Below, piece by piece: positions 1-64,000 of a DNA stretch of 64,000 nt. The notes under the pieces are model-generated. The model was not told the DNA's origin, did not search any database, and saw only the letters and a program-made list of their open reading frames with translations. This DNA is from Ostrea edulis (taxonomy: Eukaryota): NCBI RefSeq assembly GCF_947568905.1, contig NC_079173.1, positions 7,874,001-7,938,000 on the forward strand, read 5' to 3'. The first letter of the stretch is position 1. The number at the start of each line of letters is the position of its first letter. A program made the position numbers and the translations under genes.

Positions 1-39
1 GAAACTTGCTGAAACCTCAAGTTTCCACATTGTTTCTGC

Positions 40-41
<2 letters not shown>

Positions 42-77
<36 letters not shown>
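42..77. repeat. (AT)n microsatellite (others at ~206-252 and ~10200-10243)
   Basis: Perfect AT dinucleotide run. Confidence 0.95.
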
Positions 78-79
<2 letters not shown>

Positions 80-80
<1 letters not shown>

Positions 81-180
81 AAGTCGTTGTGGCCGAGTGG
101 ACTTACGCACTGGTTTGACAATCTTGCTAGGCGTTGTGTGCCGTACGTCGCTGGTTCGACCCCGGGCTGGGGCGAAAATT
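80..180 (+). mobile_element. tRNA-derived SINE head
   Basis: Pol III A-box-like TGGCCGAGTGG and B-box-like GGTTCGACCCC; does not fold into a clean cloverleaf. Confidence 0.55.
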
Positions 181-208
181 TTCAGTACCCAGTTGTGATT
201 ATTTAGTG

Positions 209-255
<47 letters not shown>

Positions 256-320
256 GAACAAACATTTATTTTTTAATATACTGTGCTAGTGTTTGAAATT
301 CTTTATTATCCCCTGGGAAC

Positions 321-2994
321 GGGTGCGTCTTTTTATCACAAGGAACCACAAGGTACCACAAGGATACCACAAGGATACATCATTGACATCCCATTCAATC
401 TTAATGAATCTAGATATGGCTTATATGCATTTCTAGGTCATCTGAGTCACTCAGGTGATCTATTTCTATCTGTTTTGTCCAGCGTTGTGTCTTAAGGAGG
501 TATGCTACACCAGAGAAATTTNNNNNNNNNNNNNNNNNNNNNNNNNNNNNNNNNNNNNNNNNNNNNNNNNNNNNNNNNNNNNNNNNNNNNNNNNNNNNNN
601 NNNNNNNNNNNNNNNNNNNNNNNNNNNNNNNNNNNNNNNNNNNNNNNNNNNNNNNNNNNNNNNNNNNNNNNNNNNNNNNNNNNNNNNNNNNNNNNNNNNN
701 NNNNNNNNNNNNNNNNNNNNNATACAAGGAAGACTTCTTCAATCTGACATAAAACAGAATTTATATATAACAGTTTAATAAAAATGGAACATAGTATCAA
801 TGTGAACTATTTTTTGATAGGCGATTAAATCGGCTAATTAACATAATTTTCAGACATAAGAGGAGACAGCTGTTTACCCAGAATTCCTAGAGAAAAATAG
901 ACCATGTTTTCCCCGTCTATATGTGACAATGCGAATGAATACAGAAGCAATGCAAATCGTTTCCTACAGTCCAATTCTGTTTTTCTAAGATCGTGGAATA
1001 AAATGTTGGCAAACGACAAATAATTTTGATCTTGTTTACAAACCTAAACACTAATTCGCGATTCCTTTTGATGTGTGGACTTTGTTTCATATCGAAGGGA
1101 TAAAAATTGCGATTTCATAAATTCTTATTTAACTCGCTTATCGTAGAGGGTAAACATATGGATCCTATATCAATCTCAAAGTGAATTGTGACAGCTTTTA
1201 CGTTGCATTAGCATATGTGACAACAAATTTCTTATATTAAAAATCAAAGTGATTTCGCAAATGGTAGTGATTAAAACAGGGCGCCATTGAAGCTGGGGTC
1301 TGACATACGAGGCTGACTTACGTCACCTCGAAAAATTACTTTAAAAAATTGCAGATGATGTTATACATACCAGTTCATACTACCATTTTGGTTATTTTTT
1401 TTTAAAAGAAAAAGGTTAATATTTCATCAATTACAATAAACAAAAGAAGAAGAAAAAAAATGAGAGTAAACTGTATACGTAGTATGAAATTTTAATCAAT
1501 GTTGTTAAAAATTACAATTTTTTTAGGTTATTATTTTTTTCCAGGTTCATAATACTTGTAATTTCTTAATTCATCTAAATCTCATGTATTATTTTCAACT
1601 TTAAACCAGTACAAATTTTTTGATGTTGTGCAGTAGTTAAAAAGAAAATGCCTAAGTGAAAATTTTTTAGTTCGATAAAATGTGTTGAAAGCTCAAACTT
1701 TACATTTTCATCATTTCCTGAAATTGAAGGTTAAGTTTGTCTAACATAAAAGTATCAAGGAACTCTCAGAAAAATTGTGTTACAAACTGATAGTTTGCAT
1801 AGAAAGTCACATCTTTGTTCGATAAATATAATCTTAGCCAATTATTTATTACATTAATTCATATCCCAGATGTAAAATATGAAAAAAACTTTATCAATTT
1901 AAAAAGCAGTTTCCAGATAAGTGCTATTTAAATAAACTATTGTACCTCTTACTATCCCACTAGCACTGTTACAAAAAGTTCAAATTATTCATGATAGATT
2001 TGCTATTAATTTATTTAACATAATGATTTCAGAATGCTGTCATCATTTGTTTTGCAAATTAGGTTACAGTGCTACATTTGCTATATTGTATCCAAATATC
2101 AGACCAAATTATTATGTTAGGGATTAAAAATTAATATCTTTCATCAAAAGTTGACAAATAGAAAATATCTCTTTATCATTAGGTATGAAATGACATTTTT
2201 AAATGGTCATTGGCACACCTTCACTGAATCTGGGCAATAAGTACCTTTACAATTTAAAAAGGGTATATGGGGGGAGGGGCACTAGCCCTTAAGCAACAGT
2301 TTAATTTAAAGTTTTTTTCTTCGGTTAAAATGTAGGAAATAACTCATAATAGTTAATTTTTTATAGTCCATTGAATGATAGAAATAATTCTAATCTAATA
2401 TGCTATAATTTGGATCTATGTATTGGCTTCTATATGTATTGACAAGATATGGGAAATGGAGGAAATTCGGGTTAAAATTATGATCATAGCAATGTGGTGT
2501 TAGGAATGAATTAATCATGAAACACTTCTAAATTGGTTAAATTAAAGGAATCTGTGGATGCTTAGATCATTTGAAACCTCCACTAATCTTTTGAACTTAA
2601 TATATAATACATGTGGTCCTGAATCCAGAAGTTTTTCACCTACAGGATCCCCCATTTCACTGTTAAATGAACAATATGGTCCAGTGACTCTCACATACAC
2701 TGCATGAAGATACTTTACATACACTGCAGTATCAATAGGATACTTTGGTGTGTCATTAGGTCACATTAGGATGTTATTTGGGGTGTTAATAGGGTTCCTT
2801 GTGGTACCATGTGGTGTTAATGGAGTTACTTGGGGTGTCAATAAGGTTGTAAAGGGTGCCTTGGGTGTCATTAGGGTTCCATGGGGTATCTTAAGGTGAC
2901 ACTGGTGTCCCTTGAGGTACCCTGTGGTATCCTTGTGGTTCCTTGTGGTATCCTTGTGGTACCTTGTGGTTCCTTATGGTAAAAAGACGTGCCC
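321..2994. mobile_element. Non-autonomous Mutator/Foldback-like DNA transposon
   Basis: Terminal inverted repeats GGGTGCGTCTTTTTATCACAAGGAACCACAAGG / CCTTGTGGTTCCTTATGGTAAAAAGACGTGCCC built from 10-11-bp subterminal units; flanked by a 9-bp TSD, CCTGGGAAC (312-320) / CTTGGGAAC (2995-3003). Confidence 0.75.
522..721. other. Assembly gap (200 N)
   Basis: Run of N. Confidence 1.
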
Positions 2995-3615
2995 CTTGGG
3001 AACTTGTCCTTGTGTAATAACTTGCGACTGTGGAAATATTATGAACACTGGGTCATTCAAAGAGAACCATGGGTTTTACAGTTTCATTGGAATTTTGTGG
3101 ATATGATCTTTGTACGTTCGAACATTTGATTTATCACATGTTTACTCCTTTATCCAGTGGATATCAACAATTGCATAAATTATAATTATTACACTATGTT
3201 TTCCTACGCTGTTTGTGACGTCACTAACAAACGTCAATATCACTTAGTTTGTTTACAAAATACCAGGAAGTAAAATTCCCAACAATACGGTAACGCTTAT
3301 TTAAATGAATAACTGGAGAGGGTTAACATGTGATAAAAAGAATCTCCCATGGTTTGCTTTATAATTAACTTGTATGTTTTCTATTCCCTCCCCAAGGCTC
3401 GGGATAGAAAACACACAACTCGTTGAATAAAAATCATATCAAACCACGAACCATGGGATATCCTATATTTATAAATTGTGCATTTTGTTGTGGTTTGAAA
3501 CTGGTAGGATAGGGGTATATGTACCCTTAAAATCTTCAACAATTTAGCCTCCATGAAATCTAATGATTGTCCAGTATGCATATATTTTGATCAAGAAAAT
3601 AATTTGTTTTTTCAG

Positions 3616-5027
3616 GTGAAGCAGATTATAATAATCTCAACATCAATCCAAGCGGAGATCAGAATGCGGAGGGTTTCATAACTGTAAATCTAGGCCCATC
3701 CTCCAGAAATGATTCCTCGAGTAACCTACAGAACAATGAGAACATTTTGTCAGGCAGTCCATCTCTAAATCAGAGTTCCTCACCAGAGTCTGGCTCTGAG
3801 AAATCCTCAACATCTAAGTCACCGAAGTTAGAAGAGGAAAAATCGCTGAAATCGACCTCTGGAGGTGTCACATTGTCCGGGAATTTTTCTTCCGATAGAG
3901 GAATTTCTGCCCAGAAAGAGGAGCAGGTACCACCCCCAATCACGCTGTCAGGAGAACCAGCGAGCGATGGGGTTAATTTTGTTATAGCAGAGTCTCAGAG
4001 AGAAATTGCCCAGGAAAATGAGAGGAAAAATAAGATCCATGACACATCTATGACAAATATAAAGGCAGACATTACCAGCCAAGAAACAGAATCTTTTCAT
4101 CAAACATCCCCAAAGTCTAGTTTTTTAGATGACAATTTAAATGACCCACAAGATTTCTTTAAAGAAAATATGACATCAAGCACAAAGAACATCGGTGGAC
4201 ACAATACAAAGATTAACGCTAAGCATGTCCCAGACGGAGCGACTTCAAATCTCGATGTCAACTCAGTCATATCAGAAAGTAAAGCTGAAACCAGTTCAGA
4301 AGTAATGTCTCCCCCAAGGCAAATCCAGTCAAGGGGACCAATAGCTCAGAATGAGGAAATAGATCCAAATGAGGAGGGGTCCAACATCATGAAAGCAGCA
4401 AAGGATTTAAGAAAGGGACTAGAGGATGATAGTCTTGGAGAGATATCAAATATTCCGAGGCCCTCTGGGAATTCTATAAATATCCCAGTTCAAACAACAG
4501 GCAGTACAGAGGAAGGAAGTCCCATGGCTGCTCCCGAGTCCACAGCCAGCTCCAGATTGGATTTATTTGGATCATGTCCTCAAACATCCATGCCTGCTGA
4601 ACAACAAAATATCGGCATGGAAAGACAGTTGGAGCAAACCATTGCAGTTCCTGTGCCAGTCAGTGACGACTCCGAAGTGAAGAATATAGAGATGGAGGCC
4701 AGAGCACTTCACAATGATACACTGAACACGCCAGTCACACAGAGCTTTAGAGACATTCAAAACAGCATGCCTGATGAAAACGTAAATGTAACCGAGGGTA
4801 GGGTAAGCTCCATAGTGAACCAGTATGCCTACAATGCAGAAGTGACCTCTCAAGGTCAATCTAGTAACACAAATTTATCTGAGACACAGAATTCTCTTCA
4901 AGAAATGTCTGGTTCAGAGAATTTATCAAATGGATTGAGTAATGTTGCTTTACTATCTGACAGTCTTTTAAGCAACACTGAGGCCACTATCTGTAGCAAT
5001 GAGAAAACTCCTTCAGATGACCATTAA
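3616..5027 (+). CDS. Duplicated terminal exon (Ser/Glu/Asn-rich, low complexity) of the CARD/death-fold gene; no upstream exons in the window
   Basis: Acceptor ttttttcag|GTGAAGCAG at 3616, open to TAA at 5027; near-identical to 13494-14908 on the minus strand. Confidence 0.7.
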
Positions 5028-5900
5028 TTCGGACACCGCATCATGTACCTTAGTACATCAACACCAAAAGTACTTCATTGTCTTTCAAACCCTCAAACAT
5101 AATTTGCATCAAATGCAAAACCGTGCTGTAAACATAAGACCTAGGACCAAGTTTCATGAAAGCTTTACAGAGCAAAATAGTACTCTCTGTCCTTTCATCT
5201 GTCTGTCCTTTTCTCAAAACTCACATAGATTGACTGCATAAAAAACTTCTTACAGAACCCACAAACATCAACACCCCCCCCCCCCCATGAAGAATGATGA
5301 TTCCTCAGTTATACATTATAGGTTTGTACTTGGAGCTGAAATGTGATAGAATTTGTTGTGGATAGATTACAAAGAATCAAATGTTATTGTTCCTAAGGAA
5401 CTCTTTATAAGTATTTAATTCGCACTGAAATTTAAATGTTTTTATATGATCAAACACTGAAATTTAAATGTATTTATGTTTTGAAACACTTAAGTAGGCA
5501 TTCATTATGCAGTGTAGAAATTATGTACATATCAAGCTTTGAAATTGTAATTTGTTTTACATACAAATATATAAATTCATTTTTTTTCATTTGGATACAT
5601 GATTAATTCCATACTGGGTATGTAGATCCCATGTTTCATTTGGATATGAGTTTGAAATCTGTAAGTACATAATATAGATCCCATGCTACATTTAGATGTC
5701 AGATTTGTAGAAAGGTTGCTTTGATGTAAATTATACATTTATAAATACAGGGTGTCTTGTGGAAAACAGATTGAAATGAGAATGGAAAAACCCTTTAACG
5801 CTCAGTTACGTGTATGAGAAGAAATGTGACTGATTGAATTCTACAAGAAAACTCCCATATTTAATTTTCTTTTTGCTTTTTGATCATCTTATCTTATTAA

Positions 5901-6223
5901 GGAGGTACATGTGTATGCTACACCAGAGAAATTTGATATGGATGAAAAGTGCAGGATATATACAACAATATTGTGAAATTGAAAACTTTCAAATTTACTT
6001 TATTTAGTCAAAAAATGTAATTTTAGAAGGAAGTAATATGAAAAAAAATTTAAAACCCCTGCCGGACTCTAACCCGCGATCTACAGTTCAGTAGTTGACG
6101 TGCTAACCTATTAACTCATATAGGTGATAAATTTTTAAATGAATAGGTAAATATTGCTGATATTTATATTTTTATTCATGTTTTAAAAGAAAGTTGGCCA
6201 TTATGAGGTTGAAGAGTACCTCC
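5901..6223. mobile_element. TTAA-flanked MITE (Kolobok/piggyBac-type target site); palindrome copy at 12191-12520; related fragment at 496-521
   Basis: TIR GGAGGTAC...GTACCTCC/T; TTAA on both sides of the 12191-12520 copy. Confidence 0.7.
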
Positions 6224-6769
6224 TAATGTGATTTTCTAGTCCTGTTTTGCTAGTCTTAAGATTTAACTAATTTTCTGTTCTGTTTCATGCAAAAGACTTT
6301 TGTTTTTAGATTATTCATTAGCTTCTATTTATAGATATTTAATTAGACAAAATGTCTTGATGTATGAAAAGGATGAGAAAATTATGAGCTGATGTAAAGC
6401 TTACAAATCCTCCAAGCTACAGATTAGAGTGAATGCTATAAATGTGGAACAGGTTTAGAAATAAACCATGTGGTTGTTCATTTTTACTGCTATGTATAAT
6501 TAATTTATATTAATGATGTGTAATTCATGTGTTAATGAATTGTTATTTGTTCTGCTGTTATTGTATTGCACGTATTTCTATGTACTGAACCAAGATTTAA
6601 GTCAATGTAATAAATATCTCTTTCAGCAAATTGCAGTGAGAGAAGTGTGAAATGCAGATTTCCTAATTAATAATACCTGTATATATGTATTTTGGTGAAT
6701 CTAAGGATAAACTTGGTGCTTTTTTATTCAATACAATATTAAAATGATGATTGATTGTATCTTGCTTAA

Positions 6770-7088
6770 CGTCCCTCTTGAGAATTTTTTCACTCATATG
6801 GAGATGTCACCAATGCCAGTGAAGGGCTTCAAATTTAGTCCTATGCTTGGCGCTTATGGTCATTGAGCAGTGAAGGTTCTTTAGCATTGCTACACCTACT
6901 GCGACACGGAACATCCGTTTTTAAAGGTCATCTCCGAAGACCCGTGACATTCACTCCTGATACCGAGCGTTTGGCCATGGAACTGTCACTACCTGTTTTA
7001 ACGACTTAGTTCTGTTGCGGCCGGGATTCAAACCCCGACCTTCCTCACGCAGGACGAACGTTCTAACTCTAGACCACCGCGGCGGTTC
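6770..7088 (-). mobile_element. tRNA-derived SINE (copies at ~11300-11640 +, ~52443-52757 -, partial ~60455-60655 -)
   Basis: On the minus strand, A-box TGGTCTAGAGTTAGA and B-box GGTTTGAATCCC lead into a ~250-bp body shared by the copies, ending in a simple-repeat tail. Confidence 0.75.
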
Positions 7089-7257
7089 CATATTAAAATG
7101 AATTGACCAGTAGGATTAATTATACGTATGACAGCGATGAACATTTTCCTTTGCTTCTTACAGCTGTATATGATTGTGCATTGAATTCGTGGACAATAAC
7201 ATGAATCTTGATGCGAGTAATGTTTAGGTCATCTTAGTCACTAAGGTGGGTAGTTAA

Positions 7258-7710
7258 AGGGGCATGGACACGATTTGAGCTGAAAATTTTCAAATTTTAT
7301 TTTTCCATATTTATTGTTTACATGATTAACTAAAGTATTTGTAATGGTCAACCAAAATTTGTAAATCAGTTGAGTTATAAGTGAGATACAGCACTCGCAG
7401 TTCTTTGTTATGTAAACAAGGCTCGTAACGTGTCATGTGTTTGTTTACATTTATATTGCTTAATTAAAAAAAATGCCATGTTTAAAACAAAATGAGAATT
7501 GCCAAATACTAGAAATTATTTCACTGTGTTCAGAGGTAAGTTGTAAGTTGAAAAAATCTGCTCTAAATGAAACTTTTACTAGTATATTTAACCTATGTTT
7601 ACAAACAAAAACATGGCATGAGCCATTTTGAATTTTGAGCTCAGTATCTCCCATGTACATTCTACCTCGACAACTGACCTTCAAATTTTTCCTGACCATT
7701 AGAAATACCT
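7258..7710. mobile_element. ~450-bp TTAA-associated element (Kolobok-like, possibly a solo KolobokP-type LTDR); palindrome copy at 10675-11130
   Basis: Starts TTAA|AGGGGCATGG and ends ...ATACCT|TAG; only the AGG/CCT termini match, so the family call is weak. Confidence 0.4.
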
Positions 7711-8767
7711 TAGTTTAGCATTCTAATGTTCTAATGTGGTTCAGTGTTGCAAAACTGTATTAGGACAAATTTAATCTGAAAACAATTGCAACATATCGCA
7801 TAATGATGATGTTTCCATCTGAAACAGGAAAAAATTCTTCCATTGATTTTAGCCGAATTTCCTTTGACATATAACTAGTGATTTATATTACATCATGAAT
7901 TTTCATTGACAAGCAAAGCATATTGACACTTGGTGAATGCTTTGTACACATATGTACATTCTGTCCAACTGTCTCACCATAAAAATTTCACATGTTTAGT
8001 GACATGTGAAATTTCTGTGGTGAGAGCATATACATTTGTATATAAATTTCTCTGTAAGTTAACTTTGGGTCCTGTCATAATATAAATTTTCCACATTTAT
8101 TTATCATTGAAATTATTTTATTCCTACATTGGCCTATAATTGGGGTCAAAGCTTTAAAAAATTATTCAGTCTTTCATAATCTTTTTTACTTGTTAACATC
8201 TAACAAACAAATTTGGGAACTTCATAGTCCTAGCCGGGTAGGGGTTTATTCTTCGAATTCGCATAGTGAAATGCATTATTTATCTCTTTTGAAATTGTCA
8301 TATTTTGGGCTACATGGAGTATGGATATAGGCGGTAAATCTAGTCAAACTCTGTACAGTGTCAATTCACCGGGACTACTTTCCCCTAATGACACTGCCAC
8401 AGGCTTTCCAAACTTCTGCAGAAAAACGCAAGTTACTATACGCGTGTGATTAGGTTTTCTAAAATACCGGATAGGGTATTCATGTAGGGTCGGTTTAATC
8501 TTGAATCAATAAAAATAAATTCTTTAACACTTTGTGTAACGTTTAGACTGATGTAAAATTGACGCTACTGGCCTTGACATTGGACTACAGTGTATAATTT
8601 TGAGCGGAGCGTCAAGGACGTAGTGATGGAGATGCCGAGGCGTCTGTGGAAACAGGAGGAAGATTTTATCGTATCAGGGCCACACCCTTGCGTATTGTTT
8701 TCATATTTTAGAGAGAATCCAGCCATTAGAGAGAGACAGATATACCGGGAAATTCTCTACAGATGGA

Positions 8768-9292
8768 TGCAAGGTGAAGATAACGAACAGTGATCAATCT
8801 CATAACTCCTACAAGCAATACAAAATAGATAGTTGGGCAAACACGGACCCCTGGACACACCAGAGGTGGGATCAGGTGCCTAGGAGGAGTAAGCATCTCC
8901 TGTTGACCGGTCACACCCGCCGTGAGCCCCATATCCTGATCAGGTAAACGGAGTTATCCGCAGTCAAAATCAGTGTGCCAAGAACGGCTTAACAATCGGT
9001 ATGAAACACGTCAGACAGTATTTGACCCAATGCGAGGTTGTATTGACGAACTAGATCGTTATAACGACCATAGAATTTGCTAAATGCTGACTTCAATCGA
9101 GACTGTTGAAATCCCTGTACCATCAACTTGTTTGTCAGTAGCTTACCTCGATTTAAAAACTGACTATACCCAGAACAAGCTCTTGCATATCGAATCAGTT
9201 GAGATATATAAACACCATATGCAGGTGATAATGGAATATTGCTACATAAATGTACATAAATAAGTTGTCCAGAAAGAGCGAAAACATTCAAA
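8768..9292 (-). mobile_element. 3' fragment of a Penelope-like retroelement (RT thumb + 3' UTR)
   Basis: Translates to LCSNIPLSPAYGVYISQLIRYARACS...KLMVQGFQQSRLKSAF; shares its 3' end (TTCGTTATCTTCACCTTGCAT) with the other copies. Confidence 0.75.
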
Positions 9293-10116
9293 CAACTCAG
9301 AGATCTCACGATGTTGCACGAGTCTAATCGTATCTTTTGAAAAGTCCGTAGTACCATAGGCCTAGAGAATGATGCATGTTGATAATGCATAATTAAGCCC
9401 CATGGCATGATGCCAATCATCTCGCTCAGGTACATGCAAGTTTATTACTCATCTGGGGAATGATATATGCAAAGTGCTTGGGAAATAACTCTATCAATCA
9501 CTATATCGCATTACTTTGGTTATAGGTAGATCAAATTTATATCAATAAATCTGTTGATCTATGCAAACATGTCTTTCTTTCTTTTTTTTTTTATGGGAAA
9601 TGCCTCCTCTCCCACCCCTCCCCCAAATGATAATAACAAGAGTAAGATGATGAAATTGGGGAGGTGCACTTTCAAAAATTATTATTCAAATAAATAATAA
9701 TTGTGTCATGCTTTCCCCCAGTTTCATGCCGTTGAATATGTTGAACATATCTGGTATAAGATTTTTAAAAGTGAGTGTATCAATGACCATGATATGGTCT
9801 GGATTAAATTATACATATACCTGTACACCATACTAGATTCACACCTTGTGTTTACACGCCAATATAGATAATTAGTGGCTCAAGAAAATCCAAACAAAGT
9901 CATATGCAGTGTAATTTAAATCACATATCTAATACATATCAGTTCAAAAACTGATTTAATTTTAATCAAATTAACAATCCAGTATCAAATTAAGATCAAA
10001 TGTAAGTGTCAGAGGTATAAGGTTTTGGACTTTGTCAATGTACATCATTATGCTTCTCTGGGAACCCAAATTGGTTGAATAAATATTCTATTCTATTCTA
10101 TAAGGCCTATGATAGG

Positions 10117-10195
10117 ATGTAGGAATAAAATAATTTCAATGATAAATAAATGTGGAAATTTATATTACGACAGGACCCAAAGTTAACATACAGAG

Positions 10196-10246
<51 letters not shown>

Positions 10247-13200
10247 AAATTGTGTTTTTAAAAAAAATCACAGTGTCACTAAGGTGGGTAGTTAAAGGGG
10301 CATGGACACGATTTGAGCTGAAAATTTTCAAATTTTATTTTTTTTAATTTTAGTATATATATATACTCTCACCACAGAGATTTCACATGTCACTAAACAT
10401 GTGAAATTTCTATAGTGAGACAGTTGGACAGAATGTACATATGTGTACAAAGCATTCACCAAGTGTCCATATGCTTTGCTGGTCAATGAAAATTCATGAT
10501 GTAATATAAATCACTAGTTCTATGCCAAGGGAAATTCGGCTAAAATCAATGGAAGAATTTTTTTCCTGTCTCAGATGGAAACATCATCATTATGCGATAT
10601 GTTGCAATTGTTTTCAGATTAAATTTGTCCTAATACAGTTTTGCAACACTGAACCACATTAGAATGCTAAACTAAGGTATTTCTAATAGTCAGGAAAAAT
10701 TTGAAAGTCAGTTGTCGAGGTACAATGTACATGGGAGATACTGAGCTCAAAATTCAAAATGGTTCATGCCATGTTTTTGTTTGTAAACATAGGTTAAATA
10801 TACTAGCAAAAGTTTCATTTAGAGCAGATTTTTTCAACTTACAACTTACCTCTGAACACAGTTAAATAATTTCTACTGTTTGGCAATTCTCATTTTGTTT
10901 TAAACTTGGTATTTTTTTTTTATTATTAGCAATATATATGTAAACAAACACATGGCACGTTACGAGCCTTGTTTACATAACAAAGAACTGCGAGTGCTGT
11001 ATCTCACTTATAACTCAACTGATTTACAAAATTTGGTTGACCATTACAAATACTTTAGTTAATCATGTAAACAATAAATATGGAAAAATAAAATTTGAAA
11101 ATTTTCAGCTCAAATCGTGTCCATGCCCCTTTAACTACCCACCTTAGTGACTCATATGACCTAAAACATTACTCGCATCAAGATTCATGTTATTATCCAA
11201 GAATTCAATGCACAATCATATACAGCTGTAAGAAGCAAAGGAAAATGTTCATTGCTGTCATACGTATAATTAATCCTACTGGTCCATTCATTTTAATATG
11301 GAACCGCCGCGGTGGTCTAGAGTTAGAACGTTCGTCCTGCGTGAGGAAGGTCGGGGTTTGAATCCCGGCCGCAACAGACCTAAGTCGTTAAAATAGGTAG
11401 TGACAGTTCCATGGCCAAACGCTCGGCATCAGGTGTGAATGTCACGGGTCCTCGGAGATGACCTTAAAAACGGATGTCCCGTGTCACAGTAAGTGTGGCA
11501 ATATTAAAGAACCTTCACTGCTCAATGACCGTAAGCAACAAGCATATATAGGACTAAATTTGAACCCCTTCTCTGGTATTGGTGACATCTCCATATGAGT
11601 GAAAAAATTCTCGAGAGGGACGTTAAACAAGATAAAATCAATCAATCATTTTAATATGGTATTGAATGAAAAAGCACCAGGTTTATCCTTAGATTCACCA
11701 AAATACATATATACAGGTATTATTAATTAGGAAATATAAATAATTTGCATTTCACACTTTTCTCACTGCAATTTGCTGAAAGAGATATTTATTACATTGA
11801 CTTATATCTTGGTTCAGTACATAGAAATACAAATGTACGTGCAATACAATAACAGCAGAACAAAAAGTAACAATTCATTAACACATAAATTACACATCAT
11901 TAATATAAATTAATTATACATAGCAGTAAAAATGAACAACCACATGGTTTATTTCTAAAGCTGTTCCACATTTATGGTATTCACTCTAATCTGTAGCTTG
12001 GAGGATTTGTAAGATTTACATCAGCTCAGAATTCTCTCATCCTTTTCATACATCAAGACATTTTGTCTAAATAAATAACTATAAATAGAAGCTAATGAAT
12101 AATCTAAAAACAAAAGTCTTTTGCATGAATCAGAACAGAAAATTAGTTAAATCTTAAGACTAGCAAAACAGGACTGAAAAATCACTTTAAGGAGGTACTC
12201 TACAACCTCATAATGGCCAACTTTCTTTTAAAACATGAATGAAAATATAAATATCAGCAATATTTACCTATTCATTTAAAAATTTATCACCTATATGAGT
12301 AGCTCAGTAGGTTAGCACGTCGACTACTGAACTGTAGATCCCGGATTCAAATCCAGCAGGGGTTTTAAAAAATTTTCATATTGCTTCCTTTTAAAACTAC
12401 ATTTTTTGACTATAAATAAAGCAAATTTGAAAGTTTTCAATTTCAAAATATTGTTGTATATATATCGTGCACTTTTCATCCATATCAAATTTCTCTGTTG
12501 TAGCATACACATGTACCTCTTTAATAAGATAAGATGATCAAAAAGCAAAAAGAAAATTAAAAATGGGAGTTTTCTTGTAGAATTCAACCACAGTCAAATT
12601 TTTTCTCGTACACGTAACTGAGCGTTAAAGGGTTTTTCCATTCTCATTTCAATCTGTTTTCCACAAGACACCCTGTACTTATACATGTATAATTTACATC
12701 AAAGCAACCTTTACACAAATCTGACATCTAAATGTAGCATGGGATCTATATTATGTACATACAGATTTCAAATTTATATCCAAATGAAACATGGGATCTA
12801 CATACCCAGTATGGAATTAATCATGTATCCAAATGAAAAAAATAAATTTACATATTTGTATGTAAAAAAAATTACAATTTCAAGGCTTGATATGTACACA
12901 ATTTCTACACTGCACAATGAATGCCTACTTAAGTGTGTATATAATTTCTACACTGCACAATGAATGCCTACTTAAGTGTGTATATAATTTCTACACTGCA
13001 CAATGAATGCCTACTTAAGTGTTTGATAACATACATATAAATTTCAGTATTTGATCATATAAAAACATTTAAATTTCAGTGCGAATTAAAGTATTAAATA
13101 CTTATAAAGAGTTGCTTAGGAACAATTTCATTTGATTCCTTGTACTCTATCCACAACAAATTATATCACATTTCAGCTCCAAGTACGAACCTATAATATA

Positions 13201-15254
13201 TAACCGAGGAATCATCATTCTTCATGGGGGCATGGAGGGTGTGTGTTGATGTTTGTGGGTTCTGTAAAAAGTTTTTTATGCAGTCAATCTATGTGAATTT
13301 TGAGAAAAGGACAGACAGATGAAAGGAGAGAGAGAGAGTACTATTTTGCTCTGTAAAGCTTTCATAAAACTTGGTCCTAGGTCTTATGCTTACAGCACGG
13401 TTTTGCATTTGATGCAAATTATGCTTGAAGGTTTGAAAGACAATGAAGTACTTTTGGTGTTGATGTACTGAAGTACGTGATGCGGTGTCCGAATTAACGG
13501 TCATCTGAAGGAGTTTTCTCGTTGCTACAGATGGTGGCCTCAGTGTTGCTTAAAAGACTGTCAGATAGTAAAGCAACATTACTCAATCCATTTGATAAAT
13601 TCTCTGAACCAGACATTTGTTGAAGAGAATTCTGTGTCTCAGATAAATTTGTGTTACTAGATTGACCTTGAGAGGTCACTTCTGCATTGTAGGCATACTG
13701 GTTCACTATGGAGCTTACCCTACCCTCGGTTACATTTACGTTTTCATCAGGCATGCTGTTTTGAATGTCTCTAAAGCTCTGTGTGACTGGCGTGTTCAGT
13801 GTATCATTGTGAAGTGCTCTGGCCTCCATCTCTATATTCTTCACTTCGGAGTCGTCACTGACTGGCACAGGAACTGCAATGGTTTGCTCCAACTGTCTTT
13901 CCATACTGATATTTTGTTGTTCAGCAGGCATGGATGTTTGAGGACATGATCCAAATAAATCCAACCTGGAGCTGGCTGTGGACTCGGGAACAGCCATGGG
14001 ACTTCCTTCCTCTGTACTGCCTGTTGTTTGAACTGGGATATTTATAGAATTCCCAGAGGGCCTCGGAATAGTTGATATCTCTCCAAGACTATCATCCTCT
14101 AGTCCCTTTCTTAAATCCTTTGCTGCTTTCACGATGTTGGACCCCACCTCATTTGTATCTATTTCCTCATTCTGAGCTATTGGTCCCCTTGGCAGGATTT
14201 GAACTGGGTGAGACATTACTTCTGAACTGCTTTCAGCTTTACTTTCTGAGTTGACATCGAGATTTGAAGTCGCTCCGTCTGGGACATGCTTAGCGTTAAT
14301 CTTTGTATTGTGTCCACCGATGTTCTTTGTGCTTGATATCATATTTTCTTTAAAGAAATCTTGTGGGTCATTTAAATTGTCATCTAAAACACTAGACTTT
14401 GGGGATGTTTGATGGAAAGATGCTGTTTCTTGGCTGGTAATGTCTGCCTTTATATTTGTCATAGATGTGTCATGGATCTTATTTTTCCTCTCATTTTCCT
14501 GGGCAATTTCTCTCTGAGACTCTGCTATAACAAAATTAACCCCATCGCTCGCTGGTTCTCCTGACAGCGTGATTGGGGGTGGCACCTGTTCCTCTTTCTG
14601 GGCAGAAATTCCTCTATCGGAAGAAAAATTCCCGGACAATGTGACACCTCCAGAGGTCGATTTCAGCGATTTTTCCTCTTCTAACTTCGGTGACGTAGAT
14701 GTTGAGGAAGGTTTGGATGATTTCTCTGAGCCAGACTCTGGTGAGGAACTCTGATTTAGAGATGGACTGCCTGACAAAATGTTCTTGTTGTTCTGTAGGT
14801 TACTCGAGGAATCATTTCTAGAGGATGGGCCTAGATTTACAGTTATGAAGCCCTCCGCATTCTGATCTCCGCTTGGATTGATGTTGAGATTGTTATAATC
14901 TGCTTCACCTGAAAAACAAATTATTTTCTTGATCAAAATATATGCATACTGGGCAATCATTAGATTTCATGGAGGCAAAATTGTTGAAGATTTCGATGGT
15001 AGATATAACCCTATCCTACCAATTTCAAACCACAACAAAATGCACAATTCATAAATATAGGAAATCCCTTAATTTGTGGTTTGATATGAGTTTTATTCAA
15101 CGAATTGTGTGTTTTCTATCCCCAAGCCTTGGGGATAGAAAACACACGAGTTAATTATAAATCAAACCACAAACCATGGCGTAGGAAAACATAGTGTAAT
15201 AATCATAATCTATGCAATGGGTGATATCCACTGGATAAAGGAATAAACATGTGA
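10117..15254 (-). repeat. Right arm of ~12-kb inverted segmental duplication
   Basis: Reverse complement of 3134-8130; has an arm-specific 43-bp x3 tandem at ~12901-13025. Confidence 0.92.
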
Positions 15255-18200
15255 AAAATAGAGGATATCTATATTGTGTGTTTTGATATTTGGTTTATCC
15301 AACGAGTTGATGTGGTGTATTTATTCGCGAGGCTTGCCGCGAGGCTTGGATTCAATATATCCAAGGATTCAAGATATCGAGGGTAAAGTGGAGCTGTCCT
15401 AGTGGAAGTAATCTTCCATCTGATCTTGACCTTGGTCAAGGTCAATGACCTTGATTAAGATTGATGATACACCTACATATAGCTGCTGAACTGTAGCTCT
15501 CTGGGGAAAATATCTGGCACATCCTTAAAAAATTTTCATCGTGAGCTACAGTTTTGCAGCTTAACACACAACATCAGAAAAAGCAACATTAGTGTCAAGG
15601 ATGAACTTAGTATGCTTCTTCATGGCCAAGTTATGGCCCAGACTTGAGGTGTGGCAGACAGACAGGTAGAAATAGAAATACTTAATATCATAGTATATCA
15701 TTTCACACTTGGGGGGGGGGGGGGGTAATGAATGATCATATTGATCCATTGGCTTTACAGTAAAACACGATTACAGCAAATACACTTATAATGAATTTAC
15801 ACTTAAAATGAAGTCATTTTAATTCCCTGTAGTTTTAAAGCATGAGTTCCTGTATAAGATGAATTACATTTAAAATATCAAATCGAAATTGTTTGTCTCC
15901 AGCACTTCACTATAAGCATGTTTCACTGTATATCTATTTATAGATTACCAAGATCTTCCCTGATGCACTGTATAAGATCTGAAAACCTCTGGTCTCCTCC
16001 CAAAAGCTGTAGTAGATCCCGCACTGTCTTCTCAAGAAATAAGTCAAGCACTGCTTCGCCTGGATTATCTTTTTTTTCTATCATGACACACACAATGAAA
16101 GAATTTTTATCAACATTTAATGCTCCTAACATTCATAAAATGTGTATAATTTACAATAAGTCCAGCAAACATTAAGTGATGAAATAGCTCAAAATAAATC
16201 CCTTATCTTGATCAGACTTGGTTCTGAAAAAATACCAATTGTATGTTCCAAGGTCAGAGGTCAATGGAGTCACTTGACCTTGACACTAGTTGTAGGTCCT
16301 ATCATCATCTTATCATTTCTGAAGATCCCATTTTGGTATTAGTCCCAGTTTAAAAGTCACACCAGTTTTTATGATCAGGGTCAGAAATCAAGTCCAATGG
16401 AGTCCCCTGACCTTGAAACTAGTTCGTAGGCCCTGTCTTTCTCTTCTCATTTCTATAGATCCCAGGACTATATCTATCATATTTGTGGAGTTACAGTGTA
16501 TATCTGTTGAATTTGGAATAAATCCCCCCCATAGAGTTCTATGTTAAACCCCACCCCAATCGATACCCCCAAAATGCATCCTTACCCCTTTCAATCTGAA
16601 AACAAAAACATTTCTGGACAACTATAGATACGTTGGCCTATCATATCCGTGAATATCCAATACTTTCATGAATGAGTTACAGAGAACGGCTGTGGACATT
16701 TTTAGGCGCAAGAATGAAGCAAACATTTAAACAAAAACTTTGATGCACCAAGGGGAGTCTTATAAAGGTCATATGAAACAATATCCTGAAGAAATTTAGT
16801 TATAAATATAAATTCATTGATCAAGGTTTACAAAACAAGAATTCCTTTTTTATTTTTTTTTTCAATGCAGTATAACGTCATAACAGCTGATCAAATGTAC
16901 TTGATCACGAAACGATCTTTGATGATCACGGCTTATCTCCCTTGCTGATGACGTCAAAATGACCCACTGTGATGTAAACAACCATAGACATATAACATAT
17001 TTAACGAAGTATTAACTGCATAGCTTTGATAAATGCCACACTGTGCTGCATTCAGTTACAGTAGTAGATCGCAGAAGAAGGTGCCCATGTACCTCTTCCA
17101 AAGGGATCCCAAATTCAGAAAAAAATGGGTACAAAATCTCCGACGCGATAGATTTGTTGCCACGTACACTGCACTTCAGTACATCCATCGGTAACCAAAC
17201 ATTGTGGACACAAATCGATCAATTTAAAATCAGACACTGTACAAATAATTTTTTTTAATTTCCAAAGACTGATACAAATTAACATAGAAATTAAAGTCAA
17301 CCACTTAGATAGAGCAAGGACACTGGAAGTATGTATTACACAAAAGTTATATTATTGTAATCACAAAAAAAAACCCACCCCATGAATGAACGCCAACTTT
17401 GAAGAAATCTACTCAAGGAGTTATGAGATTGATCACTGTTCGTTATCTTCACTTTGCATCTACATTATAAACTATATCAGAAAACGATATTCGTATAGTT
17501 TCATGTTTATTAGGCCTATACGTATAATATATAGCTACACAGTACGTATCCCAAAAGTATGTACTTTCATTTTCTTATTATTAATTATAAAAGTTGAATT
17601 CGAATTGTAAATAAACCTTTCATTCTGAAATTCAAAACGAAAATCATGAAGATTCATTCAGAAATTATAACTTATATTTCATATACTATATCAGTTCTGA
17701 TAACTGAACATGTATGCTTATTAAAAAAGAATTAATAGTATTTTTTGTTATCAAAATAATATTTGAACAACGGGGATGTAAAGTGAGAAAGTATACATAT
17801 ACCTACCATAGAATTAAATGCAAGCAATATTTAGATATAACTTACACATGAAAAATAGTACTAAAACAACGATTTGTGAATTTATTACTTAAATTGAGGC
17901 ACAGGAGAAAACACTAGCTGATTATGAAAAACCGTGCGTCAGCACAACAGATGACATCCATGATACATAAGCCACATTTAAGGTACTCTACAAGAATATT
18001 TTAGCACTACTTTAATTGTGGTAATTATTCGTATAAAAAGGAAAATGGAATTACCATTACAGTTTTTAAAACATTTTCTATTACGATAAACATGATAAAT
18101 CATAAATGAAATGTACACAACTTCATACGACTTTTAATCTTTTTAAAATAATAGTTAAACCGATTCAGTATCTGATGACATGGGGTCTTAAAATCACAGG

Positions 18201-21186
18201 CACCTGATGTATGAACACTACTACACCCCCCCCCCCCACGGTCCTTCTGATTTTTTTTTTGCAGCGATAATTTCTCTCAAATAGGCCTATGTCGATTCCC
18301 AGTCTAACCCATCCCAGTTTCGAATTATGTGATAGTTTCACACTTTTCGTAAGCTTTAATAAAGATCAGCCATCTACCGGCTTACCGGTTGTTCAAACCG
18401 GGCCAATCTCTAAAGCTTACAAAAAGTGTGAAACGATTATATAAATCGAAATTAGCTTGAGATAGAAAAGGAATTCACACATTTTGGAGGAGAAATTATC
18501 CCCGCAAAAAATTCAGAAGGGGTGGGGGGTGGGGTAGTGTCCATACTTCAGGTGTCTGTGTTGACTTCTTTGAGATCATCCTCTGTTGAAGAACATTATT
18601 AGCTTGCCCTGCATCATTCCTGACTGGTTAAAACTGATATGGTTGAACCACAAAATCGGGCAGTTCGTCAGAAAACAAAACATTGTCCATATCCATTACA
18701 TCAGTGAGATATTTCGTTGAACAAAATGGTAGGCCTACACTATTTTCATTGCGTTGTTTACATCGATGGGTCGCTGTGACGTTACGAACACACAGAATCA
18801 AGAACAATAAGCGGGTAACGAATTCATTCTATGTACAAGTTTACAGCTTTATTTCTGATCAATGGAAAGACAATATTTTTTATTACACGCTATTTGACTT
18901 TTATTCATACCTATCTCTATGTTTATAAAGTAAAATACCACTGTTAAAAATCGTTTCACATGACCTTTAATTAAAAAAAAACCCGTACAGTTTATGGACA
19001 GATGGATGGATACATGACAGACAACAAGATATCAAAAAAGTTCACATGAGTTTATAGGTCAAGTGAGCTAAAAATTAATCCAAGTATCCTGTGCTTTTAC
19101 TACAATGAGGGGCAACTTTCACTGAAGCATCATGGGACAATTAATCAGGGGGAACTTTCACTGAAGCATCATGGGACAATTAATCAGGGGGAACTTTCAC
19201 TGAAGCATCATGGGACAATTAATCAGGGTGAACTTTCACTGAAGCATCATGGAAAAATTAATCAGAAAATGAACTTAACAGGTAAATTCTGAAAGGAAGA
19301 ACCAGCATGATGAAAATGACAAAGAGCGGCTGACAATGAATAAAATCAATTCATAATTTTGCGTTGCTTCCTTTTTATATGAGGAACAAAAATTGATGTG
19401 TATACCTAGATCTTTGATTTGCTCTCTGTTAAGGTCCAGCTCCTCTCCAAGAGTTTTCCAAAGTTCACCTTCCTTCAGTATTTCAGCCCATTTTTTAAAA
19501 TTTTTATATTTCATCTTTCCAATAAACGTCTCTGAAACGATACTTTAAGTTTAGAAACTAATTGGCTGAATAATTTTGAGACAAAATATGCAGTAAAATT
19601 ATGGAAATGGCAAATTCAGTTTCTTCATTTTCCTGCTAACAATAACATTAATTTCATTTGATGTCTTCTTTGATTTGTCCCTATAAAAAGTTTGAATATT
19701 TTACAAAAATTCCTCTTCTAAAGTTAGTGCTAAATCAAAGCATCTATATCATCCACAGACTGTTTATAAAGTTACATATGTGAACTGCTGACTGATTGAT
19801 TGAAAAGCGTTTAATGTCCCATTTGAGAATTTTTCACTCATATCGGGACATCACCATTGCCGGTGAAGGGCTACAACATTTAGGCCTATGCTCAGCATTT
19901 ATGACCTTTGAGCAGGGAGGGATCTTTATCATTCCACACCTACTAAGACACGGGACCTTGGTTTTTACGCGTTTTTTAGTCTCATCTGAAGGACCATCCC
20001 ATTTAGTCACCTCTCACGACAAGCAAGGGGTTCTAAAAACTCATTCTAACCCAGATCCCCACGGGACTCCTTTTAAAATGGTGAAAAAAACCCAAAACAA
20101 ATAGAGATGAGTATATTGAACCCAAAGATGAGATTATTAAATTTGCAATATCAGTCCATTTTTAAATACCAATTTCCTTGGGTGTAATTTTTGAGTTTGA
20201 AAGGAAATAAGTATTCAAAATGGGGTTAATCTTGTTGTGAATAAGTGTTATATTTGGGTTTAATGGAGTTTAAATAATATGCATTCTTTTCTCATTCACG
20301 CACTCCTAGATCCAATCCATCACATGCATTTTACATTTCACTGTATGTAAGAATCTCACTACAGTAGAGTAGCTGTAACAGCTGGTAGCAACTCAGTATG
20401 AATGAAAAACTCTCCAGAGGCTGGTCTACAGCACCACATGTAACATTTAGGAAGGGGCAAAATGTAACAGACCAGATTGGTATTTGAATCCTGGTCATCT
20501 GCACATTATACACAATGATGACCTTTAGTAAAAAGAGAGAATGTGGCAATCTGTCAGTTACAATCACTGGTGGCCTGTCTGATAACGTCAGTTGGCAGAA
20601 TAGCACTCAGCCAGACTTATCCGTTAGATATTCTCCCTTCTAAGATTAACTCCACTATGATTGTGTAACAGCTGGAGAGTACATACATGTAGATACCTAT
20701 TGTTAATTGGGCGTTTTCACTAACAGGTTGAGCTGAATTGCCAACACTACTAGTAGGCTGTGAGGATGTATAGGATTCGTTAGCCACTTCTGGAGCACAA
20801 CCTCTTCTTAACTGCGACACTTGGTCTCCTGTGGATACAGAGGGAGGTCCTGTGCTTGATGTTGTGACAATGTTAGTTGTTCTCTGGAGAAAATCCTCAG
20901 GAATGTTACCTATTTTCATTATTTTTCGTGCTACATGTTGGTAACCATGTTCAGATAGGACAATAAGAAAACTGTAAAAACAATCAATGTCTCTCCTTCT
21001 TAGGGCGTCATGCAATTTGTCAATAGCTGTCAGCTTACCACTGGTATTGTAAGCCGCTTTTATACTCTCAACATCGTTATCATTGAATCCGTACCTCACA
21101 TACATGTCCGGTATCAATTCAATAGGATCTATCATGCTTTCACGTAGCAATGGCCATATTTTCCTTAGCAATTCGGAGTGCTTCAT
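13494..21186 (-). CDS. Multi-exon CARD + death-fold protein with a long disordered C-terminus. Supported exons: 21186-20697 (CARD), 19531-19406 (death-domain-like), 16125-15949 (death-fold-like), 14908-13494 (tail); internal exons near 18.6 kb and 17.1 kb unresolved
   Basis: CARD-like MKHSELLRKIWPLLRESMIDPIELIPDMY...LHDALRRRDIDCFYSFLIVLSEHGYQHVARKI; DD-like WKTLGEELDLNREQIKDL and KTVRDLLQLLGG. The four exons have GT/AG boundaries and all junctions are phase 1. Confidence 0.7.
15758..15928. mobile_element. Tc1/mariner-type MITE
   Basis: TA|CAGTAAAACACG...CATGTTTCACTG|TA. Confidence 0.7.
18195..18560. mobile_element. ~366-bp fold-back (MITE-like) element
   Basis: CACAGGCACCTGATGTATGAACACTAC...GTAGTGTCCATACTTCAGGTGTCTGTG, with imperfect complementarity continuing inward. 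Confidence 0.7.
19114..19265. repeat. 39-bp intronic minisatellite, ~4 copies
   Basis: Unit AACTTTCACTGAAGCATCATGGGACAATTAATCAGGGGG starting at 19114, 19153, 19192 and 19231. Confidence 0.92.
19812..20070 (-). mobile_element. SINE-like repeat sharing its 3' tail with the 6770 family (another copy at ~62040-62280 +)
   Basis: Head CCCGTGGGGATC(C/T)G..TTAGAAT...CCCCTTGCTTGTCGT.AGAG..ACTAAATG; tail ...GAAAAATTCTC.A.TGGGAC.TTA. Confidence 0.55.
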
Positions 21187-21271
21187 ATTTTCAGAATCTG
21201 TCTTAAAATTCTTATTTTCGTACTTTCGGTTTCCATCATCGGAACTCTCTTGTGTTCCAAGGGGTGTTTAG

Positions 21272-21537
21272 CAGGGTGGGTGTAAATGTAGTCCGAGACA
21301 CATGTCCCGCGAACTCCGATATTGATATTCGCCGATTTATTGTTATATGTCAGATGGTTTTTCTTTAAATATCTTACTAAATATGTTTTAAGGCGATCGC
21401 CAAGAGTCTTCATTGTGAATTTGGCGTATGAAAATTGTCTAATTATTTAATAAATGGCTTTTATCTATTCTTTAGGGTGTAAAAGTAGTCCCCAAAATTC
21501 TACGAAGAAAACGCATTTCCGGTTTTTGTTTTCGCCT
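21272..21537 (-). promoter_or_regulatory. 5' flank of the CARD gene, duplicated in inverted orientation at 30463-30731
   Basis: ~270-bp reverse-complement match (roughly 80% by eye); the ORF-track artefacts MKTLGDRLK / MKILGDRLK mark the two copies. Confidence 0.6.
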
Positions 21538-22704
21538 CGTTAATGTATAAAACACTTACAATCTTTAAATATTGTATCCTGTTGATAATCCCAGGACACC
21601 CTTATTTCTGGTTATTTTATATGATTACACCGATTAATAAAGTAAACATTTTTTATCCTCTTTTCCCTCGGGACATCGCAGTTAATAAAAGAACCCGACT
21701 GAGATAAAATCATTAAATCCGCATTCAGGTAAGGGCTGGCATTTATTATCAATATTTATAACATTGATATGTTACTTTGTTACAAACTTAAAATAATCTA
21801 ATAGCAATGTTAATGTATTTCATAGAAGTTAAATGCAATGTAATTCACATATAATATCGTGGACGGATCAATAAGATTGATACTGCATGGGGGTTGTTAG
21901 CCGTAAGTTAATTAAACATCTAAAGTGTGTCTAATTAAATTACATTGTCCAGTTCTTGTTGCATGGAGATCACCCCTCTAAAGAGCCATAATCTTAAAAC
22001 ATAGAATTTTATATATATTTTGCTTAATCTTTATTTTAAATTTGAAATATGTATGAACCCTTTGCAGTAAACCTGTGTACACAATTTTGCAAGGAAAAAT
22101 CTGTGCCATTAAAAATATGTAATGACGAGTTGTTGGTTTATGAGCAGTCTACATCCAATGGAATAGCTTGAAAATCAACAAGCACATTGCTCACGCATTT
22201 TAATTTTCAATATTAGGGGGAGGGGGACTTCGACACGGTTATACTTGTATAACTTGCCCCAGAATTAAAGTCATTCCTTATAATTGAATTTAAGAGACAA
22301 AGATACCAACCTTCGTTTATCAAAATGTACATAAACTCGGAAAAATACAAGTCAACCGAGCCGCGCAATGATTAATCACTTAGCAACAACGACGAAGCGT
22401 CGCGTCTAGCTCTGAAGGTCGCCACCTTTCATCTTAGTTCCACGGAGCCTAGCCTATTTATCAAAATATTGTATCGCAGGTGAAGTTTGTCATGGTAGAA
22501 AATATGTGCAGACTATGCATACATTGCGTATTTCGCTGTCCTTCAGAGATAGACACCGACTTTGAAGTCGCTCATCGACGACAAATGGAAAACACCCGTC
22601 CGGTTTGGTTTTTCATTTTATGACGATGAGGTATCGGTGGTTAACTGTGCGTTTGAGACGCTTGAATCCACGGTAAACAAAGCGCGAAGCAAGTGATCGT
22701 CGAA

Positions 22705-24977
22705 ATGCCACAGCGTTGTTCTGTGCCGCTCTGTAGTAATTATGGTGGACATCAGTTCCCAAAAGACAAATATAAACGTTTTCAGTGGATTGTTGCAATC
22801 AAAAGAATTGATCCGAAATCAAAAAAGTTGTGGGAGCCTAAGAATGCAGATGTTGTTTGCCACCTTCACTTCTGCGAAAGTGATTACAGGGACACGTCAG
22901 GTTAGAAGCCATAATATCGATCATTATCAATGTAAAACACATTTTATAAACTTAATGATGATATTTGTCTTCCGTTTTTATTCATATTCAATTTGAGTTT
23001 CAATTTGATGTCATAAATACAGGCCAAGTAATTGCTTCTTGTTGCGTGTTGGAAATTTTGATAAAAGGGCTCATCACTTATAAATTCTGGCTATATACTA
23101 GAGCTTCCTTCCTCTATTTCTTAGAACAAGTCAGTCTTCTTAACAATAAAGTCAGTTCAGATGATGCAATTCCTAGCCTGTATTGCATTAATGATTTCAT
23201 ATTGCTTGTATGTACATACAAGTGCAAGAACTTTGAATTACATTGCATTTATTTGATTTGCATGTGTTCGTGTTGCTTTCTATTTTCTTTTATATTTCAG
23301 AATGACGAAGGGAATGGTAATGACAGGCAAGTGATATTATAATAATCTTGCTAAGATAACCAAATAACCATACATAAAGTGTATGTAAAGCAAAGAATAG
23401 TCCTAACAATAAATATTCAGCAATATTAGTGTTGGAATAATTTAATTACCAACAATAATCAGTTATCTTTTGACTTTTTAAAGATTAAAGCATTAACAAT
23501 TCACTTTTTAGTCACAAAATGTATGACATAGATGGAAGGGGACACTGTACCTTAATGTTTTCATTCATAATATCATTTGTATGCCAGGTTTTACAATTAG
23601 CATATTCAAAAGTTGAAATATATTTAAATAAACCCTACCCCATTTTGCCTTTGCAGACCAAAAAAAATAAATGTTTTTAAACTTTATCCAATCAAAAACA
23701 TGAATTAAGTGATTTAAAATATGCCTTTTAATTCATGTATTTATTTTTTTGGTAACAAGCTCATAACAAAAAATGAAAAAGTCTTTCAAAAATTAAGAAA
23801 ATTGAAAGAGCAAACCATCATCTTGCTATAAGGATAATGAAATTTTGTTTTCAGCTGACCGCCTTCGCCTTAAAGAAGATGCTGTTCCTTCCATTCTGAT
23901 CCCTGGGGAGGAAGTTTCTGGCCCAAGCCCAAGACAGTTAAGATTTAAGAGGAGAAACCAACCATTGGAGGAACCTGACATTATGGCCATGGGTATAATG
24001 ATGATACTTTAGTGCTTGTTGTGTCACATGCACAGACATAAAGGAATCTTTAAGTCTGCATTTAGCCATATCCACTGCATGTAAAACAATGCTTTGATAG
24101 GCCATTTAACTATTATGTCACAATGTAAAAGTCCACAAATATATGCAATGTCAGAAATTTGCTGATAGGGCATTTAAGTTATGTTAGGTTAAGTCCAAAA
24201 GGGAAAAAAGAACATACACCACATCAAAAGAACTGAAAAACATTCTGTACTTTCAGTTAAAGATTTAAGCGAGTTACTGTATTGGTAAGACACGTGAAAT
24301 CTCCACCTATTTTTACTTGTACATGTATATTACAGGTGTACAGCAAGAAGTGGTTATAGATCATACAGTAAAGACTGGGCAGGCTGATCAAACACCAACA
24401 GAAATCCAGGATCTAGGAAAAAAATTTGTGCAAAATCCCTTTGCTATGAAATGTTCCATTGAAAATTTTAAAGATAATGCAGATGCTGTTTCGTATTACA
24501 CTGGTTTCAGTAATTACGATCAGTTTATGGTATTTTAGAAATACTATAAAGGCAATGATTGGAGTGACTCCCAGAGGGGCTGTGTCATATGTTTCCGATG
24601 CTTATGGTGGGTCTGCAAGTGATAGAATGATTATTGAAAGATCTGATTTATTGAAAGATGGTATGTTTGAGAAAGGCGACAGCATCATGGCTGATCGAGG
24701 CATCATGGTGCAAGATCTCTTTGCTAACAAGGATCTTCAAGTAAATACTCCAACATTTTTGAAAGGTAAATCCCAACTTGAAGCCCATGAAGTAGTACAT
24801 GATCGACGTGTAGCTTCAAAACGCATACATGTAGAAAGGGTCATTGGTCTGGCAAAACGTTTTAAAATTCTAAAGAATGAACTTAGTCACAGCAAAATTC
24901 AGCTTGGATCCCGAATCATTTATATCTGCTTTGTGCTAAGCAAGTTTAGAAGGTCAATTGTAGATAAATTTGCATAA
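22705..24977 (+). pseudogene. THAP-domain Harbinger/ISL2EU-type transposase with internal deletion (exons 22705-22900, 23855-23992, 24336-~24529, ~24539-24977)
   Basis: THAP CSVPLC...VCHLHF and LKEDAVPS; then YYTGFSNY; C-terminal GGSASD, MADRG and RIHVERVIG. The HTH region and first catalytic Asp motif are absent and the frame is broken. Confidence 0.8.
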
Positions 24978-25833
24978 GTTGTGATGATATTAAAGCAAAA
25001 GAGGCTAAATGATGATGTGCAGTTTTAAACAGATTTTCTCAATTCATATCATTTCTTGTGAATTAATCACATTTTATGTTGATCAGTCCTCGACAATTGG
25101 TTTTATTGAATTCATACATATATGAATAATATATATATGAAGGTAGTGACACTAGCATTTACTTATCTAAATATAATTCATATAAGATATGCTTGTTAGC
25201 ATTGTAAGATATTCACCATCATAAAATTTCTCCCTATTCTGATATTTACTCAGTTTGAAAATACTGATCCAAGCTATTGCCTTGGTTAATATTTTTAAAT
25301 TTAGAATATATCACACCATATTGACATAATGAAAAGTCCAAAATTTCAGATTACATATTGGGGGCAATTTTATTAGGCAATCTGAAGTGTTCCCTGCAAT
25401 ACTTCACAACATGTAGTCAATTTTATGGAAATATATTGTTTCATTTGTAGCATACATTTAAGTAGTACAGAAGGAGGTGGTTTCAAAGTAAGGCCAATTC
25501 AACCTAATTAGTAGATTATCATCTGGGGTCAAAAAAAAAATGGGGCGGGTGGGAGAATATAATTTTTTAATTTTTATTTCCTGAGAAAAAAAAATTAATG
25601 AAAACAGACATCACACAAAGTGTTAATCAAGTAAGGAATTCAAAGATTCCTTGGTAGAATATATATATATAAAACAACATTCTGTGACTTTAATCATTCA
25701 CTCATGTCACTGGGAAGCAAGTTTGTTTGAATCATAATTTTTGCATTAAAAAAATCGGGATAGGCCCTTTTTTGAGGGGCGGGCGGGGATGATAATCTAT
25801 CAATTAACTTTAATTGGCCTAATTTGCAATCAT

Positions 25834-28800
25834 TTATAAATTTGAGGCAATGAAAGGTCTGTAATGTTTTGTATAAAACGACTCCAGTTTTGGTATAAGG
25901 CACATTTCACAGTATTCTCTGTTGATTTCAATAATTTCTACAAATAGTGACTTTAGTGTATACACAATAAAATAACAAAATTGTCTGCCACTTATATACA
26001 GTTGTCCCTGAATTTGATCATAGTAATTGGAAGATATTTTCAGCTTGATTTCCCCACCCACTACCTCTAAATAAGTGAAATATTCCATTGTGTTTGTGTT
26101 GATTTCTTGTCTCCGCCCTTTATAAGGACATTTCACCTCTATTATATATTTATCATCTATAACGCCATCTGGTGTTGCACCTAGAAATGGCATTTTTGAA
26201 CAAATGAATAAACCATTCTCATGAACTCTTATGTTGTGGTTATCTTCAAACTTTTTGATTGCTTTTTTTTCATATGATTTTCCATGAGTGACTGCAGGGG
26301 TGGTGAGGCTCTTGATAGATATCAATGATTTACAAAGCTTCTGTTTGTTACGTCTGTCTGTCATTCTTGAAATCTGCCCAAAATTTGATGCTGTGATTCT
26401 CCACATTCTCTCTGCAAACCATCTCTTATTTGTAGATTGTCCCCTTGTTTCTTTTTCAATACTTGCCACCTCTGATTCAGTTACCTGTGCAATGAAAGGG
26501 AGAAAAAATCTAGAAAAGGCTTTAATCATAAATCGTCATAATATATATGTCTGATCTTAGTTGATAGGTAATACATGAAGCTATTTTTTATATATAATTG
26601 ATGTCATGTACTTATATAGTTTTATACAGTTCTGCGGCAAGCAAAAATTCATTTAGCCATAAAGTCCCATCTCCAAATTATTTTATGATTTTGAAAGTAC
26701 CTGTAATGCTTTATCCACCCAGTATTCTGTGAAAGGCAGTGATAAGTAGTGGTGGTCATGAATTGCAGACTGAAAATAAGTAAAATTTTATTATACTGTA
26801 TGAAAACTGTACACATTATATATACACATTATTTCAAAGATAAGATTAAGACTAGATAAACATGAAATGTAGGCAAAGTTATAGTTAGGTTTAAAAACAT
26901 ATTGGTCATATGCGAAGGTCAACAAAAACATGCAAAACCCAATGTGATATATTAAGTAATGGCAAAGTGAAATAAAAAAAAAGTCAAGGTCACAAATTTT
27001 GTGAGAAAGAAGAAAGATTTTATTTTACATATGAAGCCCCATCACTTGGCATTCAAAAGACAAACTGACCAAAAAGCTAAATGCCCTGATGTATTATTAA
27101 TTACATTCAAGGTCACACTCCATGGTGAATCTAAATTAAATAAGTATTGACTTTTCAAAATTTGTAAGTCACCTTCAAATCTGCTCTCTCATAAAGATAA
27201 CGAAATGCAATGTCTTCAGAAGTATTTGATGTATAGTTGATTAATAGGTTTCTGACCCGGTCTTGCATGCCCTCTACATTCCTAAACTTTTCTGGTCGTG
27301 GGTCAACCAAATGAACGGCTGATTTTCTCTTCCCAATTGTAATTTTTTCAACTTTGACTGGAGATCCTGAATGCATGAAAAAGAAAATGAATTTGTTAAT
27401 TGTACATCCCAATTTTATATAATATGACACATTGTATATATCAACAAAGATGGAAAAGTTGACTCAAATTTGAATTTTCTACTTTTATGTAATTATATGC
27501 TGTTGTCCATGCATATTTTTATATTCCAACCTTTATGGGATGCCTTTGGCTTGTTGAACATCATCAAATTTTCTGTACATGATTTCTGCACCGCCACTTC
27601 ACCATTCTCAATAAAATTTTCAAGCATAATCATGCAAGCAGCTAGGTGCTTGCATGTACCATTTGGGCCTTTCCCTGCAGGGCATTCACAGTGTGAGTTT
27701 AGCACATCTCCAGATTCTTTCTCCAGCCTTAGTTTATAGCTGTATGTGACCTGTAATAACCTTTCAAATTAGACAGTGATTTCTTTGAAGTATTCAGTGA
27801 TTTGGTTTGAAATATACATGTATATATTTTTTAAATGACCAAACTACACATACATGTACATGTTTTTCAGTGTCATACTGCTGACTATTTATTCATATAC
27901 CCCGGAATATTTATTTGGAAATATCTACTAAAATATTCTTGATTAAAGCAAAAACTTGATAAAGCGTATACCATGTTTAAATATCAAATTGCGTTGAATA
28001 AAATTTTTGATAATTACCTTATTTTTCATGGCTGCACTGACTATTCCAGTAAAAAATACATCATTTTCAATTATAACTGAGCATGCCAAAACTCTCTCGG
28101 ATTGGTACAATAGTTCCCCATTCTTAACTGCCTTGATATCACATGCCGCTTCATTATCTCCTGAAATATGATATAGCATATATTTATTCATGACAAAAGT
28201 GAATCATAATACATGCATGTACAGCACAGGCACTTGTTTCTGTAAATAACTTATGTGTTATTATTAGTATACAGAGGTCGTAAGTTATTTACAGAAACAA
28301 GTGCCTGTGCTGTACCGGGTGTATAAAATGATGTTTATTTAAGCATAACAATTTCTTCAAGGTTAAGGAAGGACCTCTCTCCTGAATTGAAAAAAAGTAT
28401 TTATTTTCCATAATTTTTGCATATGATATGCAGATAACCATGGACTTTATTTAACACTACCCCCCCCCCCCCCCCATAATTTAGCAACTACCACTTGGAA
28501 ACAAAATTCAGATCTGTGTATGTTCATTTCACTAGTTATTTTATCATTTGCAAGGAATGAATTGAATGAGATATACTATGGAGAAAAACGAAAACTATCA
28601 TTGCTTTCAATGCATAAATACCAGCAAGTCTATGGAGAAAATAGGCTTCTATCTGTTCCCTTGTAATAGAAGGTAGTAATTTCCTGTGCTCTGAATTGAG
28701 TTGTTGGAATCCTGTTGTAGGCCAGTTTACGTCCAAAGGATCTGGTAACAGAACAGGTGGCTGCTGGAAATTGGCATTTCTGTCATATGCTTCTAATCTG

Positions 28801-29405
28801 AAACGGGCAAATACATCATTCAAGATGATAGACTAAGAGTACATTACATACATGTATGTAGCATTTTAAGGAATGATTGGAACTTTATGACAAGTTTAAC
28901 CTTTAAGACAGTAAATGTTCAGGTTTGATCCCCTGAAGATTTATGAATGCTGACAGAATATACAATAAAGGCTTTATATACAGAATGAGACTCAAGCAAA
29001 GTCATGAGCCTTTGAATACCCCCCCCCCCCCCAATCCCTTTGCTGTTGATTAAAATTCCTATATTGATAAATAAAACAAAGATTCTGATAACCCAAATAT
29101 AGCAGCCAAAGAAGTATGTAGACCACACTCTGAGAAGTCAAGCAATATCCCGTGCGAATATCTTTTTCGAGATGAAATGCGTACTAGTATGTAATCATAC
29201 CAGATCTAGTTATCGTGACTATATGCTAACACAGCCTAACTTTACAGGGTTTTTTTTAAATGAAACTTTTCGGTAAAACAGCAGAAGAAAGAAGTTAAAT
29301 GTACCGTCTAACTAAATCTATCTTCCTTCCTTGCGTCGTGGCGTTTCTACAGGCAAGCTCCTTCTTCAACTGCACCACCGTCAGTGCGAAATAGCGGTTC
29401 GCCAT
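25834..29405 (-). CDS. SAP-SWIM-YqaJ (lambda exonuclease-like PD-(D/E)xK) protein, 517 aa, 7 exons: 29405-29305, 28797-28622, 28160-28018, 27750-27531, 27366-27173, 26769-26701, 26484-25834
   Basis: SAP LTVVQLKKELACRNATTQGRKIDLVRR; SWIM CECPAG...CKH; YqaJ RITASNF, LGATPDG, IEVKCPY, QIQGQ. All six introns are GT-AG with compatible phases, totalling 1554 nt. Confidence 0.85.
28219..28315. repeat. Perfect 35-bp-arm hairpin in an intron of the nuclease gene
   Basis: GTACAGCACAGGCACTTGTTTCTGTAAATAACTTA at 28219-28253 and its exact reverse complement at 28281-28315. Confidence 0.9.
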
Positions 29406-30947
29406 ATTGTTTACATTTGATTCAAGCGTTCAGCTAACCACCGATAAAAATCAAGCGTCTGGGAGTGAACGTTTTCCATTGAGAAAATATGGGTAATTGC
29501 ATGTTTAGGCCTACCCAAAATAAATCTTCAAATATCAGAAAAATCAATAATTTGCGGCTTTTAACTCTGTGAAAACTTCTACAACATGAAAACTTACCAT
29601 TGCATGCAACGTTGTCGCTAATAGTAAATACAACACAAGAAAATGTGTATAAGCAAGTGACAAATATTGCGATCCACATGTCAATGTGACTGACGTCATG
29701 TGATAAAATGTGACGTATGAATTTTGCTTGCTTTGTTGAAAGGCGAATCAAGCAATGACCCCATCCCCCACACCCCCAGTGAGAAATGTATTTCAAAATG
29801 AACAGGACAATGCTTACTTGGTAAATCATTAATGCGAATATAATATATTTGTTTTAATCTATTATTCGACCATCATATACAGAGAAAGATGTTTTTCAAC
29901 AGTGATTTGTGTACAAGTAGTTGCTAATATTGACAACAAGAAAACAATATGTGTATCAAACCGAAGAAACTTATTGTACACGTTGACTTTCAATTCCACA
30001 GAAGGCTGAAAACAGTGCTGCGATGTAAATTTAGAGAGAGAGAAAAAATAGTTCCGGCCTCTGGTTGTCAAGGGTGTGTGTCCCCATACCAAACCAGCTG
30101 ACCAAACCAGGTCATACAAAAATAATATGCGTTCCTCAATTGGAATTTGACCAATCAGAGACAAGGATACAATAAGAATTAAATCATATCAGTTATAATT
30201 AAATTTCCTTACTAAACGTTCACTTCAAAACATTTACCTAGCATAAAACGGGTTTAAACTGTCGCATTCTTCTGGTTTTATTTTTAGACTAGTCTTTTCG
30301 GGTCAACCATCGAAACGATGTCCCATAAAAAGAAGGACGAGCATTCATATAACATGTTGAATATTTGGTAAATCCATTTGTTATGATATCAAACAATATC
30401 TATGCAAAATCAACAGCAAAATAAAACACATTGAAAATTTAATTTCATTTTAATTTTTAATAAGGCGAAAACAAAAACCGGAAATGCGTTTTCTTCATAA
30501 AAATCTTCGAGACAACTTTTAGACCCTAAAGAATAAATAAAAGTCATTTATCAAATAATTCGGAAATTTCCATACATCAAATTCACAATGAAGATTCTTG
30601 GTGATCGTCTTAAAACACATTTAGTAAGATATTTGAAGAAAAACCAATGTACATGTATAACGATAAATCAGCGAACATCAATATCGGACATTGCGGGAAA
30701 TATGTCCCCGACTACGTTTACACCCACCCTGTTTAGCATGGCAAGCGGTAAATGTAGTACGGTCGAAACCCGAAAGTTCCGGATAACGACTTTTGCATGG
30801 TTTCTCTCTTAATAGTAGATAGAATGGCATCAAACTTTTTGTGATAACTGTTTGTGACCCATTAAACAAGAATCGTAGAACTTTTTCTGGGAATTCCATA
30901 AAGAAGGTACTGAACCAGATTTTTCATCTACCAAAAAAGCGGTTAAA

Positions 30948-31897
30948 TCTGGTACGTTTTATAAATGCCGAAACCTGAACACGGTTGCCGATCTTGCGAT
31001 CTACCGAAAGACCTTTTTTAGCATTATAGACAATATTGAATCAGACTGAGTTCTAGATCTCTAAGGTAACTTAAATAAATCGTACTTGCATGTATGGTGC
31101 ATTTATATGCGCATTTTATTGTGTCACCCTACATATATATATATTTGTAATCTATACATGTTTAGTACACGCACTCATTTGCAATATTTTAATCCACTTT
31201 GATATACACTATAAATAGTGTGCTTCTTTTTAAACTTCGGTTGTTGAAGCATATTCGTTATAGAATTAATTGAATAATTTTATAATTCAATAATTATTTT
31301 GATGATGCATACAAAGTGTAATTTAAACTAGTCCTATGTAATAATTTTATCTAAGAGAAACGACAATTTTTAACATCATCATCAAGACGATTAAAGACTG
31401 TATTATCATAATTCCTTTTTCTTTTTTAATCAAAATGACAAAATATTGTAAAAACACTTTTGGGGTTACAGGGAGTATAATTTCTTTACTTTCGAAGCTA
31501 AGATTTTTATTCAAAATTACATGGCACTTGGGTGAATGGGGAATCTTTGCGTGGCCAGAGCTGGGCAACGGAATCAATGAGGAATTTTAATTATTACTAA
31601 TTACCGACAGACATCCTCATCTATCGTTTTACATGTACGCGTACGCTGTTTAAGTACGAATTTACCAAACCAAGGGGGCCTACTTGTTCCGATTAAAACA
31701 ATGCCACGATCACAAAATACAGCAGTTTTTATTATTCCGTGTTGTGGAAATAAACATAGAAACATAAAATATAGTTTTAATTATTATTTTTGCATGGATT
31801 GGATTATTCAAAACCCAGTATTCACAAAGGGGCTGTGGAAATCGGTCAGTGTCTTCGAGCAATCTTTGGGTTCCGACATTTATAAAACGTACTAGAT
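30948..31897. repeat. ~950-bp cassette bounded by ~30-bp inverted repeats; direct copy at ~33945-35708
   Basis: Ends AATCT(G/A)GTACGTTTTATAAATGCCGAAACC / GG(T)TCCGACATTTATAAAACGTACTAGATT; the internal sequence is collinear between the two copies. Confidence 0.75.
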
Positions 31898-32279
31898 TCA
31901 AGCTCCGGTCAGCTCAGTATATTCCGTTACTCTACAAATCAAATATCGGTATTCATGATACTATTTGTGCGAGATTTTGGTGTTGACAATTATTCTGTTA
32001 ACTCATTCCACCAATATGGTAAAGGTCTGGTTTACATGTAATTTGATTTTAGAAACAATTTCAAGATTTAAAAAAAAACCCAACGAAATTGGCTTTTTAA
32101 ATATCTTCGATAGTCAGTCTTTAATCTGTGCGTGTAGTATTTCACTGAAGATGTATGAACATTTAAACTTTATCAACATGCATCATTCTCTATGGCACTG
32201 CTAATGTTTCAAAAGATACGATTAGAATGGTGCAACATCATGAGATCTCCGAGAAAATTCGAGTCATTAGCCTGGTTGT

Positions 32280-32988
32280 TTGAATGTTCTCGCTCTTTCT
32301 GGACAACTTATTAACAATGATAGCTTTCATTCATATGTCGATTTGATATATCCCTGTGAGCACGAAATAAAGGACACCACCGAGTCGTCCACTTCTGCTT
32401 CATACTTAGATATTTCATTGAAAGTAGGCATTAACGGCAAACTGACAACTCAACTGTATGACAAACGGGATGATTTCAGCTTCTCCATCGTCAACTTCCC
32501 ATATTTGTGTAGCAATATTCCATTATCACCTGCATATGGTGTTTATATACCTCAACTGATTCGATATGCAAGAGCTTGTTCTGGATATAGTCAGTTTTTA
32601 AATCGAGGTAAGCTACTGACAAACAAGTTGATGGTACAGGGGTTTCAACAGTCTCGATTGAAATCAGCATTTCGCAAATTCTATGGTCGTTATAACGATC
32701 TAATTCGTCAATACAACCTCGCATTGGGTCAAATGCTGTCTGACGTGTTTCATACCGATTGTTAAGCCGTTCTTAGCACACTGAGTTTGACTGCGGATAA
32801 CTCCGTTTACCTGATCAGGATATAGGGCTCACGGCGGGTGTGACCGGTCAACAGGGGATGCTTACTCCTCCTAGGCACCTGATTCCACCTCTGGTGTGTC
32901 CAGGGGTCCGTGTTTGCCCAACTATCTATTTTGTATTGCTTGTAGGAGTTATGAGATTGATCACTGTTCGTTATCTTCACCTTGCATC
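32280..32988 (+). mobile_element. Penelope-like (Naiad-like) retroelement 3' fragment, longest copy
   Basis: IYPCEHEIKDTTESSTSASYLD...LYDKRDDFSFSIVNFPYLCSNIPLSPAYGVYIPQLIRYARAC, with a stop shortly after the thumb and no C-terminal GIY-YIG. Further copies at ~41710-42188, 42435-42960, 46490-46978(-), 49238-49402, 49585-49700(-), 59600-60110(-) and 61855-61967. Confidence 0.75.
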
Positions 32989-34291
32989 CATCTGTAGAGA
33001 ATTTCCGGCTATATCTGTCTCTAATGGCTGGATTCTCTCTCAAATATGAAAACAATACGCAAGGGCATGGCCCTGATACGATAAAAACTTCCTCCTGTTT
33101 CCACAGACGCCTCGGCATCATCATTACTACATGTACGTCCATGACGCTCCGCTCAAAATTATAGTGCAATGTCAAGGCCAGTAGTGTCAATTTTACATCA
33201 GTTTAAACATTACACAAAGTGTAGAATGATTTATTTCCATTAATTCTGGATTAAATAAATCCTACTTGACCACCCTATCCTGTATTTTATAAAGCCCAAT
33301 CACACGCGTATAGTAACTTGCGTTTTTCTGCAGAAGTTTGGAAAGCCTTCATTATTCGTAAAGGAAAGTAGTCCCGGAGAATTGACACTGCACAGAGTCA
33401 TTCTCTCACCAAAGGGCGCGTTACGCAAAGCTTCACATACACCTCTGTCAATGCTTGGAATCACGTGACAATATAATCACATGATATAAACAATCATTCT
33501 CGGTTTCCTTTCCCTTTAAAAGTTCTGGCAACAAGTGATACATCAGGCTCTTTTCATAGCCCACTGGCACTTTAATTAGTACATATTTACCATTTAGCTG
33601 TTTGTCTCTTATTCTACAAGTTTTATAGTATTTTTACAGCCTTTCTTACTTTTGATTCCATGTTTACATTTAAATCTCCACCACGTGATGTCCTACATTC
33701 ATACGCATATTACGAAGTAGTTCCAAATTTATGATCAGAAAACGGCAATTTGAAACAATTTACATTCAGCATCAATTTTACCGCACCAAAAACATTTCAT
33801 AATATGACTAAATATTTAGTCCAAAACACAAATGTTGGATATTAGAAACTTTTACAAGATTTCTGTAAAAAGCCGTTGACAGACTCTGAGGTGTATGGCG
33901 AGGAGTGCACGGAGCTCTGGGCAGAGAAGGTGCACGGAGTTTGAAATTTAGTACGTTTTATAAATGCCGAAACCTGAACACGGTTGCCGATTATGCGATC
34001 TACCGAAAGTCCGCCTTTTAGCATTAAACATAGACAATATTGAATCAGACTGAGTTTTAGATCTCTAAGGTAACTTAAATAAATCCCACTTGCATATATA
34101 GTGCATTTATATGCGCATTTTATTGTGTCACCCTAAATATTATTTGTGATACACACACTCTTTTGCAATATTTCAATCTACTTTAATATACACTATAAAT
34201 AGTATGCTTTTTTTTAAAACTTCGGTTGTCGAAGCATATTCGTTATAGAATTAATTGAATAATCTAATTCAATTATTATTTGATGATGCAT

Positions 34292-34816
34292 CTTATCCTT
34301 GAACGAATTTGACTCCACTTTTTTGGCACACTGTTTTTGCCTATAATAGCCCTAAAACGTCATTGTTATTTCGGATTTCAAACATTTCGGTTGAGCATCA
34401 CTGAAGAGACATAATTTGTCAAAATACGCATCTGGTGCATCAAAATTGGTTCCCTATAAATTTTACATTATGAACCCTGGGTCGAGGCCTCTGCTGATGG
34501 ACTGTTAGTCCCCGAGGGTCTCTACAGCCCAGTAGCTAAGTACTTCGTTACTAGCTTGAAAATACGAATATATATTTAATTGCTGTGATAAAATTTAGAA
34601 ATTCATTTCAAAATTAAGGATTAACTCCCTCACGCATAGCTCTTATCCCTGAACGAATTTGACTCCACTTTTTTTGGCACACTGTTTTTGCCTATAATAG
34701 CTCTAAAACGTCATTGTTATTTCGGATTTCAAACATTTCGGTTGAGCATCACTGAAAAGACATAATTTGTCGAAATGCGCATCTGGTGCATCAAAATTGG
34801 TATCGCATAAGTTTTA
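34292..34816 (+). mobile_element. Retrozyme-like insertion (1.5 units of a 351-nt monomer) with two hammerhead motifs
   Basis: Direct repeat with a 351-nt period (cleavage-site C at 34432 and 34783); absent from the paralogous cassette near 31310. Confidence 0.8.
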
Positions 34817-37591
34817 CATACGAAGTGTGATTTAAAGTAGCAATTATCGAAGAGAAACGACAAATTTTAACATTATTTCATCATCAAGACGATTAAAGAC
34901 TATACTATCACCATTCCGTTTTCTCTCTTAATCAAAATGACAGAATATTGTAAAAGCACACTTTTTGGGTTACATTATTTACTTTAGGGAGTATAGTTAA
35001 AAAACAATGCAGGAAAATGTTTAAAGATTTTATATTAAACTGTGAATAAGTACTTATTTGATAAATAAATTATCTAATAAGTAAACTAAATAAATATTAT
35101 CTCTTTTGAGGGGTTTTATTTCTTTTTTTTTTTTTTTTGGTTTTACGTTTTCCTTTTTCTGTCTCATTCAAAATGACAAGATTATTTAAATTCAAGTTGT
35201 TAAGGTTAACATTACGCGGGGGGGGGGGGGGGGGGGGGGGTTCTTTCTTTCCCAGAACAGCATTATATCAATTTATCAAATATTCTTCAAAATTGTATTT
35301 ACCTTTGTATATGAATTTTTTCTTCTTCAGAATTTTGGTTTTTGGTGAGGAGGCCTCCATGTGGCAAGAGCTGGACAACGGTATCATTAATTAATTTTCA
35401 TAATTACCAATGATACTGGCAGACATCCTCAACTGTCATGTCACACATTTACGCTCCATTACATAGTCTGGGGTGAATTGACCAAACTAATGGAACACGG
35501 CCTTGTTCATCAAAACAATTTCAATTAAAAAGTACTGCACTTTTTAATCATTTTATTTATTATTCTCAGTTGTGAAAATAATTCTGGAAACATAGAATAT
35601 ATCTTGGAAAAATATTCTAGAAGAATTAAATTATTTCAAACGCAGTATTACGAAGGGAGATGTCTCTGAACGTGTTTGGGTTTCGGCATTTATAAAACGT
35701 TCTAGATTTACCGCTTTTCAGTAGGTGAAAACTCTGTTTCAGGAAAAGTTCATATTTTTATGTACCTAGGTTACTAAGAGTAACCTCTGCAAATTGTGTG
35801 TTATTACATGCCGTATTCAGAGAGAAATCACGAAAAAACTGCAAGCTGGGACTTTCGGCTTTCGGCCGTACTACATTTACCGCTTACCGCGACTCTCGCG
35901 TTTGGAGGCAAATAACGTATGCAAACAACAATACCATACTTAAGGGAAAAGAGTACCAATTCATTTCCCATAGACCTCAATGCTAACCTTTGGTCCTCTC
36001 ACTAATTAACTATATCGATTTTAAACAAATGACCGCAAACATTTCAAAGTTCATTCCAAGTGTTGATAAAAAATGACAAAAAATATATAGGGTCCCGTGC
36101 CTTTTATAGGCCATATTTGTACTTTTTAACAACACATAGCAATCTGCAGTAAATTGCACACTTCATTTTAAGCACACCCCTACCATGGTAATTTCCTCAG
36201 TCATTTCTCGATTTTGTGCGATAAATTTTCATCCTGACAATTAATTTGAACCTCTATAATATTTCTTTCAATTCCAAATAATTTCACTCTTGATATTAGC
36301 CAATCACGCAACACCTAGACATTTATACCTCCGCTCAATCTTGGGTAAACTGCGTCCGGGTTACGCATACGGGGGTTTGGTACTCTCATTCCTTAAGCTG
36401 TTGGGTACCAGGATGTACCGCGTCAAAACGAAATTACATCAACTGGAGAAGTATCCTTGGATGACAGGTGTTACGTTCATTTCTTTGCCTGACAAACGTA
36501 AACACAAACGAGAGTACCTGAAGTGGCCGAGACTGGTCCGAGGTGAAGGCAGTTGGAAGACAACGAAATATAGTCAGGGACTGAAAATAACCTTTTTCAC
36601 TACTAGCAAATTTTAGCTAGTGGATTTTTTTCCAACTAGCAAAATTGAGTTTTCCCTAAGACAATCAGTTGCTTTTTACAGGAATTTAAGAAAACAAGCA
36701 TGCCTCTACATCAAATTATATGAAAATAAAGTGCAATAATAAATATAAGATTGAGAGTTCATTCATTTAATGAATTATCAGACAACACATCATTTATGTA
36801 CGGTGAGGGTCATGGTGTACATTTAAGCGGTGTAATCGCTGTCTAAAGATCTACCACCTATTTACAACAATAAAGTTCTTTAATTACATTTTCAATGTAA
36901 TCAACCCCATCCTTGACTCTACACTCTGTATTTTTCATATTATCCTTCAGTAAATAAAATCTTACATCTATACGTCACTGAACACTTTCAGAAACAAACT
37001 AATCGAGGCATTGCAAGTCTGATAGCAATTCTAAGTTCAATGAAAATATAGGATTAATATAAAGAGTCCCTTTTACAGACACACAAGGGACTCCTCAAAT
37101 GTTAAGTGACTCGGTGCCTCCTGAAGATCATCAATATTGTGATGTTGGAAGTAAAGAGCCGGTCACCCTTTCTATTGTCAAACCGGCATTCCGTGGATCA
37201 GATGGATTACATGGAGAGATGTGTAAATGACAGAGTCATTTTTCAGAGAGGTGTTCGTGGAAACCTAGACCTGCTCGTAAACTACATGTAACTATGTTTC
37301 ACGAATCTATACTAACAATTGTACGTTTAAAATTAGACGTATCAGGATTTCTGTTATCTGCTTTATTTGGAGTAGCAAATTCACGGTAATAAACAACGGT
37401 ATTAAATTTATCCCCTTTCGTAGAGAGCTGGTAACTCGGAACTTGCGTATTGAATTGACGAGAGCAATGATTAAAATGATGCGCGCGTCAAATCAATTAT
37501 TGCTCTCATCATTTCAATTGATGCACGCATTAATTCAATTATTGTGCGCAATTATTGAATACATGATCTCTTCTAATGATGAAAGATATAC

Positions 37592-37962
37592 ACCGTATAA
37601 GTTTTACATTATGACCCCTGGGTCGAGGCCTCTGCTGGTGGACTGTTAGTCCCCGAGGGTCTCTACAGCCCAGTAGCTAAGTACTTCGTTACTAGCTTGA
37701 AAATACGGATGTATATTTAATTGCTGTTATAAAATTTAGAAATTCATTTCAAAATTAAGGATTATCTCCCTCATGCATAGCTCTTATCCTTGGACGAATT
37801 TTGCTCCACTTGTTTGGCACGCTGTTTTTGGCTATATTTAGATTTAAAACTTCATAGTTATTTCGGATTTCAAACATTTCGGTTGAGCATCACTGAAGAG
37901 ACATCATTTGTCGAAATGCACATCTGGTGCATCAAAATTGGTACTGTATAAGTTTTACATTA
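37592..37962 (+). mobile_element. Retrozyme-like full monomer, hammerhead at 37887-37930
   Basis: Same family as 34292; motif GCATCA CTGAAGA GACATCATTTGTC GAA ATGCACAT C TGGTGC. Confidence 0.8.
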
Positions 37963-38019
37963 TAGGCTTGGTGCTTGCAACATTATACTGGTCACTAACA
38001 GTATGTTAGGATTGCAGGT

Positions 38020-38627
38020 ATCCACACAGCCGTATGGATAGTTGGATCATCTTTGATATATCATGCATGCAACTACACTAAACCCTATTTTGGTAATCAG
38101 CACCTCAACCTACTATCGAAGAACATTGCCGTTAGATGGTTTGGTCTGAGGGGCATGACCTGGGAGCATATGGAATCTAAGATCCAAAGGCTAGTTGTTC
38201 AATTTGGTCCTTCCGATGTTTTGATGTTACATTGCGGTGGTAACAGCATCGGGACCATGTCACTTAGACAATTGCAAAGATTTATGAAACTATGTATACA
38301 CTTTATCAATTATTGCCAAATTGCAGATTCATTTGATCTGAAATCTTGCCTCGTACTTATTATCGTCATATGTTCACATTAAATTCAGCAGAAATGTCCC
38401 ACAAGAGAATAAATAGTGCAATGAATACATTTATCATTCATCAGGGTGGGGATTATATTTCGTACCCTGATCTCAAATCATGTTCCCCGGTCTTGTTTCG
38501 AGACGGGGTACACTTAACTGACATTGGTCAAACTATATTCCTGAATACCATTCAGGGGGGCCTTTTCACTATTATTAGGGAGGGGGTTCATCACTTTCCG
38601 CCTCGAGCAGTAATTGAGGTAAGTTGA
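38020..38627 (+). pseudogene. Frameshifted SGNH/GDSL-hydrolase-like ORF typical of Ngaro/DIRS-type retrotransposons
   Basis: AVWIVGSSLI (block I), WFGLRGMTW, DVLMLHCGGNSIG and FRDGVHL, split over two frames (38053 and 38346 ORFs). Confidence 0.65.
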
Positions 38628-38724
38628 TCCATATTGGGCAGTTCGTCATGGCAGGGGCCAAAATTTGCAGCATGTGGCTGATGTCTACGCGCACCTTGCT
38701 TCACTGCAGGTACTCGTCGACATA

Positions 38725-39677
38725 TGGCCGAATTTTGAACTTTGAAGCCTGTCCTAGATTTATGTTGTTTTCCAGGGTCTGGGGCCAATAATTGGGCTTC
38801 TGTCATTTTCTCATTCTCATTGATATTGCTATGCCATACACTGTTGACAAAGTCGGTGTAGCTCATTGTCGTTGTACATTATTGGTGTTTATATTTGTCA
38901 TTGATTCACCTTGTATACTCATTTGCCATAACTCGTGGCACCGTTGTTATTGTCAAGAATTTTCTCTCTATATATAAAGCCATGACAAAAACTGCCAAAT
39001 CAGTCTTGGAGTTGATGTGTCGTCATAATCAGAGTTAACCCCTTAGAGTTCACTCATTTTATGCCGACCAGCAACTCATCATCAACATTTACAAAGAAAG
39101 ATAACTCTCATGTAATGAGAGTGACATGCACGTTTTCAGTACATGTTTATAAGAGCATGCGTAATGAGGAAGCTTCCTTTTCCAACTTGTAGCTGCTGCG
39201 ATTAAGACCCATCCCACACAACCCGTTTCTGATATATTTCGGATATTTCTGTTTTTGTTACAATTTTTATTTCAGGTATTGGTCGATCCTTGGAAACATA
39301 CCGATACATAATAGACGTCGTGGCTTTATACAGATGTGTATTCTGATGGAACCGTTGGTTTCCTCACTGACTTGGCCGAATTTTGAACTTTGAAGCCTGT
39401 CCTAGATTTTTGTTGTTTTCCAGGGTCTGGGGCCAATAATTGGGCTTCTGTCATTTTCTCATTTTCAGTGATATTGCTATGCCATACACTGTTGACAAAG
39501 TCGGTGTAGCTCATTGTCGTTGTACATTATTGGTGTTTATATTTGTCATTGATTCACCTTGTATACTCATTTGCCATAACTCGTGGCACCGTTGTTATTG
39601 TCAAGAATTTTCTCTCTATATATAAAGCCATGACAAAAACTGCCAAATCAGTCTTGGAGTTGATGTGTTGTCATAAT
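38725..39677 (+). repeat. 305-bp direct repeats at 38725-39029 and 39373-39677
   Basis: Near-identical blocks TGGCCGAATTTTGAAC...GATGTGT.GTCATAAT, 648 bp apart, immediately downstream of the SGNH ORF. Confidence 0.9.
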
Positions 39678-40098
39678 TCAATGACAGAAATTTCATTGGT
39701 TTTGTTTTTCTCATTACCCCCTTTATCAGAAAAAGCCAATTTGTTATTTCACAAATAGGATATGGTAATCCAGTCTGAGAATCGATTCTTTCTTTTGTTT
39801 AAAAAAAATGGTTTGTTTGGCATCTGTTTAAGCTTGATTAATATATATACGAGGTACGCAAGGCTCCTGGGTTACTTTGTTAATGTATATCCGTATTTGC
39901 ACAAGATAAAAGGTCCTGTTCGAAAAATGGATTTTCTAGACTCTTTGGCTCTTGTTACATCAGTTGACCAATGACGTTCCTAGAACGCATTCACTGAATT
40001 ATATTCTCATTTATAAAATTGTGTACATTAATTTTTTACTGTCGACAGTACTTCAGTTCTGATCATAAAGATCTAGGTCACTGCACGTTAAGGAATAA

Positions 40099-41385
40099 AT
40101 GCTATTAATAATGATGAATGCAAAATGTTTTCGAATTTATATTTTATCAATATCAATTCTATGTCTTGATGTGAAAATTACAACCTCATCTGATATCGAT
40201 GACCTGGTGGATTTTTACAATTCCTTGAAGACTAATTACGTGCCGTATATCAGGCCGGTACATAATCAGAGTCTTCCGATCACGGTCTCTATACATCTGG
40301 TTCTTCACTCTGTCGTTTCTTACGAAGAGAGAACTGGAACGCTCTCATCTCTAGTGATAATGAACATGTTTTGGACGGATAACGTACTGAAGACAAACTT
40401 CCCAAGGAAATTTGACACGGACATCCCGATCCCGATCTCTTTGGTGTGGAGTCCCACTATTCAGGTATACAATACAGTCACAGAGGATACAACAGTAAAA
40501 ACTGGGGACACCGACTTTAAAAAAATCCATTTGTACCCTAATGGAACTATGCTTTATTCCGTGATGGGTCTCACTACCACTAAATGCGAAGCTAACATTT
40601 TCTATTATCCAATGGATCGACAAAGATGCGAGATCCTCTTTTTAGGTGACGAACCATCCCAAAAAGTTGCAATAAAATCCCTATTTCTGGAGTCCCCGGA
40701 TTTGGACATTACAACCGCTCTAATGAAAAACGAAGAGTGGGAAATAGAAAACGTGACTTTAACAGACCACGTGTTTTATTTTTACCCAGGCATGATATTC
40801 TCTTTCAGTATTTCCAGACGACCTTCGTATCTCATGACTAACTTCGTCGTTCCACTTGCCTATCTTTGTTTACTGAATTTATTTGTGTTTCTTTTGCCGG
40901 AATCATCAGGGGAGAGAGTTTCGTATGCAGTCACAATACTTCTATGTCTAATTCTCTACCTGAACATGATTGCCGACCGTTTACCGAGTTCTGTTCCGAT
41001 CAGTTTGCTCAACATCTATATTGTCATTCAGTTCAACAGCAGCTGTTTTGTGGTGTTGATGACCATTCTTACACTGTGGATGTACAACAAACAGCAGGAT
41101 AATCAGCCCGTCACCAAGTTTTGGCAAGCGTTCATGCGTTTTGTAGACCCTAAGTGCTGGAGGAGAAGCCAGATGAACTTCCAAGCCGAAAAGACAGACG
41201 CTGAAGAGAAGGCTGACAAAATAGTGGAAAGTTACAGGATCCGAACAGAATCTGAGAAGGAGTCGAATGTCACGTGGTTTAAGGTGTCGCGATCAGCCAA
41301 TCGGTGTCTTTTTTGTATAATGTCTGTTTGCTTTAGCATTCAGGTACTTGTGTTTTTGGTTTTATTAATTGTTCAATATAATTAA
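40099..41385 (+). CDS. Intronless non-alpha nAChR-like Cys-loop channel subunit (paralog A1)
   Basis: 428-aa ORF with signal peptide, WSP, Cys-loop CEANIFYYPMDRQRC (C-x13-C), RRP-M1, PESSGER-M2, M3, short loop and M4. Confidence 0.92.
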   Translation: MLLIMMNAKCFRIYILSISILCLDVKITTSSDIDDLVDFYNSLKTNYVPYIRPVHNQSLPITVSIHLVLHSVVSYEERTGTLSSLVIMNMFWTDNVLKTNFPRKFDTDIPIPISLVWSPTIQVYNTVTEDTTVKTGDTDFKKIHLYPNGTMLYSVMGLTTTKCEANIFYYPMDRQRCEILFLGDEPSQKVAIKSLFLESPDLDITTALMKNEEWEIENVTLTDHVFYFYPGMIFSFSISRRPSYLMTNFVVPLAYLCLLNLFVFLLPESSGERVSYAVTILLCLILYLNMIADRLPSSVPISLLNIYIVIQFNSSCFVVLMTILTLWMYNKQQDNQPVTKFWQAFMRFVDPKCWRRSQMNFQAEKTDAEEKADKIVESYRIRTESEKESNVTWFKVSRSANRCLFCIMSVCFSIQVLVFLVLLIVQYN

Positions 41386-43170
41386 TATATATTAAGAGAT
41401 GTATACTCTGAACACTAATTAGTGTCTTGATACTATTCTTGTGAATGATAACATTTTATTGTAATCTAGTTTTGATACTTTGCGTGTCCATATTCTAGTC
41501 TGTTCGTGTTCGCCATTTCTGACACAATGTTAACTATGGTATCCATTTCTGGACCTTTCCCAGTACCTTTTGTATCAACCCAATCTTAATCGACTTAAGT
41601 TTTCATTTAATGGAGTTTCCTCTTTAACATATTTTATTGTATGATAATGTACCAATAAAAATGGTTTAGACAAAATTTCTTGTGACTTATAAAGTCAAAT
41701 TTCACATATGCTTTTACATATTCCATTATCGCCTGCATATGGTGTTTATATATCTCAACTGATTCGATATGCAAGAGCTTGTTCTGCGTGTAGTCAGATT
41801 TTTAATCGAGGTAAGCTACTCACAAACAAGTTGATGGTACAGGGATTTCAACAGTCTCGATTGAAGTCAGTATTTCGCAAATTCTATGGTCGTTATAACG
41901 ATATAGTTCGTCAATACAATCTATCATTGGGTCAAATGCTGTCTGACGTGTTTCATACCGATTGTTAAGCCGTTCTTGGCACATCGATTTTGACTACGGA
42001 TAACTCCGTTTACCTGAACAAGATATAGGGCTCACGGCGGGTGCAACCGGTCGACAGGGGATGCTTACTCCTCCTAGGAACCTGATCCCATATCTGGTGT
42101 GTCCAGGGGTCCGTGTTTGCCCAACTCTCTATTTTGTATTGCTTATAGGAGTTATGAGATTGCTCACTGTTCGTTATCTTCACCTTTCATGCTTACTATA
42201 AGGTTTTTTTGTAGTATCAATTTGGACATTATTATAGGAATAGATGTATGTATGTTTTTATCAAGCTACATAACTTATACCCTTTATTCAAATTAAAGAA
42301 TATAACTCAATAGAATTAAAAAGTAACAATATTAATTTCATATTTATATTCTCTCTGAGTCGGATAATAAACGCATCATTTATGAAAGTAAACACAAATA
42401 AGTCGGTGCGAAAGTTTGAAAGGTGAAGATACCTCCGTTTACCTGATAAAGATATTGGGCTCGGCGCGGGTGTGACCGACAGACAGGGGATGCTTACACC
42501 TCCTAGGCACCTGTTACCACCTCTGGTATATCCAGGGATTCGTGTTTGCCCAAATCTCTATTTTGTATTGCTTATTGGAGTTACGAGATTGATCACTGTT
42601 CGATATGTTAACCTTTCTCAACTGATTCGAAACACAAGATCTTGTTCTGAGTATGATGAGTTTTAAATTGAGGCAGACTACTGACAGAACGTTGATGTTA
42701 CAAAGGCTTCAACAGTCTTGTTTAAGGTAAACGTTTCGAAAATTCTAGGGTTGTTATAACGATCTTGTTTTAAATACAATCTGCCATTAGGTCGAATGCG
42801 CTCTGACGTGTTTCAGACCAATTTTTAAGTCGTTGTTTACATTCTAATCTTGACTACTGTTTACTCCATTTATATGATCAAGATCAGTGTTTGCCTTTAT
42901 CTTAATCTAGTATTTTTATAGGAGTTATGAGATTGATCACTGCTCGTTACCTTTACGTTTTCATACCTCTCCTTCCCTATGAGATATTCTTGCGTTGAAG
43001 AGATATATATATATTTAATTGCTATTGAAATTCATTTCAAAATTAAGGATTATCTCCCTCATGCATACTCTTATCCTTGGACAAATTTGGCTCCAGTTTT
43101 TGACACTCTAGGTTACCTTTTAGCTCTTTCAAGTTGATTTTTATTTCGAATTTCCAAAATGTCGGCTTGA

Positions 43171-43214
43171 GCATCACTGAAGAGACATTATTTGTCGAAA
43201 TGCGCATCTGGTGC
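43171..43214 (+). ncRNA. Type I minimal hammerhead ribozyme, intact copy (within partial monomer ~43010-43250)
   Basis: Stem I GCAUCA/UGGUGC, core CUGAAGA, stem II GACA-UUAUU-UGUC, GAA, palindromic stem III AUGCGCAU, cleavage after AUC. Confidence 0.85.
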
Positions 43215-44383
43215 ATCACAATTGGTACCATATAAGGTTTACATTTACATGCAGAACAATACGAAAATGAAAATGAATTTGTATCTAGTCTCGACAGTTT
43301 CCGATATTTCACAAAATGCAATAGAACTAGTTTCGATATAATATTTCAAACTCCTGTTATTAACATTGAATATTATGAATCACAACTCCATTTATCTGAG
43401 CGTTATATCCAATGAAAGTGTCTACAATTTGTAAAATTTTAAGAGTCAAAGAGGTTCGCACCTAAGATTTGGAGTAATGTAAATGTTTTGGGAAGTGTAT
43501 TTTTGATTTCTACATCGAAGGAAAATTAGGAAATTAAAAAGAAAAACTGGGGTTGCAATACTTGTTATTGAGCTACAATTTTCTAAACATGACCTTTTTG
43601 CACTTAAAAAATTATTCAATTAAACTTGATTTGTCTGTTGGTGTCAACACAACATAAGCAACACAAATCAATCATTACATAAAATAGATACATAATTATG
43701 TCTTCTAATAATAAAGATAAAAAAGTTGAATACAAGTAATGAAAATAAATAATGACGTTTTCCCACTTGATATCCGAAAAATCATGACATATCAAATTTG
43801 AGAGTTTAAAAGCACATGCTAGGAGTAATTTCAATTTCTAAAAGTTCACATAATTTTAAAGGTATAGTCTTCAAATGAAAAAATGGAATTTAAAAAGTGG
43901 GGATGAAACATCAAATTTTTAAATTATTGGTACAAATACTGAATTTTTAATACAAGATATCGAAAAAATTAATTTAAACGCTTTTAAGAATAGGTGTTCT
44001 CTTTGGAAAAATATATCAACCAAATTAATAAATTACAGCATTTGAACTATTTCCAAGTCTGAACTACGTATCTCATAAATTATAAAACTAAAATAAACGC
44101 ATAAGAGTATGAAAATAGAAGATATATTAGATGAAACAGAAACAGTAATATCATGCAGATTTAGAACGTTTGATTAATCAATCCTTTCGTATCCTGCGCA
44201 GTTGTGCTCAAACGGTCAGGAGCTAACTTCCTTAGGAGATAATTACAGAGAATTCAAACAAATTCGAAATCGTACAATCTGTAGTTTTGTTTGTTTTATG
44301 ATTTATGTAGGAATACAACGCCACCAGAATACTATGTATTCAGAAGTCAAACTTTTAAATTTAATCCCGAGTACGTATTCGAA

Positions 44384-45685
44384 TTAAAGAAAACGAACCA
44401 CTATTAACAGGATAAAGACAAGAATCTGAATGCACAAGAAAACAAAAGTAATTCTAAACAGAAATCGATTGGTTGATTGTGTCACATCAGTCCACGTGAC
44501 AATGGCCTCTTTCTCGGGTACTACTGAAATATTGTCACCAGTGATTACGCCATCTATCTCCTTGAGTTCGAAGTCATTCTCTGATTGGGGACTTTTTTGT
44601 CGTACTTTACGATCCGGTTTCCGGGAACATACACAATGCGTGATCCACATAAATGTTTGCCAACACCTTGGTACAGGCTGGTCTCCTGGCTGTTTAATGT
44701 ACATCCAGACAGTTAAGATGGTCATTAAAACGACGAAGCAGCTAGTGTTGTACTGAATGATGATATTTATGTTGATAAGGCTGACCGGTACAGTATTCGG
44801 TAGGCGATCAGCTATCATGTTCAGATATAGAGTTAAAGTCAACAGCATGGTGACTGAGTATGATATTCGCTCTCCTGAAGACTCCGGAAGAAGAAACACA
44901 AGGAGATTCAGAATGCACAGATACACCAGAGGAGCCACAAAATTCATCAAGAGATACATAGGACGTCTGCTAATATTGAAGGAAAGTGTAATGGTTGGAT
45001 ATGTATAGTACATTCCTGTTTTGCTCATTACGTGTTTTATATCCCATTCATCGTTTTCGATCAGAGCAGATGACCTGGCAGTGAATGTTTGGGAAGACGC
45101 CTGTATCATAACATTTTCGAATGATTCAGCACTCATGAAAATTATTTCGCATTTTTGTTCATCCATTGGGTAATACAACATATTTGCTTTGCACTTTGTT
45201 ATAGTCAAACCCATAACGGTCCATTCCATTGTTCCGTTAGGAGTAAGAAAAACTGTTTGAAATTTGCTGTCACTGGTCTTTATACCCGTGTCCTCTGTAA
45301 CAGTATTGTAGATACGCAGATCAGGGCTCCACACTAGAGAGGTGGGAATAGGGATATCGGTAACAACATCTTCTGAGAAGTTTGTCTTCACCAATTCGTC
45401 ATTCCATCGTTTGTGTAGAATAACCAGAGATGAAAGGGTCCCAGTTGTTTCTTCATATGAAACGACGGAGTGAAGTGCAATGTCTATGGAAACTGTAACC
45501 GGAAGATTCTGGTTCTTCACAGGTCTTATAAATGGCACGTGATCACTCATCAAGGATTTGTAAAATCCCATGAGATTGTCTACATCAATGGATGTTGAAA
45601 GTGGCACACAAATGAAAACAATATATATTAGTATATTGAGTTTTTGAAAACGCATCGTATGACTCATTATAGCTAAAATGGACAA
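44384..45685 (-). CDS. Intronless non-alpha nAChR-like subunit (paralog B)
   Basis: 433-aa ORF, Cys-loop CKANMLYYPMDEQKC, PESSGERISY, four TM segments. Confidence 0.92.
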   Translation of the reverse strand: MSILAIMSHTMRFQKLNILIYIVFICVPLSTSIDVDNLMGFYKSLMSDHVPFIRPVKNQNLPVTVSIDIALHSVVSYEETTGTLSSLVILHKRWNDELVKTNFSEDVVTDIPIPTSLVWSPDLRIYNTVTEDTGIKTSDSKFQTVFLTPNGTMEWTVMGLTITKCKANMLYYPMDEQKCEIIFMSAESFENVMIQASSQTFTARSSALIENDEWDIKHVMSKTGMYYTYPTITLSFNISRRPMYLLMNFVAPLVYLCILNLLVFLLPESSGERISYSVTMLLTLTLYLNMIADRLPNTVPVSLININIIIQYNTSCFVVLMTILTVWMYIKQPGDQPVPRCWQTFMWITHCVCSRKPDRKVRQKSPQSENDFELKEIDGVITGDNISVVPEKEAIVTWTDVTQSTNRFLFRITFVFLCIQILVFILLIVVRFL

Positions 45686-47396
45686 CAGTTCTTATAAAAA
45701 TCCAAAGAAAAAGTCAGAATGACATGCAGAGGTAGATATGCAAAATAAATGTGTCACTGGAAACCTTTCTCTAAACGTGTACCTCTGAAAACATCAATTG
45801 TGCATACATTATTGGGTTAAAAGTATTTAAACAGACAGTTCATTTCCTGTTTTTAAGAGAAATGCATTAAAATCATTAATACCTAGTGATTTAAATCGAA
45901 ATAACTTCGAAACATGATGAGTAAAAGAATAGGTTGGCTAGTATAACGATTGTTCTTCAGTTAATGGATATGCTTAAGTTTGTACATTTTGAATCCAACA
46001 CTCCTGATAAATGCCTGACAACCAAATCCATAGATAGGAGAGATTTGTCAAACATGCATTACCTCTATTGCATTAACGTATAATCACATTGTATTCGATT
46101 GTAGAGAAATATTTCGATACAACAGAGATCCACAAGGAAGAATAGACCCGCGATGTGTCAGACTGTATTCTGTATGTACTGTCTAATTCATTGTAGTGTA
46201 AACACTGCATCATTAAAATAATTCAATATTTCATTGGAAAGAGGGGTGGTAAAGGAACCCAGCATACAGTTTGGTTGCTGATATCATGTTTTTGCTCTTG
46301 CAACTAATAAAAATACCGCTATACAAGTTTTATATACTGAAAAATACAATTTTGTTAAATGCTACTTGTACGACGTTTGAATTAATTAAGATTCGAGCAG
46401 TAGAGCGAGCGCGTGTTCAAGGCTTGCGGAATTTTATAAAACACAAATTCTCTTTAAATCACAGCATACTAGTATCATATTCAATAAGATGAAAGGTGGA
46501 GATAACGAACAGTGATTAATCCCACCAATTCCATAGGCAAAACAAAATAGATAGCTGACACGGACCCCTGGACCAACCAGAGGTGGGTTCAGGGTGCCCA
46601 AAAGGAGCAAGCATCCCCTGTCGAGACCGGTCACACCCGCCGTAAGCTGTATATCCCAATCATGTAAACGGAGTTATCCGCAGCCAAAGCCAGCGGACAC
46701 GAACGGCCTAACAATCGGTATCAAACATGTCAGACAACATTTGACCCAATGGTAGGTTGTATTGGCAAACTAAATCGTTATAACGACCATAGAATTTGCG
46801 AAATGCTGATTTTAAACGATACAGGTGAAACCCCTGTACCATCAACTTGTTTGTCAGTAGATTGCCTCGATTTAAAAACTGATCACACGCAGAACAAGCT
46901 CTTGCGAATCGAATTAGTTGAGAGGTATAAACACCATATGCAGGTAATAATGGAATATTGCTACATAAATATTGGAAGTTGACGATGGAGAAGCTTTGCG
47001 TCTCGTGTGATCTAATGATACGCGCCTGTCAATTCGACGTGATCCAAATCTGTGGATCAAGTTAATGTAGTCATAATGTATATTTATCCCACGACCGGCC
47101 GTTTTTCTTCGATCTTTAGGAAGGTGTATATCACATGTTATCAAAAATGTGGAGATATTCATAATATCATATGTGCGATATCCAACTACTAATATCCCAA
47201 CGTTTCACAAAGGAGATAGAAGCCATGCAAATGAGACAAAGACAAGATTCAAAATTTAATCAAGATAGAATTTACAGAATTCTCTCACAAGTCTAAAAGA
47301 ATATTTAAAAAAGTAATAAAATCACGATTTCCATAGCGTTGAATAAATCACGTGAAGCAAATTGAAACTTATTATTAGTGGATGCAAAAATAACTA

Positions 47397-48229
47397 CAGT
47401 AAAACTCCAATATAGCGAACATGGATATAACGAAATTACGGCTATAGCGAAGTGAAAACGATTTCCCCGGCAAATTCTTTATATATTCTATATAAAAATC
47501 TGCGTCTATAACGAACACGGATATAGTGAATTTACGGATATAACGAAGTAAATTCCTATTCCCCTTGAATTAAAAATGAACGTAAAAATCACCTTTTATA
47601 ACGAATTTATTTTTTTCATTTTAAACTCTTTGTGATTTTTAACAATCGTTTTCCATTGACATAAAGGATCCACAATTATTACAAAAGTTTTGTTTGTATT
47701 TTTTCAAAAAAGGTTGTTAACGCAAAACAATACTTACACATACGTTTAGGAAATATATTGTCGGTATTGTTTACTATTCTCGTTAATTAAATTTGAAGTT
47801 TGATTGCATTTATTTTATCGTACACTCCTTTATTTGTGTAAAGCAACAAGTAAATGACAATTGCAATAGACTGTACATGTATGTATTGCGCAAAATTTTG
47901 TTGACATTTCTCTCTCGACATGTTCTTGCATGACTTAATAATCCATCAAGATAAATTACATATATCATATATAAATCAATGTGTATATTTCTTGTATAAA
48001 AATATTTCTTCTCGAAAATATATAAGTTTCATTTCACTTAAAGACAATGCAAACGCAAGTATATCGATTGCTGCTTTTTTATGTAACTGGTATACATGTA
48101 GAACAAATCAGTTTTATAACGAATTCGTTATATTTGAATTATGAATTCGCTATAAACGTATAGCGAATTACGCTTATAGCGAATTTTTATAGAGGGTCTC
48201 CAGAAATTCGCTATATCAGAGTTTTGCTG
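47397..48229. mobile_element. Tc1/mariner (pogo/Tigger-like) non-autonomous element
   Basis: TA|CAGTAAAACTCCAATATAGCGAA ... TTCGCTATATCAGAGTTTTGCTG|TA, with repeated TATA(G/A)CGAA subterminal motifs. Confidence 0.8.
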
Positions 48230-50696
48230 TAATATGGAAAGGGGTAAATGACAAGGTCATAGGATAAATTAGTTAGATGATTGACAGCTCGACGAAGTAT
48301 ACAAAATATTGTTTCGTCATTGCACACTTAGACGGCTCCGCCTCCTCGTGTGCAATAACGATATTTTGTATACATCATCTTGTAACTATGACATATCGAG
48401 CTGAGGGCAAGAGCAACAAATTTGTTCCTCTCATGTAGAATCTTTTGAAGAAATTGTATTTCATAAGATTATAAAAATAGAACAGGTAACAAAGGAACAC
48501 AATTCGTACACTTGAATCGCTTGATTTGGCTAAAAGCATTTAGGCAAAACGTCCAGTCTAAATACATTGCTAAATACACGCACGGCGATGATCATTGTTT
48601 TGGTTTCAGTTATGCTCCAATTTATTTGTATGTAGAACATCCTTTGATTTTTACATTAATCATTTTCATGAGTTCTTCCAAAGGGTATATTCGTTTATTT
48701 GCATTTGATATAAGATTTTACCACGCAAAGATCGATTAATAGAATATTAATGTACATTCATCACGTGTATTTTTACTAAAACTTGCCTAAATGCTGGATT
48801 CATTTTATGTTTGGAATAACCTTTCATCTACTGCAGTTAACGATTCTAGATATGTCATACTGAATATGTTTTCAATAATGAATGATTCCAATAAAAGAAG
48901 CAATGATTCTGAAGGGAATATGACCACCGGAGGCAAGTCTCGCCGAAGCGTGTATCAAAGATATATTCTAGCAGATTAAATACAGAACTTCATCCACTAA
49001 TAATTCAATTCATCCCTGATTTTCGCCGTAATTTTAAACAACATTGATGATAGAACTGGTTGTATATTTATCATATGAAAAAGGTGGAAAATACAAACCA
49101 ATATTTAATGATAGTGAGGTGTTTACAATGTAAAGCGATATAATTGACAATCTCATACCATTTTCTTTACAACGGCTATAAATCATTAAATTACCATAAT
49201 TTTAACATATATGATTTCACAATACAGCACGATGACAAATGGGCTCACGGCGGGTGTGACCGGTCAACAGGGGATGATTACTCCTCCTAGGCACCTGATC
49301 CCACCTCTGGTGTGTCCAGGGGTCCGTGTTTGCCCAACTATCTATTTTGTATTGCTTGTAGGAGTTATGAAATTGATCACTGTTCGTTATCTTCACCTTG
49401 CATATTATGTATATCTCGACGTTGCGTAAAATAGAACTAGTTTCGTTAGACGTATCCAGTTCTCGAGGATACCGTTAATTGTCGCCAATTTTGTACTCTC
49501 ATAATCGAAAATGGACCCATTTTACAGGAAGTTGATTGACATGGATTTTATGAGCCGGATATGGACATTGTTCATTCGTATGAAAGGTGAAGATAACGAC
49601 CAGTGATCAAACTCCTATAAGGAATGCAAAGTTGGGTAATCAGGGACCCCTGGACACACCAGAGGTGGGATCAGGTGCCTAGGAGGAGTAAGCATCCCCT
49701 TTCAACCAATGCTTTACAAATGAAACCAAACAATATAATTATTTTTGCATTATTCTGCGGCAAAACTAGTAAAAAGAGTATTAATATTTGTTCTCATATT
49801 GCTGTCTGTTTTCATATTGTTGTTCGATTTCAGTGTTGTGTGGTAAAAAAATATTTTGAGATGGACTGAGCTATATGAGTTGCTAAACCTAGTGTGATGT
49901 ACCGGCTATTCTGAACGCCGAATAAAATATGATTTGAACAAACCTTTATACCCAACCAAGCAAGCGAAGTTTTTTCTTACTTTTTATGACTTAAGCATCA
50001 TATTTTTTTCTTTATGACTTAGTAGTCCTCGGAGATTTTCAAATGGCCATTCATCCATATCTTTACAATTTTCGTTGGTCCCTCAAGAGGAGGAAAGAAC
50101 ATTTGAAAACATTCTTTTTTTTTTTTTTTGCTCTAATTTGGAACCTTTTAGTCAAGATTTGTTTCAGCTCAGATCTGATATTTCACAATAACTGGGTTTT
50201 TTTTGGTGACATTTCAAGTACAGTTCACTTGCATCCAATCTTCTTTCTACGGCAAATCTTTGGGTATATTAACACGTCTGCATAAGAGTAAACGTATCTT
50301 AATATTTTAATATTTCCTGATAACATGAAGTAAAATGTAAAGAACGCTTTTGTGTATTACGGAAGGTTGTATGTGAACATTACTACGTTGCTGTAGCAGA
50401 GAAGGGGAAAGAAATCGTAGGATCGAACCCGAGACCCTTTCGATACTGATTAGGGGATCTAAACAGTAAACACTGAGCTAACTAGGCCGATAAAATAAGT
50501 GTAATTATAATATTATCACAATATAAAATTTAAACACATTTCGGCAATCATACAAGAACTCTGCAGATCGATGAGAAGAAAAGCAGTTTTAGAAAGAAAT
50601 GGGAGACGGGTCGTGGGTAACCTTAATTCATCCCTGCACTGGGGGAATGGAGACTTTGAAAAATGAATGGTGTATAGACCCCAGGTCTATACATGA

Positions 50697-51977
50697 TCAC
50701 AAGATACGATGAATCATAGAAAAGAATAGAACAAGAAACTGAATACATAATATTACAAATGTTATGCGAAACAGAAACCGATTAGTGGAACTTATCACAT
50801 CGCTCCAAGTGACTGTTTCCTCTTTTTGGTGTCCTGGTATATTGTAGTCTTCCATCTGCCTTTCGTCTTGTTGGCGGACGTCTGCCTCCTTTTTAAACCG
50901 GAGATTTATCTTTACTGAATTTGTTTTTCTACAACACTTACGATTTGTTATTTGCATAAACACTAGCCAGAACCTAGGTATAGGCGGATTATTTTGCTGT
51001 TTATTGTGCATCCACAATGTCAGGATGGTCATCAACACCACAAAACAGCTGCTGTTGAACTGACTAACAACAAGTATATTGAGCAGGCTGATTGTCATGG
51101 TATTCGGAAGTCGGTCAGCAATCATGTTCAGATACAAAATCAGAGCCAGAAGCATTGTAACTGCGTACGATATACGCTCGCCTGATGATTCCGGAAGAAG
51201 AAAAACAAAAAGATTCAGTAAACATATATATGCAAGTGGGATCACGAAATTCATCGAGAGATATAAGGGTCGTCTGGATAAATTAAACGACATTGTGATA
51301 GATGGATAATGATGAAACATAATTCCTATTTCATAATGCACATTGCTTGCTTCCCATTCTTCATTTTTGACCAAAGGAGCCGTCGGATCCAATCCAACAT
51401 ACTCAATCAAATACGGTTGTATTACAACATATTTGAGTAGTTCACCCAAGAAGATTATTTTGCATTTTTGCTGATCCATCGGGTAATAAAATACATTGCC
51501 ATCGCATTTTGTTACAGTTAAACCCACATTTGTATATATAATTGTTCCGTTTGGAGACAAGAAGGCATTTTGAATACTAATTTCACCTGTTTTTAACACG
51601 GTGTCCTCTGTAACTGTGTTGTAAATACTAAAAATAGGATTCCATATCAAGGATTTAGAAATGGGAATATCATCGACGAAAGCGGACGAGAAGTTTGCGG
51701 TCACCAATTCATCTGTCCACTTTAAGTGCATGGTGATTAACGATGATAGAGTCCCGGTTCTCTCTTCGTAAGAGACAACAGAATGGAGTAGGAGATCTAC
51801 ATACACAGTAACCGGTTGACTCTGGTTCCTTACCGGCCTAATGTAGGGCTCGTGGTCATTCCTCAAGAAATTGTAAAACAATTTTAGATCGCCAACATCC
51901 ATCGACGATGAAAATTGCACACAATAGAATATATTTGCTGTGAATATAAAAGTCTGTAGACAACTCGTTTCCCTCAT
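50697..51977 (-). CDS. Intronless non-alpha nAChR-like subunit (paralog C1)
   Basis: 426-aa ORF, Cys-loop CDGNVFYYPMDQQKC, PESSGERISY. Confidence 0.92.
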   Translation of the reverse strand: MRETSCLQTFIFTANIFYCVQFSSSMDVGDLKLFYNFLRNDHEPYIRPVRNQSQPVTVYVDLLLHSVVSYEERTGTLSSLITMHLKWTDELVTANFSSAFVDDIPISKSLIWNPIFSIYNTVTEDTVLKTGEISIQNAFLSPNGTIIYTNVGLTVTKCDGNVFYYPMDQQKCKIIFLGELLKYVVIQPYLIEYVGLDPTAPLVKNEEWEASNVHYEIGIMFHHYPSITMSFNLSRRPLYLSMNFVIPLAYICLLNLFVFLLPESSGERISYAVTMLLALILYLNMIADRLPNTMTISLLNILVVSQFNSSCFVVLMTILTLWMHNKQQNNPPIPRFWLVFMQITNRKCCRKTNSVKINLRFKKEADVRQQDERQMEDYNIPGHQKEETVTWSDVISSTNRFLFRITFVILCIQFLVLFFSMIHRIL

Positions 51978-52934
51978 TTTAGCATTTAATGTTCAACTCC
52001 TATTATTGTTGATGATCATATAGTCGACATTAAGTGGACAGAAAACGTAGAGAATAACCAAATATTTAAAATCTCCAACTCTAAATGCGTTCGTCGGACA
52101 TAGTTGATTCTGTTCACATGGCGGGATTGAAAGATAATAATAGTAAAGCCATCCACATAAATATTGCCTTGACGAAGAGAGGGACTGATCCTCCAATAAA
52201 TCGAAATTATACGGACAGGTCTGTAAATAGAGTATTAACGATTATGCTATACTCTTTATCCAATTGTAATGGGATACATCATGCACAGTACATTTCAGTG
52301 TAAAGTGACATAAAGTCGGTTAAGTTACAGCCATGATTTTGTTTGAGATAAAAATATCTCGGTGGCTGTAACCTAATGGTTCCATTCCAGATCCCAGCAC
52401 GGCATTAAAACTTTTACATTCATTAATTGATTCTATATTGTTTAACGTCCCACTCGAGAATTTTCCCCTAATATGGAAACGTCCTCAATACCAGTGAAGG
52501 GCCTAAAATTTAGTCCTATGCTCGGCGTTTACGGCCGTTGAGCAGTGAGGGTTCTTTAGCATGCTACACCTACTGTGACACGGGACATCTGTTTTAAGGT
52601 CATCTCCGAGGACCTGTGACATTCACATCTGATGCCGAGCGTTTGACCATGGAACTGTCACTACCTGTTTTAACGACTTAGGTCTGTTGCGGCTGGGATT
52701 TGAAACCCGACCTTCATTATGCGGAACGAACGCTCTACCTCTAGACCACTACGGCAGTTCCATATTAAAATGAATTGACCAGTATGATTAATTATCCGTA
52801 TGACAGCCATGAACTTTTTCTGTTTGCTCCTTACAGCTGTATATGACCCTGCAATGAATTCTTGGATAATAAAATGAATCTTGATGTGAGTAATGTTTTA
52901 GGTCATCTGATTGACTAAGGTGACCTATTATAAT

Positions 52935-53285
52935 GGCGTCGGTGGCCGAGTGGTTAGGCCGTCAGACTCTCGACCGAAAGGTCGTGGGTTCGAGTCCTGG
53001 CCGCGGCAGGGCTGACGTTGTGTCCTTGGGAAAGGCACTTTACATGAATTTCCTCACTCCACCCAAGTGTAAAAGGGGTACCTGGCTATAGACAGTGAAA
53101 GATATTGTTAGAATGTTAGTGCTCTAGCGCTTGTAATGGCAATTTGCACTGTATGCTTCCTAGGAGGCTGAGAAAGTTCTAGATTAATATAAGGTCTGCC
53201 GGGGTAATAATGTACATTACATTTGTAAAGCACCTTTGAGCGTACATAGTGTATGAAAAGGGTGCTATATAAATATGGTATTATT
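52935..53285 (+). mobile_element. tRNA-headed SINE with CORE-like central domain
   Basis: A-box TGGCCGAGTGG and B-box GGTTCGAGTCC, followed by TGTGTCCTTGGGAAAGGCACTT, which resembles the MIR/CORE consensus. Confidence 0.65.
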
Positions 53286-54105
53286 AATGGGTAATTAATT
53301 GTCCTCGGTCATGCGTTATTAAACATTTCAAAATAATTAATGTCTCCTCAGAAGTTAAGTTGTCATTCTTCATTGAATTCGGAAATGGGAACTATACGTT
53401 GTTAATTTCATGGTCACTGCACTCTTAGGACCTTAATGGGTGGGGTCAAAGCCTTAAAAAATTTGCAGTCTTTTATAATCTTTTTAAGTAAAACTTATAT
53501 GCATGCTGTCTTTGATGAAGCTTGTTTTTTGCTCAAACAACAGAACACAAGCTTTATGTTTTCCAAAATCGTCATTTATTGAAAAAATGACGTAATAAGA
53601 GTGTGGTATGGAAAACTGGGAGGCAAATCACAACACACATTACACAATAACCATCTTGGCCAAACTGGCCTTATTGCAAATATATTATATAATCATCACA
53701 AACATGAAAGGAAAGAGTGCCTCCCAGTACTAGATTATAAAACAGAAGGGGAAAAAAGGTGGCCAAAAATTCTGCCACAAAACAAGGTGAAATACATACA
53801 TGTATGAAACCTTGCAGGCCACCCAGATTTTTACTTGTTAACTTCTAACAAACAAATTTTATGCATAGCCTGGATAAGAAAGGAAGCCTCTACCAAAATT
53901 GTGAAATTCATGGTCCCTTGGTCAGGGGTTCTGGTGCTTAAGTGTGGGGCTGTAAGTTTCATATTCATTTCAAAATTAAGGATTATCTCCCTCACGCATA
54001 ACTCTTATCCTTAGACGATTTTGACTCCACTTTTTGGCACACTATTTTCCCCTATAATAGATCTAAAACTTAATAGTTATTTCGGATTTTAAACATTTCG
54101 GTTGA

Positions 54106-54149
54106 GCATCATTGAAGAGACATTATTTGTCGAAATGCGTATCTGGTGC
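54106..54149 (+). ncRNA. Hammerhead motif, mutated copy (core UUGAAGA), in partial monomer ~53963-54180
   Basis: Same stems, with C>T in the core and C>T in stem III. Confidence 0.65.
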
Positions 54150-54985
54150 ATCAAAATTGGTACCGTATAAGTTTTACATAGTGAAAATAGATTATTTCTT
54201 AACTTCTGGGTGTCAGTCAGTGAAACTGAACATGTAGAAATAATGATTGTTTTGGGAATTTCATTGTTCAAGGATCACAGTTTGTGGTGCTGGGGTAGGG
54301 TTTTATTCTTCACATAGTGAAATGAATTATCTCTTGAAATTGTCATATTTTGGGCTGCATGGACTGTGGATGTCAGTCTGGGTTGAGCTCAGTCATTAGA
54401 GCACCTTGCTCGTTATGCAGGGATCCCGGGTTCCATTCCTAGTGCTGCCGAACTTTTTCCCTATTTCATTTATTAATATATAATCATATTTTTATTGGCT
54501 CACTTGCGCTGAAAGATTAAATGAATTATTCTGTTCGTCTTTTGTCTGTCTGTCCGTCTGTAAATTTTGAAATTTACTTAGGAATATTTCTATCTTATTT
54601 ACTCCTGTTCACTGAGGAAAAACTATATGCATGCTTATAATGAGGCCCCTCTACCAAAACTACTTAAATGCATGGCCTTGGGTCAAAGGTCAGGGGGTTT
54701 ACTAGGGTCGTTCCCCCTTTGGTTGACTATATAATGTTAAAAAGATCATTTTCTTGCTATTTTGGGATCTTCAGTGCCCCCTTTTTGGGGGAGGAAAAGG
54801 GACAAACCTGGGTCGCACCCCCTCCCTCTTGAAACTTCCGAATCCGCCACGGGAAGGGGTATGCAGTTTGATATTTCAGAAATAAATTTTATTGTTTGAA
54901 AATACATGAGGGTATGAATTACGACGCTTTACACCAGTATGTTGTATGAAGCATTTCAGCGCTTCAGAAAAAATATGCTGGCGTG

Positions 54986-55074
54986 TAATCTCGGCTGAGA
55001 TTCGGCTCGTTTGGATCATGTCGGTAAATGCGTCAGTCCAAATATCCTACCGAGTCGAATCTCAGCCAAGATTA
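54986..55074. mobile_element. 89-bp MITE with 9-bp TSD (AcademH-like)
   Basis: TIR TAATCTCGGCTGAGATTCGGCTCG / CGAGTCGAATCTCAGCCAAGATTA; perfect TSD GCTGGCGTG at 54977-54985 and 55075-55083. Confidence 0.75.
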
Positions 55075-55827
55075 GCTGGCGTGATGCTTTGCTGTGCATA
55101 TCTCATGCAATTTCAAAAATGAAATACATTTTTTTATATCTACATTTTACTTTCATATTTAATTCCTTATACAAAATCGTTGTAAATTATCAAAGATGTC
55201 TTCAATTGAATTAACGAGAGCATGAAATTCATTTATACCGAACACCAAACTAGATTTACCGATCAATAATTCTACGTCATTGGTGAGCACACTCAAATGA
55301 ATTGATGAGAGCAATGATTGAATTCATCGATGCACGCTTTAATTCAAATATTGTGCGCAATAATTAAATTGGTGATCTCTTCAAGTGATGAAAGATACAT
55401 TCAGTTGTTTGAGTTTAAGTTTATTTGGCACTCTATAAAACAATGGTGCTTCTCCCAAAAGTCTTTATGTTAAAGCTGTATGGTCCATGTTCGTCTATGA
55501 CTTTTTTGCACAAAAATACTTTAAAGTAGGTTAAGTAGTTTTTAAAGTTAATGATTTTTCTTTAAGTACATGCTTGAAAACATTTCCATGTAAAAGAAAG
55601 CAACAAGATTATTTAAAAAGTAAATATAGCGGGTACACATTAATTACATTTGGCGCTAGTATTTAGGCGTCTATAAATTCTATAAATAGCCCCACGCACA
55701 TTAAGGAAACCTCAACATGATGTACATGTATCTAACTTAGATGCAATTCTCTAAATTGGTGTGAAAGAGCGTGAAAAACAAAGACTTACGAAGAGGTATA
55801 TGATATTTTTATTTCTCTTTAACTTAA

Positions 55828-56748
55828 AGGACACAACGCTTGTTTCTATTTTTTTTCAGGAAAATTCATTCTTTTCATGCCTAAAACTACTTTACATATG
55901 TTTTTAATTAACTATTTTGCGAAGTTTTCGAGTTTGAAAGCGATGAAATTCAAATATTTACTTTCGTTATTTTACGCGCCATTATGTGTGACATCATATG
56001 CGCCCTCAGGTTTGAAAACATCTATTAGCCATTTCATATACAGATTAGATTTAATCGACAAAAAAAACCAAAACAATTATCCCGTTAATGGCTTGTAAAT
56101 AAGATTGCATTAAGGCGGTTTGTGGAATGTAAGGATGTAGTAGTTGTCGGTAGAAAGGATTTCGACTGAGTATTTTTCTATTTTCGAAGAAACGTATGGA
56201 AAAAAGACATGGATAAAAAAATTTGATGGAGCAAGAACTTTACCTTAAAAATCCTCCACCCTGTCACCTTTTCAAACACTATTTGGACAGAGACCCAGAT
56301 AAACTGCGAGAAAATGGATAAATCGAAGCTAAACACTGCTAGGCCTACAGCATAATTACATAATTCTGTTCTGATCTTCAAATTCAATACACACTCGGAT
56401 CAACTGAGCTTCACCTTGTAACATCATAACTTTGCTCCTGGTTTCCACTAACTGGTAGATTTACAAAAATGTTAAAGATACAAAATAACTGAACTTTTAA
56501 TTATAAATAATAGAATATTGTATTTCCTAACTTTAAATTGAAGTATAAATCTATTTCTCATTGAATTCGTAACATTCTGAGTGCGTCTACACCACGCCGT
56601 TGTCTCACTTCCTAACCGACGTGCAGATTACAATTCAAAAATCATAAGATTGCTTTATTAGGATAGAATATTAAAATAAAATATTGCGATCATAAGGAAG
56701 ACGAAATGCACGTAATTTTGTATACTTTGAGAACATGAGATGTGTCCT
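55828..56748. mobile_element. Kolobok-like non-autonomous element
   Basis: TTAA|AGGACACA ... TGTGTCCT|TTAA (8-bp TIR, TTAA on both sides). Confidence 0.55.
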
Positions 56749-56945
56749 TTAAGGTACAGTGCTGTAGTAACAAAATACTCGGCTTTGTCTGTCTGGATTC
56801 GTGCATTAGAAATAGCCGAGTGACATTTGTTTGTATACACCAATTCAAAATTAAATAATTCTGGTTAAAACAGGTGAAATAATGTCAGACATTTCGTACA
56901 GCCTCATCAATACGTATGTAAAACTTATACGGTACCAATTTTGAT

Positions 56946-56989
56946 GCACCAGATACGCATTTCGACAAATAATGTCTCTTCAGTGATGC
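56946..56989 (-). ncRNA. Hammerhead motif with intact core, in partial monomer ~56915-57260
   Basis: Reverse complement reads GCATCA CTGAAGA GACATTATTTGTC GAA ATGCGTAT C TGGTGC. Confidence 0.75.
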
Positions 56990-57782
56990 TCAACCGAAAT
57001 GTTTGAAATCCGAAATAACTATGAAGTTTTGGAGCTAAATATAGCCAAGAACAGCGTGCCAAAAAAGTGGAGCCAAATTCGTCCAAGGATAAGAGCTATG
57101 CATGAGGGAGATAATCCTTAATTTTGAAATGAATTTCTAAATTTTATAACAGCAATTAAATATACATCCGTATTTTCAAGCTAGTAACGAAGTACTTAGT
57201 TTACAAAGTACTCTTCAGTGATGCTCAACCGAAATGTTTGAAATCCGAAATAACTATGCGATCTTTTAACAGTGTTTTTAAAAGGTAGAAAAATTGTCGA
57301 AATCCGGACCATAAAACTTTAAAGGTACATGTAATAACATATTGCTAAAATATACACGACTCATCATAATTCAACGACTAAAATTTCATTGGTTTTCTTT
57401 ATGCTATTGCTTTGTATCAGAAAAAGCCACTTTGTAATTTTCACAAATGATAAATGGTTATTCCGTCTGAGAATCGATTCTTTTTTGTTTAAAAAATGGT
57501 TTGTATGAAATCTGTGCAAGCTTGATTAATACATGGGGTACACAAGGCTCCTGGGTTACTTTGTTAATGTATCTCCGTATTTGCACAAGATAAAAGGTCT
57601 TGTTCGAAAAATGGATTTCCTAAACTCTTTGGCTCTTGTTACATCAGTTGACCAATGACGTTCCTAGAACGCATTCACTGCATCATATTCTCATTTATAA
57701 AATTGTGTACATTAATTCTTTACTGTCGACAGTACTTCAGTTCTGATCATAAAGATCTAGGTCACTGCACGTTAAGAAATAA

Positions 57783-59063
57783 ATGCTATTAATAATGATG
57801 AATACGAAATATTTTCGAATTTATCTTTTATCAATATCAATTCTATGCCTTAATGTGAAAATTACAACCTCATCTGATATCGATGACCTGGTGGATTTTT
57901 ACAATTCCTTGAAGAATAATTACGTGCCGTATATCAGGCCGGTACATAATCAGAGTCTTCCGATCACGGTCTCTATACATCTGGTTCTTCACTCTGTCGT
58001 TTCTTACGAAGAGAGAACTGGAACGCTCTCATCTGTAGTGATAATGAACATGTTTTGGACGGATGACGTACTGAAAACAAACTTCCCAAGGAAATTTGAC
58101 ACGGACATCCCGATCCCGATCTCTTTGGTGTGGAGTCCCACTATTCAGGTATACAATACAGTCACAGAGGATACAACATTAAAAACTGGGGACACCGAAT
58201 TTAAAAAAATCCTTTTGTATCCTAACGGAACTATGCTTTATTCCGTGATGGGTCTTACTACCACTAAATGCGAAGCTAACATTTTCTATTACCCAATGGA
58301 TCGACAAAGATGCGAGATCCTTTTTGTAGGTGACGAACCATCCCAAAAAGTTGCAATAAGATCTCTATTTCTGGAGTCCCCGGATATGGACATTACAACC
58401 GCTCTAATGAAAAACGAAGAGTGGGAAATAGGAAACGTGACTTTAACAGACCACGTGTTTTATCTTCACCCAGGCATGATATTCTCTTTCAGTATTTCCA
58501 GACGACCTTCGTATCTCATGACGAATTTCGTCGTTCCGCTTGCGTATCTTTGTTTACTGAATTTGTTTGTGCTTCTTTTGCCGGAATCATCAGGAGAGAG
58601 AGTTTCCTTTGCAGTCACAATGCTTCTATGTCTAATTCTCTACCTGAACATGATTGCCGACCGTTTACCGAGATCTGTTCCGATCAGTTTGCTCAACATC
58701 TATATTGTCATTCAGTTCAACAGCAGCTGTTTTGGGGTGTTGATGACCATTCTCACACTGTGGATGTACAACAAACAGCAGAATAATCAGCCCGTCACCA
58801 AGTTTTGGCAAGCGTTCATGCGTTTTGTAGATCCTAAGTGCTGGAGGAGAAGCCAGATGAACTTCCAAGCCGAAAAGACAGAAGCTGAAGAAAAGGCTGA
58901 CAAAATAGTGGAAAGTTACAGGATCCGAACGGAATCTGAGAAGGAGTCGAATGTCACGTGGTTTAAGGTGTCGCGATCAGCCAATCGGTGTCTGTTTTGT
59001 ATAATGTCTGTTTGCTTTAGCATTCAGGTACTTGTGTTTTTGGTTTTATTAATTGTTCATTAG
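57783..59063 (+). CDS. Intronless non-alpha nAChR-like subunit (paralog A2, recent duplicate of A1)
   Basis: 426-aa ORF nearly identical to 40099-41385; flanks ~57360-59400 match ~39670-41700. Confidence 0.92.
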   Translation: MLLIMMNTKYFRIYLLSISILCLNVKITTSSDIDDLVDFYNSLKNNYVPYIRPVHNQSLPITVSIHLVLHSVVSYEERTGTLSSVVIMNMFWTDDVLKTNFPRKFDTDIPIPISLVWSPTIQVYNTVTEDTTLKTGDTEFKKILLYPNGTMLYSVMGLTTTKCEANIFYYPMDRQRCEILFVGDEPSQKVAIRSLFLESPDMDITTALMKNEEWEIGNVTLTDHVFYLHPGMIFSFSISRRPSYLMTNFVVPLAYLCLLNLFVLLLPESSGERVSFAVTMLLCLILYLNMIADRLPRSVPISLLNIYIVIQFNSSCFGVLMTILTLWMYNKQQNNQPVTKFWQAFMRFVDPKCWRRSQMNFQAEKTEAEEKADKIVESYRIRTESEKESNVTWFKVSRSANRCLFCIMSVCFSIQVLVFLVLLIVH

Positions 59064-61289
59064 AACAAGAAATGTATATTCTGAACACCAATTAGCGTCT
59101 TTCTTTACACTATTCTAGTGAATGATAACATTTTATTGTAATCTAGTTTTGATATTTCCCGTGTCCATATTTTATTCTGTTCATGTTCGATATTTCTTAC
59201 ATAGTATTAACTATGGTATTCATTTCTGGACCTTTCCCAGTTGTTTGTGCATTAACCTAATTTTAATCAACTTAGTTTACTTTTGAGCATATTTTACTGT
59301 ATGATAATGTACCAATAAAAGTGGTTTAGACACAAGTTCTAAGAAATTAGAAAGTCAAATTTTACACATGATTGCTATTGTAAAAGCTATTTGTGCCGTG
59401 TCAATGAGACATTATTCTAGGAAGAAATGTATGTGATTTTATCAAGCTACATAACTTATACACTTTATTCCAATTATAGAATATGACTCAATCGAATAAA
59501 AAAGTACAAATATTGATTTCATATTTATATTCTCTCCGAGTTGGATAATAAACGCTCCATTTATTAAAGTAAACAGAACTATGGCGATGTAAAAGCTTGA
59601 AAGGTGAAGATAGCGAAAAGTGATCAATCTCATAACTCCTGTAAGGAATACAAAATAGAGAGTTGGGCAAACACGCATATTAACTCTTGGATTTACCAGA
59701 GTTGGGATCACGTACCTAGGAGGAGTAAGCATCCCCTGTCAACTGGTCACATCCGCCGTGAGCCCATGATGAATTAATCCGTAGTCAAAATCAGTATGCT
59801 GAGAACGACTTTACAATCGATATTAAACACGCCAAACAGCATTTGACCCAATGATAGGTTGTATTGACCAACTAGATTATCATACCAACCACAGCAATTT
59901 CAAAAACTCGATTTGAAACGAGACTGTTGAAACTCCCGTAACATCAACTTGTCTGTCAGTAGCTTGCCTTGATTTAAAAACTGATCATACGCAGAACAAG
60001 CTCTCGCGTATCGAATCAGTTGAGAGAAATAAACACTGTATGTAGGTGATAATGAAATATTGCTACATAAATATGGAAAGTTGACGATGGAGAAGCTGAA
60101 ATCATCCCGTTTGTCCTAAAGTTGAGTTGTTAGTTTGCCGTTAATATTCAAGCAATGGATTATTATTTTCTGAAAGACGCAGTCCCACAACTGCAACGAT
60201 GTGTGTATACAAATTGAAAAATGCGCGTTAGCTCGTTATTGAAATTTACATGCACACACCGCCGCAGCCACGAGACCACATCTTTCAAGAAAACAACAAT
60301 TCATTTCTTATACTTACGTTTTAGAATATACATTCTGCTGACTGTTGGTGGAACAATTCAGCGATTACAGAAAGAAAAGGTCAATCAGACAGGGAGCAGG
60401 TTTAGGGAAAACTACTTTCAGTGATGGAGGTGTGATGGGGTTGGGTATTTTTTACGTCCGTCGAGAATTTTCCACTCATATTGATACATCGTCTGTTGTA
60501 GATGTAGTGCTACAAATTTAGACCTATGCTTACCGCTTATGGCCGTAGCAGTGAGGGTTCTTTAACATGCCAAGGCCTGCCGTGTGTTAAAGGTCATATC
60601 CGAAAGACCCTTGATTCTTACTTTCAGATACCGAGCGTTTGGTGAAGGAACGATCACTAATAGGAACTATCAAAATATACTAACTCTCTAAAAAAAGACA
60701 TGGAAATATTCTCCAATAGTTTTGTAGAAACGAGATAGAATGCAAATGAAGTATAATTGAAATATCACGAAACAATACCTATGATCGAGAAACGTCTCGT
60801 ATGTCCTTATACAAGTAGAAAATTCGGTAAGCATTATATATACAAAAACAATTCATATACTAGTCCATAAATCTGTGTAATAAACATGCATTGTTATGTC
60901 ATTGATTGTACATATAGATTTGACATTAATTCAAAACGCTTATGCACGTTATGGTTATTGCAATACATTTTATCTAGATATTGTTAACGTGGTTTCGATA
61001 TTGGTCTACATTCTAAAATGTAGTTGTAGTCATCGGCTACTTGTCGTTTTTTTGCATGATCTTTCAATAACAGGGTTGTCTTCCAACTCCCCAACTTCGA
61101 CTGGTAAACGGTTGATTGAGGTTCTAAATATTACCAAAAACAATCATGAATGTTCGTGGTATATATCTAATTAAAACCAGGAAGAAAGGTTATTCTGTAT
61201 GAGCTTTTATCATAATGAACATGGAGCATTTAGGGCTCTACTTGGACCTGTGAACATATAACAAAAATCTGTACAGTTATAATGCCGTA

Positions 61290-61780
61290 ATTTGCATAGT
61301 AACTTGGACATAAATACGTCACAAAGGTTACAACGAGCATTTGATAAACTCCTAAGTAAAGATCACACGGCATCCATCAAAGGTAGATTTGTTGGCAAAA
61401 CTGCACGGCTTCTGTTAGATATATTTGAATTTTATGAATCGAATAATGAAGATGGTATTTTTTTTCAAAACTTTTCAAAAGATTTTTACTCTACAGATTG
61501 GAAAAAATTAATTTTGGTCCCCAGTTTTTGAGATGGATAACACTTCTATATGAAAATCCAGTCAATGAAATATAATGGTTGCATCTCTAAATCATGCGTA
61601 ATGAAAAAAGGAATCAGACAAGGATGTCCCATTTCAGTAATAATTTTCCTTTTGTTGTAGAAATAAGGTCACTAAAATTAAGTTCGCTGAAAATATAAAA
61701 AGAAAAGGTTTTACGAACGACACTATGGACACCGAAACAAAACTTCTATAGAATGCTGAGGATGCTTGATTGCCATTATT
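61290..61780 (+). pseudogene. Degenerate L1/Tx1-type LINE reverse transcriptase fragment
   Basis: GRFVGKTARLLLDI, WITLLY and GIRQGCPIS motifs interrupted by stops and frameshifts. Confidence 0.7.
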
Positions 61781-62745
61781 AGATGTAAAATATATGGAAA
61801 AGGCAACAGTTTTAATCAATAACTTTAATCAAGCTTCAAACATGAAGAAAGCAGGGGAGACCTACTCCTCCTACGCGCCTGATCCCACCTCTGGTGTGTC
61901 CAGAGGTCCGTGTTTTTCCAACTCTCTATTTTGTATTGCTTATAGGAGTTATGAGATTGATCACTGACATACCCAAAACAAACTCGCGACTTTTACTGCT
62001 AATGCCTGACGCTTGGTAAACATTTTCTAAAGGGTTTAAACCCGTGGGGATCCGTGTTAGAATAAATAGGTCATCAGTACCCCTTGCTTGTCGTAAGAGA
62101 CAACTAAATGAGGCGGTCTTCGAAAGAGACTCCAAAATCGACGCCCTGTGTCACAGCACGCTAAAGATCTTTCTGTGTTCATAGGCTGTAAGCGCCTAAC
62201 ATAAACCTTCATTTTGCAGCCCTTCACCGGCAATGGTAACGTCTCCATATGAGTGGAAAATTCTCGAGTGGGACGTTAATCAATATACAATCAGTTAATC
62301 AATATAAAGATTTGAATGGTGTGCTGGTGTCGGAAATGGAACCATCAGGCTACCACAACCGGCATAAAAAATTTTTATCTGAAACAAAAAAATCGTTGTA
62401 GCATGACAAACATTATGTCAGGTTAAACTGAAATTTGCTATGCATGATGTATTCCATTAAGATTGGATTAAAGGTATAGCATAATTGTCATTAGTATATT
62501 TATAGACCTTTCTGTATAATTACGATTTATTGGAGGTTTCCTCCTTCTCTTCTTAATGCATTATCTGTGTTGATCGATTTCCTCTTATGCTCTTTGAATC
62601 TGATCATGTGAACAAAATCCACTATGTCCGTCGAACGCATTTAAAGTTGGAATATTTAGATATTTGTTTATTCTTTACGCTTTCGGTAGACTTTAATGCC
62701 AACTACATGATTATGATCAATAGCTGTTGAACAGTTAATGGTAAA

Positions 62746-64000
62746 ATGAGGGAAACGAACTTTATATTCACAGCAATTATATTGTCTTGTGTGCCACTTT
62801 CATCGTCGATCGGTGTTGGCGATCTGAAATTATTTTACAACTTCTTGAGGAATGACCACGAGCCCTACATTAGGCCGGTAAGGAACCAGAGTCAACCGGT
62901 TACTGTGTATGTAGACCTCCTACTCCATTCTGTTGTCTCTTACGAAGAGAGAACCGGGACTCTATCATCGTTAATCACCATGAACTTAAAGTGGACAGAT
63001 GAATTGGTGACCGCAAACTTCTCGTCCGCTTTCGTCGATGATATTCCCATTTCTAAATCCTTGATATGGAATCCTATTATTAGTGTTTACAACACAGTTA
63101 CAGAGGACACCGTGTTAAAAACAGGTGAAATTAGTATTCAAAATGCCTTCTTGTCTCCAAACGGAACAATTATATATACAAATGTGGGTTTGACTGTAAC
63201 AAAATGCGATAGCGATGTATTCTATTACCCAATGGACCATCAAAAATGCAAAATAATCTTTCTGGGCGAACCTCTCAAATATGTTGTAATACAACCGTAT
63301 TTGATTGAGTATGTTGGATTGGATCCGACGGCTGCTTTGGTTAAAAATGAAGAATGGGAAGCAAGCAATGTGCATTATGAAATAGGAATTATGTTTCATC
63401 ATTATCCATCTATCACAATGTCGTTTAATTTATCCAGACGACCCCTATATCTCTCGATGAATTTCGTGATCCCACTTGCGTATATATGTTTACTGAATCT
63501 TTTTGTTTTTCTTCTTCCGGAGTCATCAGGAGAACGTATATCGTACGCAGTTACAATGCTTCTAGCTCTGATTCTATATCTCAACATGATTGCCGATCGA
63601 CTACCAAATACCGTGACAATCAGCCTGCTCAATATACTTATTGTCATTCAGTTCAACAGCAGCTGTTTTGTGGTGTTGATGACCATCCTGACCCTGTGGA
63701 TGCACAATAAACAGCAAAATAATCAACCTGTACCAAAGTGTTGGCTAGTGTTTATGCAAATTACAAATCGTAAGTGCTGTAGAAAAACAAATTCCGTAAA
63801 GATCAATCCTCAGTTTGAAAAGGAGGCAGAAAACCGCAAAAAAGACGAGAAGCAGATGGAAGACTACAATATGCCAGGATGCGAAAAAGAGGAAACAGTC
63901 ACTTGGAGCGATGTGATAAGTTCCACGAATCGGTTTCTGTTTCGCATAACATCTGCAATATCATGTATTCAGTTTCTTGTTCTATTCTTATCAATGATTC
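62746..64000 (+). CDS. Intronless non-alpha nAChR-like subunit (paralog C2), running off the window end; missing from the ORF track
   Basis: ATG at 62746, MRETNFIFTAIILSCVPLSSSIGVGDLKLFYNFLRNDHEPY..., collinear with C1 and still in frame at ...LFLSMI at 64000. Confidence 0.88.
   Translation, partial: MRETNFIFTAIILSCVPLSSSIGVGDLKLFYNFLRNDHEPYIRPVRNQSQPVTVYVDLLLHSVVSYEERTGTLSSLITMNLKWTDELVTANFSSAFVDDIPISKSLIWNPIISVYNTVTEDTVLKTGEISIQNAFLSPNGTIIYTNVGLTVTKCDSDVFYYPMDHQKCKIIFLGEPLKYVVIQPYLIEYVGLDPTAALVKNEEWEASNVHYEIGIMFHHYPSITMSFNLSRRPLYLSMNFVIPLAYICLLNLFVFLLPESSGERISYAVTMLLALILYLNMIADRLPNTVTISLLNILIVIQFNSSCFVVLMTILTLWMHNKQQNNQPVPKCWLVFMQITNRKCCRKTNSVKINPQFEKEAENRKKDEKQMEDYNMPGCEKEETVTWSDVISSTNRFLFRITSAISCIQFLVLFLSMI

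What the first reader, a model, noticed from the sequence alone, without database searches (positions are those of the whole stretch)
40099..64000. Cluster of five intronless nAChR-like channels that have lost the acetylcholine-binding site: candidate chemosensory receptors
Seen: all five keep the Cys-loop and the G-E-R ring before M2, the cation-selective signature. Aligned by eye to the alpha7 nAChR they lack loop D Trp (I/T instead), loop B Trp (FLGDE/FLGEL/FMSAE) and the loop C YxCC. Loop C is 5-6 residues shorter (W-to-YP spacing 15-16 versus 21) and differs between paralogs (DHVFYFY, DHVFYLH, GIMFHHY, TGMYYTY). Established: bivalves have large, partly intronless nAChR expansions, and cephalopod chemotactile receptors are intronless, tandem nAChR derivatives without the ACh site. 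Inference: this may be a parallel, mollusc-specific array of ligand-diversified sensory channels, possibly heteromeric A/B/C.
Basis: partly seen in the sequence, partly recalled or inferred. Interest (0 to 1): 0.78.

Follow-up and report, generated by a model that had tools for sequence, protein, structure and literature searches.

The report
Oyster orphan nAChR-like channel gene array
Five uninterrupted genes for nicotinic-receptor-like ion channel subunits that cannot bind acetylcholine in the usual way sit side by side in an oyster genome and are kept by selection. They belong to an already described bivalve-wide expansion of such orphan channels, and a sensory role is untested.

Summary
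The window carries five Cys-loop channel ORFs without introns in the coding sequence: A1, C, B1 and A2 are complete, and B2 is cut by the window end. All keep the Cys-loop, the -1' Glu and the 9' Leu. All lack the loop B Trp, the loop D Trp and the loop C Cys-Cys, and loop C is 5-6 residues shorter than in alpha7.

They are real genes. dN/dS is 0.16-0.31 in every pair, and the young duplicates A1/A2 and B1/B2 depart significantly from neutrality. The locus is syntenic with Saccostrea echinata, where two copies lie between a CARD gene and a TGF-beta gene. Ostrea edulis has three tandem copies.

The missing ACh site is not special to this cluster. The genes sit inside a well-supported 41-sequence clade, and every member lacks the same residues. 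Its four named members are all bivalves (two oyster proteins, a mussel and a scallop).

Loops B, C and F vary most (16-35% identity against 87% for M2), but no region reaches omega above 1. No RNA data could be found, so expression and tissue are unknown. Octopus and squid chemotactile receptors showed no special similarity.

Published work already describes such intronless tandem expansions and raises the receptor-diversification idea. The same scan also flagged a similar cluster elsewhere in this genome. Verdict: a new member of a known kind, with the chemosensory reading unproven.

The parts
40099..41385 (+). Gene A1: complete uninterrupted ORF, 428 aa, with signal peptide, extracellular domain and M1-M4
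   Evidence: ORF; Pfam LBD 2.7e-24 and TM domain 1.9e-06; loop D I, loop B D, no Cys-Cys, -1' E, 9' L
44384..45667 (-). Gene C: complete ORF, 427 aa from the first ATG at 45667 (the ORF as listed runs to a TTG at 45685)
   Evidence: alpha7 alignment showing W55 to I, W149 to A and a 5-residue loop C deletion; groups with the Saccostrea genes in the tree
50697..51977 (-). Gene B1: complete ORF, 426 aa
   Evidence: AlphaFold2 model with mean pLDDT 89.2 and four TM helices; best structural matches are nAChR and 5-HT3A chains
57783..59063 (+). Gene A2: complete ORF, 426 aa, a recent duplicate of A1
   Evidence: 94% protein identity to A1; dS 0.08, omega 0.31, p = 1.5e-4 against neutrality; loop C tip differs from A1 (FY in A1, LH in A2)
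62746..64000 (+). Gene B2: ORF open for 418 codons and cut by the window end about 8 codons before the expected stop; a recent duplicate of B1
   Evidence: dS 0.17, omega 0.25, p = 3e-9
39671..41713 (.). Duplicated block holding A1 with about 430 bp upstream and 330 bp downstream; its partner is 57364-59373 (91.6% nucleotide identity, same orientation)
   Evidence: Self-blastn
50711..52565 (.). Duplicated block holding B1 with about 590 bp upstream; its partner is 62155-64000 (87.6% identity, inverted)
   Evidence: Self-blastn. The inverted orientation and the absence of a second C copy argue against a falsely duplicated haplotype
41718..42195 (.). Very high-copy interspersed repeat next to A1. 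Further copies lie at 46485-46958 and 59593-60060, both inverted. It lies between the channel genes
   Evidence: Self-blastn; summed contig depth of up to millions over 41691-44277 in whole-genome runs

Best explanation
The five genes encode full-length subunits of cation-selective pentameric ligand-gated channels. They belong to an old, bivalve-restricted branch of the nicotinic / 5-HT3-like superfamily that lost the acetylcholine aromatic box long before this array formed. Each ORF gives a signal peptide, a beta-sandwich extracellular domain with an intact Cys-loop, M1-M4 and a short cytoplasmic loop. The subunits most likely assemble into pentamers, homomeric or mixed, and open a conserved cation pore (-1' Glu, 9' Leu, 20' Asp). 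The trigger would be a ligand other than acetylcholine that binds the remodelled pocket between subunits, with loops B, C and F setting specificity.

The array sits at a fixed chromosomal position in oysters, between a CARD gene and a TGF-beta-family gene. In this lineage it grew to at least five genes: three old types (A, B, C) plus two recent single-gene duplications.

Shown: architecture, residues, purifying selection, synteny, clade membership. Inferred: channel function, insensitivity to ACh, non-cholinergic ligand. Unknown: whether the ligand is environmental (sensory) or endogenous, and where the genes are expressed.
For: Both Pfam domains are present in the four complete ORFs. The AlphaFold2 model has pLDDT 89 with helices at 237-260, 266-287, 298-329 and 391-425. 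It matches nAChR and 5-HT3A chains at TM 0.7-0.8 and Z 27-30. Alpha7 is the best sequence match, and under a clade profile 5-HT3A is almost equal.

The binding-site Trp and Cys-Cys are absent, while the Cys-loop, -1' E and 9' L are kept. dN/dS is 0.16-0.31 for all pairs, and selection since the recent duplications is significant (p = 1.5e-4 and 3e-9). M2 is 87% identical across genes that are about 46% identical overall, whereas loops C, F and B are 16%, 21% and 35% identical.

The orthologous S. echinata locus has two intact intronless copies flanked by a CARD gene and a TGFb-propeptide gene. The CARD-gene exon is orthologous to window 13494-14960. O. edulis has three tandem copies.

The oyster clade is monophyletic (SH-aLRT 99). 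It lies inside a 41-sequence clade (SH-aLRT 100) whose four named members are Saccostrea (two proteins), Mytilus and a scallop. All 41 lack loop B Trp, loop D Trp and the Cys-Cys. A profile search of 5.8 billion proteins finds only 13 clade members, and the named ones are all Saccostrea or Ostrea. The score then falls from 442 bits, through one 241-aa fragment at 264 bits, to 203 bits and below.
Against: There is no expression evidence of any kind. No RNA run was on record for this organism, and the four runs of unknown type turned out to be whole-genome DNA. No functional data exist for any member of the clade. The same sequence features fit silent 'structural' subunits that join ACh-binding alpha subunits. 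Faster evolution of loops B, C and F could reflect relaxed constraint on a disused pocket rather than ligand tuning, since omega is below 1 there. Most members of the 41-sequence clade are unnamed, so 'bivalve-restricted' rests on four named members.
Confidence: 0.72

Rival explanations
1. One reading: the array encodes peripheral chemosensory receptors, analogous to cephalopod chemotactile receptors. They would be expressed on surfaces facing the water (mantle edge, gill, palps, larval foot) and gated by environmental small molecules.
For: The CDS is intronless, the genes are in tandem, and the ACh site is missing, as in the chemotactile receptors (literature). The pocket loops are the most variable part of the extracellular domain. 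Gene number varies between oysters: 2, 3 and at least 5. There are recent duplicates whose loop C tips differ. Bivalve nAChR-like genes are reported to be most highly expressed in gill (PMC6896357).
Against: There are no expression data for these genes. No region has omega above 1. The young B1/B2 pair has omega 0.09 in the pocket loops. The same site loss is shared by a whole old bivalve clade, so it says nothing specific about sensing. The chemotactile receptors are not among the best 60 PDB sequence matches or the best 50 structural matches.
Confidence: 0.2
2. They are accessory or structural subunits, like beta1, beta3 or alpha5. They would fill non-binding positions in heteropentamers whose ACh sites come from canonical alpha-type subunits encoded elsewhere, so the receptors would remain cholinergic.
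For: A short loop C without Cys-Cys is typical of non-alpha subunits. The pore and gating elements are extremely conserved (M2 87% identity), as expected if they must match partner subunits. The loop A Tyr is kept.
Against: Both the principal-face loop B Trp and the complementary-face loop D Trp are gone in all 41 clade members, while 51 of the 93 other relatives keep the loop B Trp. Three old paralog types are maintained side by side, and loops B, C and F are still under some constraint (omega 0.3-0.6). That level of constraint is more than a purely structural face would need.
Confidence: 0.2
3. They are unexpressed retrocopies or decaying pseudogenes left over from the bivalve nAChR expansion.
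For: No RNA holder was found. Jiao et al. report that intron-poor nAChR genes are more often silent than intron-rich ones.
Against: All four complete ORFs are intact, and B2 is open for 418 codons. Omega is 0.16-0.31 with significant purifying selection even since the latest duplications. Intact orthologues lie at the syntenic locus in Saccostrea, and tandem copies in Ostrea.
Confidence: 0.05

Closest known systems
Bivalve intronless, tandemly arrayed nAChR expansion (Jiao et al. 2019, BMC Genomics, PMC6896357)
   Same: The coding sequence is intronless, the genes are in tandem and lineage-specific, and the ligand-binding domain is diverse. In C. gigas only 33 of 132 genes are alpha-type and only 13 keep the full principal site. 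The authors already suggest binding of diverse ligands.
   Different: This clade (window species, Saccostrea, Ostrea) was not singled out there. Its fixed position between a CARD gene and a TGF-beta gene, and its A/B/C structure, are described here only.
Cephalopod chemotactile receptors CRT1 and CRB1 (van Giesen 2020; Allard 2023; Kang 2023, as cited in PMC10338036 and PMC13174522)
   Same: Both are nAChR-derived, intronless, tandemly arrayed and without the ACh-binding signature.
   Different: There is no special sequence or structural affinity: alpha7, 5-HT3A, muscle subunits and Alpo4 all rank above them. The nearest named relatives are bivalve proteins. Sensory expression and gating by hydrophobic ligands are shown for the chemotactile receptors and unknown here. 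A tree including chemotactile receptor sequences could not be built.
'CR-like' and other divergent clades of the MolluscaGenes nAChR survey (bioRxiv 2026, PMC13174522)
   Same: The preprint reports chemotactile-receptor-like sequences in bivalves, and clades with substituted ACh-coordinating residues. It raises independent shifts to other ligands as an open question.
Human alpha7 nAChR and 5-HT3A receptor
   Same: Same fold, Cys-loop, -1' Glu, 9' Leu and overall subunit architecture. These are the best PDB matches (129-160 bits, 22-26% identity).
   Different: Loop B Trp, loop D Trp and the loop C Cys-Cys are absent. Loop C is 5-6 residues shorter and the cytoplasmic loop is short, about 60 residues.
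Alpo4, an orphan nAChR-like receptor of the worm Alvinella pompejana (eLife 2023, PMC10338036)
   Same: It is a lophotrochozoan orphan without the loop C Cys-Cys that does not respond to ACh or serotonin. It is a precedent for how hard such receptors are to de-orphanise.
   Different: Alpo4 keeps the aromatic cage (F103, W159, Y199, Y205, W65), and the oyster proteins do not. Alpo4 scores lower than alpha7 and 5-HT3A against the clade profile (114 bits).

Membership tests
Cys-loop pentameric ligand-gated ion channel superfamily | Neur_chan_LBD and Neur_chan_memb domains above Pfam thresholds | tested here: met
   The LBD scores 81-108 bits against a cut-off of 26. The TM domain scores 25.7-40.5 bits against a cut-off of 28.1, so it is just under the curated cut-off in two ORFs but with E at or below 1.6e-05
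Cys-loop pentameric ligand-gated ion channel superfamily | Cys-loop of two Cys 13 residues apart with the aromatic-Pro-x-Asp core | tested here: met
   C-x13-C with Y-P-M-D in all five
Cys-loop pentameric ligand-gated ion channel superfamily | Beta-sandwich extracellular domain followed by four transmembrane helices | tested here: met
   AlphaFold2 model with pLDDT 89.2 and four long helices; Z 27-30 to nAChR and 5-HT3A chains
Acetylcholine-gated nicotinic receptor subunit (ACh-binding) | Loop B Trp (alpha7 W149) for the cation-pi contact | tested here: not met
   D in A1 and A2, A in C; in B1 and B2, aligned to a gap and read by eye as E. No Trp anywhere near loop B
Acetylcholine-gated nicotinic receptor subunit (ACh-binding) | Loop C Y-x-C-C (alpha-type principal face) | tested here: not met
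   No vicinal Cys; the only Cys in the mature extracellular domain are those of the Cys-loop; loop C is 5-6 residues shorter
Acetylcholine-gated nicotinic receptor subunit (ACh-binding) | Loop D Trp (alpha7 W55) on the complementary face | tested here: not met
   I in A and C, T in B
Acetylcholine-gated nicotinic receptor subunit (ACh-binding) | Cation-selective M2 (-1' Glu, no -2' Pro insertion, 9' Leu gate) | tested here: met
   S-G-E-R followed by the 9' Leu, invariant across the oyster clade
Acetylcholine-gated nicotinic receptor subunit (ACh-binding) | Current evoked by ACh or nicotine | not testable with these tools
   Needs electrophysiology
Cephalopod chemotactile receptors | nAChR-derived subunit without ACh-binding residues, encoded by intronless genes in tandem | tested here: met
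   'Intronless' is shown for the coding sequence only
Cephalopod chemotactile receptors | Phylogenetic membership of the cephalopod chemotactile receptor clade | tested here: inconclusive
   Their sequences could not be brought into a tree. Indirect evidence is against membership: they are not among the best PDB matches, and the named nearest relatives are all bivalve proteins
Cephalopod chemotactile receptors | Expression in peripheral sensory epithelium | not testable with these tools
   No RNA run was available for this organism
Cephalopod chemotactile receptors | Gating by poorly soluble natural products (terpenoids, bitter compounds) | not testable with these tools
   Needs heterologous expression
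Bivalve intronless/tandem nAChR-like expansion (Jiao et al. 2019) | Uninterrupted coding sequence, tandem arrangement and lineage-specific clustering of paralogues within bivalves | tested here: met

The most novel reading that the evidence does not exclude
The array between the CARD and TGF-beta genes is an oyster-specific set of environmental chemoreceptors that evolved independently of the cephalopod chemotactile receptors from an ACh-blind bivalve channel lineage. Types A, B and C would form mixed pentamers, and recent duplicates such as A1/A2, with different loop C tips, would tune them to different waterborne or surface-bound cues such as settlement or microbial signals.
Probability: 0.15. 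Interest if true: 0.75.

Novelty: new member of a known kind. Interest (0 to 1): 0.35.

Why it matters
Bivalves carry 100-200 nicotinic-like genes, and almost none has a known ligand. This array is compact and syntenic, is clearly under selection, and has three old types plus two young duplicates. That makes it a practical set for de-orphanisation, and for asking whether sessile molluscs reuse channel receptors to sense their surroundings as octopuses do. As it stands it adds a well-defined example to a published phenomenon and does not reveal a new one.

Tried and rejected
1. Expression. Both run searches (kinds 'any' and 'rna') returned no run on record as RNA. The four runs of unknown type were laid on 39900-45850. 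They cover genes and intergenic DNA evenly and show repeat pile-ups, so they are whole-genome DNA and say nothing about transcription.

2. Population SNPs as a selection test. For A1, 8 of the 9 'non-synonymous variants' are exactly the A1-to-A2 differences, so they come from paralogue cross-mapping and I discarded them. For the single-copy gene C the listed variants are 9 synonymous and 11 non-synonymous. That hints weakly at constraint, but the list is incomplete (36 rows not shown).

3. Transcript evidence from a homologue's Logan contig (L002). Its A-run is at the wrong end for a poly(A) tail, and the flanks look intergenic, so it is uninformative.

4. Direct comparison with octopus and squid chemotactile receptors. 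They appear in none of the PDB lists, and no tool supplied their sequences, so no joint tree was built.

5. Positive selection on the pocket. Regional Nei-Gojobori omega is never above 1. Codon site models were not available, and dS is saturated for the older pairs.

6. False duplication of haplotypes as the source of A1/A2 and B1/B2. I rejected this because B2 is inverted relative to B1, there is no second C copy, and nucleotide divergence is 8-12%.

7. The ESM Atlas feature search only repeated the family assignment. It gave nothing for the flanking 488-aa ORF.

Full report
WHAT IS THERE

The region 40.1-64.0 kb holds five open reading frames of one family:
- A1, 40099-41385, plus strand
- C, 45667-44384, minus strand
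- B1, 51977-50697, minus strand
- A2, 57783-59063, plus strand
- B2, 62746 to the window end, plus strand

A tblastn of the ORFs against all 64 kb finds these five loci and no further fragments. The four complete ORFs carry Pfam Neur_chan_LBD and Neur_chan_memb. Each runs from a Met with a hydrophobic leader to the end of M4 without interruption. B2 is open for 418 codons and lacks only about 8 codons because the window ends. A1/A2 are 94% identical in protein, B1/B2 90%, and the three types 52-57%.

CHECK OF THE RESIDUE CLAIMS

The HMMER alignment of C to human alpha7 (best PDB hit, 1.7e-36) puts I at W55 (loop D) and A at W149 (loop B). It places a 5-residue gap where alpha7 has E-C-C-K-E. 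A MAFFT alignment of 134 relatives, anchored on a canonical tunicate alpha7-like protein, gives these residues:
- Loop D: I in A and C, T in B.
- Loop B: D in A and A in C. In B the position is aligned to a gap and is read by eye as E.
- No Cys-Cys in any of the five.

This does not depend on the alignment. The A and B types contain only three Trp in the extracellular domain, at positions conserved in all family members. C has those three plus one more (W155), and none lies near loop B or D. The only Cys in the mature extracellular domain are the two of the Cys-loop. Counted on the and alignments, the W-to-YP spacing is 15-16 against 21 in alpha7.

The following are kept:
- the C-x13-C Cys-loop with Y-P-M-D
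- S-G-E-R before M2 (-1' Glu)
- the 9' Leu and the 20' Asp
- the loop A Tyr
- a Tyr at the alpha7 Y195 position, except H in A2

ARE THEY REAL GENES?

Nei-Gojobori dN/dS is 0.16-0.31 for every pair. For the young duplicates:

| Pair | Non-synonymous changes / sites | Synonymous changes / sites | Fisher p |
|---|---|---|---|
| A1/A2 | 24 / 1000 | 21 / 278 | 1.5e-4 |
| B1/B2 | 40 / 984 | 41 / 270 | 3e-9 |

So constraint has acted since the latest duplications.

An AlphaFold2 model of B1 built on 73 relatives has mean pLDDT 89.2 and the expected beta-sandwich plus four long helices. It matches nAChR and 5-HT3A chains at TM 0.7-0.8 and Z 27-30.

HISTORY OF THE LOCUS

The best database homologue, from Saccostrea echinata, lies in a locus with two divergently oriented, intact, intronless ORFs of 424 and 422 aa. 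These sit between a CARD-domain gene and a TGFb-propeptide gene.

The window has a CARD ORF at 20617-21186. It also has a 488-aa exon at 13494-14960 that is orthologous to the Saccostrea CARD-gene exon (2e-90). The position is therefore conserved, and the array holds 2 genes in S. echinata against at least 5 here. Ostrea edulis has three tandem copies, the third apparently broken.

Within the window, the A and B duplications are single-gene blocks of about 2 kb including their flanks:
- 39671-41713 and 57364-59373, 91.6% identity
- 50711-52565 and 62155-64000, 87.6% identity, inverted

Copies of one very high-copy repeat lie between the genes. The inverted orientation of B2 and the missing second C copy argue against a haplotype duplication artefact.

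WHERE THE FAMILY SITS

An exhaustive phmmer search of 1.84 billion representatives gives three close hits at 42-54% identity. Full-length hits then fall to 33% or below.

A profile of the clade, searched against 5.8 billion proteins, finds only 13 members. The named ones are all Saccostrea or Ostrea. The score then falls from 442 bits, through one 241-aa fragment at 264 bits, to 203 bits and below.

In a tree of 134 sequences (IQ-TREE, quick search) the 18 oyster sequences form one clade (SH-aLRT 99). Within it, A, B (with an unnamed metagenome oyster sequence) and C (with the Saccostrea genes) are separate lineages. This clade lies inside a 41-sequence clade (SH-aLRT 100). Its four named members are Saccostrea cucullata (two proteins), Mytilus coruscus and the scallop Ylistrum balloti.

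The key result is that all 41 members lack the loop B Trp, the loop D Trp and the Cys-Cys, while keeping the Cys-loop, an acidic -1' residue (Glu in 40, Asp in one) and the 9' Leu. By contrast, 51 of the other 93 relatives keep the loop B Trp. The 'loss of the ACh site' is therefore old, apparently predating the split of oysters, mussels and scallops, and is not a property of this array.

IS THE POCKET DIVERSIFIED?

Across 11 representative clade members:

| Region | Mean pairwise identity |
|---|---|
| M1-M2 linker and M2 | 0.87 |
| M1 | 0.65 |
| Cys-loop | 0.61 |
| Loop B | 0.35 |
| Loop F | 0.21 |
| Loop C | 0.16 |
| Cytoplasmic loop | 0.27 |

Regional omega for loops B, F and C together is 0.09-0.72 (mostly 0.3-0.6). 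For the rest of the extracellular domain it is 0.08-0.26 in the older pairs and 0.55 in A1/A2, and it is never above 1. A1 and A2 differ at two adjacent residues of the loop C tip (F-Y against L-H). B1 and B2 are almost identical in these loops (omega 0.09).

The pattern fits either ligand tuning or weaker constraint on these loops, and the data cannot separate the two.

RELATION TO THE CEPHALOPOD CHEMOTACTILE RECEPTORS

By single-sequence and by profile search of the PDB, alpha7 (129-160 bits) and 5-HT3A (up to 156 bits) lead. Muscle and neuronal nAChR subunits follow, and the orphan Alpo4 scores 114 bits. No chemotactile receptor appears in the best 60 sequence matches or the best 50 structural matches. 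I could not obtain chemotactile receptor sequences for a joint tree, so independence from them is likely but not proven.

EXPRESSION

No public run on record as RNA holds the gene. The four runs of unknown type cover genes and spacers evenly, so they are genomic DNA.

WHAT IS ALREADY KNOWN

Jiao et al. 2019 (PMC6896357) describe 99-217 nAChR genes in bivalves. Many are intronless and in tandem arrays. In C. gigas only 33 of 132 are alpha-type and only 13 keep the full principal site. Expression is highest in gill, and the authors suggest that the diversity of the ligand-binding domain may allow diverse ligands.

A 2026 preprint (PMC13174522) reports 'CR-like' sequences in bivalves and clades with substituted ACh-coordinating residues. 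It explicitly raises independent transitions to other ligands.

The Alpo4 study (PMC10338036) shows how such lophotrochozoan orphans can resist de-orphanisation.

The same scan also flagged a similar cluster elsewhere in this genome.

VERDICT

The sequence observation is correct and the genes are functional by evolutionary criteria. They are best read as orphan, cation-selective, probably ACh-insensitive channel subunits of an old bivalve lineage, arranged in a syntenic, slowly expanding oyster array. The chemosensory interpretation is a reasonable but untested hypothesis, at about 0.2. An accessory-subunit role is about as likely, and pseudogene status is unlikely. This is a new member of a known kind and of moderate interest.

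Noticed in passing
window 13494-14960 (-) and 20617-21186 (-): These are two exons of a CARD-domain gene. The 488-aa Ser-rich exon is orthologous (39% identity, 2e-90) to the exon next to the channel pair in Saccostrea echinata. That anchors the synteny of the locus.
   Followed up: partly
window 22551-29512 (ORFs 24459-24977 + and 25834-26529 -): A transposon-like stretch lies between the CARD gene and the channel array. It has a DDE_Tnp_4 fragment (7.8e-31) and an intact YqaJ-type nuclease ORF (5.1e-17).
   Followed up: partly
window 41691-44277; copies at 41718-42195, 46485-46958, 59593-60060: Interspersed repeats of extreme copy number, with summed contig depth up to millions in whole-genome runs, sit between the channel genes. 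One element recurs beside A1, between C and B1, and after A2. It may have mediated the rearrangements. No tandem structure was found.
   Followed up: partly
window 38725-39029 and 39373-39677: A 305-bp direct repeat at 98.7% identity lies just upstream of the A1 duplication block, and its second copy ends where the block begins.
   Followed up: no
L004 16831-18063 (Ostrea edulis): The third tandem copy in O. edulis aligns in two pieces (16831-17448 and 17504-17884) and has no long ORF. It is probably a pseudogene, which is a sign of gene birth and death in the array.
   Followed up: partly
L001 9908-11176 (Saccostrea echinata): One of the two Saccostrea copies has a 2-residue deletion at the end of M1 (L-N-L-F-L-L-P instead of L-N-L-F-V-F-L-L-P). 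The NCBI gene models for both copies (391 and 339 aa) are shorter than the full ORFs (422 and 424 aa).
   Followed up: no
window 3747-5027 (+): A 426-aa ORF with a TTG start and no Pfam match. It is not related to the channel genes.
   Followed up: partly
window 522-721: A run of 200 N (assembly gap or masked stretch). I left it untouched.
   Followed up: no
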